DNA from: Stegostoma tigrinum | Taxonomy: Eukaryota | Length of the DNA stretch: 64,000 nt | Assembly (NCBI RefSeq): GCF_030684315.1 | Contig: NC_081399.1 | Location: 9,162,113 to 9,226,112, forward strand | Direction of reading: 5' to 3' | Shown here: one piece after another, positions 1 through 64,000 of the stretch | Layout: every line of letters begins with the position of its first letter | How positions within the stretch are numbered: the stretch's first letter is position 1 | Made by a program: the position numbers and the translations under genes | The notes under the pieces: model-generated | The model's input: only the letters and a program-made list of their open reading frames with translations | What the model was told of the DNA's origin: nothing | The model's database searches: none

Positions 1-375
1 GGGGTTTCGAAGGTGCTCCCTGAGGATCTTTGGTGAATTTCTGCAGAGCATCTTGTAGATGGTACACACTGCTGCGACTGAGCGTCGGGGGGTGGGGGAG
101 GGAGTGGGATGTTTGTGGATGCGGTGCCAATCGAGCGGGGGCTGCTTTGTCCTGGATGGTGTCGAGCTTCTCGAGTGTTTTTGGAGCTGCCCCCATCCAG
201 GGGCAAGTGGGGAGTATCCCATCCCACTCCTGCCTTGTGCCTTGTAGATGGTGGGACAGGATTTGGGGGGAGACAGGACGGGAGTTACTCGCTGCAGGAT
301 TCCCAGCCTTTGAGCTGCTCTTGTAGCCGCTGTGTTTATGTGGTGAGTCCAGGAGCGTTTTGTTGCTACGAGACG
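1..375 (-). mobile_element. Degenerate LINE 3' RT fragment (CR1/L2/Crack-like)
   Basis: The reverse complement gives a decayed SLxxRRSVAAVCTIYKM-type segment typical of LINE ORF2 C-termini; frameshifted. Confidence 0.55.
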
Positions 376-384
376 GTAAGGGGA

Positions 385-1089
385 ACTGTTGGTGTGGGGT
401 TTAGGATAGACACTGACCTGTTGGTGTGGGGTTTAGGATAGACACTGACCTGTTGGTGTGGGGTTTAGGATAGACACTGACCTGTTGGTGTGGGGTTTAG
501 GATACACACTGACCTGTTGGTGTGGGGTTTAGGATAGACACTGACCTGTTGGTGTGGGGTTTAGGATACACACTGACCTGTTGGTGTGGGGTTTAGGATA
601 CACACTGACCTGTTGGTGTGGGGTTTAGGATACACACTGACCTGTTGGTGTGGTGTTTAGGATAGACACTGACCTGTTGGTGTGGGGTTTAGGATAGACA
701 CTGACCTGTTGGTGTGGGGTTTAGGATATACACTGACCTGTTGGTGTGGGGTTTAGGATACACACTGACCTGTTGGTGTGGGGTTTAGGATACACACTGA
801 CCTGTTGGTGTGGGGTTTAGGATACACACTGACCTGTTGGTGTGGGGTTTAGGATAGACACTGACCTGTTGGTGTGGGGTTTAGGATAGACACTGACCTG
901 TTGGTGTGGGGTTTAGGATACACACTGACCTGTTGGTGTGGGGTTTAGGATAGACACTGACCTGTTGGTGTGGGGTTTAGGATACACACTGACCTGTTGG
1001 TGTGGGGTTTAGGATAGACACTGACCTGTTGGTGTGGGGTTTAGGACCGACACTGACCTGTTGGTGTGGGGTTTAGGATACACACTGAC
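385..1089 (-). repeat. 32-bp minisatellite (~22 copies) in the gene A intron after the IgC2 exon
   Basis: Unit on the - strand is GTCAGTGTSTATCCTAAACCCCACACCAACAG; the period of 32 can be read directly. Confidence 0.97.
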
Positions 1090-1380
1090 CTTCCTGTGAT
1101 TTTGTGCAGGGTGTCTCTATCCTGAACTCAGCGCTCTCCTCACTGACAGGGTTCCACACTGTACAGCGATAGTGGATGGACTGAGACCGTCCCACTGACA
1201 CTTCCAGCTCCCCTGGGTTCCCAGAGACCTGCTCCATCGGCCCATCATTCACATTGGACCCCAGCCACGTCCAGGTATAGTGAATGTGACTTCCACTGCC
1301 CACAGAGCACCGCAGAGTCACATTACACCTCTCAGCTGAGACGTTCTCTATCAGCTCCATGGTGGGCACAGACACAGGCT
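1090..1380 (-). CDS. CD2/SLAM-family gene A, IgC2 exon
   Basis: Acceptor ttcacacag|AG and donor G|GTCAGT, phase 1/1. Protein EPVSVP..CNVTLRCSVGSG..YTW..YRCTVWNPVS..PC has the four-Cys SLAM C2 pattern. Confidence 0.92.
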
Positions 1381-1439
1381 CTGTGTGAACAAGGAAAGGC
1401 TGTTAGTAACCTCCAGAAACATTCCTCTGTCTCTCTCTA

Positions 1440-2380
1440 CTCGAGACTCCACCCTCACTGTGGGACAGTGGCTCGGAGAGACTTCCCCCTCACTGCGGGA
1501 CACGGACAAAGAGAGACTTCCCCTCACTGAGGGGCAGGGACACAGAGAGACTCCCCCTCACTGAGGGACATGGACAGAGAGAAACTCCCCTTCACTGAGG
1601 GATAGGGGCTTGGAGAGACTCCCCCTCACTGAGGGACAGGGGCTTGGAGAGACTCCCCCTCACTGAGCGACAGGGGCACAGAGAGTCTCCCCCTCACTGT
1701 GGGTCAGGGGCACAGAGAGACTCCCCCTCACTGAGGGAGTGGGGCACAGAGAGACTCCCCCTCACTGAGGGACAGGGGCACAGAGAGACTCCCCCTCACT
1801 GAGGGAGTGGGGCACAGAGAGACTCCCCCTCACTGAGGGACAGGGGCACAGAGAGGCTCCCCCTCACTGAGGGACAGGGGCACAGGGAGACTCCCCTTCA
1901 CTGAGGGACAGGGTCACAGAGAGACTCCCCCTCACTGAGGGACAGGGACACAGACTTCCCCTCACTGAGGGACAGGGACACAGACTCCCCCTCACTGAGG
2001 GACAGGGACACAGAGAGACTCCCCCTCACTGAGGGACAGGGTCACAGAGAGACTCCCCCTCACTGAGGGACAGGGACACAGAGAGACTCCCCCTCACTGA
2101 GGGACAGGGGCACAGGGAGACTCCCCTTCACTGAGGGACAGGGTCACAGAGAGACTCCCCCTCACTGAGGGACAGGGACACAGACTCCCCCTCACTGAGG
2201 GACAGGGACACAGAGAGACTCCCCCTCACTGAGGGACAGGGACACAGACTCCCCCTCACTGAGGGACAGGGGCACAGGCCCCCCCCTCACTGAGGGACAG
2301 GGACACAGAGAGACTCCCCCTCACTGAGGGACAGAGACACGGACTCCCCCTCACTGAGGGAGAGGGGCACAGGGCCCTCT
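1440..2380. repeat. ~30-34-bp minisatellite (GAGACTCCCCCTCACTGAGGGACAGGGGCACAGA) filling gene A intron 2
   Basis: Direct tandem repetition. Confidence 0.95.
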
Positions 2381-2404
2381 CCAGCCTGTACTGAATAGAC
2401 TCAC

Positions 2405-2740
2405 CATAAACCTGGAGAGAAATCTCTTCTGTATAATCTTGTCTTGCTGTTACAGTAACTGTGTAAGTCCCTCCGTCACTGACCCGCAGGTTGTCTATCT
2501 GGAGGGTGTGGTTGTGGTGCAGTGTCGTTCTTCCTTCAAACTCAGTTTGTGGAAATATCTTTGATTTATTCTCACTGACATCAAATCGAGCGATGGGTAC
2601 CTGGAGAGATTCTACACTGAATTTCCAGGTGATTTCTGCACGCTGTGGGATCGGGTCGATTTCCACAAGTAACCAGACTGAGTGTCCCACGGTCCCGTTC
2701 ACAAGGAAATGTGGAATTTTAATATTCACTTCCCACTGAC
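2405..2740 (-). CDS. CD2/SLAM-family gene A, IgV exon
   Basis: Acceptor ccatttgaag|GT and donor TATG|GTGAGT, phase 1/1. Protein VNGTVGHSVWL..EITW..LQIDNLRVSDGGTYTVTV..LQVY is a V-set domain with no cysteines, as in CD2/SLAM. Confidence 0.92.
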
Positions 2741-2902
2741 CTTCAAATGGAAAAAATTATATGTGTTAGTATACCATGCCTCCCTCCTGATATCTCTCAG
2801 TTTTCTCTCTGAGGGTCTCCCAATGATACACTGGGGTGGGTGCCAGGGGGAGAGGGCAGGGAGCTGAGAGCAGGCAGACCCAGATGGGGGGGCTGGGCTC
2901 GG

Positions 2903-3560
2903 CCCTGAACCTGGATTAGGCCCTGAACCTGGATTAGGCCCTGAACCTGGATTAGGCCCTGAACCTGGATTAGGCCCTGAACCTGGATTAGGCCCTGAAC
3001 CTGGATTAGGCCCTGAACCTGGATTAGGCCCTGAACGTGGGTTAGGCCCTGAACCTGGATTAGGCCCTGAACCTGGATAAGATCCTGAATGTGGATTAGG
3101 CCCTGAATTTGGATTTGGCCCTGAGCCTGGATTAGGCCCTGAATGTGGATTAGAATCTGAACCTGGATTAGGCCCTGAACGTGGGTTAGGCCCTGAACGT
3201 GGGTTAGGCCCTGAACGTGGGTTAGGCCCTGAACCTGGATTAGGCCCTGAACCTGGATTAGGCCCTGAACCTGGATTAGGCCCTGAACCTGGATTACACC
3301 CTGAATGTGGATTAGGCCCTGAATCTGGATTAGGTTCTGAATCTGGATTAGGCCCTGAATCTGGATTAGGCCCTGAACCTGGATTAGGCCCTGAATCTCA
3401 AATCGGTCTTCAAACTAGATTCAGACTCGAATGGAGACTAGGTTTGAGACTGAAGTTGTCCCTAAATGTCGAGTTTGCCATGAATCTGGAGTAGGACGTG
3501 AATTTGGAACAGGCCTGGAATCTGGAGTGTTCCTGATCCTGGAGTAGACCCTAAGCCTGG
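2903..3560. repeat. 18-bp minisatellite CCCTGAACCTGGATTAGG, decaying towards 3560
   Basis: Direct tandem repetition. Confidence 0.93.
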
Positions 3561-3589
3561 AGGGTTACACAATTGGGAGAGATAGAATC

Positions 3590-6500
3590 AGGTTTATGGT
3601 TCAGGTTAGGGTTAGGAGCATGGTTAGGGTTAAGCTCACAGTTAGGATCAGGGGTAGAGACAGGTATAGGGTTAGGGTGAGGGATAGGGTTCAGGTTGGG
3701 GTTAGGGTTAGGGTTGGGTCAGGGTCCGGGATAGGGATAGGGTTCAGGTTAGGGATAGGGTTAGTGTTCGGCTTAGGGTTAGAGTTAGGGATAGGGTTAG
3801 AGTTAGGGTCAGGGATAGGGATAGGGTTCGGGTTAGGGTTAGGGTTAGGGATAGGGTTCGGGATAGAGTTTGGGATAGGGTTCGGTTTAGGGTTAGGGTT
3901 AGTGTTAGGGTCAGGGATAGGGATAGTGTTCGGCTTAGGGTTAGTGTTAGGGATAGGGTTAGGGACAGGGTTAGGGTTAGGGATAGGGTTAGGGTTAGGG
4001 TTAGGGTTAGGGTCAGGGATAGTGATAGGGTTTGGGTTAAGGTTTGGGATAGGGTTCGGTTTAGGGTTAGGGTTAGGGTTAGGGATAGGGTTAGCGTTAG
4101 GGTTATGGTTAGGGTTAGCATTAGGGTTCGGGTTCGGGTTAGGGTTTGGGGCTAGAGTTGCGGTTGGAGTTGGGTTTGGGGTTGAGGTTAGGGTTTGGGG
4201 TTGGGGTTGCAGTTGAGGCTGGGGTTTAGGTTGGGTTTCGGGTTGGGGTTGCGGTTGGGGTTGGGCTTAGGTTTAGGGTTGGGGTTTAGGGTTGTTGTGG
4301 GGTTTAGGGTTAGTGTTGGGGTTGGAGTTGGGCTTGGGTTGGGGTTGGGGTTGTGGTTAGGGTTTGGGGTTGGGGTTGGGTTTAGGGTTAGTGTTGGGGT
4401 CGGGGGTAGGGTTGGGGTTGGGTTGCGGTTGGGGTTGGGTTCCGGTTGGGGATGGGTTTGGGTTTGTGTTTAGGTTTGGGGTTTAGGGTTGGAGTTGGGT
4501 TTAGGGTTGGGGTTTAGAGTTAGGTTTGGGGTTGGGTTGGGGTTGGGTTTAGGGTTGGGATTGGGGTTGGAGTTGGGTTTAGGGTTTGGGTCGGGGCTAG
4601 GGTTAGGGTTAGGGTTAGGGTTGGGATTGAGGTTGGGGTTGGAGGTGGGATTGGGGTTGGGGTTGGGTTTAGGGTTTGTGTTGGTGTTGGGTTTAGGGTA
4701 GGGGTTGGGTTGGGGTTAGGATTAGGATTAGGGTTAGGGTTGGGATTGGTGTTAGGGCTNNNNNNNNNNNNNNNNNNNNNNNNNNNNNNNNNNNNNNNNN
4801 NNNNNNNNNNNNNNNNNNNNNNNNNNNNNNNNNNNNNNNNNNNNNNNNNNNNNNNNNNNNNNNNNNNNNNNNNNNNNNNNNNNNNNNNNNNNNNNNNNNN
4901 NNNNNNNNNNNNNNNNNNNNNNNNNNNNNNCGGGTTACGGTCAGGGTCGGGGTCCTGCGTAGGGTTGGGGTTGGGGTTGGTGTTGGGGTTGGGCTTGGGG
5001 TTGTGTTGTGGTTAGGGTTAGGGTTGGGGTTAGGGTTGGGGTTGGGTTGGGGTTTGGGTTGGGGTTAGGGCTTGGGTTTGGGTTCGGGTTAGGGTCAGGG
5101 TCAGGGTCGGGTTTAGGGTTGGGTTTGGGGTTGGGGTTGTGGTTGGGTTTGCGGTTGGTGTTGGGGTTGCGGTTAGGGTTTGGGTTTGGGTTGGGGTTGG
5201 GTTTGGGTTGGGGTTGGGTTTTGGGTTGGGGTTGGGGTTAGGGTTAATGTTGGGGTTGGGGTTAGGGTTGGGGTTGGGTTTAGGGTTGGGGTTGGGGTTG
5301 GGTTTAGGGTTGGGGTTGGGGCTAGTGTTGGGGTTGGGTTGGGGTTGGGGTTGATTTTAGGGTTGGGGTTGGGTTTGGGGTTAGGGTTAATGTTGGGGTT
5401 GGGGTTAGGGTTGGGTTTGGGGTTGGGGTTGGGTTGGGGTTGGGTTGGGGTTAGGATTAGGATTAGGGTTAGGGTTTGGGTTGGGGTTGGTGTTAGGGCT
5501 TGGGTTTGGGTTTGGGTTAGGGTCAGGGTCAGGGTCGGGGTTGGGTTTAGGGTTGGGGTTGGTGTTGGGTTTAGGGTTGGGGTTGGGTTGGGGTTGGGTT
5601 GGGGTTAGGATTAGGATTATGGTTAGGGTTAGGGTTGGGGTTGGTGTTAGGGCTTGGGTTTAGGTTCGGGTTACGGTCAGGGTCGGGGTCTGGTTTAGGG
5701 TTGGGGTTGGTGTTGGAGTTGCGGTTGGGCTTGGGGTTGGGTTGTGGTTAGGTTCGGGTTACGGTCAGGGTCGGGGTCTGGTTTAGGGTTGGGGTTGGTG
5801 TTGGGGTTGGGGTTGGGCTTGCGGTTGGGTTGTGGTTAGGGTTAGGGTTGGGGTTGGGGTTGGGGTTTGGGTTGGGTTTGGGGTTGGGGTTGGGGTTGGG
5901 GTTAGGGCTTGGGTTTGGGTTCGGGGTTGGGTTTAGGGTTGGGTTGTGGTTAGGGTTAGGGTTGGGGTTGGGGTTGGGTTTAGGGTTGGGGTTGGGGTTG
6001 GGTTTAGGGTTGGGGTTGGTGTTCGGGCCTGGGTTTGGGTTTGGGTTAGGGTCGGGGTCGGGTTTAGGGTTGGGGTTGGGGTTGGGCTTGGGGTTGGGTT
6101 GTGGCTCGCGTTAGGGTTGGGGTTGGTGTTGGGGTTGTGTTGGGGTTGTGTTGGGATTTGGGTTGGGTTTGGGGTTGGGGTTGGGGTTAGGGCTTGGGTT
6201 TAGGTTCGGGTTACGGTCAGGGTCGGGGTCTGGTTTAGGGTTGGGGTTGGTGTTGGGGTTGGACTTGGGCTTGGGGTTGGGTTGTGCTTAGGGTTAGGGT
6301 TGGGGTTGGGGTTGGGGTTTGGGTTGGATTTAGGGTTGGGGTTGGGGTTAGGGCTTGGGTTTGGGTTTGGGTTTGGGTTAGGATCAGGGTCAGGGTCGGG
6401 TTTAGGGTTGGGTTTGGAGTTGGGGTTGTGGTTGGGTTTGCGGTTGGTGTTGTGGTTAGGGTTAGGGTTTGGGTTGGGGTTGGGGTTGGGTTTGGGTTGG

Positions 6501-7222
6501 GATTGGGGTTAGGTTTTGGGTTGGGGTTGGGGTTAGGGTTAATGTTGGGGTTGGGGTTGGGTTTGGGGTTGGGGTTGGGTTTAGGGTTGGGGTTGGGCTA
6601 GGGTTGGGGTTGGGCTAGGGTTGGGGTTGGGTTGGGGTTGGGGTTGAGTTTAGGGTTGGGTTTGGNNNNNNNNNNNNNNNNNNNNNNNNNNNNNNNNNNN
6701 NNNNNNNNNNNNNNNNNNNNNNNNNNNNNNNNNNNNNNNNNNNNNNNNNNNNNNNNNNNNNNNNNNNNNNNNNNNNNNNNNNNNNNNNNNNNNNNNNNNN
6801 NNNNNNNNNNNNNNNNNNNNNNNNNNNNNNNNNNNNNNNNNTGGGGTTGGGTTTATTGTTGGGGTTTAGGGTTAGGGTTGGGGTTGCATTGGGGTTAGGG
6901 TTGGGTTTAGGGTTGGGGTTGTGGTTAGGGGTTGGGTTGGGGTTGGGGTTGGTGTTGGGTTGGGGTTGGGTTTCGGGTTGGGGTTGGGTTTAGGGTTGGG
7001 GTTGTGGTTAGGGTTTGGGGTTGGGTTTGGGGTTGGGGTTGGGTTGGGGTTGGGGTTGGGGTTGGTTTTAGGGTTGGGGTTGGGTTGGGGTTGGGTTTCG
7101 GGTTGGGTTTAGGGTTGGGTTTGGGGTTGGGTTGGGGTTGGGGTTGGGTTTAGGGTTGGGGTTGTGGTTAGGGTTTGTGGTTGGGGTTGGGTTGGGTTGG
7201 GGTTTGGGGTTAGGGTCAGGGT
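3590..7222 (+). repeat. Degenerate interstitial telomere-like array (TTAGGG/TTGGGG/ATAGGG/TCAGGG) with two N gaps
   Basis: 6-bp period with runs of perfect GGGTTA; assembly gaps at about 4760-4930 and 6666-6841. Confidence 0.93.
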
Positions 7223-7258
7223 CGGAGGAAGGTTGCGAGTAGAAATCTATTATATATT

Positions 7259-9755
7259 ATGGTGGGGAAAGAAGGTCAGTGGGGAGCCCCTGGGTCTCTC
7301 ATCGATCAATATGTGACAGATAGACACTCACTCATTAAGCAGATGAGAAAAGGGGGATGGGGCCTGTCCCAGGCCCTGGAACAACAGCAAAATTGCCTCC
7401 GAGGCCAGAAGAAAGGCAGGATTGTGAATGTTCTTTTAATACATCAATTGGCCGGCCTTATAACGGAAACATCCGAGTCCACCGAAAGGTGGACAGAGGA
7501 AAAGAGGATCCGAGAATCACAGATCAGAGAGCTAGAAAAAAGGAGCCAGGTTTTAGCAGAAGGCCAGTGGGGGCCACCACCCTCATACTATCCCAAAGAG
7601 GGGCCAAATGCTCCAGACTGGAGTCTAAGTGAGGAAGCAAACCTCACCCCAGTAACCCGGGGTGGGACCCTGGCAAACCCTAGCGGGAGGTATCACCCCT
7701 TCACACCCAGAGACAGGCAGCAGGTCTTGGCCTCCCTGGGAAGATTACAACCTCAAAGCACAAATGCTGTGTTCTGAGGTGAGTCAGGCACCATCTCGGG
7801 GGGGCACCAACTACACTGAGGAGACACACATCAACTCGTTCAGGGGGCATGTCCACAAGGTAAGTGGCGATGGATGGGGGATGGTTCTGGTCAGGCTAAC
7901 GCTGCAGGCCAGGCCAGGCACGATTCCCGAGGTGGATGGTGGGTGTATGGTGTAGAGTTAACAGCAGAAAGAGGCCACACGAGCAAACCTTCAATCGCTT
8001 CAAACCTGAAGCCCGAAGGGCCCTGGGGAATGCCGTACTGACTGGTCTAAGATCACAATCACTAAACAACAGAAGGGAGAAGGGGCTTCGGAGTACGGAG
8101 AACAGTTGTTTAAGTTATCCCCAGAATGTTCCGGGGTGCCGGAGGCAATTCGAACAGATAGGGTTTTTATACAGGAATTCAAAGATGGGCTATCACCTGC
8201 CCACCGGGCAATTCCGAAAATGGGCGTAATTGCCACAAGAGATTATGAGGAATTGGGAGAATGGGCATCTGGGATAACGGAGGGATGGGAGGACAACCCA
8301 CTGTCCGTATCAGACAGGGAATCGTGGGTGCCGCGACAAGGATAAAACTGAAAGTCACTTGTCATTCCTGTGGTAAGAAAGGGCACTAGGCTGGAGAATG
8401 TAGAGCCCCCAGACAGAACAAAGGGAGACCTGGGGGGATCTGCCAATGTTGTGGCAAACAGGGCCTCTCAGAGAGCAGCTGCTGGGAGAAACACGGCCAG
8501 CCACTAACAGCCACTCCTGACAAGGAAAGGGGCTGCCACGTTGCTCCAAGCCGTGTGGGACAGGTCGGATGTCCAAGATGAACAAAGGGACTTGGAGCTT
8601 AGTCCCGAGGTCCCACGGGCAGGTCGCAGGGTGAAGGTAAAGACCTTACCCAGTGAACCTGGGTTTGCCCCGAAATGGAAAGGCCCCGATGAAGTTATCA
8701 TCACCTGCATCGATACGTCTGGAAACATTGGTCCCAACTTAAAGAATGTGTGAACGCCACTTAAGATCTTATATGATACATTTGCTTCACAGAGCGACCC
8801 TTTCCTAGACCTCCAAGCAGATTGATTGGGACTGCCGAAGCTGCGTGAGGGCGGGGTAGCTTTTGGAACATTGTTAACTTTGAGAAATAAGACTTTGTGA
8901 CATTTAGCAATGATTAATCTGCCATCCTCTGTCACACACTTTCTCACAGTGCCCTGTCTCATTGCGTTTGGGTCTGGAGAGTGACTTGTTCTGCAAGACC
9001 CACGTACATCTGCACAGTAAGATAACAAAATGTGAGGCTGGATGAACACAGCAGGCCAAGCAGCATCTCAGGAGCATCTGCAGTTCCCATTATCTCTGAT
9101 ACATCTGCACAGTGACAGGACCGTGTGCTCCCCGCTGGCACGGTCAGCGGAGGTGTTGTTCACAGCCAGCCCCGGGTGGACCCCCTTTAACCTCCAGACG
9201 CACCCTGTGTGGGCCAAACCGGTAAATACCGACGAGGAACACCAGGGAGATGTGGAGAGCTGATAAACTCAAATAGGGTACAGTCCCCCAGCTGTACAGG
9301 AACTCGGGGAAAGGACCACACAACATGCTCGAACCCGCTAAGTTCCCCGCATTGCTTCTCAGGACAGGGAGGGTGTGAGTGCATATGCTCTAGTCCCTAA
9401 GGACGCCTCCTGTGCGCGGATGCAGTGCCCCTGCCAGCCTTGCCAAGCGAACAACAGCCCGTTTACGTGCACTTGTGATGAGCAACGATGTCTGAACGTG
9501 ACTGCAGGTGGACGGTTTAGTTGTGGACAGTGCGACGGGATCCATGTTAGTTCACCCACCTGGACGTAGCCATTTGACACCTACCCACTGGTGGGGTCAG
9601 GCGGGGACTGCAGCCAGCCCAGGAACTGGTGCCACAAACAGTTCACGCAGAGGAATAATCAGGAGCTCCAATGCTATCGAGCCAAGGAAGGCTTTGCGTT
9701 CCTCCTGAATGGGACCTTCACAACAGCCAGCCCGACCCTCCCAGTCCTCTCTGCA
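7259..9755 (+). mobile_element. Endogenous retrovirus-like remnant (gag, integrase C-terminus, env-like), most of pol deleted
   Basis: gag-like PPPSY, YHPFTPRD and FIQEFKDGLSP; integrase GPY/F-type FAPKWKGPDEVIIT at ~8660-8705; then a hydrophobic segment (MINLPSSVTHFLTVPCLIAFG) and Cys-rich frames. Stops and frameshifts throughout; no LTR recognised. Confidence 0.65.
9019..9099. mobile_element. Internally inverted fragment of a Penelope-tail short element with 14-bp TSD
   Basis: TACATCTGCACAGT at 9005-9018 and 9100-9113; the insert matches the element at 45762-45890. Confidence 0.85.
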
Positions 9756-12548
9756 GTGTCCCGGTGTGATAGTCTCCCAGTGTGACAGTGTCCCGGTGTA
9801 ACAGTGTCCCAGTGTGACAGTGTCCCGGTGTGACGGTCTCCCAGTGTGACAGTGTCCCGGTGTAACAGTGTCCCGGTGTGACAGTCTCCCAGTGTGACAG
9901 TCTCCCAGTGTGACAGTCTCACAGTGTGACAGTGTCCCGGTGTGACAGTGTCCCGGTGTGACAGTGTCCCGGTGTGACAGTCTCACAGTGTGACAGTGTC
10001 CCGGTGTGTCAGTGTCCCGGTGTGTCAGTCTCCCAGTGTGACAGTGTCCCGGTGTGACAGTGTCCCGGTGTGACAGTGTCCCGGTGTGACAGTGTCCCGG
10101 TGTGACAGTCTCACAGTGTGACAGTGTCCCGGTGTGTCAGTGTCCCAGTGTGACAGTCTCCCAGTGTGACAGTGTCCCGGTGTGACAGTCTCACAGTGTG
10201 ACAGTGTCCCGGTGTGACAGTCTCCCAGTGTGACAGTCTCCCAGTGTGACAGTCTCACAGTGTGACAGTGTCCCGGTGTGACAGTGTCCCGGTGTGACAG
10301 TGTCCCGGTGTGACAGTGTCCCGGTGTGTCAGTGTCCCAGTGTGACAGTCTCCCAGTGTGACAGTGTCCCGGTGTGACAGTGTCCCGGTGTGACAGTGTC
10401 CCGGTGTGACAGTGTCCCGGTGTGACAGTCTCACAGTGTGACAGTGTCCCGGTGTGTCAGTGTCCCAGTGTGACAGTCTCCCAGTGTGACAGTGTCCCGG
10501 TGTGACAGTCTCACAGTGTGACAGTGTCCCGGTGTGACAGTGTCCCGGTGTGACAGTGTCCCGGTGTGACAGTGTCCCGGTGTGACAGTCTCACAGTGTG
10601 ACAGTGTCCCGGTGTGACAGTGTCCCGGTGTGACAGTGTCCCGGTGTGACAGTCTCACAGTGTGACAGTGTCCCGGTGTGTCAGTGTCCCAGTGTGACAG
10701 TCTCCCAGTGTGACAGTGTCCCGGTGTGACAGTGTCCCGGTGTGACAGTGTCCCGGTGTGACAGTGTCCCGGTGTGACAGTCTCACAGTGTGACAGTGTC
10801 CCGGTGTGTCAGTGTCCCAGTGTGACAGTCTCCCAGTGTGACAGTGTCCCGGTGTGACAGTCTCACAGTGTGACAGTGTCCCGGTGTGACAGTGTCCCGG
10901 TGTGACAGTGTCCCGGTGTGACAGTCTCACAGTGTGACAGTGTCCCGGTGTGACAGTGTCCCGGTGTGACAGTGTCCCGGTGTGACAGTCTCACAGTGTG
11001 ACAGTGTCCCGGTGTGTCAGTGTCCCAGTGTGACAGTCTCCCAGTGTGACAGTGTCCCGGTGTGACAGTCTCACAGTGTGACAGTGTCCCGGTGTGTCAG
11101 TGTCCCGGTGTGACAGTGTCCCGGTGTGACGGTGTCCCGGTGTGACGGTGTCCCGGTGTGACGGTGTGACGGTGTCCCGGTGTGACGGTGTCCCGGTGTG
11201 ACAGTGTCCCGGTGTGACAGTGTCCCGGTGTGACAGTGTCCCGGTGTGACAGTCTCACCGTGTGACAGTCTCCCGGTGTGACAGTCTCCCGGTGTGACAG
11301 TCTCCCGGTGTGACAGTCTCACGGTGTGACAGTCTCACAGTGTGACAGTCTCACAGTGTGACAGTGTCCCGGTGTGACAGTCTCACAGTGTGACAGTGTC
11401 CCGGTGTGACAGTCTCACAGTGTGACAGTCTCACGGTGTGACAGTGTCCCGGTGTGACAGTGTCCCGGTGTGACAGTGTCCCGGTGTGACAGTCTCACAG
11501 TGTGACAGTCTCACAGTGTGACAGTCTCACAGTGTGACAGTCTCACAGTGTGACAGTGTCCCGGTGTGACAGTCTCACAGTGTGACAGTCTCACAGTGTG
11601 ACAGTGTCCCGGTGTGACAGTCTCACAGTGTGACAGTCTCACAGTGTGACAGTCTCACAGTGTGACAGTCTCCCGATATGACAGTGTCCCGGTGCGGCGG
11701 TGTACTGGTGTGATAGTATCCCGGTGTAACAGTCTCCCGGTGTGGCACAGTGCTGGTGTGACTGTGTCCCGGTGTGACAGTCTCACAGTGTGACAGTCTC
11801 ACAGTGTGACAGTGTCCCGGTGTGACAGTGTCCCGGTGTGACAGTGTCCCGGTGTGACAGTCTCACCGTGTGACAGTCTCACCGTGTGACAGTGTCCCGG
11901 TGTGACAGTCTCCCGGTGTGACAGTCTCACGGTGTGACAGTGTCCCGGTGTGACAGTCTCCCGGTGTGACAGTCTCCCGGTGTGACAGTCTCCCGGTGTG
12001 ACAGTCTCACAGTGTGACAGTCTCACAGTGTGACAGTCTCACAGTGTGACAGTGTCCCGGTGTGACAGTCTCACAGTGTGACAGTGTCCCGGTGTGACAG
12101 TCTCACAGTGTGACAGTCTCACGGTGTGACAGTCTCACAGTGTGACAGTCTCACAGTGTGACAGTCTCACAGTGTGACAGTCTCACAGTGTGACAGTCTC
12201 CCGATATGACAGTGTCCCGGTGCGGCGGTGTACTGGTGTGATAGTATCCCGGTGTAACAGTCTCCCGGTGTGGCACAGTGCTGGTGTGACTGTGTCCCGG
12301 TGTGACAGTCTCACAGTGTGACAGTGTCCCGGTGTGACAGTGTCCCGGTGTGACAGTCTCCCGATATGACAGTGTCCCGGTGCGGCGGTGTACTGGTGTG
12401 ATAGTATCCCGGTGTAACAGTCTCCCGGTGTGGCACAGTGCTGGTGTGACTGTGTCCCGGTGTGATAGTCTCACAGTGTAACAGTCTCCCTGTGTAGCAG
12501 TCTCCATCTGTAACAGTGTCCTCCTGTGACAGTGTCACAGTGTGACTG
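9755..12548. repeat. 16-bp satellite ACAGTSTCMCRGTGTG (~2.8 kb)
   Basis: Direct tandem repetition. A diverged block (CCGATATGAC..GGCACAGTGCTGG) recurs at ~11673, ~12201 and ~12361. Confidence 0.97.
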
Positions 12549-12814
12549 TCTCCCCATCAAACACTCCCAGGAAAGGGACAGCAAGGAGTTACTCTCACTT
12601 TCTATCTTCCTCTCTGACTCCCTCTCCATCATCCTTTCCGACTGTCACTCTGTCTCACTCTCTGACTCACTGTCTATCCACCTCTCGTGGCTCACTATCT
12701 ACCTCCCTCTGTCTGTCTTTCTCTCTCCTTCTCTCTCCCCTCACTTCTCTGAGTCTCTCTATCTCCCTCTCTGACTCACTCTCAATCTCCCTCTTTATAA
12801 AAATTGTTACTCAC

Positions 12815-12881
12815 CGACACAGAAGGCAGAGATAATGAGCAGCTCACAAGCCCATCTCATATTAAAATTACACATCGCCAT
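12815..12881 (-). CDS. Gene A leader (signal peptide) exon
   Basis: ATG at 12881, MAMCNFNMRWACELLIISAFCV+G|GTGAGT. Phase 1 fits the IgV exon at 2740, and the exon is paralogous to 45930-45996. Confidence 0.85.
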
Positions 12882-13060
12882 TGAGAGGGACAGAGAGGGA
12901 AGAGGAAACGTTTGAGATTGTGAAACAAGGAAGCGATTGGAGCGGAAAGACGAAATACAAGCAGCCTCTGAAAGAAAGTGCACCACACGGAGGCAAATAC
13001 ACTATAGCCCCCATACCGCAGCCTCTCGGTGCACTCTCTGTAGCCCTACATCTGAGTCAC
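12882..13060 (-). promoter_or_regulatory. Probable gene A proximal promoter/5'UTR
   Basis: Alignable with the region upstream of gene B. Contains GGAA (ETS) motifs, CCAAT, RUNX ACCACA (12982-12987) and AP-1 TGAGTCA (13053-13059). Motif function is inferred. Confidence 0.5.
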
Positions 13061-14069
13061 CCCCTCAGACTACCATCATCATTCGCTGTGGCTCCTGTCT
13101 CCATCCCAAAGCTGGGAGGAGGTCCTGTCCACTGCTGCAGTCGGGAGGTCAGGGGGGGCCTGCCCATAAGCAGCATGGATGAAAAGAAGGAGAAAGCGGG
13201 CAGAGAGAGTAAAAGGGGAGGGGAAGACAGGTTTGGGAGAGGAATTTTCGAACAGCCTTCAGTTTCAAGAAAAGAGACCATCAATTTTTCTGACAGGGCG
13301 GGCGAGGAGGCGTGAGCTGGTGTGAGTCAGGACTAATGTTTCAAAGTACTCCTAATGATGGAGGTCAGAGCCTTTGGGTGGCAGTCATTGAGGGACACTG
13401 CATGAGCTTCCTTTGGTATCAGGATGATGGTGGTCAGCTTGAAGCAGTTGGGGGACTTTGAATAGTAGCAAGGAGACGTTGAAGATGTCAGTCAAAATTC
13501 CCACTGTCTGGTACGCAGAATCCGAGTGCAGAGCCGGGGATAAAATCCGGGCCAGTCACTTCCTATGGGTTCACTCTTGGAAAGGCCGATCTGGCGTCTG
13601 CAGCAGGGGCCGAGGGTGAATACCTAGGCTCATGGTAAGGCCAGGAGATATCAAACTGCGTCACTCAATCATACATGTTTCACAGAATTAAATTATCTTG
13701 GGTGCAAGATAATTAGGGTGTATTTCTATCTGGAACATCCGAAAGCATGCCAAGTTGCCATGGAAGTGGAACGTGAGATGCGAAGTTTCTCTTGTTTAAT
13801 ATTGCTCGCTGTTTTTCACAGAAGACAGTTGAAAATTTGGAAATTGTGCAGTTCTCTTGGGCTAAATAGGAGAGTAGCTGCAAAATCCATCCAGCTTTGA
13901 ATAGATTGAGAGCCTAAGACAACGTGGGATACCTGGATATAAAATGTGGGGATTGAAATATTTATGCTGTAACCTTAAATATTTGAAGGGGTTCTACAGT
14001 TCAGCAGATGGAGCTTTGACCCCAGGTATTAGAATGTATCTGCATGTTAGCAAGAAATAAATGACCAGT

Positions 14070-14435
14070 ACAGCGGAGGTGGTAGACGCAGACACGTTAG
14101 TTATAATGAAGGATTGATGTTCTGGTCATATTCAGGGATTTGGGTTATGGTGATGTATTAAGGTTCCTGGTGAACATTTGGGGTTATAGTCAAGCATTGG
14201 TGTTCTGTGCGGGATTTAGGTTCTGGTGAGGAATATGGGTTACAGTCAGAGTTTGGGCTTTTGGTCTGAGATTGAGATTATGGATATATTTGGACAGGTA
14301 CCTGGATGGGCAGTGAGCAAATGGACACAGACTGTTAGAAAATAGATGACAGGTTAGACAGAGGATCTTGATTGGTGCAGGCTTGGAGGGCCGAAGGGCC
14401 TGTTCCTGTGCTGTAATTTTCTTTGTTCTTTGTTC
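14070..14435 (+). mobile_element. CR1 LINE 3' end interrupted by a ~180-bp inverted insertion
   Basis: Matches the reverse complement of the CR1 tail at ~23482-23680, apart from the insert at 14101-14281. Confidence 0.8.
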
Positions 14436-14614
14436 AGGCAAAGACTAAGGGACCATTTCACCTAGCCTCTTTGCCTGGCCCATAACAGCCAGCCTAACCT
14501 CCTAGCTTCTGTCAACTCTCCCCCCACACTCCCCCTCCAACATGTTCATCCTCAGCGTCCTCCAGTGTCACAGTGACTCGGAAAACAAATTTGAAGAACA
14601 ACACCTTATCTTCC

Positions 14615-16789
14615 TCTACATCGCCGAGGCCAGACGCCAACTCTCCGACACCATCTCCTACCGCCCCCTCGATCATGAACCCACACCCGAGCACCAAACC
14701 ATCATCTCCAACACCATTCACGACCTCATCACCTCAGGGGACCTCCCACCCACAGCCTCCAACCTCATTGTTCCCCAACCCCGCACGGCCCGTTTCTATC
14801 TCCTTCCCAAAATCCACAAACCTGCCTGCCCTGGTTGACCCATCGTCTCAGCCTGCTCCTGCCCCACCGAACTCATCTTCACCTATCTGGATTCCATTTT
14901 CTCCTCTTTGGTCCAGGAACTCCCCACCTACGTCCGTGACACCACCCACGCCCTCCACCTCCTCTAGGACTTCCAATTCCCTGGCCCCCAACACCTCATA
15001 TTCACCATGGACGTCCAGTCTCTATACACCTGCATTCCGCATGCAGATGGCCTCAAGGCCCTCCACTTCTTCCTGTCCCGCAGGCCCGACCAGTCCCCCT
15101 CCACCGACACTCTCATCCGCCTAGCTGAACTCGTCCTCACCCTCAACAACTTCTCTTTTGACTCCTCCCACTTCCTACAAACTAAAGGGGTGGCCATGGG
15201 CTATGCCTGCCTCTTTGTAGGTTACGCGGAACAGTCCCTCTTCCGCACCTACACAGGCCCCAAACCCCACCTCTTCCTCCGGGACATTGATGACTGTATC
15301 GGCGCCGCCTCTTGCACCCCAGAGGAGCTCGAACAGTTCATCCACTTCACCAACACCTTCCACCCCAACCTTCAGTTCACCTGGGCCATCTCCAGCACAT
15401 CCTTCACCTTCCTGGACCTCTCAGTCTCCATCTCAGGCAACCAGCTTGTAACTGATGTCCATTTCAAGCCCACCGACTCCCACAGCTACCTAGAATACAC
15501 CTCCTCCCACCCACCCTCCTGCAAAAATTCCATCCCCTATTCCCAATTCCCCTGCCTCAGCCGCATCTGCTCCCACGATAAGACATTCCACTCCCGCACA
15601 TCCCAGATGTCCAAGTTCTTGAAGGACTACAACTTTCCCCCCACGGTGATCGAGAACGCCCTTGACCGCGTCTCCCGTATTTCCCGCAACACATCCCTCA
15701 CACCCCGCCCCCGCCACAACCGCCCTAAGAGGATCCCCCTCGTTCTCACACAGCACCCTACCAACCTCCGGATACAACGCATCATCCTCCGACACTTTCG
15801 CCATCTACAATCCGACCCCACCACCCAAGACATTTTTCCATCCCCACTCTTGTCTGCTTTCCGGAGAGACCACTCTCTCCGTGACTCCCTTGTTCGCTCC
15901 ACACTGCCCTCCAACCCCACCACACCCGGCACCTTCCCCTGCAACCGCAGGAAATGCTACACTTGTCCCCACACCTCCTCCCTCACCCCTATCCCAGGCC
16001 CCAAGATGACATTCCACATTAAGCAGAGGCTCACCTGCACATCTGCCAATGTGGTATATTGCATCCACTGTACCCGGTGTGGCTTCCTCTACATTGGGGA
16101 AACCAAGCGGAGGCTTGGAGGCCGCTTTGCAGAACACCTCCGCTCAGTTCGCAACAAACAACTGCACCTCCCAGTCGCAAACCATTTCCACTGCCCCTCC
16201 CATTCTCTAGATGACATGTCCATCATGGGCCTCCTGCAGTGCCACAATGATGCCACCCCAAGGTTGCAGGAACAGCAACTCATATTCCGCCTGGGAACCC
16301 TGCAGCCTAATGGTATCAATGTGGACTTCACCAGTTTCAAAATCTCCCCTTCCCCTACTGCATCCCTAAATCAGCCCAGTTCGTCCCCTCCCCCCACTGC
16401 ACCACACAACCAGCCCAGCTCTTCCCCCCCACCCACTGCATCCCAAAACCAGTCCAACCTGTCTCTGCCTCCCTAACCGGTTCTTCCTCTCACCCATCCC
16501 TTCCTCCCACCCCAAGCCGTACCCCCATCTACCTACTAACCTCATCCCACCTCCTTGACCTGTCCGTCTTCCCTGGACTGACCTATCCCCTCCCTACCTC
16601 CCCACCTACACTCTCTCCACCTATCTTCTTTACTCTCCATCTTCGGTCCGCCCCCCCCTCTCTCCCTATTTATTCCAGTTCCCTCTCCCCATCCCCCTCT
16701 CTGATGAAGGGTCTAGGCCCGAAACGTCAGCTTTTGTGCTCCTGAGATGCTGCTTGGCCTGCTGTGTTCATCCAGCCTCACATTTTATT
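14615..16789 (+). mobile_element. Penelope-like retroelement (RT + Cys linker + GIY-YIG; Neptune-type), 5'-truncated, inactivated
   Basis: FYLLPKIHK, MDVQSLYT, GVAMG (with a deletion), DIDD in place of YIDD, CNRRKCYTC linker, VVYCIHC..LYIGETKR endonuclease. TSD ACCTTATCTTCC at 14603-14614 and 16790-16801. Confidence 0.93.
16701..16728 (+). ncRNA. Minimal type I hammerhead ribozyme motif in the PLE tail
   Basis: CTGATGA-A-GGGTCTAGGCCC-GAAAC-GTC: intact core, stem II and palindromic ACGT stem III. Confidence 0.75.
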
Positions 16790-17140
16790 ACCTTATCTTC
16801 CGCCTGGGCTTCCTATAGCCTGGAGGACTCAACGTTGAGGTCCCCAAATTTCAAATAACCTATCCAGTCATCCTCCAGATCCCATTCCAGAGCCATCTCC
16901 TCCCTTCCATTCCGCCTTCTGACCCTCCCTTCCAGCCACCAACCAGATTCATCCCTCTCATCGACCAACCAGATTACCATTTCACTACCCCCCCTCCCAC
17001 CCCTTTACCTACAGCTCCCCCTACCCCCACATCTAGTCTGAAGAAGTGTAGCACCCTAAACGTTGACTTCTCCTTTCTGCCAAATGCCGCCTGGCTTGCT
17101 GTGTTCTTCCAGCATCCTTACAGAATAGCAGACCTACTCT

Positions 17141-17770
17141 ATAATCTCAATCTCAGACCAAAAGCCCAAACTATGACTTTAACCCATATTCCTCACCAGA
17201 AACACTAAATCCCACACAGAACACAAATGCTTGACTATAACCCCAAATGTTCACCAGGAACCTTAATACATCACCATAACCCAAATCCCTGAATATGACC
17301 AGAACATCAATCCTTCATTATACCTCCAAATACTCACTGTAACTTTAATCCCTTATCCAACAAATCCCTGATCATTACCAGAACACCAATCCTTGAATAT
17401 AACCCCAATCCCTCATCATAACCTCAATACCTCACCATAACCAAATCCCTGACACTGATAAAAATAACAATCCTTGAATGTAACCCCAAACCTCCACTAT
17501 AACCTTAATCCTTTGCCATGATCCCAATCCCTGAACAGATCCCCTGACAATAACTCCAGACCCTGACCAAAACCCTAATCATTGACCATACTCCAACCCT
17601 TCACCAGATCCCAATCTTTCAATGAAACCGCAATCTCTGACCTTGGCCATACCCCAACGTCACCAGTCCCCAATCCCTCACTCTAACCTCAATCCTTCAC
17701 CATAAACTCAATCTCTGATTTTGATCATAACCCAGTTCCTCACCATAACAGCAATCACATTTCAGACCCT
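17141..17770. repeat. Degenerate ~19-bp C/A-rich satellite (CCATAACCCCAATCCCTGA-like)
   Basis: Loose tandem periodicity. Confidence 0.7.
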
Positions 17771-19626
17771 CACACTCCACGTAGCCCTCTTTCATCTCAG
17801 GTTCATCCTCCATTCAGACCTCTCCATTTCAGACCCTCACTGCTGGTTCCTCCCATCTCAGCTGCTACGAATTTTTCTGTGGCTATGAATGTGCTGGTTC
17901 CACCATCTCTCCCTGTCTGGATGATATCTTTCAGTGCAGTGTTTGCCAGGGTCAGAGAGGTGGAAGATACCTGACGAAGATGCATGCGAACAATCCATCC
18001 CATGACATCATAAGGATTGTTTCTGGAGCATAGACGCCAACATAGCTGGGTTGACCTCCTATTGCAAGACACGCGAATCCTCAGCAAAAAGCAAAAAAGA
18101 ATCATTGTCTATGAGTGAACAAATAACATCAATTCATGCAGGACTCCTTTAATCCTGTAGCACCCAATGAAACACATTCACAACCTATGAACTGATGACA
18201 GCTCCACTTCTGAATTGTGAACCTCCAGTGCTCAGGGAACATTGTCAACCACACCAATATGGTATCTGAGCCAAGCAGCAATGCCTCAGGTCTCTACCTG
18301 CCATGGAAAATCTGTGATCCTCAACCACTTGAGGATAGCCTTGTTGAAGATGTGACCACTTAATTTCTCCACAAGTGGAATGTGAGGAACAGCTCAAATT
18401 ATCTCTCAGGACAAGAATTCAGTGTGTAGGGCATCAACCTGACTGTGGCGATCACAGTCAGGTTGTTGCCCTACACACTGAACTCTTGACCCGAGAGATC
18501 CCTTCCTGGTCATTGCAAGCACTCACACTGAGTCAGCTGAAGCTGTTGGTTGAATCAAACTACTTCCCCAATCATACCAACTAAAACTTTACGGAAGGAG
18601 TATTCATTCCCCCCCACCCCACCATTGCCAATGCAGAGTAACAGAAAGGTCCAGGCCCCATCATCCTGTTGCTGAATAACACTGATCTTGACATCATCTG
18701 TTTGTACGTCTAACTTTGGTGGCTCCTACTCCCATCCTGGTTTCCAGTAATGTCCTGCACCGTCTTGCTTCACCTGGCCTTCAGTCAGACTGCCTACCAA
18801 TGCTGACCTGAGGGGAAGAAGTGAGAATGCTCTCAAAATCGTAGTGAAGCCTTCCCTAGCCCAACATTCCAACCAATCTCACTCAAGTCCTCTTCTTCAC
18901 AACTGAAAGTCTCTCCATGAGCTTCTTACTGAAAGGAAATGGACTGGGAAAATTGTTAGTCTGTATTTTGCTGGTATTTGTTTACTCAGTCTAGAATTTT
19001 ATTCAGAGGAAGTGTTTGTGATTCTCTCTCTCTCTCTCATTTCAGTTTTGCTTCCCACTTGGGCTGATGTGTGGTTGTGATTTACTGGATTGGTCCCAGA
19101 AATGTGGGATTTTCTTTCATGCAAAGGGACCGCAGCCATTGGGATTGTTTTCCTTAGAACGGGGAAAGCTAAGGATGATTGCATTGAGGCACCTAACATA
19201 AGGAAGGGTCTTTCTTGATTATGTTAATAGGGCAACACCATTTCCAATGACAGGAGGGTTAGGAACCAGAGGAACACATTGGAGAGAATCAGTAAATGAT
19301 CCCGAAGGGATGAGAGGAAATGTTTCGATCCAGTGAGTGGTTGTGATCGAGAATGTGGTACCTAAAAGGATGGTGGAAACAGATTCAGTGGGAACTTTCA
19401 AAAAGAGGGGATGCGTGGAAACATTCGAATGGGAGAAATTTGCAAATCAATGGGATAAGAGCAGAGAAATGTTGGGTTAATTAGAATACTCTACAACAGC
19501 CAGCATAGGCATGATGGGCTCAATGGCCTCTACCTGTTCTGGATAGTTCTATAAATTTAAATAATACCTTCCACATCTGAGCTTGTTTCTTTCATGCCCA
19601 CTGACTGAGTTCACTTGTTCCTTCAG

Positions 19627-19872
19627 CTCAGAGTCAGGCCGCCTGTCCACTGGATCCCTGGGTCGATCAGACTCCTAAGCTCTGGAGCTCCCAGACATGT
19701 CAACGGATTATGAGGTTGTCTAGATAAGATCATCACATGACATCAAAATGGCAAGTGGGAATGTGAAATATTTTGGCACTAAAGGAGTTAAAGAAAAGGA
19801 TACATTTTCATCCGGAGACCTCAATCTCTAAATCAATGACTTTCAGAGAGAGGACGGTGGGGTTTATGAGAT
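19627..19872 (+). pseudogene. SLAM-family IgV pseudo-exon (B-like), 3'-truncated
   Basis: Acceptor ttgttccttcag|CTCAGAGTCAG. Blocks TGGATCCCTGGG, AATATTTTGGCA, ATTTTCATCC and GAGAGAGGA match exon 48639-48959. Contains TAA and TAG stops (TAG at the conserved Trp) and indels. Confidence 0.85.
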
Positions 19873-21559
19873 GATTTAACAAAAGATTTAGGAATTTAAA
19901 ATTAAGAATCAGTTCAACTGGCCGTGTGCAGTGAGTGAGCTTTTATCCGACAAGCCATGAACTGCAAGATAGAAATAGAAGGAGACCATTCTGCCCCGTC
20001 ATATGTGTTCCACCCTTCAATAGGATCACGGCAGACATCCCCATATTTCTTGATTCCATTTGTGCCCAAAAATACTATTGCTGTCAATTTGAATGTACTC
20101 ATCAACTGAGAATTCACAGCTCTTTTGAGTAGAGATTTACTCCTAGTGAATGAAGAACTTTCTCCTTATCACAGTCTGAAATGGTCAATCTCATATCCTT
20201 AGTCTGTGATTCCCACGCTCCCCACTCTCCAACCACAGGAAGCAGCCTCTTAGCATTGATTTTGTTGGACACTAAGAATTTTAAGCTAATCATTATACTA
20301 ATCACTCACTAATTCCATATCGATGAATGGTTGAGTGGAATGACTTCTTTCTGTGCAGCAGCCATATGATTCTGTAAGTTGTCACTCCAAGTCTAGTATA
20401 GAGTTGGAGGATCTGGTCATGTTAATCAAAATAGATGAAACAACCTTGACATCTTGTGATATCAAGTAGTTGAAGTGTGAAGTCATGGTTTCTTCTTCAC
20501 AATTCTTGACTCTCCGCACAGGGACCTTTAAATTAAAACGATCACATTTCCTCATTTATCTGTTCCCTTCCTAATGAGGAAGTTGCTGCTGATGATTTCA
20601 CCCACAGCAACTTTTATTTTGCTAAGATTTGGAATCTGTCACTATCAACCTAAATAAACTGTGAATAGGCAGTTAACTTGTAGCACTACGAATAATAAAT
20701 CGGACATGGAATACCAAATATAACAAAGATAGCCTTAACTGTCAGAGCTTCAGGGGAGACCGCTTGCCCATATGGCCCAAATTCAGCCGCACAGTACTGC
20801 TGAGCTTGGATCTTCCTCGGGCTAAATTCTAGCCCTTTTGCCTCAAGGATGTAGCAGATTCTGTATAGAAACTAGCTTCCATAGAAGTAGGGTTTCACCC
20901 ATGCAACCTTCCAAAACCTACTCGTTAAAGTTCTGTCTGTTGAGGTGGTGTGGATGTGCGGAAATGCTTTTACATGGCATGCCATGGCTGATTCTGGACA
21001 TCCAGTTGCTCAGAAACAAAAAAAACGTCAACAGTTGGGAGCATTCAATGCCTGTGAATCCAGATGTCTAATTCAGCTTACTCATTGCCTCTCCACTCTA
21101 TCTCTTCTGTTTCTTCTGATCTGATTGTGACACTGCTTCTGCATTTAACTGTCCTTTATGTTGCAGTGAATTTGCTTCATATTTGGTATTTCTTTGAGGA
21201 CTAGGTTTTGAAGGATTTTGCAGATGGCTGGATTTTTTTACTTCACAGCAGGTTTAAAAGATATTGGAATTTATGTCCAAGGCTTTTGGGAAATCATGTG
21301 ATTTGTGCTAATTGCTGCTCTAGGTTGCTTGAACTCACTTAAGGAAACACACCTGACAGTTTAATTGCTATCCTGTTTGAACAGTGTTTGCAGAGTTGGG
21401 TTTGCTAATTTTGGAATTTGTTGGGAAAGTCTTCTGAGAACAACGTTCCCATACAGTGTCTTCTGCTCCAAAGCACCTTTGCAGTGAGTTTGGTGAGAAA
21501 CCAGTTTGTGTTTCTGGTAGAGAGTCACTGAATGTCAGAAACCATTGTCAAGAAATAAT

Positions 21560-22065
21560 GAAAGCCCATTAATTTACTTTGTAGGACACGTAGGAATCTG
21601 GAAGACTCAAGCACATGTAATTTGATATTTTTACAGGCCAGTTCTTCTCAAGAATGTGGTACAGTTTTGTAAAATGTGCAATATGTGACAGATGATGGGA
21701 AAATCAAAGAAGTGCAACCAGATTGGCACCTTATATTTCCATGCCAGTTTTTGAAGAACCATTTAGTAATGTGTTAGTAGTTTGTATGTGACCTTTGCTG
21801 AATTGAAATCAGGACATCAACATATTATTATGATTATGGATGTGTCTACTTGATTACTAGAAGTCACACCCCTGAGAACAATCATTGCTAAGATTGTGGA
21901 GAATTTAACCCAGTCCTTCACTGATACAAGTTACTGATGGAGATCCACTTTGTTCAAGATTCCTATTTAATGTTTTAGATTTTTCAAGAAGCTATGAGTA
22001 CTCAGGCTATAACACAGGTAAAATCTTCAGCGTGCTACCCAAAGACACAACAGCTTTAAAAAAGG
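21560..22065 (+). mobile_element. Decayed Gypsy integrase fragment
   Basis: Degenerate EEPFSxVLV..GPL..SGHQ..IMDVST core. Confidence 0.55.
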
Positions 22066-22077
22066 TTAGAATTGTGA

Positions 22078-22210
22078 TCAGAGATAATGGGAGCTGCAGA
22101 TGCTGGAGAATCCGAGATAACAAAGTGTGAAGCGGGATGAACACAGCAGGCCAAGCGGCATCCCAGGAGCGCAAAAGCTGACGTTTCGGGCCGAGACCCT
22201 TCATCAGCTC
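22078..22210 (-). mobile_element. Short Penelope-tail element with hammerhead motif (22180-22207)
   Basis: Reverse complement CTGATGAAGGGTCTCGGCCCGAAACGTC followed by the same tail as 45762-45890. Confidence 0.85.
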
Positions 22211-22380
22211 TCTCATCAGCTAAACACTAATTTACAGATTTTACAGATGTGCCATTGAAATCATACTGTCCAAGTGCATAGTGGCCTGGTACGGAGGCTT
22301 CTCTGTCCAGGACCATGAGAAACTACAGAAAGTGATGTGCACAGCCCAGACTATCAGAGAAACCAACCTTCCATCCATGG

Positions 22381-23062
22381 TGTCCATGTACACAGAACCT
22401 TGAAAGTTGCCACCCAGGTTGACAGGGCTGTTAAGAAGGCATACAGTGTTTTTGCTTTTATTAATAGAGGGATCGAGTTCCGGAACCAAGAGGTTATGCT
22501 GCAGCTGTACAAAACTCTGGTGCGGCCGCACTTGGAGTATTGTATACAGTTCGGGTCACCGCATTATAAGAAGGATGTGGAAGCTTTGGAAAGGGTGCAG
22601 AGGAGATTTACTAGGATGTTGCCTGGTATGGAGGGAAGGTCTTATGAGGAAAGGCTGAGGGACTTGAGGCTGTTTTCATGAGAGAGAAGAAGGTTCAGAG
22701 GTGACTTAATTGAAACATATAAAATAATTAGAGGGTTAGATAGGGTGGCTAGGGAGAGCCTTTTTCCTAAGATGGTGATGGCGAGCACGAAGGGGCATAG
22801 CTTTAAATTGACGGCTGAAAGATATAGGACAGATGTCAGAGGTAGTTTCTTTACTCAGAGAGTAGTAAGGGAATGGAACACTTTGCCTGCAACGTAGTAG
22901 ATTCGCCAACTTTAAGTACATTTAAGTCGTCATTGAACAAGCATATGGACGTACATGGAATAGTGTAGGTTAGGTGGGCTTCAGATCGGCATGACAGGTC
23001 AACACAACATCGAGGGCCGAAGGGCCTGTTCTGTGCTGTAATGTTCTATGTTCTATGCTCTA
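22381..23062 (+). mobile_element. CR1 LINE 3' fragment
   Basis: LVRPHLEYCIQF..RVQRRFTRMLPG; (TTCTATG)n tail. Confidence 0.9.
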
Positions 23063-23091
23063 TGGACTCTACTTACATAGCTCGCTGCTGC

Positions 23092-26000
23092 GAATAGACA
23101 ATAGACAATAGGTGCAGGAGTAGGCCATTCGGCCCTTTGAGCCAGCACCACCATTCATTATGATCATGGCTGATCATCCACAATCAGTATCCTGTTCCTG
23201 CCTTATCCCCATAACCCTTAATTCCACTATGTTTAACAGCTCTATCCACCTCTTTCTTGAAAGTATCTAGAGAGGTGGCCTCCACTGCCTTCTGGGGCAG
23301 AGCATTCCATATATCCACCACTCTCTGGGTGAAGAAGTTTTTCCTCAACTCTGTTCTAAATGGCCTACCCCTTATTTTTAAACAGTGTCCTCTGGTTCTA
23401 GACTCACCCATCAGCGGAAACATGCTTCCTGCCTCCAGAGTGTCCAATCCCTTAATAATCTTATATGTCTCAATCAGATTCAGAAACAAAGAAACCAAGA
23501 AACCTACAGCACAGGAACAGGCCCTTTGGCCCTCCAAGCCTGCGCTGATCAAGATCCTCTGTCTAACCCGACATCTATTTTCTAACGGTCTGTGTCCATT
23601 TGTTCCCTGCCCATCCATGTACTTGTCCAAATATATCTTAAAAGTCGCTAACATGTCTGTGTCTACCACCTCCACTGGCAACCCGTTACAGACGCCCACC
23701 ACACTCTATGTAAAGAACTTTCCATGCATAGCTCCCTTAAACTTTCCTCCTCTCACTTTGAACTCATGACCCCTAGTAACTGAGTCCCCCACTCTGGGAA
23801 AAAGCTTTTTGCTATCCACCCTGTCTATACCCCTCATGATTTTGTCGACCTCAATCTGGTCCCCCCTCAATCTCCGTCTTTCTAATGAAAATAATCCTAG
23901 TCTATTCAACCTCTCTTCATAGCTAGCACCCTCCATACCAGGCAACATCCTGGTGAACCTCCTCTGCACACTCTCCAAAGCATCCACATCCTTTTGGTAA
24001 TGTGGTGACCAGAACTGTACACAGTACTCCAAATGTGGCCGAACCAAAGTCCTATACAACTGCAACATGACCTGCCAACTCTTGTACTCAATACCCCGCC
24101 CAATGAAGGAAAGCATGCCATATGCCTTCTTGATCACCCTATTGACCTGCGTTGTCACCTTCAGGGAACAATGGACCTGAACACCCAGATCTCTCTGTTC
24201 ATCAATTTTCCCCAGGATTTTTCCATTTATTGTATAGTTCGCCCTTGAATTTGATCTTCCAAAATGCATGACCTCGCATTTGCCTGGATTGAACTCCATC
24301 TGCCATTTATCTGCCCAACTCTCCAGTCTATCTATATTCTGCTGTAATCTCTGACAGTCCCCTTCACTATCTGCTACTCCACCAATCTTAGTGTCATCAG
24401 CAAACTTGCTGGCCAGGCCACCTACACCTTCCTCCAGATCATTTACATATATCACAAACAACAGTGGTCCCAGCACAGATCCCTGTGGAACACCACTGGT
24501 CACAGGTCTCCAATTTGAGAAACTCTCTTCTACTAGAACTCTCTGTTTCCTGTTGCCCAGCCAGTTTTTTATCCATCTAGCTAGCACACTCTCGACCCCA
24601 TGTGACTTCACTTTCTCCATCAGCCTGCCATGGGGAACCTTATCAAACACCTTACTGAAGCCCATGTATATGACATCTACAGCCTTTCCCTCATCAATCA
24701 ACTTTGTCACGTCCTCAAAGAATTCTATTAAGACATGACCTTCCCTGTACACAACCATGTTGCCTATCACTGATAAGCCCATTTTCTTCCAAATGGGAAT
24801 AGATCCTATCCCTCAGTATCTTCTCCAGTAGCTTCCCTACCCCTGACATCAGGCTCACTGGTCGATAATTACCTGGATTATCCTTGCTGCCCTTCTTAAA
24901 CAAGGGGACAACATTAGCAAGTCTCCAGTCCTCTGGGACCTCACCCGTGTCTAAGGATGCTGCAAAGATATCTGTTAAGGCCCTCGCTATTTCCTCTCTT
25001 GCTTCCCTCAGCAACCTGGGATAGATCCCATTCGGACCTGGGGACTTGTCCACCTTAATGTCTTTTAGGATACCCAACACTTCCTCCTTCCTTATGTCAA
25101 CTTGAACTAGAGTAAGCAAACATCTATCCCTAACCTCAACATCCATCATGTCCCTCTCCTTGGTGAATACTGATGCAAAGTACTCGTTAAGAATGTCACC
25201 CATTTTCTCTGACTCAGCGCATAACTTTCCTTCTTTGTCCTTAAGTGGGCCAATCCTTTCTCTAGTTACCCTCTTGCTCTTTATATATGAATAAAAGGCT
25301 TTGGGATTTTCCTTAACCATGTTTGCCAGTAATATCTCATTCCCTCTCATCCTTCTAAACTCAAGTGTATATAAGCCCAGTCGCTCCAATCTTTCAACAT
25401 ATGATAGTCCCGCCATTCTGGGAAATCACCTCATGAACCTACGCTGCACTCCCTCAATAGCCAGATTGTCCTTCCTCAAATTGGAAGACCAAAACTGCAC
25501 ACAATATTCCAGGTGCAGTCTCACCAGGGCCCTGTACAGCTGCAGAATGACCTCTTTGCTCCTATACTCAATTCCTTTTGTGATGAAGGCCAGCATGCCA
25601 TTAGCTTTCTTCACTGCCTGCTGTACCTGTATGCTTGCTTTCATTGACTGACGTACAAGAACACCTCGATCTTGTTGTACTTCCCCTTTACCTAACTTGA
25701 CTCCATTTAGATAGTAATCTGCCTTCCTGTTCTTGCCACCAAAGTGGATAAGCACACATTTATCCACATTAAACTGCATCTGCCATGCATCCGTCCATTC
25801 ACCGAGCCTGTCCAAGTCACCCTGTATTCTCATAACATCCTCCTCACATTTCACACTGCCACCCAGCTTTGTGTCATCAGCAAATTTGCTAATATTACTT
25901 TTAATGCCTTCGTCTATATCATTAACGTATATCGTAAACAGCTGCGGTCCCAGCACCGAACCTTGTGGTACCCCACTGGTCACTGCCTGCCATTTATCAC

Positions 26001-27257
26001 TACCCTTTGCTTCCTGTCAGCCAGCCAATTTTCAATCCAAGCCAGTATTTTTCCCCCGGTACCATTGCCCTAATTTTGCTCACTATCTCCTATGTGGGAC
26101 TTTATCAAAGGCTTTCTGAAAGTCCAGGTATACTACATTCACTGGTTCTCCCTTGTCCATCTTCATAGATATATCCTCAAAAAATTCCAGAAGATGAGTC
26201 AAGCACGATTTCCCCTTCGTAAATCCATGCTGACTCTGACCTATCCTGTTACTGCTATCCAAATGAGTTGTAATTTCATTTTTTATAATTGACTCCAGCA
26301 TCTTTCCCACCACTGACATCAGGTTAACCAGTCTATAATTCCCTGTTTTCTCTCTCCCTCCTTTCTTGAAAAATGGGACAACATTAGCCACCCTCCAATC
26401 CATAGGAACTGATCCTGAATCTATAGAACCTTGGAAAATAATTATGAACGCGTCCACAATTTCTAGAGCCACCTCCTTAAGTACCCTGGGATGCAGACCA
26501 TCAGGTCCCGGGGACTTATCAGCCTTCAGACCTAACAGTCTATCCAACACCATTTCCTGCCTAATATAAATACCCTTCAGTTCGTCCATTACCCTTGGTC
26601 CTCCAGCCACTACTGCATCTGGGAGATTGCTTGTGTCTTCCCTAGTGAAGACAGATCCAAAATACTATTCAACTCATCTGCCATTTCCCTGTTGCCCATA
26701 ATAAATTCACCCGTTTCTGACTTCAAGGGCCCAATTTTAGTCGTAACCATTTTTTTTCTTTTCACATACCTAAAAAAGCTTTTTTGGTCAGTTTTCCTTC
26801 ATACCTCATTTTTTCTCTGTGTATTGCCTTTTCAGTTATCCGCTGTTGCTCTTTAAAAGCTTCCCAGTCCTCCGGCTTCCCACTCATCTTTGCTATGTTA
26901 TACTTCTCTTTTATCTTTATACAGTCCTTAACTTCCCTTGTCAACCACGGCCGCCCCTGCCTCCCCTTAGGATCTTTCTTCCTCTTTGGAATGAACTGAT
27001 CCTGCACCTTCTGCATTATATCCAGAAATAACTGCCACTGTTGTTCCACTGCCATCCCTGTGAGGGTATTGTACCACTGAACTTTGGCCAGCTCCTCCCT
27101 CATAGCTCCATAGTTCCCTTTATTCAACTGCAATACTGACACTTCCGATTCTCCCTTCGCCCTCTCAAACTGCAGATTAAAACTTATCATATTATGGTCA
27201 CTACCTCCTAATGGCTCCTTTACTTCGAATTCCCTGATCAAATCCGGTTCGTTGCAC
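23092..27257 (-). mobile_element. CR1 LINE (5'-truncated) carrying a nested CR1
   Basis: KSPGPDG, YLDFQKAFDKV, GVPQGSVLGP, KFADD motifs; internal deletions. Confidence 0.9.
23482..25338 (-). mobile_element. Nested CR1 LINE (second subfamily)
   Basis: A second complete set of RT motifs (23706-25338) with its own 3' tail; the host sequence resumes at ~25339. Confidence 0.88.
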
Positions 27258-28559
27258 CGAAAAGGCAGCCAACATCGTCAAAGACCCATTGCAACCCGGT
27301 AATGATCTCCTAGGCAGAAGACACAGAAGCCTGAACATGCCTGAGCAGATTCAGGAACAGCTTCTTCCTGGCCATTATCAGACTGATGAATGGACTCTCT
27401 TGCCTCAAATAGCACTCATCTTGCTAACATTGATCTCGCCTTGCACATACCCTGTGCAATATAACCAGTATGCCTCTGTCTGAGTCTTTTTGATCCGTAC
27501 GATAAGATCTTACTATGATTTGCCTGTACCGCTCGTAAACTGTATTTCAGTGCATGTGACAAAAAAATCAACAATCATGTAAAATGTTGGAGTAAAATTA
27601 AGACTTGAGAAATGTTAAGATTGCATAAGGTGGTATAAGGGGTAAGGAAGAGTGAATGTATTGTAATTCATGTTTTGTTGTTGGTCTATCACATATTTTG
27701 TAAAGAAATACATTTCTGAAATAGTATTTTATATATTTAGGGGTGATGGACTGTAAAGACGGTATAATTTTATTTTTACCAGATTTATTTATCATCATGG
27801 GCTAAAATGAGAAAAGAACTGTTTTAACAAAGCCAAGGATAGCTGTAGGTTTTGAAGGCAAGTCACTTGACTTGTTCGAGGAGTGGTTAAAGTTTGCAAA
27901 TGAACTAGAGCTGAGGGGAAGCGTACTGATGGACTCTTGATTGGTGTAAGTAGCTGATTTATCAGTGGACTACTGGCCAGATATCAATGACACATTTTCC
28001 AACACCCATGTGTTTGGGGCTGTAAACAAGATACAGCAGAGTTATCAGGTTTCTACCAGCTCAGAAGGTCTATATGTTCTTTGACATAAAAGCCCATTTT
28101 GCCTGAAGAAAACCAGCTTATCTTTCCTTCAGCAAATTGTGACTTTTAACTCATATGTAAAAGACCTTCCATAAGTGAACCAGCCTTTCTGTGCATCTTG
28201 CAAAGCAGTGGAAGCATCTGGAGATGGATGGACGAGATACAGTGTTCTGACCAGCACCAGAATGACAAGAATCACCTCAGTAACCCTGAAGAGGAACCAC
28301 TGAACTGCGATCCTGTACCCGCAGCACATTTTAATTAATGTCTTGTGTGTACCTGTGTGTGAGTATGTAAGTGGGAGTTTATAGGCTCAATTAAGTGGTT
28401 TTCCAACACGTATTGAATCTCTGTTCCCACCTGAGCTTGTTCTTTTTCTGACCTCAACTAATAGCATGCTATTTAATCAGTCCTGACTCCTCCACCGCCA
28501 TCATGCTCAGCTAATGAACTACAACTAGGAGTATCGCTACAGATTAACTAGTCATTCCT

Positions 28560-28940
28560 GAAGAGAAACAGAAGTTGCTGTAAAAGCTCAGCTGGTCTAG
28601 TAGCATCTGTGAAGAAGAATCAGAGTTAATGTTTCTGATCTGGTGACCCTTCCTCAGAACTGATGGTAGCTAGGAAAATGTCAGTTTAGATGCAGAACAT
28701 AGAGTGGTGGGAGGGGGTAAGAAGTAAATAATAGGTGAGAAGAAAGAGAGAGAAGAACAGTTAGACAAACAAAAGAGTTGATAACGATTTGGATAGGAGG
28801 GTGAATAGCTGTTAGTGAAGACACCAGACCTAAAACTTTAACTCTGATTTTTCCTGAAATGCTGCCGGAATTACTGAGCTTTTCCAGCAAATTCTGTTTT
28901 TGTTCCTGATTTACAGAATCTGCAGTTTTTTTTGGTTTTT
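28560..28940. mobile_element. Inverted pair of old Penelope-tail-like short elements
   Basis: Arms ~28563-28660 and ~28825-28935 are roughly complementary, with a degenerate CTGAGGAAGGGTCAC..GAAAC core. Related copies at ~29965-30090 and ~42063-42157. Confidence 0.6.
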
Positions 28941-29869
28941 AAATGAAGGACGGCTTAGTGACAGGATACCGGCCTCTGTGCAGTTATTTCGCGTCCTCAG
29001 CACTCTAACAGGACCCTCACATTCATTGTCCCTTCTCCAATTATGAGATCATGGTGCCTAATGGTCCCAGTATTTCTGTGTTAGTGTATAAAATTGCAAA
29101 AGGTTTTTTTTTGAGAACTTTCTCCTCCTTTTATCTCACTTTCATTATATCTGCCCTTCTTACCTTTAAACACACTTTCTCCTCCTCATCCTCTTGTCTA
29201 AAATGTTACCTTTTCTTTATGTTTATGTGACATAATCAATGCATCTTCTTGCAATCAGGAGTATTTATGAGATCAGTTACTTTACTGTCCCTTCAAACTA
29301 CCTTTGAATTTTACTTTCAGCTGTTCACCTTGCGAAGGCAACAATACCAACAATTCATCTCCCATTTTGAGCATTCTGGGTGATGAATGTTTATCTGCCC
29401 ATTCTCTTACTTTCATTTATGGAACTTCTAAATGTTCTCGTTCTGCTACCCTACTTATTACAGTCTTATGACTCCTTTGAGAAACATGGACTCAATCTAA
29501 CATTAAAGGTTCACCTTATCAAGTCAAGGGCTTCTCCCTAATCAGTTTCAAATGGACCTCAAATCACATGACCACAATCAATTCAATCGGATAAAATCCG
29601 GTAGATTCCTTTGAACCTCTGGTAGCAGATAATAAGAAAGTCAGCTGTTAGTCATGCTCTTGAAAGTCTGATGTTCTGCCCGATTGTGGATGATAGACTT
29701 TTGACTTTCATTGTTTATATCTAAACTATTGATTTCCTGGAAAATATTAAACAATGTTTTTAATTCAATTTAATCATTCAATTGTAAACAAAATTAAAAT
29801 TACAACTGTTAGGCTGTGTCTCAGTTGGTAGTCCATAATGAGTTTTAAAAAAACTTGTGTGCAGAAAAA

Positions 29870-30490
29870 TCAAAAATTGGAGCAGGATTTTATCAGACTG
29901 ATGCCTGGAATGACAAAGCTGCTATGTGAAGAGAGACTGGATTAGTTAGGATTATAATCACTGGAACAAAAACAATGTTGTTGGAAAAGCTCAGCAGGTC
30001 TGTGAAGAAGATATCAGAGTTAATATTTCAAGTCTGGTGACCCTTCCTCAGAACAGCCATTTCTGGGCATCTGCAGTTCTATTGGTTTTTATAATCACTG
30101 GAGTTTGGAAGAGAAGTGGTTGGTGGGGTACGCAGGGTCTCATAAAACTCTATGAGATTCTAACAGTACTGACAGGGTTAAGACAGGAAGGAAATTCCCA
30201 AAGATTAGGGTGACCAGTTTAAGGATATAGGTTATGCCGTTTAGAACTTAGATGAGAAAAATTTCTTTACCCGAGACTGATAAGCCTTTGAAACGATCAG
30301 CCATGAAAAGCGGTTGAGGCCAAAATATTGAATGTTTTCAAAAAGGAATTAGATATAGTTCTTAGGGATAAAGGAATCAAAAGGTGTGGGGAGAAAGTGG
30401 GAACAAGGTACTGAGTCAGTTGATGAGCTATTGCATTGAGTGGCGGAGCAGGCTAGAGGGCTAAACGGCCTACTCCTGCTCCTATTTTTC
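29870..30490 (+). mobile_element. Decayed CR1 3' end
   Basis: Similar to the other CR1 tails; interrupted by a short element. Confidence 0.7.
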
Positions 30491-31327
30491 GTCTTTATGA
30501 AGTCTTGGCCTTCATGCCTGCATCTTCTGTATTCCCATGTGTCCTGTCATAGTAATTCTACTCACAATGCTTCATTATGATATCTGCACAGGAGCATTAT
30601 TTGTTGAACAGTGGTCCGTTCTTCACCTTCAGGTCTGTGAAAATGTCTCCACTTCCTCATCAGACCTCTGTTTTTAACATAATAACACTCTGGGACTCAT
30701 TCAGCCTCAGCTTCAGTGTGAGGTTTCTGTGCTATCTGTTTTAACTCTGGATCTACTTCCTGAGTCTCAATCCATGAAGATGTACCAAACACTTATTTTG
30801 AAATATCCTTATTCTTATGTAGAGTTTCAGCTCCCCTAACACCTTCATGTGGCATTACAGATACCTCTGGTGATGGACTTTGTCTTGCCATTGTTCTGAA
30901 CGTAACACGGAAAAATGCTCAGAACATGTTCCTGCAACTGTTCTGTCTTTAGTTTCAACTGGAGTTTCCATGGGTTTTCATTTCTGCCAAATCAGTCCCA
31001 GGAGTAAATAAGCTGCATCCACAGATTATTTCTTAACTATTTCAATTATCACTAGTGCAGACAACAAGTTGCACTCCAATTGGACCTTGTAAGATGGAAC
31101 AAGGATGTACTCTAACTCTCTCATTTACCAACACTTATGCTTTCATTGAACTCTGGAGTGAAAATGAAATCCTTCTTCAACAAAGAGAGTTGAGTAGCCA
31201 ATGTGCCCCTTTGTGTAGTACCTTTAAAGAGAAAGGAGATGTATTCGTTTCTGACAAAAATCCTTCAAATCTCTCACTTACCCTTTGTATTTCTTCTGCA
31301 CTCACCGCATTCTCTATCTATAGCGAT

Positions 31328-34300
31328 TGTAACGAGGGCAGCCAGGTGGACCTCATAGAATATGAGTTTGCAGATTGGGGCTTTATTCTTGTCCAATCAG
31401 GGAGCCCTGGCTTACAAATATAAACAGGAGTGTTAGGCGTTCTGAACACTCTAGGAGCCTGCTTTGAGCTACTTAGGCCAGTGGTGCATGTTATGCATAC
31501 ATAAACAAAGGGTGACTTGGTGACAGTCTACCAGCATTTGTAGAGTTATTTCAGTGGTGATGAGAGAAAGACATTTCAGGCATCATGCCACTATTTGGGA
31601 AGAGTTAGTTGTTTGATTCTCCTGTCGAAGACTGGGCCCAGTATGTGGAAAAAATGCATTGTTTTGGGCAAATGACATTGGGGGAGGTGAAAAGCAGTGA
31701 ATAATTCTCCTGACAGCTTGTGGGACCCACATTGTTTTCATTTGTTAAAAGCTTAACTAGGTTGTGGCACCAGATTATTAAATCTTTCAAGAGTTGACGG
31801 ATTTAGCTCAGGAATACTCTGACTCCAAGCCTCCTCTAATTCTGCGACGCTATTGGTTTCATTTGGCAATTCAAAAACCAGGGGAATTTGTATCGGGATT
31901 TTTGACAAGATTAGGACAAGTGGCAGAGGCATATGATTTTGGTTTAACCCTAACAGATGCTGAGACACTGTTAAGTATGTGGGATATGCAAAAGCACCTG
32001 CCAACTGCAGCCCATCTGGACTTCAAATGGACACTACGACTGGCTTTGTCATTAGAAAATACAGAAGTGGAGCTTAACAGTTACCAGGTATTCCAACAGA
32101 AGTGGATATCCTTGCAAGGTCAGCTGAACTGGGGGAACACCACTTGAGTGAAAGCAATTAAACAGCCTCCTCAGGACAGAGGGACTCTAGGTCAGGCCAC
32201 AGCAAGACACCAAAACAGAGCCAAGCCTCGCCAAATGATTAAAATTTTCTTCCGGGTCTGGGCCAACAGGCCATTGTAGTTGCTGCTGATATGTGGACGT
32301 GATACAGCAAAGAGTCCCACTAGGCCTGAATTCAGTAAGAGAACTCATAGACCAGTATCCAGGAGAGTGCATGCTCTGGAAAAACCTTCTACAGTTGGTT
32401 TGGAACAGTTAAATTGCTCAACAACATCCAAATCAGAACCAAGCAAAATAAACGTCTAGCTAAATGGTCACCTTCAAAGGAGGTCAATACCAGCGTGGCC
32501 GTATCAGTGATTGCGGAACCAGTCTTTACCAAGGTTTGTTCTGAATTCCAACTCTTAAGTTTCTGTGAGACCTCACGCAAGCTGAGAATCTAAACCAGGG
32601 AAACTTTACAGATCAAGGGTACTACTTCAATTCCAGTCCCTTAGCACAAGCAGCTGGCTCGGTTACCACTGATTGTAGTAAAAGGCTCAGGCCCAAACTC
32701 GATGGGGCAAAATTGGTTGAGAAAGATTCAACTTGATTGACTCAATATTTTTCAATTACAAAATGGCTGCCCGAGTGATGACCTGATGAAATACCCAGAA
32801 GTTTATCAGGAAGATCTAGGGATTATCAGTGGGGCCAAGGCCACCTTAAATGTTGACCAAGAAGAAATCCATGATTCTGCAAGGCCCGCTTAGTGCCATT
32901 TGCCTTATGGGCAAAGATAGAGACAGAAATCAGCAGGCTGGAAAAAGAAGGAATCGTGAAACCAGTCCAGTTTGTGGTGCGAGCAGCATCTGTCATACTG
33001 TTTGTGAAGCCCAACAGATCAGTTCACTTTTGTAGGGATTTCAAACAAACGGTAATCCACTTTTTGCAGCTGGATAAATACCCAGTCCCTAGCATAGAGG
33101 ACTTAAGTTGCAAAACTGGCTGGGAGGTTTGGGGGTGGGGTGCCTGTCCTTCACAAAGTTGGATGTCAGCCATAAATACCTGCGATTGCAATTAGATGAT
33201 GATTCCCAGAAGGATGCTACAAATACATAAAGGTTTATACCAACATACGAGACTGTCTTTTGGTATCATCAGCCTGTGCCATTTTCCAGTGGATGATGGA
33301 ATACATTTCACAAGGTCTACCCGGGTCGCCATTTATCTAGATGATGTGCTAATACCGGAAAGATGAATAAAGAGAATTTAGAGAACTTGGACATAGTGCT
33401 AAATGTTTCTCCAAGGTGAGTGTATGCCTGAGGAGAGAAAAGTGTGTGTTCCAGGCATACCAAGTGATCTTCTTGGGCTACAGAGTTGACAAGACTGGGT
33501 TACACCAGTTGCAAAATAAAGTGAGGGCAATCAAACGTGCCCTGGCTCCCAGATCCACACCAGACCTTAGGTTTTTCCTTGGGTTGGTGAATTATTATGG
33601 AAAACTCCTATGTAACCTGGCCTCCATCCTGTCTCGCTTACACGATGTAGCCTTTAGAGAAATGAAAAAGGAGCTCTCATCATCTCAGATGTTGGCGTAC
33701 TACGATCCCAAGCGAGATGTGGTGCTGGCATGTGATGTCTCCCCATATAGTATTGGGGTTGTCTTGGCTCACCGGTGGCCAAATGGAGAGGAATGCCTGA
33801 TAGCATGTGTTTCCTGGACTTCGGCTGATTCTGAGTGAAGATATGCCCAGCTGGAGAAGGAAAGTTTGGTGGTCATCTATGGTGTGAGAAAATTCCATCA
33901 ATTTCTTTACAAATGTAAATTTGTAATAGTAACTGACCACAAACCTCTGCTGGGGCTCCTTAAAAAGGGCAGATCCAAGTTACCCATAGCTTCAGGTCAA
34001 ATTCAGCAGTGACTCTTATTCTGATGCAAACAATTAAAAGTTGGAAACCTATTCGGAAGACCAAGTGGCAAATGTGGATTACTTGAGCTACCCCAGCTGG
34101 TGAATGCTCCACCAGAAAAATCTGTTTTGATTTTAAACTTTCTGTACACCCTTATGATCACCATTGACAATTTCAGACTGCAGACACAAAATGATCCTAT
34201 CCTGGCAAAACCAAACCAGCTGGTGGTGATGGGGAAATGAAAGGGCCATCACAGCCAGAATTGAAACCTTTCTGGACCTGGTGAGAGGAGATCACCGTAA

Positions 34301-35130
34301 AGAATGCAATATTATTATGGGTAGCAAGATTGATTGTCCTGAGCAAAGGTCACTGCCAGATAGTGGCTTAGTTCCATCAGAGTCATCCAAGAGTGTCCAA
34401 AATGAAGATGTTGTTGAGAAGTTATGTCTGGTGGCCAGGATTGGATGCCGACGTAGCAACATTGGTGGGCCAGTACCCAGAGTGCCAATAAGGACAAACA
34501 TCACCACCAGCAGTTCCCCTATATCTATGGGAATGGTTGGGTATACCCTGGACTTGATTATGCATCGATGATACAGGTCCTTTCATGGCTTCCATGTTCT
34601 TAGTCATTGTGGATGTCCACTCAATGTGGTAGAACACGTGTAGAGTTCATTCATCAAACACAGGGATGATGATTTAAAAGTTGTAAGTATCTTTTGCAAT
34701 GTGCAGACTCCTGGAGGTGTTGGTCACAGACAATGGGCCGTCATTTACCCACAGACAATTCAACTATCTCCCAAAGTTGAATGGCACTCAGCATGTAAGG
34801 ATAGCTCCATACCTTCCATTGTCCAGTGGTCTGGCGGAAAGAGCATTCAAACTTTGAAGGCCGGCTTAAAGGAACAATCTATTGTTTCAATCAACTACAA
34901 ACTGTCCTAGTTCCTGTTTGATTATTGGACCACACCTCATGCAAATAAAGGGACAGCTCCAACAAAGTTGCTAATGGGGGCAAGTTACCACACCAGGTTA
35001 AACCTGATCTTCCTGGACCTGGAGCGGAATGGGGGAAAGGTGAAACGGCATCAGGTATCCCAATGCCGGACACAAGGTGCATCTAAGCGAGAGAGGCAGC
35101 TTACTTCAAGGTGTGAAGTTTGGTGTTGAT
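31328..35130 (+). mobile_element. Gypsy LTR retrotransposon, decayed; 5' LTR 31328-31553, 3' LTR not seen
   Basis: TG..CA LTR with TATAAA, followed by PBS-like GTGGTGATGAG. gag MPLFG..; RT (DFKQTV, IYLDDVL); RNase H (ACDVSPYSIGVVL); integrase (VTDNGPSF). Confidence 0.88.
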
Positions 35131-35703
35131 TCTGAACAAGGCCTCACACCCAACATGCATTGTCTGACCTAAAATGTCACCTCTTCTTTACGCTGATAAA
35201 AACCTTTCGTTCTCTCAGGACCATGACTTGAAAGGATCAAAGGTGTGGTCCTCGATACCCGCATCGCCCCCAGTAATGCCTTTCTCTTTGCAGGTTTTGT
35301 GGAACATTCTTCTTCCAATCCTAATTACTTTGCCATCTGTTTCTGGTTCAGAGACAGGAAAACAGGACTACTGGACTTTCAAAATGGCTTTCAGCTCATC
35401 AGTTTTTTGCGTATACATATTAATCAATTAAAATCTTCTAACTGATTAAAGATTTAACAGCTTCTTAGGTTTGTTCGTACATCCTCATCAATGATGTAAA
35501 CCTTTTTTACCTCCAAATTCTGTATCTGATACTGTCTCTTTCACTTACACCTGAAGAAGGACTGAGGCTCTGAAGGCTTGTGTTTTCAAATAAACCTATT
35601 GACTATAATCTGGTGCCATGTGATTTCTGACCTCATCATAGGCTGTATTCAAATATGGACATTCTGGGTGTTCCAGAGATGTGGATCCAGAGGCTTACCT
35701 GTA

Positions 35704-37720
35704 GCCTGAGGTGCTGGGTGAGGAGGCCTGAGGAGGTGCTGGGTGAGGGGACCTGAGGAGGTGCTGGTTGAGGGGGCCTGAGGAGGTGCTGGGTGAGGGG
35801 GCCTGAGGAGGTGCTGGGTGAGGGGGCCTGAGGAAGTGCTGGGTGAGGAGGCCTGAGGAGGTGCTGTGTGAGGGGGCCTGAGGAGGTGCTGGGTGAGGAG
35901 GCCTGAGGAGGTGCTGGGTGAGGGGACCTGAGGAGGTGCTGGGTGAGGGGGCAAGAGGAGGAGCTGGGTGAGGAGGCCTGAGGAGGTGCTGGGTGAGGGG
36001 GCCTGAGGAGGTGCTGTGTGAGGGGGCCTGAGGAGGTGCTGGTTGAGGAGGCCTGAGGAGGTGCTGGGTGAGGGGGCCTGAGGAGGTGCTGGGTGAGGAG
36101 GCCTGAGGAGGTGCTGGGTGAGGAGGCCTGAGGAGGTGCTGGGTGAGGAAGCCCGAGGAGGTGCTGGGTGAGGGGGCAAGAGGAGGTGCTGGGTGAGGAG
36201 GCCTGAGGAGGTGCTGGTTGAGGGGGCCTGAGGAGGTGCTGGGTGAGGAGGCCTGAGGAGGTGCTGGTTGAGGGGGCCTGAGGAGGTGCTGGTTGAGGGG
36301 GCCTGAGGAGGTGCTGGGTGAGGGGGCCTGAGGAGGTGCTGTGTGAGGGGGCCTGAGGAGGTGCTGGTTGAGGGGGCCTGAGGAGGTGCTGGGTGAGGGG
36401 GCCTGAGGAGGTGCTGGTTGAGGGGGCCTGAGGAGGTGCTGGGTGAGGAGGCCTGAGGAGGTGCTGGTTGAGGGGGCCTGAGGAGGTGCTGGGTGAGGGG
36501 GCCTGAGGAGGTGCTGGGTGAGGAGGCCTGAGGAGGTGCTGGTTGAGGGGGCCTGAGGAGGTGCTGGGTGAGGGGGCCTGAGGAGGTGCTGGGTGAGGGG
36601 ACCTGAGGAGGTGCTGGGTGAGGAGGCCTGAGGAGGTGCTGGGTGAGGAGGCCTGAGGAGGTGCTGGGTGAGGGGGCCTGAGGAGGTGCTGGGTGAGGAG
36701 GCCTGAGGAGGTGCTGGGTGAGGGGGCCTGAGGAGGTGCTGGTTGAGGGGGCCTGAGGAGGTGCTGGGTGAGGAGGCCTGAGGAGGTGGTGGGTGAGGAG
36801 GCCTGAGGAGGTGCTGGGTGAGGAGGCCTGAGGAGGTGCTGGGTGAGGGGACCTGAGGAGGTGCTGGGTGAGGGGGCCTGAGGAGGTGCTGGGTGAGGGG
36901 GCCTGAGGAGGTGCTGGGTGAGGGGGCCTGAGGAGGTGCTGGTTGAGGGGGCCTGAGGAGGTGCTGGGTGAGGGGGCCTGAGGAGGTGCTGGGTGAGGAG
37001 GCCTGAGGAGGTGCTGGGTGAGGAGGCCTGAGGAGGTGCTGGGTGAGGGGACCTGAGGAGGTGCTGGGTGAGGGGGCCTGAGGAGGTGCTGGGTGAGGGG
37101 GCCTGAGGAGGTGCTGGTTGAGGGGGCCTGAGGAGGTGCTGGGTGAGGGGACCTGAGGAGGTGCTGGGTGAGGAGGCCTGAGGAGGTGCTGGGTGAGGGG
37201 GCCTGAGGAGGTGCTGGTTGAGGGGGCCTGAGGAGGTGCTGGGTGAGGGGACCTGAGGAGGTGCTGGGTGAGGAAGCCCGAGGAGGTGCTGGGTGAGGGG
37301 ACCTGAGGAGGTGCTGGGTGAGGGGGCCTGAGGAGGTGCTGGGTGAGGGGGCCTGAGGAGGTGCTGGTTGAGGGGGCCTGAGGAGGTGCTGGGTGAGGGG
37401 GCCTGAGGAGGTGCTGGGTGAGGGGGCCTGAGGAGGTGCTGGTTGAGGGGGCCTGAGGAGGTGCTGGGTGAGGGGGCCTGAGGAGGTGCTGGGTGAGGGG
37501 GCCTGAGGAGGTGCTGTGTGAGGGGGCCTGAGGAGGTGCTGGGTGAGGAGGCCTGAGGAGGTGCTGGTTGAGGGGGCCTGAGGAGGTGCTGGGTGAGGGG
37601 GCCTGAGGAGGTGCTGGGTGAGGGGGCCTGAGGAGGTGCTGGGTGAGGGGGCCTGAGGAGGTGCTGGGTGAGGGGGCCTGAGGAGGTGCTGGGTGAGGAA
37701 GCCCGAGGAGGTGCTGGGTG
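35704..37720. repeat. 25-bp G-rich minisatellite GCCTGAGGAGGTGCTGGGTGAGGGG (~80 copies)
   Basis: Constant 25-bp period with point variants. Confidence 0.97.
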
Positions 37721-38246
37721 ACATCGCAAGCTACAAGGTGAAGCAACGCCCCAACGCCCTGTGTTACTGACTGTATTTCTAATGGTGTTTACCCTGCATG
37801 CCTGGACTATAACTCAGCAACTGTTTTCTTGTAGAGTCCAGCTGCGTCCAGATATCACTTAGTAAATACACTCATCCAGTGTCCAACTGTATCTCCACTG
37901 ATACTCATTTGGTGTTTCCTCACGCTATCACATCTAAGAAAACATTTACGTTCACCTGATCAACTTGAAAGATGACAGACACCCTTCAAACAACAATGCG
38001 TCATCTTCACTAACATCAAGCAAAGTGAGAAAAAAAACTTTCCACCTTGTGGTCTGGACTTTTAACTTTTAGAATTTTGTTCGCCCTGCCTCTATATTTT
38101 TATCCACCTATTGCATATGTGTGAAACCATTCAACTTCTGTCTGTCTGAGTTGGGATCTGTGTGCGTGTATTTTGGGTTTTAAAGTTACAGTAATTAAGG
38201 TGCATTCATTAGAAACAGTTTTATTTCTGCTCCTGTTGAAGTTGTG

Positions 38247-39888
38247 CACTTCCTGCAGACTAAAGGGGTGGCCATGGGCACCCGCATGGGCCCCAGCTAT
38301 GCCTGCCTCTTTGTAGGTTACGTGGAACAGTCCCTCTTCCGCACCTACACAGGCCCCAAACCCCACCTCTTCCTCCGGTACATTGATGACTGTATCGGCG
38401 CCGCCTCTTGCTCCCAAGAGGAGCTCGAACAGTTCATCCACTTCACCAACACCTTCCACCCCAACCTTCAGTTCACCTGGGCCATCTCCAGCACATCCCT
38501 CACCTTCCTGGACCTCTCAGTCTCCATCTCAGGCAACCAGCTTGTAACTGATGTCCATTTCAAGCCCACCGACTCCCACAGCTACCTAGAATACACCTCC
38601 TCCCACCCACCCTCCTGCAAAAATTCCACCCCCTATTCCCAATTCCTCCGCCTTCGCCGCATCTGCTCCCACGATAAGACATTCCACTCCCACACATCAC
38701 AGATGTCCATGTTCTTCAAGGACCGCAACTTCCCCCCCACAGTGATCGAGAATGCCCTTGACCGCGTCTCCCGCATTTCCCGCAACACATCCCTCACACC
38801 CCGCCCCCGCCACAACCGCCCAAAGAGGATCCCCCTCGTTCTCACACCACCCCACCAACCTCCGGATACAACGCATCATCCTCCAACACTTCCGCCATCT
38901 ACAATCCGACCCCACCACCCAAAACATTTTTCCATCCCCACCCCTGTCTGCTTTCCGGAGATACCACACTCTCCGTGACTCCCTTGTTCGCTCCACACTG
39001 CCCTCCAACCCCACCACACCCGGCACCTTCCCCTGCAACCGCAGGAAATGCTACACTTGTCCCCACACCTCCTCCCTCACCCCTATCCCAGGCCCCAAGA
39101 TGACATTCCACATTAAGCAGAGGTTCACCTGCACATCTGCCAATGTGGTATACTGCATCCACTGTACCCGGTGTGGCTTCCTCTACATTGGGGAAACCAA
39201 GCGGAGGCTTGGGGACCACTTTGCAGAACACCTCCGCTTGGTTCGCAACAGACAACTGCACCTCCCAGTCGCAAACCATTTCCGCTCCCCCTCCCATTCT
39301 TTACATGACATGTCCATCATGGGTCTCCTGCAGTGCCACAATGATGCCACCCGAAGGTTGCAGGAACAGCAACTCATATTCCTCTTGGGAACCCTGCAGC
39401 CTAATGGTATCAATGTGGACTTCATCAGCTTCAAACTCTCCCCTTCCCGCACCGCATCCCAAAACCCGCCCAATTCGTCCCCTCCCCACACTGCACCACA
39501 CAACCAGCCCAGCTCTTCCCCTCCACCCACTGCATCCCAAAACCAGTCCAACCTGTCTCTGCCTCCCTAACGTGTTCTTCCTCTCACCCATCCCTTCCTC
39601 CCACCCCAAGCCGCACCCCCATCTCCTCCCTACTAACCTCATCCCACCTCCTTGACCTGTCCATCTTCCCTGGACTGACCTATCCCCTCCCTACCTCCCC
39701 ACCTATACTCTCTCCACCTATCTTCTTTTCTCTCCATCTTCGGTCCCCCTCCCCCTCTCTCCCTATTTATTCCAGAACCCTCACCCCATCCCTCTCTCTG
39801 ATGAAGGGTCTAGGCCTGAAACGTCAGCTTTTGTGCTCCTGAGATGCTGCTTGGCCTGCTGTGTTCATCCAGCCTCACATTTTTATTA
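38247..39888 (+). mobile_element. Penelope-like element, second copy (5'-truncated), hammerhead motif at 39798-39825
   Basis: GVAMGTRMGPSYA, RYIDD and GIY-YIG present; frameshift at ~38848; same family as 14615-16789. Confidence 0.93.
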
Positions 39889-41420
39889 ACTATGAGAAGG
39901 AGTTGGTCAAAGCAGGAGGGTGCTGTACTTAAATGTGTGAATATAAAAAACAAGGTAAATGAATTTGTAGAGTGTGAGGCAGTATTGTAAGATTGCCACT
40001 GCAGAGGTGGATGCCAGGAATCACTATCAGATGCCAAATGTTCAATCAATTTCTGTCATGCCACTGCAGTTACGAATATAACACAATGGCACTGTCGTCA
40101 TCATACATCTTGCAGGACTCACACTCAAAATATAAAAGGAGCTACAACTCTCAGCAGCTCACTGACATTTCATCGCAACAAGGAGAATGTGCACAGAGAC
40201 AGGGACTCAAGTGCAAATGGTGACTTCTTGAATGTAACTCATTTTTGAGTGCAGCCCTGCTCAAATGCTCTGGTCAGATTTCCTGGCCTCAACCAATGTG
40301 ACTGTTAACATCAAAAGGTTTTCAGCAGAAAGAAGCCACGATGCACATGATTGATGCTTCTCTTAAGCTGAACAGCATTGAGAGGCTTCATCTTAACACT
40401 CTAAGTGTTAATGCTAAATGATGGCTTAGTTATGAAAGAACTAGGTAACGAATGATGTTTGAATTAACTTAAGCTTGGAGAAGTCCAACCCACCAGATGT
40501 TACATATATTATGTTTGTGAATGGATCTGCTTCCCATTTTTGCCTCAATAGATTGAGTTTATGAACATAATCCCAGCTGCAATTGTATACAGCTTTGGTG
40601 AGACCAGACCTGGAGTACTGTGATTATTTTGCCTCATTAAAGAGGAAAGGATGTAACAATATTCTCTCAAGGGCGTAGATTGTCTCATGACATAATTCAA
40701 TTAGAAGAGGTGTACAGTCTCAGGAGTTTCGAAAAATATGAGGTGAACTCATTGTACAGAATGCACAGAACAGAGCAGATGTGCTGAATGTTCTCTCACT
40801 GCTGTAATAACTTTGTGACTCTCCATTTTAATGAAGAAGTTGGGTGTGGAGATATCCTGTCTGACACACAGGAGACAGCAAATGGGCTGAATGATCTGTT
40901 TCTGTGCTGGGAACTCTACGTCAGCCCCCCACAGACTGGGACAGAGAGGGAACAATTTTTCTCACCCATAGGACTGCTACTGCTGAGTGTAATTAGGATC
41001 TTTCCACAATGAGACTTAAAACAGACATATTGTCGTCCATCTGTGACCTACAGAAACAGACCATTCGGGCCAACAAGTTCTTGCTTGTAGTCATGTTGTA
41101 TTCTGGGGAGAGATTGATTGTTGAGGTTCGATGGTTTCATACATGTAAATATCATATGGTTTTGGATGTCTCTGGAGTTTAGAGGAATTTGAGGTGATGT
41201 CACAGAAACATGAAATTCTTATAGGGTTTGATGGAGTTGGTGGGGATGTTGAGTGTCTGTTTTATTCCCAACAAGAGAGCCTGGAACTGGGTAACAGGGA
41301 GGATGAAAAGGCAGTGGTTGCAGTATTAGGTAAGGGGTCATCGCTGATCACTATGATGAGGAAAAATATCTTCATCCATCAACAAGAAAACATTCATCAG
41401 CTAGTGAAGGTTACACTCAT

Positions 41421-41727
41421 GTGATAGAGTCTCACTGACTCTGATGCTTCCTTTCCTGAGTCCAGTTCTACAATTGCCTTGTAATCCCCACATCTCCTTC
41501 CATCTGTCAATGATTTTGAGACTGACGTTTCTGGGATGAAGATTTGTCTGTTTCTTCTCCTCCTCAGTGCCATATTTCACTTGCCCACATGTGTATGGAG
41601 CTATTTTGATGCTGTATGAATATTGTTTCCAGACAGTCTCATCATCCATCAATCTGTTTGGAACGACAAGTGGTAGGGAGACTGGTTGACCCAGGGATGT
41701 ATGCACAGAGGGACAGATGACTGTGAA
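41421..41727 (-). pseudogene. SLAM-family IgV pseudo-exon (B-like)
   Basis: Intron flank TTCCACACTGACT..TGTTCCCTCAG matches the gene B acceptor. SLGQPVSLP..VW..HPRNVSLKI then, after a frameshift, YKAIVELDSGKEASESVRL. Out of phase at the 5' end; the donor reads ATGAGT. Confidence 0.85.
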
Positions 41728-42299
41728 CTGAGGGAACACAAGGATACAGTTAGTCAGTGTGGAACAAGGCAAGCTCAGTCATGGAAGGCAATATTACATA
41801 AATAGAAAACTCCCTGTTGAATACCTCAAGAAAGGTTCACAAAGAATTACTTCTGAACTGAAGCCCCTGATAACAATGAGAGAAATTGTGGCAAGTAACT
41901 AATGCAGTGGTTAAGTAAAGAGGAGAATCATTCTGCATTGTCCCATCAAATAGTCCCAGGACAGGGACAGCACAGAATTCAATACTACATTGTCCGTATC
42001 AAACATTCCCTGGAAAAGTACAGCACAGGGTTAAATACAGAGTAAATCTCCATGTGTACTGTAACAAAAACAGAAATTGTTGGAGAAATTCAGCAGGTCT
42101 GGCAGCATCAGTGAATAGAAAGCAGAGTTAATGTGTCAGGTTCAGTGACCCTTCAAAACAGAATATTCTACTCGTACTCATATTCTAGTACTTCCATCCT
42201 TATTAATATTTTAGTGATTCGTCACTGTTTTATGTATTCTTTCCAATCTTCTGACTTGCTGCCCATCTTTATAGAATTATATGTCTTCTCTTTGAGTTT

Positions 42300-44280
42300 G
42301 ATACTGTCTTTGTCTTTTGTAGTTAACTGCAAATGGAGGTCCATCCCTTGGAATTTTTCTTATTCATTGGAATGTATTTAGTCTGTGCATTTTGGAATAT
42401 CTCCTTAAATGTTTTCCACTGCTCTCTATTGACCTATCCCTTAACCTAAATTGCCAGTTCACTTGTGCTAGCTTCGTTTTCATGCCTTCATAACTGGCCT
42501 AGTTTAAATTCAACATAGTATTCTTGGATCCACACCTCTCCCTTAAACTGTAAGTAATGTTCAGTCATATTATGGTCACTATTGCTCAGTGGCAATTTCA
42601 CTACAAGGTCTGTAATTAATCCTATCTCACCGGTCAAAACTAGGTCCGCTATAGTCTGCTGTCAGGGTGCTGCCATATCATGATGCTCTAAGAAATTGTC
42701 CTGAAAACATTCAATGAATTCCTTATCTAAACTACTTTTTGCCCATCTTATGTTTCCAGTCTATATATTGGTCAAAATGCCCCATGATAATTGCTTACCC
42801 TTTTGACAAGCTCACCTTATTTCTTTCTTGATGCCTGTCCTACTACCAGAAGGGCTGTATACAACTGCCAAGTGACCGCTTACCATTGGTCATTTCTACC
42901 CGAACTGCTTCTGTATGCTGGTTTTCTGAATTTGGGTCATCCCCATCTATTGCACTAATAAAATCTTTAACTAACAGAGCCGTGACTTCGCCTTCTCCTA
43001 GCTTCCCGTTCTTTCTAAATGCTCTACCCTTCAATATTTAGGTCTCAGTCAAGGTCATTCTGCAGCCATTATCTCAGTAATAGCTACTAGCTCACACTTC
43101 TTTATCTCAATTTGTACTCTTAGTTCATCCATTTTATTTCAAATGCTACCTGTATTCAAATACAGTGCCTTAAGCTGTGTCCTTTTATTATTTCTGTCAT
43201 CTCTAGCATATCTGCTGATTTGCTGTTACATCTATATTTTCTGTTCCTTCCTGTTACTGAATGTTTAACATTTCCCGCAGTAACTTTTTTTCCTGTGTTG
43301 CATTTTCCCCACTCCTCGACTCACCACAACATCCCAAATTTGGGCCTTCACACTCCCTAGTTATTTTAAAACCCATTCTACTGTTTAAGTTATGCAATTC
43401 AGGTATAGACAGTTTCACCATCACAGATCCTACTTTCTCCACTGTTGGTGTTAGAGTCCCACAACCTGGAGTCTGTTTCCCCCACACCAGTCTTTCAGCC
43501 ACACATTCATCTCTCTAACCTTGTATACCCTGTACCAATTTGTATGTGAGTCCAGTAATAATCCAGAGGTCATTACTTTTGAAGTTCTGCTTCTTAATTT
43601 AGTGCTTAGATCCTCATACTGACTATGCAGAATGTCTTTCTGAGTTCTATCTATGTTATTGGTGCCTGCGACAGTTGGAACCCTCCCCTACCACTGCAAG
43701 TTCTTCTCCTGAATCATGGCACTGGGCAAACAACCCAACTAACTAGACTCATGCTCTTTGCCACAGCAAACAGTCTTTCCCTAGCTATGCGGTCCTGTTG
43801 ACCTCTCCATTCCTTTTTGCTCCTGTCTGCTGGATGGCTTCCATAGTAACAAGGTCATTTCGCTCATCCGTCCCACATCACTGACCGCACCCCGCGCCCC
43901 CCTCCCCCGCACCCCCTCGCCCGCATCTAAATGACTTCATAGAACTTCATTATCCTTTGGAGAATTGAGAGGCTCACACTCCTGCACTTCTGTCCTCTGA
44001 GTCTACTCACCTGCCTTACTTGTAATCTGCTGTGCCTGACCACTGACCATATTAGAATATCCTACCCTAAGAGATGTGACTGACTCTTAGTACAAAGAAT
44101 CCAGGAAATCTTCCCACTCCCTGATGCATAACAGTTTCTGTAGCTCAGTCTGCAGATCATAACTCTGAACTGAACTGCTCAAACGTCTACCATGCACAGC
44201 AGATATGTTTGCCCTGGATAATGATATTCTTGAGCTCCCGCATGTTGCAGCTTTGACACACCAGCTGTACTGACATTTTT
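42300..44280 (-). mobile_element. Highly decayed CR1 5' region (endonuclease/ORF1)
   Basis: Remnants such as SDHNMxE and GVxLLVKD..EAVxVE. Confidence 0.55.
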
Positions 44281-45654
44281 CAGAATTTTTAATCAATTAT
44301 TTACTTCGTTATTCAATTATTGATCTTGCATTTATGTCTTATGTTAACTCAACCACTAATGCATATGTCATTTAAAACTAGCGAACAGAATAGGTTTCAA
44401 CCAGTTAAACAGGCGCTCATTGTTGATAAATGTTTGTGTCAATTCTGATGTTTGACCTTCCTGCCTTCAAATGCTGCTTTTCCAGTTTAATATAGAGTAA
44501 AGCTCCCTTGACACTGTCCTCATCGAACACTCCCAAGACAGGGACAGCTTGGGGTTAGATACAGAGTAAAGCTCCCTCTACTATTTGAAACTGAGCTGTC
44601 CCCATCAAACATTCCAAGGGCAGGAACAGCACAGTGTTAGATACAGTGTTTTTTTACTATTGTTGTTTCTGGCCTAGCCAAAGCTTAAAGAATCTAAGGG
44701 CTTCAAAATGTCTTGGAGATGGTTTTTCTTTACTACGTAAAGGTAAAGACACCTTAGCCCTGCTATCTTAATGGAGAGAGAAGACTGGTGGTGGTCTAAC
44801 CAGAGGGTCACCCCACGTCAGGCAAGGGGAGAGGTTGAGAAGGAGACTCCTTCACGATAATCTCAGGCTCCACAGGAATTAACCTCAATTGTTGATGTCG
44901 TTTCTCCCTGATGCTAGCTCACAATGAAAAAACAAAAGTCTGAATAGCTGATTCTACACTGACAACCTGAAAAATGTCGTGGTTAAATCTGACCAAAATG
45001 GAGGTTGCTACGTGAACTTTTAGCAGTAAATGATGGCAGGAAGTAGTTGACATAAAGAAAAAAATGCAGAATGCAAGTGATCTTAAGGAGGAGCGAGGGA
45101 GAAATAGCGAAAGCAATAGATAGAGAGATGAACACAAAGTGGTTATAGGGACAGAGAGAGGATAGCAAAATGGGTCATTGCTCATTATTTCAGGGTGTAG
45201 GCTAGTAAAGCTACAAGTGAGTATGTGAAAACCTGATTGGCATCTCAACCAATTCCGTGCCTTTGGAAATGGAATGGGTTGTTGAAAGTTTTTTTTGTTA
45301 TCAATAAAGGGAGCATGGAAAGTCACATAGAGTAAATGGAAAACTCTTCTTATATGTGAGTTTGACTTCATAAATACAGGCAGAGCTATAAGCAGTGGTA
45401 GGAAACTGAATAAAGGAACAGAATGCGTCATGTGTGGTTGGAGCAAAGTGTGTAAAGTAAAATTAAGAGAGATATGTCTACAATAGGCGTCACTCACAGA
45501 GAAGAGTATGAGGGAGGAGGAGTGGGTCTCTCAAACAGTACAGAGCGAATGAGGGGGTCACTCAAAACAGTAAGCGAAATGAGGTGTCACTCCATTAAAG
45601 GGGTACCGAGAAACCGAGATAGTCTGGCACAGAAGGAATCACATAATTGGCCGG

Positions 45655-45929
45655 ATACGGGGAATGCTCCGAGAGGCTCTACACAGCCTGGGGTACGGGG
45701 ATGGTATACTTGTCTAAGTAGGATACATTTTCTTTCAGATGCATACGTCTTTCCGTCTAACCTCTGATGAAGGGTCTAGGCCCGAAACGTCAGCTTTTGT
45801 GCTCCTGAGATGCTGCTTGGCCTACTGTGTTCATCCAGCTCCACACTTTGTTATCTTGGATTCTCCAGCATCTGCAGTTCCTATTATCTCTCCTCATTTT
45901 GCAGTCTGGTTACTTCCTCCTCTCTCTCG
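45655..45929 (+). promoter_or_regulatory. Probable gene B proximal promoter/5'UTR, interrupted by a short element
   Basis: Blocks CCGAGAGGCT, TTTCTTTCAGA and CGTCTTTCCG are shared with the gene A upstream region. ACTTCCTC (ETS/PU.1-type) at ~45912. Confidence 0.55.
45762..45890 (+). mobile_element. Short Penelope-tail element with intact hammerhead core (45764-45791)
   Basis: CTGATGAAGGGTCTAGGCCCGAAACGTC is identical to the PLE tail at 16701; absent from the paralogous gene A promoter. Confidence 0.88.
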
Positions 45930-45996
45930 ATGGCGATGTGTCATTTGAATCTGAGACGGGCTTGTGAGCTACTTATTATCTCTGCCTTCTGTGTTG
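45930..45996 (+). CDS. Gene B leader (signal peptide) exon
   Basis: MAMCHLNLRRACELLIISAFCV+G|GTGGGT, phase 1. Confidence 0.85.
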
Positions 45997-46352
45997 GTGG
46001 GTAACAATTTTTATATCCATTTTAATTTAAAGATCAGCTCGCACATGTCCTGAACCTTTCCACTGCACATACATGTAAAGACTATTCCGCCCACTGTGCT
46101 TATCGAACTGGAGGATTTAACCTGGCAAATTGTCTAAAATCCATTCCGTCTCAGCTTCTCCTTTATTCCCTGTCTCTCTGGCTCCACCCATGGAACACTA
46201 TAAGTTCCATCTTCAGCTCCATCACATTCAAATTCCTCATCCTTGATCACATCCTCCCTACGTAGGCTCAGCAAATAGGCTCTGTGTCATCTCAGGCCTG
46301 TGGTTTCTTGCTCTGCTTTGACCTGTTCATGCTGGACTAACTCTTCCATCAC

Positions 46353-46658
46353 TGGGGCAGCACAGTGGCTCAGTCGTTAGCACTGCAGCCTCAAAGTGCC
46401 AGGGACCCAGGTTTGATTCCAGCCTCGGGTAACTGTCTGTGTGGAGTTTGCACATTTCCCTGTGTCTGCGTGGGTTTCCTCCGGGTTTCTCCCACAGTCC
46501 AAAGACGTGCAGGTTAGGTGGATCAGCCATGCTAAATTGTCCATAGTGTTCAGGAGTGTGTGGGTTATAAGGGGATGGGTCTGGGTGGGATGCTGCAAGG
46601 GGCAGTGTGTGGACTTGTTGGGCCAAAGGGCCTGTTTCCACACTGTAGGGAATCTAAA
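46353..46658 (+). mobile_element. tRNA-derived SINE (HE1/V-SINE-like)
   Basis: A box GTGGCTCAGTCG, B box GGTTTGATTCC, central GTGGAGTTTGCAC..TGGGTTTCCTCCGGG, CR1-like tail. Confidence 0.85.
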
Positions 46659-46659
46659 T

Positions 46660-47645
46660 AGACCACATTAGTGAATGTGCAGGTGAACAGCTGTCTGATG
46701 TGGAAAGCTTTTTTTGGGGCCTGGGATGGAGGTGAGGTGGAAGGTGTAGGGGCAGGTGTAGCACTTCCTGTGGTTGCAGGGAAATGTGCCGGGGATGATG
46801 GAGCTAGTGGGGAGTGTGGAGTGGACAAGGGAGTCATAGAGAGTGGTCTCTCCGGAAGGCAGATAACGGTGGGGAGAGAAATATATCCTTCATAGTGGAG
46901 TCAGATTGCAGGTGGCAGAAGTGACAGATAATGATGTATTGAATCCGGAGGTTAATGGGGTGATATGTGAGGACACGGAGGATTCTGTCTTTACAGAGAG
47001 AGAGAGTTCTGTCTTTGTTTTCATTGCGAGGAGGGGGATGCGCTGTTCCCAATGTGGCCTCCTCTACATCTGTGAGACCAAACAGAGGCTTGGAGACTGC
47101 TTTGCAGAGACCTGTGTTGGGTTCACAATAAATGACAACACCTCTAGTTGCCAACCACTTCAACTCACCCTCCCACTCCCTGGACAACATGTCCATCCTG
47201 GGCCTCCTCCAGTATCACAACGATGCCACCCGGAAACTGAAAGAGCAGCACCTCATATCCTGCCTCGAGAGCCTACAATCCAATGGTCTCAATGTGGACT
47301 TTACTACCTTCAAAATCTCCCCAGTCCTGGCCTCATCCCATGACCAACCCTCCCCCTTATCCCTGCCTCCTTGATGTATCCATCGTCTCTCCCACCTATC
47401 CACTCTTCCAACCTCACTGACCAATCCCCACCACTGCCTATCTGCACTCACCTATCACCATCCACCTACCTTCCCCAGCCCAACCACCCCTCTGAGCCCC
47501 CTTCCCCTCCCCCATTTCTGAAGAAGGGTCCGGACCCGAAATGTCAGCTTTCCTGCTCCTCTGATGCTGCCTGGCCCGCTGTGCTCCTCCATCTCCAGAC
47601 TGTGTTATCTCAGAATCCAGCATTGGCAGCTCTTACCATCTCTCA
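46660..47645. mobile_element. Older Penelope fragment with 5' inversion (linker on -, GIY-YIG + tail on +); hammerhead-like motif at 47518-47545
   Basis: 46660-47020 matches the PLE linker in antisense; 47037-47645 matches the endonuclease and tail in sense. Confidence 0.8.
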
Positions 47646-47814
47646 GTCGGCAGGGCGCCTGGTCTCTGATGCAGAGGAGCACTCACAATGTGCATTCAAT
47701 TTCTGAACTGGCTCAGGTTTCCATTAAACTTCCTCATTGTTAACCTTGTCCCCCAGGTTAAAATACCACCAGTTATCATCCTCTCTCTCTCTCTCTCTCT
47801 CTCTATGAGGAGAG

Positions 47815-48535
47815 TCTTCACTTTGCATCTAACCCCGTGCTGTCCCTGTCCTGGGAGTGTCTGATGGGGGGGACAGTGTAGAGGGAGCTTTACTCCGTAT
47901 CTAACACCGTGCTGCCCCTGTCCCTGGGAGTGTCTGATGGGGGGACAGTGTAGAGGGAGCTTTACTCTGTACCTAACCCCGTGCTGCCCCTGTCCCTGGG
48001 AGTGTCTGATGGGGGGACAGTGTAGAGAGAGCTTTACTCTGTATCTAACCCCATGCTGTCCCTGTCCCTGGGAGTGTCTGATGGGGGGACAGTGTAGAGA
48101 GAGCTTTACTCTGTATCTAACCCCATGCTGTCCCTGTCCCTGGGAGTGTCTGATGGGGGGACAGTGTAGAGTGAGCTTTACTTTGTATCTAACCCCATGC
48201 TGTCCCTGTTCTAGGAGTGTCTGATGGGGGGACAGTGTAGAGGGAACTTTACTCCGTACCTAACCCCATGCTGCCCCTGTTCTGGAAGTGTTTGATGGGG
48301 ACAGTGTAGAGGGAGCTTTACTCTGTACCTAACCCCTGTGCTGCCCCTGTTCTGGAAGTGTTTGTTGGGGACAGTGTAGAGGGAGCTTTACTCCGTACCT
48401 AACCCCCGTACTGCCCCTGTTCTAGGAGTGTTTGATGGCGACAGTGTAGAGGGAGCTTTACTCCGTACCTAACCCTGTGCTGCCCCTGTTCTGGAAGTGT
48501 TTGATGGGAACAGTGTAGAGGGAGCTTGACTCTGC
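47815..48535. repeat. ~70-bp dispersed satellite (TATCTAACCCCGTGCTGTCCCTGTCCTGGGAGTGTTTGATGGGGACAGTGTAGAGGGAGCTTTACTC)
   Basis: About 10 tandem units. Also seen at ~41940-42060, 44495-44650, 55150-55540, 55870-56025 and, degenerate, 56730-57150. Confidence 0.92.
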
Positions 48536-48638
48536 AATGATTAACTTGCCTGATTTCTGTACATTGTATCAATAATTAGATCCAAAGCAATTCTTGTCTT
48601 GTTCCACACTGACTGACCGTGTCCTCTTGTTCCCTCAG

Positions 48639-48959
48639 GTCAGAGTCAGTCCTTATATCTGCCTGTGAATGGATCCCTGGGCCAGTCGGTCTCCCTACCT
48701 GTAGAGGTGCCAAACAATACGACGGTTTCTGAGGTTAGCTGGACACAATCTTCAACCAAAACCAAAATTGTTGGATTGGCAAGAGGCAGCATTGAATATT
48801 TTGGCAGTGAAGAGTACAAGAAACGGATATATTTTCATCCTGGGAACTTCAATCTCCAAATCAGTGACTTACGGAGAGAGGATACTGGGCAATATGAGGT
48901 AACTGTAACTGTAACTTCAGGAAAACAAACATTTGAGACAGTTCAACTGGATGTTTACG
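48639..48959 (+). CDS. CD2/SLAM-family gene B, IgV exon
   Basis: Acceptor ttgttccctcag|GT and donor TACG|GTGAGT, phase 1/1. VNGSLGQSVSLP..EVSW..NLQISDLRREDTGQYEVTV..LDVY; no Cys. Confidence 0.93.
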
Positions 48960-49481
48960 GTGAGTAAAACTATCGAACCTGCCTTGCTTTCACCTCTTAT
49001 GGACCCTGTTTCATGATGGGGGGAGGTGATTTCCTAGTGGTATTATCACAAGAGCGATAATTCAGACCCGGGTTCGAATTCCACAAACTTCTGGAATTAA
49101 GTCTAATGATGATCGGGAAACCATAGCGAATTGTCTGAAAAACCCATATTCGCTAATGTCTTTCTGTGATAACAAGGTGTGGAGCTGGACGAACACAGCA
49201 GTCCAGGGCAATGTGCCACTTTTAATTACCTGGAATGATCCTGCCATTATCTCTCTGCCTGTATATTCTGTGCCTGTGTGCCTCCCTCCACTTCACCTGA
49301 CAAATGCTTGTGATGTTAAGCAAACCTGTTGGATTATAACGTGATGCGATGGGACTTCAGATTCTGGGTTTTCCATGTTTTACTAGGATCGTCTGGTCTC
49401 AGACGACCAGCTCCTTGCTCCTGGGGCTGGACATAAAGGAGACTGGGGTCCCAACCCCCAGGAACAGAAAAGGTTAAGGGA

Positions 49482-49749
49482 CAGACAGTGGGAACTGCAG
49501 ATGCTGGAGAATCTGAGATAACAAGGTGTGGAGCTGGATTAACACAGTAGGCCAAGCAGCATCAGAGGAGCAGGAAGACTGACGTTTCGGGTCTAGACCC
49601 TTCTTCAGAAATGGGGTCTTTCTGGAGAAGAGTCTAGACCCGAAACGTCAGCTTTCCTGTTCCTCTGATGCTGCTTGACCTGCTGTGTTCCTCCAGCTCC
49701 ACACTGTGTTATCTCGGATTGCCCAGCATCTGCAGCTCCTGCTGTCTCT
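49482..49749. mobile_element. Head-to-head pair of Penelope-tail short elements forming a ~128-bp-arm palindrome
   Basis: Arms ~49482-49610 and ~49620-49749. Hammerhead cores at 49581-49608 (-, intact) and 49622-49649 (+, CTGGAGA mutant). Confidence 0.88.
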
Positions 49750-50839
49750 GGGTGTGTTTCTGCACCTTTTTGAGACTCTATTGAGATGAAACGTGTTACG
49801 AACCAGCGCAACGTTATCCTTCAACAGCAAACATGGGGAGGAAAGGTGAACAGCTTTCAGATGTTTGCAAAAGCGGTTGCAAACTAGCCCCTAGCAGTAG
49901 GAACCGACGCCAGGAAACATGTTCGCACTATTACATTTCGGTAACATTGACCTGCCCGAGACATTTCCCAGAGTTGTTCCCAGCAGTGAGGAGTTTGGGT
50001 CAGGAATATGCTTGCCCGAGACTATGGAGGAAGCTTTAAACAAAATACAGGGAAAGCACGAGGCTGTTGTAGAAGGGAGTCCGCGCCAGGCTACAGTTGG
50101 GGGGGTGGGGGGCGGTGGTGGGATTTCAGGGGCTGCCTTCCCTTGGGATTTTCCTGCTGCTGTGCAGATCTCCGATGCCTTTCCACTCCCACGATTTGCA
50201 GAGGCGATGGTCAACGTGAATGCCCGGCTTGAAGGAAGGATGCCGAGGAGAGGGGCCACAGCACGGACACCAGAGGCTGACCGGCCGGCCGCTCGCTGAC
50301 AACGCTGCGAAAACGGGAGTCACAAATAAAACGGGAAACACAGCTCGCTGCTGAGCCCCGGCCACAGCGTCGCGGGCGTCGTGTCCTCCGAGTGACTCGC
50401 CCATCGCCAGCTCGGCCAAAAGCAAGTGATGCTGGGCCGAGCGAAACCACAAAACCCCCAGACACAGACCCAGTGCAAACACGGCAGCCAGGAGCATGAA
50501 CGTAAAGGCGGCGGAGAGGCATAGCCCCATCAATTTGTCCACCAAACACCAGACAGAAAGGCATCAGTTCCTGCTCACACCAAGAAACAACTAGTAGCAA
50601 GCCACCCAAAAGACTGGCAACGTTTCAAACTGTTGAGTCTCCCTGGTCGGACGGAACTGTTCCAAGTTCCAGAAAAAAACAGCTAGAAAGGGAACGATGA
50701 CAGGGTTCACCTGCAGACCAAGCTCCCTTGGACCTTCCGAGGAGGCAGGCTCAGCCAAAGGCAGGGGCTCGCTCCCCCCACCCACAGGGAAAGAAAGAGA
50801 GGAAGCAGCTTCTCAGTCCCACAGAGCCAGACAGAGAGG

Positions 50840-51770
50840 GTCTGCGTAAATCTACGGCAGACTCAGGAACATGAGACCTCATTGTTGTGCCGCCTGCTTA
50901 GTGCCAGGGTTTGAGACATCTGCTCAGGGCTGGAGAGCAGCTTCCATTGGGATGGGGAGGATACGGTCATCGTGGTCTTAGCCCATGCCAAGAATGTAGG
51001 CGAACAAAGAAGGGCATTCTGCATTGTCATAGTGAGGAAGTATGCGCCAAGTTAAGAACCTGAACCTCAAAGGCAATAATCTGTGAATTAATTCCTGAAC
51101 CTTTGTATGTTGGCAGAGTGAAACTCAGCATGTGAGATGAATTTAATGCTCGAAGCCTGGTTTGGGAGAAGTGGTTTCCCTCTTTGGGTCATGGGTACAA
51201 ACACTGGGAAATGTGAGAACTGTGCTGTTGTGTCAGTTCTCCACCTAAGTATATGGCTGTTCTAGTGACCACCAGAACTATGGAAGTAGAGAATATTTAA
51301 ATTCGCATCGTGGCAGGGAAAAATCAAATTTGGGAACATATAAATAGAAGAAGGGAAGAGAGAGAGGCATCGACATGGCAAGTGAGAAACCTTACAAAAT
51401 GATTATTTAAGAGTAAATCAACAACTAGAGGTGACAAAAATAATAAAATGGCCAAAACCAGATGCTTTGTACTTGAATGTATGTAGCATTCAAAACAAAA
51501 CCGATGAAATGAGCGCATATATAGAAACACATAAATACAATCTGGTCAAATTTGTACAGAAATAGCTGGTGAAGGACATGAATGGGGAACTGAATGATGA
51601 AGAATAAAGGGCATTTAGGAAGGACAGAAAACTCAGAAGTGATGGAGAGGTGGCCCTGCTAATTGATGATGGAATGAGCACAAGAAAGAGGGATGAGTTT
51701 AATTTTAAAAGGAAGGACATAGAAGTGGTCTGGGTCAAGAGGAGAAAGGATAAATGCCAGAAATCACTGC
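50840..51770 (+). mobile_element. Decayed CR1 ORF1 esterase and endonuclease start
   Basis: Remnant C.L.xARVxDIxSGLE..L..xGEDxVIVV, and AFRKDR..GEVALLI..IEVVWV. Confidence 0.6.
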
Positions 51771-51772
51771 AA

Positions 51773-52123
51773 TGGCATGGTGGCTCAGTGGTTAGCGCTG
51801 CTGCCGGACAGTGTCAGGGACCTGGGTTTGATCCCAACCTTGGGTGACTGACAGGGTGGAGTTTGTACATTCTCCCTGTGTGTGCGTGCATTTCCATTGG
51901 GTGTTCCTCCCACAGGCTGGTTTCCTCCAACAGGCCAATGATGAGCAAGTTAGGTGGACTGGCCATGTTAAATTGTTTGTGGTGCTCAGGATGTGTAAGT
52001 TATGTGTGTTAGCTGCAGGGATAGGGTAGGGGGATGGCTCTGGGTGGAAAGCTTTTGGAGGGCCAGTGTGGGCATGTTGGGCACAATGGTCTGTTCCCAT
52101 GCTGTGGGAATTCTGTGTTCTAT
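51773..52123 (+). mobile_element. tRNA-derived SINE (older HE1-like copy)
   Basis: GGTGGCTCAGTGGTTAGC..GGTTTGATCCC; similar to the copy at 46353. Confidence 0.8.
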
Positions 52124-52994
52124 GATCAGTGGCAGCGGTGTGCAGGCCACTAATAGCTACTAAACAGTAGGATCGAGAATGAGAGAAGAAGTGGAAACGT
52201 GTCAGAAAGGACATGGGAGATTTTATTCTGCATGTAGATTGAGCAATGGTATCATTGATTCAGTCTGTCTGATTAGCCATTAACCAACTCCAAGATAGTC
52301 AGCTCCCTCATTGGCTCAATGACATATTGCCCCAGGAAACAGTGCATAATGCTGTCTATGAATTTGTTGTAGGTTACTATTTCTTTCCAACTTGATTAAC
52401 CCAATCAACATAAAGATTAAAGTCTCTCATAGTTATTGTTTTATCCTTTTCATAGGCTCCTTTATTTGTTGATTTATAGCCTATCCTGCAGAGTGGCTAC
52501 TGTTTGGAGGTCTGTACACTCCTCCTAGCAACATCTTCTTTCTCTTGCTGTTTTCTCTCTCCACCTAAATGGACTGTACGTAGTTCGAGCTGAAATTATC
52601 TCAAACAATTGTCCTCATTTAATCTCTTATGAGTAATGCTCCCCCACCACCTTTTCATCCCTCCTGTCTGTCTGAGAGGTTGAATATCCCTGAATGTTAA
52701 CTCCTCAGTTTTGATCTCCTTGTAGCCATGTTTCCATAACGGCTAAGAGTTCATATCCATTTATCTCAACTGGCATCAATTCATCCACTTATTCTGAATG
52801 TTTTGTGCAATAAGGTTTTAACGTTGTCTATCAGCATATTTCACCACACTTCTACGAGTCCTCATTGCAATGTGACATTCACACATTCTGTCCCTTTTTT
52901 CTGACCATAATCAGCCCCATCACTAACCTGCAATGCTCCCTTCTCCTTTACCTTTGGCTTTCTAATTTCCCATACAGCTGAACTCTCCAAAACT

Positions 52995-53410
52995 GGAGGC
53001 CAAAACAATGCACAGTTCTCCAAGTGTGGTCTAACTGAGAGATGTGGAGACCAAAACTGTGTACAATGCTTCAAGTGTAGTCTGACTGAAGAACATAGAC
53101 GCCAAAACTGTGTACAATGCTTCAAGTGTAGTCTGACTGAAGAACATAGAGGCCAAAACTGTGTACAATGCTTCAAGTGTAGTCTGACTGAAGAACATAG
53201 AGGCCAAAACTGTGTACAATGCTTCAAGTGTAGTCTGACTGAAGAACATAGAGGCCAAAACTGTGTACAATGCTTCAAGTGTAGTCTGACTGAAGAACAT
53301 AGAGGCCAAAACTGTGTACAATGCTCCACTGTAGCCTAATTGAAAGATGTGGAGCTCCTTAGAGTTGCTTCATGCTCCAAGTGTGGCCTTACTGAGGGAA
53401 ATGGAGACCA
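52995..53410 (-). repeat. 51-bp tandem repeat derived from a CR1 RT motif
   Basis: The unit translates as SVRLHLKHCTQFWPLCS, compared with CR1 LVRPHLEYCVQFWSP. Confidence 0.85.
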
Positions 53411-54821
53411 GAGCTTCTCTGCTTTTCAATTCTCTCTATTGCTGAAGTGGATTTCAGTGCGGTAAGTTGTGAAGAGACCATATCTTTTTATTTCTCTGTT
53501 TTTAATTCTAGTCTGAAATGTGAAAAAAGGCCTATTTTAAGAACCAAAGATTGTTGAAGGATTGCTGCATTTTCTAAGACAATTTACCTGGCACCCATTG
53601 TTAGTACTGCTTATACTGCTGCTTGTTCAGGCAGTGGGGGGATGTCTAGTTACACACAGGCTGTGTGCAGATGAAGATTTAATCAGCAACAAGTAGATGC
53701 ATGGTCGGTGAAGTGGCATGGTGGCAAGTTATTGATGGTAAAGGCCTCCTGCCTGCTGACAACGATGTGATTGGCTCTCATTTAGCTGAACAGGTTATGG
53801 ATATGAAAGTTTCAGGAGAGGTCTTGTGATCTCTAAGAGAGAAGGAGCTGTCCCTTTTCTCTGTCGTAATAACTACCCCAAGCCTGAAGAAAGCCACGTG
53901 CTGTAACTTGTGAATTTTTTAACCAATATGTCAGAGACTTCATAAGTGTGAACCTGTCACATTGTACCTCCTGCACAGAAGAGAAAGTTACTAGAGGAGG
54001 AGAACCAAGGAGACAACGAAAGAATCAAATCCGACAAAACAAAAACTATTGAACTGCTGTTCCAGTCTTCACCATCACCCATAACCACCACGCTATTTTA
54101 CGCCTGTCTGTGCATGTAAACAGAGGTGGAGTTTGTGAGTGGGAGTTAGAATTTGATGTTGTAGAGTTATATGTATGTAGTTCCTAATTGTATATCTGCA
54201 GTTGGAAACAATTTATGGATAAATATTATAACTGCTGTTAAGTAAAGCAACATGATCTGTGATTTTTATCCATGTGGTCCAAAAAACAGGTAAATTGAGG
54301 ATTTTGTGAACTTTTAAAGAAAAATCTTTAACATCTTATGATGCCCCTGGGAGTAGTGGGGTGTGATTTCCAATGTGATAGCTCAGTGAGGTGTAACTAT
54401 TGACAAAATCACAGCTTTACCAACCTGCATGAGTACAGTTAGAGGTGGTTCATGTGCACCTTGAGATCCCTTTGCTCAGCTATCAGCACCTCACAACTCA
54501 CCAGATTGAAATTAATTTCTTTAAGAAATGCTGATATTGCTGGTGAAGTAAGTTCTGTGTAAGTGATGGTGCCATAATTTATGTTGCTCATAGTCACACA
54601 CTCATTCACCCTTTGCGCATGAATTTACTCATAATGATACCTGTGACTTGTTTGAACTTAATGTATGAGGGAAAGTGTCAATGTGTCTGATGGAGAAATG
54701 AGCAGGAATGAAACTTTCCCTGGTGTCGGTTTGAAGTGGGGGGATTGTGCTAGGAATTGAGTTACAAACAAGGGTTTCCAGCGCTTCCTCATGTGTTTTT
54801 GCTTTTCAAACTGAATTTCAG

Positions 54822-55106
54822 AGGCTGTGACAGGAACAAACGTCAACATTGTAAACATTGCTAAGTGCAATGTGACGCTGAGGTGCTCCGTGAACGCAGG
54901 CAGTAACGTCAGCTTCACCTGGTGGAGGGGACAGGAAGCGTTGGGAAATGAGCTCACCCATCGTGTCTTTGAAAATGGAGAGAGTTCACAGCTTTTGTTC
55001 ACAGCAGAGCCCAATGAGAGAGCTGTGAGATGTGAGGCCAGCAATCCAGCCAGTCACAAAACGGCAGAGATCAAACTGGAAGATGTCTGTAAGGGAAGTG
55101 TATCTG
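54822..55106 (+). CDS. CD2/SLAM-family gene B, IgC2 exon
   Basis: Acceptor aatttcag|AG and donor TCTG|GTGAGT, phase 1/1. CNVTLRCSVNAGSNVSFTW..RCEASNPAS..DVC, four Cys. Confidence 0.92.
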
Positions 55107-55539
55107 GTGAGTGTCACAGAAAGCAATAAGCTACTGCATTCAGGCATAAAGCCTGTCCTGGGAGTGTTTACTGGGGGACAGTGTAGAGGGAGCTTTACTC
55201 TGTATCTAATCTCGTGCTGTCCCTGTCCTGGGAGTGTTTGGTGGGGCCAGTGTAGAGAGAACTTCACTCTGTATCTAACCCATCTGTCCCTGTCCTAGCA
55301 GTGCTTAATTGGGACAGTGTAGAGAAAGCTTTACTCTGTATCTGACCCCCATGCTGTCCCTGTCCTGGGAGTGTTTGATAGGGGACATTGTAGAGGGAGC
55401 TTTACTCTGGATCCTACTCCATCCTGTCCCTGTGCTGGGAGTGTTTGATGGGGGACAGTTTAGAGAGAGCTTTACTCTGTATGTAATCCCATGCTGTCCC
55501 TGTGCTGGAAGTGTTTCGTGGGGCATTGTAGAGGGAGTG

Positions 55540-55854
55540 TTAGATTAGATTCCCTACAGTGTGGAAACAGGCCCTTCGGCCCACAAGTCCACACCGCCCC
55601 TTGCAGCATCCCACCCAGACCCATCCCCCTATAACCCACACACCCCTGAACACTACGGGCAATTTAGCATGGCCGATCCACCAAGCCTGCACATCTTTGG
55701 ACTGTGGGAGGAAACCGGAGCACCCGGAGGAAACCCACTCAGACACGGGGAGAATGTGCAAACTCCAAACACATAGTTACCCGAGGCTGGAATCGAACCC
55801 GAGTCCCTGGTGCTGTGAGGCTGCAGTGTTAACCACTGAGCCACCGTGCTGCCC
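55540..55854 (-). mobile_element. tRNA-derived SINE (HE1-like)
   Basis: Reverse complement of the 46353 family. Confidence 0.85.
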
Positions 55855-56026
55855 TTACTTCCAGGTCAAAAGAGTAGAGAGGGCTTCACTCAGTATCTAA
55901 CCTTGTGCTGTTCCTGCTCTGGAAGCGTTTGATTGGGGCAGTGTAGAGGAAGCTTTATTCTGTATCTCACCCCTTGCTGTCCCTGTCCTGGGAGTATTTG
56001 ATGGGGGATAGTGTAGAGGGTGCTTT

Positions 56027-56727
56027 AGAACATGGAGCATAGAACATTACAGCGCAGTACAGGCCTTTCGGCCCTCGATGTTGCACCGACCTGTGAAACC
56101 AATCTGAAGCCCATTTAACCTACACTATTCCATTATCATCCATATGTTTATCCAATAACTATTTAAATGCCCTTAAAGTTGTCGAATCTACGACCATTGC
56201 AGGCAGGGCATTCCACGCCCTTACTACTCTCTGAGTAAAGAATCTGCCTCTGACATCTGTCCTATATCTTTCATGCCTCAATTTAAAGCTATATCCCCTC
56301 ATGCTAGCCATCACCATCCGAGGAAAAAGGCTCTCACTGTCCACCCTATCTAATCCTCTGATCATCTTGTATGTCTGTATTAAGTCACCTCTTAACCTTC
56401 CTCTCTCTAACGAAAACAGCCTCAAGGCCCTCAGCCTTTCCTAGTAAGACCTTCCCTCCAGACCAGGCAACATCCTAGTAAATCTCCTCTGCACCCTTTC
56501 CAAAGCTTCCACAGTCTTCTTATAATGCAGCGACCAGAACAGAATGCAATACTCTAAGTGTGGCCGCACCAGAGTTTTGTACAGCTGCAACATGACCTCA
56601 TGGCTCCGAAACTCAATCCCTCTCCCAATAAAACCTAACACACTTTATGCCTTCTTAACAACACTCTCAACCTGGTTGGCAACTTTCAGGGATCTATGCA
56701 CATAGACACCGAGATCCCTCTGCTCAT
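56027..56727 (-). mobile_element. CR1 LINE 3' fragment
   Basis: LVRPHLEYC..QRRFTRMLPG; same family as 22381. Confidence 0.9.
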
Positions 56728-58479
56728 GGAGTGTCGACAGTGTCGAGAGAGCTTCACTATCAGTTTAGTTTCAGCTTAAAAGGGTAGACAGAACTTCACT
56801 CTCTATCTGCCCCTCTGCTGCATCTACACTGCGAGTGTTTGCTGGGGATGGCGTGGAGAGAGCTTCACTTTCTGTTCACTTCCATTTTAAGACAGTGAAG
56901 CCAGTCTTGCTCTGTATCGATCCCTGTGCTGTCCATGTCTTAGAAGTGTTTCATGGGGGCAGTGTAGAGCGAGCTTTACGTTCCTTTAAAGAAACTGGAA
57001 GTAGCTTTACTCTGGATCTAACCTTGTGTTGTACCTGCTGTGGGAGTATGTGATCGGGTCAATGTTGAGAGCCCTTCGCTGTTACTTTACGTTAAGTTTA
57101 AAAGAGGAGAGAGATTCCCTGTGCTTTACCTGCCCTGGGAGGGTTTGATTTGAATGGTTTTTACCAAACGGTGGGGTATGTTTGGGAATGGCGGGGACGG
57201 TAGTAAAGAAAATGGAATGCAGTGTTCACCGCTAAAGTTGTTGAAGTCAATCTTGAATCGTGAATGCTGTAACGGGCCTGATGGTAAAGTGAGGAGCTAT
57301 TCCTCCAACCTGCTTTCATCTTTGATAGCATGTGAGTGAGATAGTACGTTGAAATAACAACAGCCCGGAAATTTATTCTAGGACATATTAAAAAGACTGT
57401 GGCAGGAAGGGATAGAGGGGTGCTTCCCAAGGTTTTTCCATTCATAACCTCATTTTGAGGATTGAAAATTGTTGCAAACCCCTAATCCCAATTGGGAACT
57501 ATAAAGGAAGGGAGAGAGACCGTGAGAGAGAGGTGGAGGTATGCTGTGTTGGTGTGGGCTTCTCTGTTAGTATGCAGCACACTTATTATAGCCTAGAACT
57601 GCATGACTGTCATTGCTTACTCGGGGGTGACGGCCCCAAAACATCTTCTGACCTGGCTTGGGTCTCAACACCCACTTAGGGAAGTGCCAACACATGATGT
57701 GCGAAGCTAAGAGTCAACCAACAGATCAGACAGAATTTAGAAAGAGACTAAAAGGATCAGAGTAACGGCTCTGTGCCTGAACGCATGTACCATTTGAAAG
57801 AAACAGATGAACTGGGAGGATAAACAGAAATGAATGAGCCTTACAGAGCCTGGGCTGCAGGATAACGTGGAATGGAACCTACAGGAAATTTAGGAATGGC
57901 TCAAAACTAGAAGAAGGTGGAGGGGTATCAGTGTTGGCAATGATGATATTAAACAATAGAACAGGATGGCCTAAGAGCAGGATGAAATTCTGAAGGCAGA
58001 GCTGGCTGAAGGGAGTTGACAAATTCGGTTATATGATAGGTCAAGACACGTGAGGTGGCAGGCGTTGCAGGGAATATTTCTGAATGTGCAAAATAGATCC
58101 ATTGCAGTGAGTAAGTAAATTATCCAAGGCTATTACATTAATGCTCAAACCGCAACATTACAGTCAGTCTCCAACTGATAGCAAAAGGGTATAATTGTGC
58201 AAAAACAGGCAACAGATAAAATAAGGGAGTGTCAAGGGTTAAGTAGAAAAGGCAGGAATGTGGTGTGATGCAGTTCAGATTAGGTGCGATCATTTTGAAT
58301 AGTGGAGCAGGCATGAGGAGGCAGATGGCCTATTCCTGTCCCTATTTCTTAAGGTCTGATTGTCTAAGTTTGGACACAGCACAAACACAAGAAAGAATGG
58401 CCATAAAATTAAGAAAATTCGTCAAGATACAATCATTAACACGGGGGGAAAGGAGGTGGAGAGAGAGAGGAGACAATGA

Positions 58480-61427
58480 GGGACAGTGTAAGAGAGCTAG
58501 AGTAACATCAGGAGGGATACAGTCACTAACACAGGGCGCTGGGGGGGAGAGGGGTTACTGAGTGACAGTGTGAGGGAGAGGGATTAACATCAGGAGGGAT
58601 ACAGTCAGTAACACAGCGCGCTGGGGGGGAGAGAGGTTACTGAGTGACAGTGTGAGGGAGAGGGATTAACATCAGTAGGGATACAGTCAGTAACACAGGG
58701 CGCTGGGGGGGAGAGGGGTTACTGAGTGACAGTGTGAGGGAGAGGGATTAACATCAGTAGGGATACAGTCAGTAACACAGGGCGCTGGGGGGGAGAGGGG
58801 TTACTGAGTGACAGTGTGAGGGAGAGGGATTAACATCAGTACAGATACAGTCAGTAACACAGGGCGCTGGGGGGAGAGGGGTTACTGAGTGACAGTGTGA
58901 GGGAGAGGGATTAACATCAGGAGGGATACAGTCAGTAACACAGGGCCCTGGGGGGGGAAGGGTTACTGAGTGACAGTGTGAGGGAGAGGGATTAACATCA
59001 GTAGGGACACAGTCAGTAACACAGAGCGCTGGGGGGGAGAGGGGTTACTGAGTGACAGTGTGAGGGAGAGGGATTAACATCAGTAGGGATACAGTCAGTA
59101 ACACAGGGCGCTGGGGGGGAGAGGGGTTACTGAGTGACAGTGTGAGGGAGAGGGATTAACATCAGTACAGATACAGTCAGTAACACAGGGCGCTGGGGGG
59201 GAGAGGGGTTACTGAGTGACAGTGTGAGGGAGAGGTATTAACATCAGTAGGGATACAGTCAGTAACACAGGGCGCTGGGGGGGAGGGGGGTTACTGAGTG
59301 ACAGTGTGAGGGACAGGGATTAACATCAGGAGGGATACAGTCAGTAACACAGGGCGCTGGGGGGGAGAGGGGTTACTGAGTGACAGTGTGAGGGAGAGGG
59401 ATTAACATCAGCACAGATACAGTCAGTAACACAGGGCCTTGGCGGGGAGAGGGGTTACTGAGTGACAGTGTGAGGGAGAGGGATTAACATCAGGAGGGAT
59501 ACAGTCAGTAACACAGGGCGCTGGGGGGGAGAGGGGTTACTGAGTGACAGTGTGAGGGAGAGGGATTAACATCAGTAGGGATACAGTCAGTAACACAGGG
59601 CCCTGGGGGGGAGAGGGGTTACTGAGTGACAGTGTGAGGGAGAGGGATTAACATCAGTAGGGATACAGTCAGTAACACGGGGTGCTGGGGGGGAGAGGGG
59701 TTACTGAGTGACAGTGTGAGGGAGAGGGATTAACATCAGTATGGATACAGTCAGTAACACGGGGTGCTGGGGGGGGGAGAGGGGTTACTGAGTGACAGTG
59801 TGAGGGAGAGGGATTAACATCAGGAGGCATACAGTCAGTAACACAGGGCGCTAGGGGGCGAGAGGGGTTACTGAGTGACAGTGTGAGGGAGAGGGATTAA
59901 CATCAGTAGGGATACAGTCAGTAACACAGGGCGCTGGGGGGGGAGAGGGGTTACTGAGTGACAGTGTGAGGGAGAGGGATTAACATCAGTAGGGATACAG
60001 TCAGTAACACAGGGCGCTGGCGGGGAGAGGGGTTACTGAGTGACAGTGTGAGGGAGAGGGATTAACATCAGGAGGGATACAGTCAGCAACACGGGGCGCT
60101 GGGCGGGGGAGAGGGGTTACTGAGTGACAGTGTGAGGGAGAGGGATTAACATCAGTAGGGATACAGTCAGTAACACAGGGCACTGGGGGGGAGAGGGGTT
60201 ACTGAGTGACAGTGTGAGGGAGAGGGATTAACATCAATAGGGATACAGTCAGTAACACAGGGCCCTGGCGGGGAGAGGGGTTACTGAGTGACAGTGTGAG
60301 GGAGAGGGATTAACATCAGTCGGGATACAGTCAGTAACACAGGGCGCTGAGGGGGAGAGGGGTTACTGAGTGACAGTGTGAGGGAGAGCGATTAACATCA
60401 GTAGGGATACAGTCAGTAACACAGGGCGCTGGGGGGGGAGAGGGGTTACTGAGTGACAGTGTGAGGGAGAGGGATTAACATCAGTAGGGATACAGTCAGT
60501 AACACAGGGCCTTGGCGGGGAGAGGGGTTACTGAGTGACAGTGTGAGGGAGAGGGATTAACATCAGTAGGGATACAGTCAGTAACACAGGGCGCTGGGGG
60601 GGAGAGGGGTTACTGAGTGACCGTGTGAGGGAGAGGGATTAACATCAGTAGGGATACAGTCAGTAGCACAGGGCGCTGGGGGGGAGAGGGGTTACTGAGT
60701 GACAGTGTGAGGGAGAGGGATTAACAGCAGTCGGGATACAGTCAGTAACACAGGGCGCTGGGGGGGGAGAGGGGTTACTGAGTGACAGTGTGAGGGAGAT
60801 GGATTAACATCAGTAGGGATACAGTCAGTAAAACAGGGCATGGGCGGGAGAGGGGTTACTGAGTGACAGTGTGAGGGAGAGGGATTAACATCAGTAGGGA
60901 TACAGTCAGTAACACAGGGCGCTGGGGGGGAGAGGGGTTACTGAGTGACAGTGTGAGGGAGAGGGATTAACATCAGGAGGGATACAGTCAGTAACACAGG
61001 GCGCTGGTGGGGGAGAGGGGTTACTGAGTGACAGTGTGAGGGAGAGGGATTAACATCAGTAGGGATACAGTCAGTAAAACAGGGCATGGGCGGGAGAGGG
61101 GTTACTGAGTGACAGTGTGAGGGAGAGGGATTAACATCAATAGGGATACAGTCAGTAACACAGGGTGCTGTCGGGGGAGAGGGGTTACTGAGTGACCGTG
61201 TGAGGGAGAGGGATTAACATCAGTACAGATACAGTCAGTAACACGGCGCTGGGATGAGAGGGGTTACTGAGTGACAGTGTGAGGGAGAGGGATTAACATC
61301 AGGAGGGATACAGTCAGTAGCACAGGGCGCTGGGGGGGAGAGGGGTTACTGAGTGACAGTGTGAGGGAGAGGGATTAACATCAGTAGGGATACAGTCAGT
61401 AACACAGGGGGCTGGGGGTAGTGGGGT
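58480..61427. repeat. ~82-bp tandem satellite (~36 copies)
   Basis: Unit GGGGTTACTGAGTGACAGTGTGAGGGAGAGGGATTAACATCAGTAGGGATACAGTCAGTAACACAGGGCGCTG(n)AGA. Confidence 0.96.
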
Positions 61428-64000
61428 TAGAACATAGAACAGTACAGCACAGAACAGGCCCTTCAGCCCACAATGTTGTGCCGACCATTGATCCTCATGT
61501 ATGCACCCTCAAATTTCTGTGACCATATGCATGTCCAGCAGTCTCTTAAATGTCCCCAATGACCTTGCTTCCACAACTGCTGCTGGCAACGCATTCCATG
61601 CTCTCACAACTCTCTGTGTATAGAAACCGCTTCTGACATCCCCTCGATACTTTACTCCAACCAGCTTAAAACTATGACCCCTCGTGTTAGCCATTTCTGC
61701 CCTGGGAAATAGTCTCTGGCTATCAACTCTATCTATGCCTCTCATTATCTTGTATACCTCAATTAGGTCCCCTCTCCTCATCCTTTTCTCCAGTGAAAAA
61801 AATCCGAGCTCAGTCAACCTCTCTTCATAAGATAAGCCCTCCAGTCCAGGCAGCATCCTGGTAAACCTCCTCTGAACCCTCTTCAAAGCATCCACATCTT
61901 TCCTATAATAGGGCGACGAGAACTGGACGCAGTATTCCAAGTGCGGTCTCACCAAAGTTTTATAGAGCTGCAACAAGATCTCACGACTCTTAAACTCAAT
62001 CCCCCTGTTAATGAAAGCCAAAACACCATATGCTTTCTTAACAACCCCGTCCACTTGGGTGGCCATTTTAAGGGATCTATGTATCTGCACACCAAGATCG
62101 CTCTGTTCCTCCACACTGCCAAGAATCCTATCCTTAATCCTGTACTCAGCTTTCAAATTCGACCTTCCAAAATGCATCACCTCGCATTTATCCAGGTTGA
62201 ACTCCATCTGCCACCTCTCAGCCCATCTCTGCATCCTGTCAATGTCCCGCTGCAGCCTACAACAGCCCTCTACACTGTCAACGACACCTCCAACCTTTGT
62301 GTCGTCTGCAAACTTGCTGACCCATCCTTCAATCCCCTCATCCAAGTCATTAATAAAAATTACATACAGTCGAGGCCCAAGGACAGAGCCCTGTGGAACC
62401 CCACTCACCACTGACTTCCAGGCAGAATATTTTCCTTCTACTACCACTCGCTGTCTTCTGTTGGCCAGCCAATTCTGTATCCAAGCAGCTAAGTTCCCCT
62501 GTATCCCATTCCTCCTGACCTTCTGAATGAGCCTACCATGGGGAACCTTATCAAATGCCTTACTGAAGTCCATGTACACCACATCCACAGCTCAACCCTC
62601 ATCAACTTTTCTAGTCACATCCTCAAAGAACTCGATAAGGTTTGTAAGGCATGACCTACCTCTCACAAAGCCGTGTTGACTGCATTTGATCAAGCCATGC
62701 TCTTCCAGATGGTCATAAATCCTATCCCTCACAATCCTTTCTAACACCTTGCAGACGACAGACGTGAGACTTACTGGTCTGTAATTGCCGGGGATTTCCC
62801 TATTTCCTTTCTTGAAGAGAGGAGTTACATTTGCCTCTCTCCAGTCCTCAGGTACGAGTCCAGTAGAGAGCCAGGATGCAAAGATCTTCGCGAGTGGTGA
62901 AGCAATTGCAATTCTCGCTTCCCAAAGCAACCGAGGACAAATCTGGTCCGGGCCTGGCGACTTGTCAATCTTAATGTTTGACAAAATTTTCAGCACATCA
63001 GCTTCCTCTATCTCTATCCATTCCAGCATGCACACCTGCTCTTCAAAGGTTTCATTCACTACAAAGTTCGTTTCTTTCGTAAAGACAGAAGCAAAAAACT
63101 CATTTAGGGCTTCCACTACCTCCTCAGACTCCACACACAAGTTCCCTATGCTATCCCTGATCGGCCCTACTCTTTCCTTGACCATTCTCTTATTCCTCAC
63201 ATAAGTGTAAAATACCTTTGTGTTTTCCCGGATTCCTTCTGCCGAGCCTTTCTCGTGCCCCCTCCTGGCTCTCCTCAGACCATTTTTGAGCTTCTCCCTC
63301 GCCTGCGTGTAATCCTCTAGAGCTGAACTTGACCCTAGCTTCCTCCACCTTATGTAAGCTACCTTCTTCCTTTTCACTAGAAGCTCCACCGCTCTCATCA
63401 TCCAAGGTTCCTTTATCTTACCCGATCTTGCCTGTCTCAGAGGGACATATTTACTCATCACTCGCAACAACTGTTCCTTAAACAGTCTCCACATGTCTAT
63501 AGTGCCTTTACCATGGAACAATTGCTCCCAGTCCATGCTTCCTAACTCATGTCTAATCGCATCATAGTTTCCTCTTCCCCAATTAAATATCCTCCCATTC
63601 TGCCTAATCCTCTCCTTCTCCATAGCTATGTAGAATGTGAGGCAGTTAAGGTCACTATCACCAAAATGCTCTCCCACCACAAGATCGGATACCTGCCCCG
63701 GCTCGTTTCCGAGCACCAAGTCTAGAATGGCCTCTCCCCTCGTCGGCCTGTCAACGTACTGCGTTAGGAAACCCTCCTGAACACACCTTACAAAAACAGC
63801 TCCATTCAAATCTTCTGCTCGAAGGAGGTTCCAATCAATATTAGGAAAGTTAAAGTCACCCATTACAACAACCCTACTGCGTGCACACTTTTCCAAAATC
63901 TGTCGACCTATGCTTTCTTCAATCTCCCTGCTGCTATTGGGGGGCCTGTAGTAAACCCCTAACGAGGTGACTACTCCCTTGCTGTTCCTAATTTCCACCC
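61428..64000 (-). mobile_element. Young CR1 LINE ORF2 (APE + RT), one in-frame stop at ~62592, runs off the window
   Basis: YYRPPNS, MGDFN, LDLVL, KSPGPD, DFSKAFDKV, GVPQGSVLGP, KFADD. Confidence 0.95.

What the first reader, a model, noticed from the sequence alone, without database searches (positions are those of the whole stretch)
385..1090. Minisatellite built from a splice donor: ~22 tandem AG|GTCAGT mini-intron-like units directly after the gene A IgC2 exon
Seen in sequence: on the transcribed (-) strand the first unit begins exactly at the exon's donor (AAG|GTCAGT). Each 32-nt unit reads GTCAGT...CCTAAAC...CAACAG, so every junction recreates CAG|GTCAGT downstream of a branch-point-like CTAAAC. 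Inference: this is an array of competing 5' splice sites or recursive-splice points. Use of an internal donor would extend the exon into the in-frame stop at 1073-1075 (…EGQCVS*), giving a TM-less soluble V-C2 protein or an NMD target. Copy number could tune that ratio. Caveats: the polypyrimidine tract is weak and 32 nt is below the usual minimum intron size.
Basis: partly seen in the sequence, partly recalled or inferred. Interest (0 to 1): 0.7.

Follow-up and report, generated by a model that had tools for sequence, protein, structure and literature searches.

The report
Repeated splice donor in shark SLAM
A 32-base piece starting at the splice signal after an exon of a shark immune-receptor gene is repeated 22 times, but the assembled transcripts examined leave the exon at the first signal, so the spare copies are likely silent, an oddity already known from several human and lancelet genes.

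Summary
The array is real: 22 exact 32-nt units (1089-386, minus strand) begin at the donor of the C2 exon of a zebra-shark SLAM-family gene (protein P0004) and give 21 extra CAG|GTCAGT sites; the in-frame TAA at 1075-1073 is confirmed. The interpretation mostly fails. In 4 laid runs that behave as spliced RNA, contigs leave the exon at 1090/1089 in 3 and none leaves at 1058 or 1026. Only one of these contigs passes the tool's bridging rule, and contigs hide rare forms. The unit is a poor acceptor (3 T, longest pyrimidine run 4, against 7-11 T and runs of 6-9 in four real acceptors), so mini-introns and recursive splicing are unlikely. Every internal donor gives the same truncated protein. This is a new member of a known kind: human F7, CBS, 6-16, LMNB2 and PDGF donor-spanning minisatellites and amphioxus 'mirages'. 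In F7 minigenes only the first donor is used, whatever the copy number (PMC1557585). The scan has found this kind before on other DNA (28 notes, at least 13 genomes). Low interest.

The parts
386..1091 (-). Minisatellite: 22 x 32-nt units (1089-386) plus the exon's last AG; 21 internal CAG|GTCAGT pseudo-donors
1084..1092 (-). Authentic donor AAG|GTCAGT of the C2 exon, phase 1; last exon base 1090
   Evidence: P0004, P0001-P0003 all change exon after TKSQE/TQSQK; contig loose ends at 1090/1089
1073..1075 (-). In-frame TAA in unit 1, reached by read-through or by any internal donor (EGQCVS*)
1026..1057 (-). Unit 2, a unique variant at 1047-1048 that marks the exon-proximal copy; its donor bases are unchanged
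1090..1380 (-). IgC2 exon of gene A (291 nt)
   Evidence: Pfam Ig_3/Ig_2; identical to P0004; covered by contigs in 4 of 4 runs
2405..2740 (-). IgV exon of gene A (336 nt)
   Evidence: Pfam V-set; its 3' end is the loose end at 1381 in 4 of 4 runs
12815..12881 (-). Leader exon of gene A in the P0004 model
   Evidence: tblastn of P0004
1..352 (.). High-copy interspersed repeat fragment just past the array (LINE-like by recall; no Pfam hit); intronic
   Evidence: 208-321 contigs per run laid, most 90-95% alike, with loose ends at 352; no Pfam family
1443..2372 (.). Unrelated 34-nt minisatellite filling the V-C2 intron (context)

Best explanation
This is a 22-copy, 32-nt minisatellite that repeats the start of the intron behind the C2 exon of a shark SLAM-family gene; it likely arose by slippage between two AG dinucleotides 32 nt apart, and its 21 extra donors are likely left unused because the exon is cut at the first one. 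Shown: the array, the AG at both edges, the identical donor hexamers, the stop in unit 1, and contigs that leave the exon at 1090/1089. Inferred: that the AG microhomology seeded the duplication (it explains why each junction rebuilds AG|GT and why each unit ends in AG), that exon definition or 5'-to-3' scanning picks the first donor as in human F7, and that the array drifts nearly neutrally in a repeat-rich gene. Any leak would give one truncated V-C2 message, likely mostly degraded.
For: (4 of 6 listed runs): the V-C2 join is bridged in 4 of 4. Loose ends lie at 1089/1090 in X2, X3 and X4; none lies at 1058 or 1026, and there are no joints. The X3 loose end reads as the next residues of P0004 (ALSGWTKHAT; read by hand). 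Repeat contigs (X1, X3, X4) are 62-nt repeat-only pieces carrying majority-unit letters at 1048/1049, not unit 2's, and none is joined to the exon; a 2-base AG continues the period into the exon; the acceptor features of the unit are poor; arrays fill 67% of gene A's span (8414 nt) and 24% of the window; 5 of 5 gene A splice sites lie within 160 nt of an array, against 12% of non-array positions within 200 nt. PMC1557585: in F7 only the most upstream donor is used, pseudo-sites improved up to CV 91 do not compete, and 1-12 monomers give the same pattern. [quoted passage not shown]
Against: Only contigs were available, and they show presence, not absence. By the tool's 31-letter rule only X2's contig bridges 1090; the X3 and X4 contigs overlap the exon by 30 letters and could partly come from a paralogue. 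X1's exon contig ends at 1089 on a G that fits the intron. The runs are not on record as RNA (inferred from the V-C2 join). Repeat-unit contigs exist in X1, X3, X4 and X5, so repeat sequence is present in these runs. Internal donors pair with U1 better than the real one, and perfect pseudo-sites did win 70-90% in F7. In 6-16 and CBS two proximal pseudo-sites are used. Orthologous introns could not be read, so neutrality is untested.
Confidence: 0.78

Rival explanations
1. Leaky proximal pseudo-donors, as in human 6-16 and CBS: donors of units 2 and 3 are used in a noticeable minority of transcripts and give a truncated V-C2 message. If the next exon is the last, these two (15 and 47 nt past the stop) would escape decay and make a soluble protein.
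For: Internal donors have one more U1 pair than the real one. Precedent in 6-16 and CBS (PMC1557585 Introduction). Stop-to-junction distances of 15 and 47 nt are under the 50-55 nt rule (own knowledge). Contigs would hide a minor form.
Against: 0 of 4 runs show a loose end at 1058 or 1026, and repeat contigs lack unit 2's letters. Donors from unit 4 on lie 79 nt or more past the stop, so copies 4-22 would add no soluble protein. This reading gives copy number no role.
Confidence: 0.14
2. Recursive-splice ladder or mini-introns: a unit's CAG is used as acceptor, rebuilding AAG|GTCAGT for a second cut.
For: Every junction is YAG|GT (21 of 21). An A at -16 lies within the 10-60 nt branch distance quoted in PMC10156609. 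The end product would be invisible in mature RNA.
Against: Positions -23 to -4 hold 3 T and a longest pyrimidine run of 4, against 7-11 T and runs of 6-9 in 4 of 4 real acceptors; there is no yUnAy match, against 4 of 4. 32 nt is below vertebrate intron size (own knowledge). The terminal AG is explained by the duplication itself.
Confidence: 0.03
3. Dose-dependent intronic regulator: the CA-rich units bind an hnRNP L-type protein or soak up U1 and change C2-exon inclusion or message level without being cut.
For: Two CACA/ACAC words per unit (motif recalled). Human tandem repeats can alter splicing in cis (PMC10078293, abstract and passages).
Against: No direct evidence here. The C2 exon is included in contigs of 4 of 4 runs. 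F7 monomer number had no effect. The region does not fold unusually (z -0.42).
Confidence: 0.05

Closest known systems
Human F7 intron 7 37-bp VNTR (Borensztajn et al. 2006, PMC1557585; parts 1-3 of 6 read: abstract, Introduction, most of Results)
   Same: The first monomer spans the exon-intron boundary, the donor is repeated in the intron, and the first donor is the one seen used.
   Different: 32 nt x 22 against 37 nt x 5-9. Only 2 exon bases lie in the unit (4 in F7), so the copies differ from the real donor at -3 and are slightly stronger. Length polymorphism is not shown here.
Human 6-16, CBS intron 13, LAMIN B2 and PDGF intron 4 minisatellites (known to me only through the Introduction of PMC1557585)
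   Same: 10-25 reiterated donors; copy number like ours.
   Different: 6-16 and CBS use two proximal pseudo-sites, which is not seen in the contigs here; LMNB2 and PDGF use only the authentic site, as here.
Amphioxus 'mirages' in Adh3, BflGb6 and BflGb9 (PMC3087553; passages read)
   Same: Tandem duplications of an exon-intron boundary with AG/GT signals that do not disturb regular splicing.
   Different: Those units hold more exon sequence and are 10-160 bp; this one is almost wholly intronic and lies in a shark.
Recursive splice sites (PMC10156609; passages read)
   Same: YAG|GT juxtaposition.
   Different: No usable pyrimidine tract, sites packed every 32 nt right beside an annotated donor, and no lariat evidence.

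Membership tests
Donor-spanning minisatellite (F7 type / mirage) | Tandem array whose first monomer spans an exon-intron boundary | tested here: met
   Period runs 2 bases (AG) into the C2 exon; units 1089-386
Donor-spanning minisatellite (F7 type / mirage) | Donor sequence reiterated in the intron | tested here: met
   21 internal CAG|GTCAGT
Donor-spanning minisatellite (F7 type / mirage) | The boundary is a real, used splice donor | tested here: met
   Loose ends at 1089/1090 in 3 of 4 runs, one contig bridging by the 31-letter rule; P0004 model
Donor-spanning minisatellite (F7 type / mirage) | Pseudo-donors silent, or only the proximal ones used | tested here: inconclusive
   0 of 4 runs with exits at 1058/1026, but contigs drop rare forms
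Donor-spanning minisatellite (F7 type / mirage) | Length varies between alleles | not testable with these tools
   No genome held; contigs collapse the array to 62-nt pieces
Recursive splice site | YAG|GT juxtaposition | tested here: met
Recursive splice site | Working 3' splice site with pyrimidine tract and branch point | tested here: not met
   3 T, run of 4, no yUnAy, against 4 of 4 real acceptors. The Y5+N0-4YAGGT motif is absent too, but 3 of 4 real acceptors also fail it, so that test does not discriminate
Recursive splice site | Lariat or intermediate evidence | not testable with these tools
   Only contigs were served
SLAM/CD2 family (host gene) | Leader, IgV, IgC2, then a transmembrane segment | tested here: met
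   Pfam V-set and Ig_3/Ig_2; P0004 is named SLAM family member 5-like and has a hydrophobic stretch after C2, encoded outside the window

The most novel reading that the evidence does not exclude
In some tissue or on immune activation the stronger donors of units 2 and 3 are chosen, the message escapes decay, and the shark secretes a soluble V-C2 decoy of this SLAM receptor; array length or unit order sets how much.
Probability: 0.06. Interest if true: 0.5.

Novelty: new member of a known kind. Interest (0 to 1): 0.15.

Why it matters
As it stands, little: it adds a shark immune gene to a list of donor-spanning minisatellites known from human and amphioxus genes. One feature has modest value. 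The 21 copies are slightly better U1 matches than the real donor, so the locus is a natural test of first-donor selection outside mammals. It would matter more if the proximal copies made a regulated soluble SLAM decoy, for which there is no sign.

Tried and rejected
Whole genome: none held, so the downstream exons, intron length, paralogue loci and allele lengths were not read. Run search: no RNA holder listed on record; six runs of unknown kind from two studies. X5 and X6 were never laid on the exon, and the whole array was never laid. (X3-X6 on 1-460): the loose-end table was cut (24 rows shown, 133 not), and none of those shown lies in the array, so it is inconclusive for internal donors. 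Bin 369-384 has no cover in 4 of 4 runs, which would be expected if the last unit's AG is not used as an acceptor, but a hole proves nothing. Contig depths were not used to estimate read-through. The minimal recursive motif finds 0 hits in the array but also misses 3 of 4 real acceptors, so it was dropped as a discriminator. MaxEntScan was not available; U1 pairing was used instead. No AATAAA or ATTAAA lies in 1-1090, only one CATAAA at 340, so there is no sign of an intronic poly(A) site within the window. Folding of 960-1130 gave no signal (z -0.42). The unit has no other copy in the window; the best matches (20-23 of 32) are low-complexity telomere-like tracts. Paper searches: (VNTR splicing with UPF3A) gave only ABCA7; one search gave nothing on shark SLAM isoforms among the 15 of 403 listed (listings only).

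Full report
Observation. TRF finds a 32-nt array at 386-1091 with 22.1 copies, 97% matches and no indels. On the minus strand it resolves into exactly 22 units from 1089 to 386: two majority types that differ at one base (10 and 9 copies) and three singletons, units 2, 12 and 14. Unit 1 begins at AAG|GTCAGT and 21 internal junctions read CAG|GTCAGT. Read-through gives EGQCVS and the TAA at 1075-1073, which lies before the first internal donor, so all internal donors would give the same protein.

Host gene. The exons at 12815-12881, 2405-2740 and 1090-1380 encode leader, IgV and IgC2 and match P0004 residue for residue. P0004 is XP_059498772.1, SLAM family member 5-like of Stegostoma tigrinum. 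Its model, its paralogue P0001 and the whale-shark and epaulette-shark relatives all continue after the C2 exon into a hydrophobic segment. That exon lies outside the window, and no genome is held.

Origin (inferred). The exon's last two bases AG continue the period, and each unit ends in AG; nothing after the last unit continues it. A slip between two AGs 32 nt apart would rebuild AG|GT at every junction and leave AG at each unit's end. This accounts for the 'mini-intron' look without any function. The rarity of an 8/9 donor match in random 32-mers (9 of 4325) and among the window's arrays (1 of 19) shows only that the unit derives from the real donor. Arrays fill 67% of gene A's span and 24% of the window; 5 of 5 gene A splice sites and 2 of 5 gene B sites lie within 160 nt of one, against 12% of non-array positions within 200 nt. 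An array at an exon edge is the local norm.

Signal strength. Internal donors pair with the U1 end (motif recalled) at 9 of 11 positions, -9.9 kcal/mol; the real donor at 8 of 11, -8.4, the weakest of the six real donors scored. They are therefore credible pseudo-donors. As acceptors the units are poor: 3 T and a longest pyrimidine run of 4 in positions -23 to -4, and no yUnAy (recalled consensus), against 7-11 T, runs of 6-9 and a match in 4 of 4 real acceptors. The minimal recursive motif of PMC10156609 (passages) is absent, but 3 of 4 real acceptors fail it too, so I give it no weight.

Transcript evidence. Six runs from two studies hold the C2 exon; none is on record as RNA. Four of the six were laid on 1010-1442. 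In 4 of 4, a contig joins C2 to the end of the V exon with 34-130 loose letters, so they behave as spliced RNA. At the donor, X2 has a loose end at 1089, X3 and X4 at 1090, and X1's contig stops at 1089. No loose end or joint falls at 1058 or 1026. X3's loose letters read, by hand, as ALSGWTKHAT, the residues of P0004 and not of P0001. Against over-reading: only X2's contig bridges the donor by the tool's 31-letter rule, since the X3 and X4 contigs overlap the exon by 30. X1, X3 and X4 also hold a 62-nt repeat-only contig with majority-unit letters at 1048/1049 and no link to the exon. This fits collapsed unspliced RNA or a copy of the array elsewhere, not a message ending in unit 2. Contigs drop rare variants, so minor use stays open. 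A second lay (X3-X6 on 1-460) was swamped by a high-copy repeat at 1-352 and its loose-end table was cut; it adds nothing firm.

Consequence of a leak. The donors of units 2, 3 and 4 lie 15, 47 and 79 nt past the stop. By the 50-55 nt rule (own knowledge) only the first two could escape decay, and only if the next exon is the last. Copies 4-22 could add only decay substrates, so copy number is a poor dial for a soluble form.

Known kinds. PMC1557585 (parts 1-3 of 6) describes the same layout in human F7. Its Introduction lists 6-16 and CBS (two proximal pseudo-sites used) and LAMIN B2 and PDGF (authentic site only). In F7 minigenes the most upstream site was used exclusively against pseudo-sites up to CV 91, perfect sites took 70-90%, and 1-12 monomers gave the same pattern. 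PMC3087553 (passages) describes amphioxus mirages that do not interfere with splicing. PMC10078293 (abstract start and passages) shows that human tandem repeats can alter splicing, which keeps a regulatory rival alive. No supplements were read. The scan's own notes list 28 findings with these words in at least 13 genomes (8 shown) and one more in this genome; these are unchecked and served only as leads.

Verdict. Real, correctly located, and ordinary: a new member of the donor-spanning minisatellites, probably silent (0.78). A proximal leak is the main rival (0.14), then a dose-dependent regulator (0.05) and recursion (0.03). Interest 0.15. The more promising route to a membrane-less isoform seen here is unrelated to the array: X2's contig joins the C2 exon to an exon that ends in a stop after nine codons.

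Noticed in passing
window 1090 donor; runs X2, X3, X4: At least two, probably three, different sequences are joined at the same donor. X3 continues into the P0004 transmembrane exon. X2's single contig (depth 62, bridging) continues into an exon outside the window that reads GQTGLCTVF then stop, a candidate membrane-less V-C2 isoform independent of the array. X4's mixed consensus (agreement 0.65) and a 31-nt X3 contig point to a third exon. Paralogue chimeras are not excluded.
   Followed up: partly
window 45930-45996, 48639-48959, 54822-55106 (+): Second SLAM-family gene (gene B), divergently oriented, about 33-36% identical in V and C2 but with a leader 83% identical to gene A's; no later exon was identified.
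   Followed up: partly
window 12815-12881 versus P0001-P0003: Gene A's leader resembles gene B's and not the leaders of its closer relatives P0001-P0003, a possible leader or promoter swap or a gene-model error.
   Followed up: no
window 41404-41778 (-): An open stretch that by eye resembles a decayed SLAM V exon; no Pfam hit and no tblastn hit.
   Followed up: partly
window 3604-7216: About 3.6 kb of degenerate telomere-like 6-mer repeats with two N gaps inside gene A's first intron.
   Followed up: no
window 12594-12794, 1443-2372, 55152-55537: Other arrays start 20, 32 and 45 nt behind donors; tandem arrays cluster at exon edges in this locus.
   Followed up: partly

Follow-up and report, generated by a model that had tools for sequence, protein, structure and literature searches.

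Penelope-like elements in the window

The window, the whole 64,000-nt stretch of Stegostoma tigrinum DNA that we analysed, holds Penelope-like elements (PLEs) and PLE-derived inserts of several tail families (Table 1), together with Ig V-set and C2-type exons. The initial annotation called this an immune locus, which the exons support weakly, with matches to SLAM and 2B4 below the cutoff. Its further claim that the family populates this immune locus in particular was not borne out: there is no sign of enrichment, and the main family is of very high copy number, with 125,308 matching contig pieces in one sequencing run.

Table 1. Elements, inserts and hammerhead cores located in the window
Position	Strand	Feature	Basis
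14614..16794	+	5'-truncated PLE: RT, C-x4-C-x2-C linker, GIY-YIG, 3' UTR, tail-less pLTR	tblastn to relatives from 14614
16701..16728	+	Minimal hammerhead core, intact; 2-bp helix I (CU/AG); cut predicted 3' of 16728	
38247..39891	+	Second 5'-truncated PLE, tail-less; carries core 39798-39825 (C11.1>U)	
45762..45891	+	Tailed solo pLTR stub; core 45764-45791 intact; start 2 nt before C3	
46657..47644	.	Older PLE fragment with tail; core 47518-47545 (C15.2>U)	
49479..49616	-	Head-to-head pair, left arm with tail; intact core 49581-49608; start 8 nt before C3	
49619..49749	+	Head-to-head pair, right arm with tail; core 49622-49649 mutated (A6>G; mismatch in stem II); start 3 nt before C3	
22074..22207	-	Tailed solo pLTR stub; core 22180-22207 intact, helix I absent; start at C3	
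9005..9113	.	Core-less two-armed insert, main family: tail-less stub (minus) and inverted tail	
49163..49207	-	Core-less pLTR stub	nhmmer
29952..30102	-	Second tail family: two-armed insert, 14-bp target duplications, inverted tail upstream	
30022..30051	-	Second tail family: decayed core, helix I 3 bp	
28560..28665	-	Second tail family copy; core 28628-28657 decayed, with 4-bp helix I (AGUU/AACU)	
42024..42168	-	Second tail family: heavily decayed copy, absent from the initial annotation	nhmmer
28801..28949	+	Second tail family: heavily decayed, tailed copy, absent from the initial annotation	nhmmer
35551..35579	+	Third family: core with GAAG in place of GAAA; GC palindrome; 4-bp helix I (ACAC/GUGU)	direct sequence reading
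17038..17116	+	Decayed core (GAAA changed to TAAA) plus pLTR box, 3' of pyrimidine-rich stretch	

The coding part has the layout of EN+ PLEs, a single ORF with reverse transcriptase (RT) followed by GIY-YIG, in copies that are truncated and broken. GIY-YIG in the element at 14614..16794 scored E 0.0012, below the cutoff, and a Pfam search of the window ORF itself gave no RT match. Its best protein matches were at 90% (Stegostoma) and 85% (Rhincodon), protein relatives at E < 1e-100 carry PF00078 and PF01541, and the window ORF matched relative P0006 at 53% over 582 aa. The linker between RT and endonuclease (EN) reads CNRRKCYTC and fits the Zn-finger-like CX2-5CxxC linker of the Neptune clade, shared with Nematis (accessible text of PMC8557442).

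The PLE at 38247..39891 is 94% identical to that at 14614..16794. The older fragment at 46657..47644 joins an inverted coding piece (~46657-47121, minus) to a plus-strand EN end and 3' UTR. The cores at 16701, 39798 and 47518 terminate ORF-bearing RT/GIY-YIG fragments, on the sense strand after the ORF. The insert at 9005..9113 is flanked by 14-bp target duplications (9005-9018 and 9100-9113); none was found around the stub at 45762..45891.

Hammerhead cores and their helices

All seven hammerhead cores named in the initial annotation are present at their positions (C3 at 16701+, 39798+, 45764+, 47518+, 49608-, 22207- and 49622+), and its assignment of minimal type I hammerheads with a palindromic helix III to Penelope ends is upheld. 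A strict core pattern matched 5 times in the window versus 0.00 in 100 shuffles. A relaxed minimal-hammerhead descriptor matched 7 times, versus a mean of 0.03 and a maximum of 1 in 100 shuffles; these matches are six of the seven annotated cores plus 30051-, with 49622 failing. The core is letter-perfect in 16701, 45764, 49608 and 22207 and altered in the other three. The motif CUGANGA with GAAA-N-N-U-H and a palindromic 15.2-16.2 is exact in these four and in 39798, and the palindromic pair is U-G in 47518.

Every core has an extra A between positions 9 and 10.1. Helix II, at least 3 bp and closed by G10.1-C11.1, forms a 4-bp stem in six of the seven, with a G-U pair in 39798. Changes in stem II are one-sided or confined to the loop, 49622 is mismatched, and no two-sided change occurs among the nine rows compared within the window. 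Helix I is as short as annotated: six copies have 2 bp, whose pairs remain CU/AG or UU/AG, and 22207 has none; all seven cores fall below the 3-bp minimum of the published descriptor. An Rfam search (E <= 1) returned no hammerhead family and 5 chance matches of microRNA type, a PDB sequence search and a motif scan of metagenome contigs each returned 0 matches, and ARAGORN found no tRNA.

The degenerate copies reported at ~17037, 28630-28660, 30025-30052 and 35551 were confirmed, although as members of other tail families. Equivalent stubs occur in at least two unrelated tail families, and helix I is 3-4 bp in the other families of the window. Second-family C3 positions include 42154- and 28822+.

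We fetched distant relatives by protein alone and scored the 30 loci whose ORF is followed by 150 nt or more. An exact core lay on the sense strand 95-303 nt downstream of the ORF in 14 of the 30, and on the antisense strand in none; 5 further loci had one mismatch and 11 had no core. Of the 14 loci with an exact core, 13 have a helix I of 3-5 bp. In an alignment of 14 rows chosen for possessing a core, all 16 conserved columns fall within the core or stem II base, and two-sided changes fill 29 cells, a number reached in 0 of 500 shuffles. Helix I covaries among these selected core-bearing examples.

Origin of the short copies

Four short copies of 128-138 bp carry the same PLE end as the ORF-bearing copies. 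They had been described as solo copies of ~130 bp; those at 45764 and 22207 are solo, but 49608- and 49622+ form a single head-to-head insertion, which is unable to form a dimer within one transcript because its cores lie on opposite strands. Their starts do lie within a few nucleotides of the core, at -2, 0, -8 and -3 relative to C3. The window copies end 3' at one of two fixed points, about 93 or 128 nt past C3, and the difference is the tail, present in five of the seven core-bearing copies and absent from 16701 and 39798, where the last ~35 nt are missing. Relatives also show two 3' ends, at about +81 to +101 and +133 to +139. The seven copies share 77-99% pairwise identity over 79 nt and are too few for a tree.

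Together, the short copies show the signature of truncated PLE insertion: a 30-40 bp tail, an inverted arm and a 14-bp duplication. We therefore favor, with a probability of roughly 0.82, the reading that they are truncated insertions made by the PLE's own enzymes, the terminal-repeat (pLTR) ends of a high-copy PLE, and not a separate retrozyme family. The endonuclease would cut both target strands, and reverse transcription would begin internally at one of two sites, as for PAc in vitro. The PLE reverse transcriptase would then copy uncut RNA through the core and halt just before CUGA, while priming on both strands would yield palindromic inserts. The two tail states match both the 30-40 bp tail in the accessible text of PMC8557442 and the two RT starts of PAc. 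A head-to-head palindrome at one related locus (L069), with starts at about -9 and +2, also speaks for this reading, as does a genome-wide pile-up of 5' ends at the core's first base: the largest loose-end pile among those listed is at 16700 in runs X1 (959 contigs) and X5 (281), with 25 in X15, and its flanks are unrelated (agreement 0.37-0.42).

Some observations fit this truncated-insertion reading less well. A target duplication was clear in just 2 of 13 inserts tested (14 bp), both of which combine an inverted tail with a tail-less arm. Most inverted or extra arms in relatives start away from the core (e.g., -62, -59, -46, -24 and +14). The pile at 16700 may in part reflect older subfamilies with upstream letters unlike the reference. 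Opposite-strand joints at 16702 come mostly from a bisulfite run, in which conversion itself breaks alignments at that position; run X16 has 5,555 loose ends there, which were rejected as a bisulfite artefact.

We put the chance that the 5' stop just before CUGA is the transcript start a little short of even. Two candidate joints, at 16697 and 16699, have one additional G, the letter expected from copying of a cap. Copying of the cap during reverse transcription is known from LINE-1. The fixed start could instead be a stall or strand-joining hot spot, at a CUGAUG:CGUCAG hairpin or through CTGA/TCAG cDNA complementarity, a possibility we entertain tentatively and with the odds against it. A monomer is predicted to fold into this hairpin (probability 0.74-0.96), the 22207 copy starts exactly at C3 with a flank that lengthens the hairpin, and head-to-head joints cluster around the core. 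However, the enzyme would meet the 3' foot of the hairpin first and should stall there, and the starts at -2 to -8 lie beyond it; the extra G would also speak for a cap.

A mis-registered hairpin is predicted to dominate the shark-family fold, and the motif is predicted to be the weakest form of the minimal hammerhead, folding mostly inactive. Forming the double hammerhead is predicted to cost 15-19 kcal/mol relative to two separate monomers, against a cost of 1-14 kcal/mol in ten relatives. This energy cost and the sub-minimal helix I would suit a dead relic whose core persists only through the youth of its copies, as would the PAc system, in which insertion in vitro needed no cleavage and no RNA ends at the cut were found (accessible text of PMC11167929), and published Xenopus dimers, 8 of 9 of which failed to cleave. 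We nevertheless consider a relic rather unlikely. The two helix I pairs are kept, variants with a 2-bp helix I have been published, and an extended one from D. virilis cleaved weakly. The expected excess of core over tail conservation appears by letters (1/77 differing versus 34/343, p 0.011; by columns, p 0.078), in seven copies that had been picked by their cores. Genome-wide core conservation was dismissed as evidence, since mismatches near ends are clipped and 40 of 121 rows were listed; in those rows, the X1 rate of G>A was 0.44% for G5 and 0.66% for G8, against 1.0-2.2% for eleven Gs further downstream, with the subfamily marker G16744 omitted.

Rare candidate junctions restart exactly at the predicted cut base, a hint of possible occasional cleavage by the hammerhead in the animal. 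Neither the window nor the listed matches at related loci contain a tandem junction at the cut site. The ribozyme would be under selection in active parent elements and likely inert in dispersed copies, its folding would need a partner and probably also PLE protein, and a small minority of insertions may derive from cut RNA. A bolder and doubtful synthesis treats the genome as a fossil archive in which every step of the PLE cycle has left traces. The majority of stubs would extend from two internal RT starts to the first base of the ribozyme, where a capped transcript would begin. Rare partial tandems restarting at the cut would be genomic evidence that a hammerhead with a 2-bp helix I, predicted to misfold when alone, was made to cut in vivo, probably by PLE protein, and that cut RNA was reverse-transcribed.

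A short master element may instead have been mobilised in trans, as pLTRs alone sufficed for mobilisation in work on a rotifer. The retrozyme-like non-autonomous family of the initial annotation, a distinct element of ~130 nt with a hammerhead start and its own transcription, spread by PLE proteins, would account for the uniform length and start of the four copies, the pile at 16700 and the X1 contig depth (26.4M summed over the pLTR versus 5.7M just upstream, about 4.6-fold), and retrozymes are known to derive from pLTRs; it is nonetheless very improbable, as the window has no tandem unit (no core in any of 18 tandem-array rows, and 1754 nt between the nearest near-intact cores on the same strand), copies do not end at the cut, PLE coding fragments terminate in three of the seven cores, young stubs and ORF-bearing copies share 91-96% identity over 79 nt, copy lengths grade from 45 bp to 2.2 kb, the same stubs recur across tail families, and 22207 lacks helix I.

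Comparison with known systems

Minimal type I hammerheads in PLE ends were described in 2014, as solo copies and opposite-strand pairs attributed to truncated PLEs. The shark family shares their consensus (CUGANGAH-G..C-GAAAN-palindrome-NUH), the extra base between 9 and 10.1, the G10.1-C11.1 pair and the prevalence of solo copies plus opposite-strand pairs, and the Acropora Neptune row of Fig. S3 in that work is a nearly identical motif. It differs in its 2-bp helix I, against a descriptor minimum of 3 bp, and the rows of Fig. S3 available to us include no cartilaginous fish. The 2014 work filed forms with a 2-bp helix I (Culex, three Drosophila rows and Oikopleura) under the same family, and the shark cores are a short-helix variant of the PLE minimal hammerhead. 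They lack the 6-bp helix I and loop 1-loop 2 contact of canonical hammerheads, given the 2-bp helix I and the lack of an Rfam match.

EN+ PLE insertions offer the same head-to-head arms with inverted pLTRs, optional 31-40 bp tail, target duplications and solo pLTRs; the window inserts differ as miniatures of 80-270 bp with 14-bp duplications, and a core-fixed start is absent from the accessible parts of these accounts (PMC3846280, PMC8557442). In Poseidon PAc of Anolis carolinensis, two internal RT starts, about 110-120 nt downstream of the hammerhead and 111-118 nt from an AUG within it, explain the tail, both strands are cut and extended, and the main template is uncut RNA (accessible text of PMC11167929). 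Unlike PAc as described there, the shark element has a Neptune/Nematis-type Zn linker, and translation from the AUG in its core would run for only 13 codons before a stop; the long ORF of relatives begins well downstream of the core (L004).

Non-LTR retrozymes resemble the shark copies in their type I hammerhead, non-coding nature and kinship to PLE pLTRs, and have been reported in one chondrichthyan (the latter in bioRxiv 10.64898/2026.07.22.740005). In the available portions of that preprint and of PMC7229834, however, retrozymes are defined as tandem units with a hammerhead in each, usually canonical and expressed as circles, and the window copies show no such arrays. None of the papers listed dealt with hammerheads of shark PLEs, with a fixed start or with junctions at the cut, which subscription papers, Repbase entries or supplements may contain; the accessible text of PMC8557442 calls the role of PLE hammerheads unclear. 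The window copies are mostly ordinary leftovers of a common PLE carrying an already-described motif. The result accounts for a common repeat and adds a shark-like genome to those covered by the 2014 finding. Should the fixed start and the junctions at the cut hold, the ~10^5 copies would be a natural record of PLE transcript starts, both-strand priming and cleavage in cells.

Hammerhead cores in the window and their setting

The seven hammerhead cores proposed in the initial annotation were all located where it had placed them. A strict core pattern gave 5 matches in the window against 0.00 expected, and a relaxed descriptor of the minimal type I hammerhead (min-HHR) gave 7, where 100 shuffles averaged 0.03; these 7 were six of the seven proposed cores and one at 30051 on the minus strand. 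We name cores by the position of C3, the first base of CUGA, and count offsets from it. An Rfam search of the window returned no hammerhead match. Helix I, already flagged as only about 2 bp, measures 2 bp in six copies, and 22207 has none. The described variation of the stem II loop was borne out, but changes in the stem itself are one-sided only (nine window rows). The degenerate copies are present too, but as members of other tail families, with a helix I of 4 bp at 28657, 3 bp at 30051, and 4 bp of different sequence at 35551. In two copies, stem II and its loop form a perfect 12-nt palindrome, and dimers are therefore predicted to pair via stem II (-33 to -38 kcal/mol) and not as a double hammerhead.

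Cores 16701, 39798, and 47518 lie in the 3' end of Penelope-like element (PLE) coding fragments. The longest PLE ORF has a weak GIY-YIG match (E 0.0012, below cutoff), no RT match in the domain search of the window, and a C-x4-C-x2-C linker of the Neptune/Nematis type. Its closest proteins are from Stegostoma (90%) and Rhincodon (85%), followed by marine-invertebrate-type proteins near 50%, labelled RT and GIY-YIG. On this evidence the DNA is shark-like.

The proposed immune setting holds as far as Ig V-set and C2-type exons are concerned, while SLAM and 2B4 matches fell below cutoff; from these weak sequence matches, the two divergent Ig genes are suggested to be CD2/SLAM-like receptors. The head-to-head pair of cores 49608 (span 49581-49608) and 49622 is flanked by the plus-strand gene's V and C2 exons. 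The 72- and 70-bp minisatellites share one common unit and flank exons of this gene.

Coordinates of features in the window
Feature	Position	Strand	Remark
Hammerhead core	16701	+	letter-perfect
Hammerhead core	22207	-	letter-perfect
Hammerhead core	39798	+	stem II base pair is G-U
Hammerhead core	45764	+	letter-perfect
Hammerhead core	47518	+	palindrome without its CpG
Hammerhead core	49608	-	letter-perfect
Hammerhead core	49622	+	A6>G and a stem mismatch
Stem II palindromes	47526-47537; 49589-49600		12 nt
Box past the cut	16746-16776		GATGCTGC..CCTGCTG..TCCAGC
Inserts, tail-less arm plus inverted tail	9005-9113; 29952-30102		flanked by 14-bp target duplications
Ig gene, V-set and C2-type exons	1076-1402; 2259-2756	-	divergent from next
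Ig gene, V-set and C2-type exons	48617-48967; 54815-55129	+
Degenerate GGTTAG/GGGTTG repeats	3604-7216		6 bp, ~3.6 kb, with assembly gaps; resembling interstitial telomere-like sequence
Long minisatellite	9754-12554		16 bp
Long minisatellite	35708-37721		25 bp
Long minisatellite	47829-48534		72 bp
Long minisatellite	55152-55537		70 bp
Long minisatellite	58477-61429		82 bp
Nested LINE-type RT fragments and a broken LTR-retrotransposon RNase H piece	22241-27277; 61509-63204; 33371-33838		PF00078 at 61512-62591
Near-perfect 109-nt hairpin	18396-18504		probably a small fold-back element; weak score against a microRNA model

Conservation and folding among related elements

We fetched relatives by protein alone and kept 80 of 334 loci. 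The ORF end is present in 33 of them, and in 30 the sequence continues for at least 150 nt past it. An exact sense-strand core lies 95-303 nt downstream of the ORF in 14 of these 30; five have one core mismatch, 11 have no core, and none has an antisense-strand core. Of the 14, L001 and L002 seem to represent one element, as do L069 and L071. All but one of the 14 have a helix I of 3-5 bp. We aligned 4 copies from the window with 10 related ones, all selected for having the core. The 16 conserved columns all fall in the core or the stem II base, and each of the four helix I pairs shows two-sided changes (29 cells, 0/500 shuffles, inflated by related rows). Core conservation and helix I covariation thus indicate that the PLE lineage keeps the hammerhead fold. 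One full-length relative (L004, 866-4132) has two direct 201-bp terminal repeats (pLTRs), with cores at 984 and 4050 and a helix I of 4 bp.

The shark family is the weakest hammerhead form of its lineage. Its motif fails the published min-HHR descriptor (helix I of at least 3 bp), and its predicted monomer fold pairs CUGA(UG) with (CG)UCAG at a probability of 0.74-0.96. Forming the double hammerhead from two monomers is predicted to cost 15-19 kcal/mol, compared with 1-14 for ten relatives; these energies leave out the catalytic core's own contacts. Lower variation in the core than in the tail held across the seven copies by letters (1/77 versus 34/343, p 0.011) but less clearly by columns (p 0.078), and these copies carry ascertainment bias.

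Copy ends, genome-wide reads, and a possible replication cycle

The seven copies stop at one of two 3' points, about 93 or 128 nt past C3. Those with cores 16701 and 39798 use the first; a 35-nt tail continues in the other five. The four short copies do start near the core, as proposed: they begin at -2, 0, -8, and -3. Because these starts are not at the cut (+28), the copies appear to derive from uncut RNA. Two of the 13 inserts tested, each a tail-less arm with an inverted tail, have target duplications, and no clear duplication was found in the other 11. A box about 20-50 nt past the cut is kept between shark tail families and is not in distant relatives; it is a candidate protein-binding site.

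We aligned four sequencing runs to 16495-16794, where 125,308 contig pieces of data set X1 were placed. Bisulfite depth over the PLE 3' UTR was ~25,000, from 1,938 million letters, which gives roughly 8 x 10^4 copies for an assumed ~3 Gb genome. This agrees with two such copies in 64 kb, and no enrichment in this locus is visible. Among the loose-end piles listed, the largest is at 16700 both in X1 (959 contigs) and in X5 (281, from another organism); X15 has 25 there. Its flanks are unrelated, so the start at the core appears general; older subfamilies with different upstream letters may add to it.

Among the joints listed (12 of 138), the tail-less 3' end runs through five different spacers into 16729, the first base past the predicted cut. 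The summed depth is ~940, compared with 52 at 16739 and 38 at 16746; X15 adds one more such joint. The window holds no junction of this type. The natural reading is head-to-tail joining, in which case cut RNA would have been copied, for perhaps a hundred copies out of about 10^5. Two listed joints reach 16697 and 16699, at -4 and -2 from C3, and each has one additional G, as expected if a cap had been copied.

In the most likely scheme, the PLE protein would cut both strands, reverse transcription would begin inside the pLTR at either of two sites, and copying would run up to a 5' end immediately ahead of CUGA, with priming on both strands giving head-to-head inserts. That this 5' end is the transcript start has a little short of even odds; a tentative alternative is a hot spot caused by a hairpin or by microhomology. 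L069 has the same head-to-head palindrome, with arms that begin near -9 and +2, and most arms in related loci start elsewhere than at the core. Any role of the ribozyme would lie in the parent element; the dispersed copies have no partner, and helix I or core bases are missing from some of them. Taken as a whole, the copies could be a fossil record of the entire PLE cycle (probability about 0.3): stubs would run from two internal RT starts to a capped transcript start at the ribozyme's first base, and rare cut-site restarts would reflect a hammerhead with a 2-bp helix I cutting in vivo, its cut RNA being reverse-transcribed.

Comparison with known systems

Judged by tandem arrangement in the window, the motif is not a retrozyme, against the retrozyme-like identity first proposed. 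As expected for PLE ends, it fits the min-HHR consensus that Cervera and De la Pena published, and they had already described 2-bp forms of helix I as well as copies standing alone or in opposite-strand pairs (PMC4209133). Tail, inverted arm, and target duplication together are a published PLE signature (PMC8557442, PMC3846280). In literature outside subscription journals and Repbase, we found no account of shark PLE hammerheads, a fixed start, or cut-site junctions. For the anole PLE PAc, the tail is reported to result from RT starting internally at two sites, 111-118 nt from the AUG of the hammerhead, with both strands cut and extended, uncut RNA as the main template, and a ribozyme that cuts only with protein (PMC11167929).

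Follow-up and report, generated by a model that had tools for sequence, protein, structure and literature searches.

Minimal hammerhead ribozymes (min-HHRs) have been described in the pLTRs of metazoan Penelope-like elements (PLEs), where helix III is absent or reduced to a short palindrome and the ribozyme works only as a dimer (Cervera and De la Pena 2014, PMC4209133). In the published test, the monomer was not cleaved and cleavage of the dimer was low (PMC4209133). The Schistosoma min-HHR has a helix I of 4-5 bp and a helix II of 7-8 bp, and the D. virilis min-HHR has a helix I of 2 bp. Three features define Neptune or Nematis PLEs: the RT, the linker CX2-5CxxC and the CCHH-containing GIY-YIG endonuclease (Craig et al. 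2021, PMC8557442). Neptune EN+ PLEs have been reported with strong 5' truncation, inverted copies and an optional tail of 30-40 bp, which corresponds to two starts of reverse transcription (PMC8557442; Frangieh et al. 2024, PMC11167929). The Anolis element that was studied biochemically is a Poseidon and not a Neptune element; it was cleaved with the help of the element protein but not without it, and no RNA reads ended at the cut site (PMC11167929). In mammals, the discontinuous Clec2 hammerheads, which lie in the 3' UTR of several genes including immune receptors, were shown to cleave and to lower expression in vivo (PMC6765202). The maize DNA transposon BTA, a fresh insertion in the coding sequence of the first exon of ZmSWEET4c, created upstream starts with a measured effect, a precedent for element-made uORFs that reduce protein without a change in mRNA (PMC9881132). 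Non-LTR retrozymes are short non-coding units related to pLTRs that carry hammerheads, occur in tandem with at least two complete ribozymes, and are found in the one chondrichthyan sampled (bioRxiv 10.64898/2026.07.22.740005).

The locus described here shares features with each of these systems. We analyzed a 64-kb stretch of the Stegostoma tigrinum genome (the window), in which a hammerhead motif lies in sense orientation in front of a predicted immune-receptor gene, gene B. Its core matches the description of the min-HHR, and its helix III likewise consists of an ACGU palindrome without a loop. Helix I (2 contiguous bp, a length given for D. virilis) and helix II (4-5 bp) are both shorter than in Schistosoma. 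As the min-HHR sits in the PLE terminal repeat, so the motif of this family follows PLE remnants at 16701, 39798 and 47518. Unlike the published min-HHRs, the gene B copy lies inside the leader of a host gene, and the accessible text of PMC4209133 names no shark. The source family shares GIY-YIG with CCHH, the linker and the strong 5' truncation with Neptune EN+ PLEs; the inverted pair at 49479-49749 and the two 3' ends of the family are also alike, whereas the gene B insertion replaced about 3 nt of its target and has no target-site duplication. Like the Clec2 hammerheads, the gene B motif lies in a predicted UTR of an immune-receptor mRNA and could lower expression, but it is a dimer-dependent transposon stub in a 5' leader of only one paralog, with a putative activity at most. 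As with BTA, a fresh insertion in the first exon creates upstream starts and lower translation is expected, although here the element is a retroelement stub in the leader and the effect is predicted. In contrast with the retrozymes, the gene B copy is a monomer. A literature search over titles and the beginnings of abstracts, with most subscription papers outside its scope, returned no paper on this locus or on shark SLAM leaders. On balance, we think it probable that the insert is a young truncated PLE end in a predicted leader exon, that its ribozyme is nearly idle, and that any effect on the receptor would come through changed starts and splicing.

The insert is a 128-nt solo terminal-repeat stub, consisting of the front part of the pLTR and the tail of a Neptune-type PLE, and spans 45763-45890 on the forward strand. 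Its borders follow from BLAST, from the empty site of a near-identical paralog and from the ends of the family, and one base on each side is compatible with both element and target. The insertion replaced about 3 nt of the target, resulting in a net gain of 125 nt, and no target-site duplication is visible at the gene B stub. A BLAST search of 45740-45930 against the window returned six further core-bearing copies with E values of 5e-50 to 1e-25, which argues that the likeness is beyond chance, and also matched element fragments at 9019-9097, 17084-17113 and 49168-49205. The first of these, 9019-9097, is a small fold-back stub in which an antisense piece is joined to a sense tail piece. A loose core pattern gave 13 matches in the window versus 5.46 expected, a number reached in 1 of 100 shuffles, which amounts to a mild enrichment. 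The preliminary description had inferred an insertion of about 130 bp from a comparison with gene A, whose insert-free exon 1 and leader region (12815-13075, reverse strand) served as the outgroup. The flanks of the insert indeed align to that region, and the insertion stands. It had been placed immediately after the shared CGTCTTTCCG block, where gene A has CCAAT. The block occupies 45746-45755 and the insert begins 7 nt beyond it. The CCAAT of gene A aligns with CTAAC at 45757-45761, upstream of the insert, so the CCAAT-equivalent has diverged rather than been displaced, and the suggestion that promoter elements were moved by the insertion was rejected in that form.

The copy is close to its family, differing from the majority at 45824 in contigs of run X2 and at 45882 in the window copies. 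With about 2 changes in 128 bases, a 15-base core would stay unchanged without selection with P ~0.79. Selection on the ribozyme core was rejected on this ground, as an unchanged core is expected from the youth of the copy.

The minimal type I core extends over 45764-45791 on the forward strand and consists of CUGAUGA, one extra A, helix II (45772-45783), GAAA and the palindromic ACGU (45787-45790). The conserved letters CUGANGA...GAAA...UH are complete, and the cut is predicted after 45791, 139 nt upstream of ATG 45930, as had been proposed. Helix II has the G10.1-C11.1 pair and the extra nucleotide after position 9 that are found in the min-HHR. Over the 7 window copies 97% of its cells are paired, and these close copies contain no two-sided change in helix II and hence lend no covariation support. 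The description of the motif as intact holds for the core letters, not for the helices. The core reads GAAA-CG-UC and helix III has no loop, so that helix III can form only between two molecules, where the ACGU palindrome permits 4 bp. Helix I (45762-45793) has 2 contiguous pairs, 45762-3 with 45792-3, followed by a C-C mismatch and two chance A-U pairs. Two contiguous pairs are found at the gene B stub and in 6/7 family copies, and 3-4 in a second family (28657 and 30051). Three helices in one molecule, as in a canonical hammerhead, are thus not present, and a search of the window against Rfam at the gathering threshold gave 0 matches.

The predicted folds are unfavorable to cleavage. In a fold of 45755-45800 a competing stem of 6 pairs closes the core with P 0.92-0.95, and in a longer leader fold other structures win, leaving helix II at P ~0.05. 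An active-like monomer would cost 7.6-9.5 kcal/mol relative to the minimum, with a pairing probability for helix I of ~0.00. The active self-dimer is predicted at -5.9 kcal/mol versus -22.8 kcal/mol for the separate folds. An active dimer with the intron 1 copy at 47518, whose helix III strand reads AUGU and not the palindrome ACGU, is predicted at -1.8 versus -19.3 kcal/mol. Taken together, the active fold is predicted to be 8-17 kcal/mol uphill, and the ribozyme would be nearly idle in the leader. These values come from a folding model that leaves out the tertiary contacts of the core. The native copy at 16701 scores equally poorly (-5.5 versus -22.8 kcal/mol) even though the motif was retained in the family, so the predicted energies by themselves do not argue decisively against assisted cleavage. 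Lunse et al. 2016 reportedly observed dimer cleavage of such variants, and the rates may exceed those assumed here. By analogy with the Anolis element, which needs RNA beyond the start of reverse transcription, the stub may be without a protein-binding site.

The window holds 7 core-bearing copies of the family, and the conserved core letters are kept in 6/7. The copies at 16701, 39798 and 47518 are located at the 3' end of PLE coding remnants. The most informative is a 5'-truncated, decayed copy at 14968-16794 (+), in which RT motifs, the linker Cys motif, GIY-YIG with CCHH and the 3' UTR are followed by the hammerhead at 16701. Its ORF (14968-16473) has RT motifs at residues 14, 74 and 105 and, between RT and endonuclease, the CX2-5CxxC linker at residues 325-333; the endonuclease motif at residues 364-390 is followed by two His. 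The Pfam GIY-YIG model matched this ORF with E 0.001 and 19.7 bits, below the cut-off of 22.6, and no RT match was returned by the Pfam search of the element ORF in the window. Based on the RT, linker and GIY-YIG/CCHH features, the source element is probably a Neptune-type EN+ PLE (Neptune or Nematis). The two further sense cores mentioned in the preliminary description, in intron 1 and, as a mutant, in intron 2 of gene B, were both located. The first (47518-47644, +) is an older-subfamily copy that closes a decayed PLE 3' fragment and carries the AUGU strand. The second, at 49622, has A6 changed to G and belongs to a head-to-head pair (49479-49749) of an antisense copy (49479-49609), which has an unchanged core and had been missed, and the sense copy (49621-49749). 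The arms of the pair are predicted to form a long hairpin of -223 kcal/mol. The pair consists of older-subfamily stubs that are 84.5% self-complementary across 265 bp, and its centre lies a little upstream of both cores; it would make a long dsRNA in gene B pre-mRNA and is a possible substrate for editing.

The same family is present in all 8 sequencing runs, under four organism labels. In run X2, from the same species, 142,198 contigs were placed on the 701-bp stretch 45400-46100, piled on the insert. The summed contig depth, which is no measure of copy number, was 1.7-4.0 x 10^7 over the insert versus 31-70 in flank bins off the junctions. Loose ends with mixed flanks numbered at least 1900 at 45891, at least 1398 at 45856, at least 1062 at 45763 and at least 510 at 45762, and family loose ends in the runs cluster at 45762/3, 45855-8 and 45888-91. 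The latter two clusters are the common 3' ends of the family and delimit an optional tail of about 35 nt (45857-45891, +), like the published PLE tail. Based on these clusters and the two tail-like 3' ends, the gene B insert is, as judged by sequence, a common stub of the source family. It would have originated by target-primed reverse transcription that began at the distal tail start and halted at the front of the ribozyme.

Some contigs of X2 show other arrangements. Joints from 45794-45802 back to 45762 correspond to tandem units of about 35-41 nt that contain the core only, joints from 45891 back to 45762 correspond to head-to-tail full units (21 contigs), and one joint (depth 61) jumps from 45890 to 45792, the first base beyond the predicted cut. 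These are possibly mini-retrozymes or traces of cleavage, and the joint that resumes exactly at 45792 suggests that the family ribozyme may cut in some setting. At the gene B locus itself a retrozyme was rejected, as a single unit is present there and the head-to-tail family joints lie elsewhere in X2.

By its Ig exons gene B is predicted to encode a SLAM/CD2-family receptor. The signal-peptide coding part of exon 1 (45930-45996, +) is identical in 22/22 residues to the public proteins P0027 and P0028. The IgV exon (48639-48959, +) matches the Pfam V-set with E 3.5e-12 and is identical in 106/106 residues to P0027/P0028 and in 100/106 to the paralog; for the second Ig exon (54821-55105, +, approximate borders) the numbers are 95/95 and 91/95. 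Besides the V-set, Ig matches were obtained for gene B; the SLAM and 2B4 Pfam models stayed below their cut-offs. The exons of gene B in the window are identical to a Stegostoma tigrinum record named SLAM family member 5-like; a transmembrane exon was not found within the window. A near-identical second gene, represented by P0011, P0026, P0029 and P0030, lies on the same public contig. Its cytoplasmic tail is shorter and without the tyrosine motif TVYSQV that is kept in gene B (P0027/P0028), so the two genes may differ in signalling.

Three public isoforms of the paralog show or skip the empty site. In P0011 and P0030, the codons of 45739-45762 run into the codons from 45891 onward through a single Ala, which indicates that the paralog has the empty site and that the insert replaced about 3 nt. 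The insertion would thus be younger than the gene duplication. Among the 45 proteins compared, the insert peptide occurs only in P0028 (score 140 versus 30 or less for the others). A search with the 40-residue extension, a short query low in information, gave no match at E 0.001. In X2, flank contigs break off at 45762 and resume at 45891, so an empty version exists in that sample. The flank depth is 31-37 versus about 19-21 for single variant paths, and a collapsed paralog fits at least as well as a heterozygous presence/absence allele; alternatively, the assembly could have put a second haplotype on this contig, which would then appear as the paralog. In run X9 (organism B), flank contigs cover 45400-45563 and 45920-46100, with the junctions masked by repeat contigs. 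Flank cover was none in run X17 and only a trace beside the left junction in run X19.

Taken together, the protein models of the paralog and of gene B place the insertion site in the predicted transcribed 5' leader of at least some isoforms, and not only in the promoter, where the preliminary description had put it. This leader structure derives from RefSeq protein models, computed predictions that adopt the first ATG in frame and may mix reads of two near-identical genes; the comparison was made at the protein level. The empty-site paralog isoforms begin in an upstream exon ending at the equivalent of 45569, at the equivalent of 45739 or at that of 45664, and of the four distinct paralog proteins three have a start located upstream of the insertion site. 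The upstream exon ends at 45549-45569 (+; ATG 45549, 7 codons) and is followed by a GTAAGC donor at 45570; its use in gene B is deduced from the N-terminus of P0011. Six of the seven residues match, and the seventh differs in the way expected from 45565 A>G, a variant present in runs X2 and X5. As the first seven residues of P0011 map to 45549-45569 with the donor next to them, this exon would splice to the acceptor at 45737-8, which has a matching acceptor-like motif in gene A. The resulting leader and first coding exon (45739-45996, +), with a boundary drawn from the paralog protein models, would hold the whole insert. An alternative intron with a donor at 45693 and an acceptor AG at 45903-4 (45693-45904, +) fits the paralog isoform P0029 and, if used in gene B, would remove the whole insert. 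Pyrimidines make up 17/20 positions before the acceptor at 45903-4 versus 11/20 before 45738, and the insert supplies part of the former tract. Four small contig sets of undefined kind (X5, X14, X15 and X18), from runs none of which is registered as RNA, contained no splice joints or start sites. In X5, one contig runs unspliced through 45501-45651 and has the paralog-type base at 45565, and in X14 one contig, which may come from the paralog, just reaches about 45960-46000.

The insert changes the reading frames of this leader. By arithmetic, the additional 125 nt turn the upstream ATGs at 45549 and 45739 from in-frame starts into the starts of an overlapping out-of-frame uORF. From 45739 this uORF has 69 codons (45739-45948, +), overlaps the main ATG and stops at 45946-8, 48 nt before the exon-1 donor; without the insert, as in the paralog, it shares the frame of the main ORF. 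The insert itself contributes a uORF of 13 codons (45767-45808, +) that starts inside the ribozyme core, and an in-frame ATG with a 40-codon N-terminal extension (45810-45929, +), of which 27 codons come from the element and 40/40 residues are identical to P0028. Four of the five listed gene B accessions (P0028 = XP_059498874/75/77/78) start at this ATG 45810, and the fifth, P0027, starts at 45930. In the spliced RNA, ATG 45739 would have A at -3, whereas T at -3 and G at +4 flank ATG 45930. Scanning ribosomes meet upstream ATGs first, and with these contexts would often be diverted.

The reading that we favor, a truncated PLE end acting through starts and splicing, can be put together from these elements. 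Transcripts spliced through the 45739 acceptor would carry the whole core but remain mostly uncut, since helix III needs a second molecule, helix I has 2 bp and rival folds win. In these transcripts the former in-frame starts would open the overlapping uORF, with the 13-codon uORF at 45767 and the in-frame ATG at 45810 added, and the expected outcome is less receptor protein per mRNA, perhaps nonsense-mediated decay, and a longer signal sequence on some chains. Splicing to 45905 would remove the insert and bypass the uORF effects. The start of P0027 at 45930 counts against this leader reading, as it fits insert-free or shorter leaders. The gene B stub is one of very many Penelope end-stubs, and the remodelling of a 5' leader by a transposable element is a known kind of event. 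The value of the locus is practical: only one of two near-identical immune paralogs carries the young insert, a natural comparison with and without the stub that is suited to asking whether PLE minimal hammerheads ever cut host mRNA in vivo and to gauging how far a stub lowers translation. It is also a likely annotation trap, as four RefSeq models have an N-terminal extension of 40 residues that derives from the element and is possibly never translated.

That the insert is a passenger without effect, because the bulk of gene B mRNA begins downstream of it or loses it by splicing through 45903-4, is the strongest competing explanation, albeit an unlikely one. The 45903-4 acceptor fits P0029 and has its 17/20 pyrimidines with the insert in place, and P0027 starts at 45930. 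At 8 copies per 64 kb and random placement, about 2% of 300-nt leaders would receive a sense copy, so that such stubs are expected by chance in many genes. On the other side, 4/5 listed gene B accessions start within the insert at 45810, and 3/4 distinct paralog proteins begin upstream of the insertion site.

A transcriptional effect, either from an internal promoter of the element with a new start near 45762 or from altered spacing or methylation of the host promoter, appears less probable still. Drosophila Penelope has an internal TATA-less promoter (PMC2377424), and the common beginning of family copies at 45762/3 could mark the start of the element RNA. A start near 45762 would also yield models that begin at ATG 45810. 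However, the CCAAT-equivalent is still in place, and some of the loose ends at 45762/3 continue into native element (consensus agreement 0.37-0.56 in most rows and up to 1.0 in one).

The preliminary description had proposed a ribozyme filter, in which the hammerhead cuts leader transcripts after 45791, possibly by dimerising with an intronic copy. Its premise of upstream transcription starts is now better supported by the paralog isoforms and the starts at 45810, with the proviso that these are computed models, but we regard cleavage in the leader, whether aided by an intronic or trans copy or by the element protein, as doubtful. The unchanged sense core within a predicted leader, the 4-bp intermolecular helix III that ACGU permits, the X2 joint at 45792 and the protein-assisted cleavage of the Anolis element (PMC11167929) speak for it. 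Against it stand the 2-bp helix I, the closed-core fold and an active dimer about 17 kcal/mol uphill. The intronic partners also count against it: the strand of the intron 1 copy is non-palindromic, and a dimer with the intron 2 sense copy was rejected for its mutant core, an energy of 0.1 kcal/mol and its being locked in the hairpin. For the antisense intron 2 copy, pairing with the insert is predicted at -227 kcal/mol, a strength similar to that with its own neighbour and far above that of the 47518 partner, which further disfavors the dimer. There is also no sign of selection, with the core kept in 6/7 window copies and the insert absent from the paralog. For the same reasons, absence from the near-identical paralog and a core expected to be unchanged at P ~0.79, a domesticated ribozyme of the Clec2 type is not indicated. 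If cleavage were true, this would be a vertebrate 5'-leader ribozyme caught at birth. Least credible of all is that the very recent stub is a ribozyme switch in the SLAM paralog leader, in which a cut after 45791, licensed by a partner copy or the element protein, would strip the cap and the out-of-frame ATGs 45549, 45739 and 45767, leaving ATG 45810 first, 18 nt from the new end. The gene could then be silenced, or a longer receptor could be made by cap-independent translation, in the manner shown for viral 5' UTR ribozymes (PMC13725137); immune-receptor output would then be tied to retrotransposon activity.

Several other features were observed in the window. A second family of hammerhead-bearing stubs, with a helix I of 3-4 bp and a different helix II, is found at 28566-28657(-), 29960-30051(-) and about 42058-42154. 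At 22080-22219(-) lies a solo copy that has the first core bases of its target repeated at the 5' junction, a short microhomology or duplication, and in which helix I is unable to form in register. Two SLAM-like IgV exons, 19547-19936(+) and 41404-41847(-), contain stops or frameshifts and are likely pseudogene fragments of the same cluster. Exon 1 of gene A (12881, -) has a leader of the gene B type, and the nearest downstream Ig exons, 2406-2729(-) and 1106-1381(-), lie about 10 kb on and are about 35% identical to those of gene B; gene A may be an exon-shuffled gene or an orphan exon 1. In the whale shark, P0017 and P0031 belong to a single annotated gene. One of these isoforms starts with an exon 1 like that of gene A and the other with one like that of gene B, and they differ at other residues too, possibly as two merged paralogs or through alternative first exons. 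A minisatellite of about 70-72 bp forms dispersed arrays in and around gene B (44490-44649, 47816-48534, 55152-55537 and 55871-56027). SINE-like repeats of about 300 bp, which may resemble the shark HE1/V-SINE family, occur at 46355-46657, 51775-52111 and 55545-55854, one of them inserted in the region of the intron 1 PLE remnant. Long simple G/T-rich tracts with extreme GC skew extend over 3500-7000 and 35650-37790, the former with N runs at 4760-4930 and 6666-6841.
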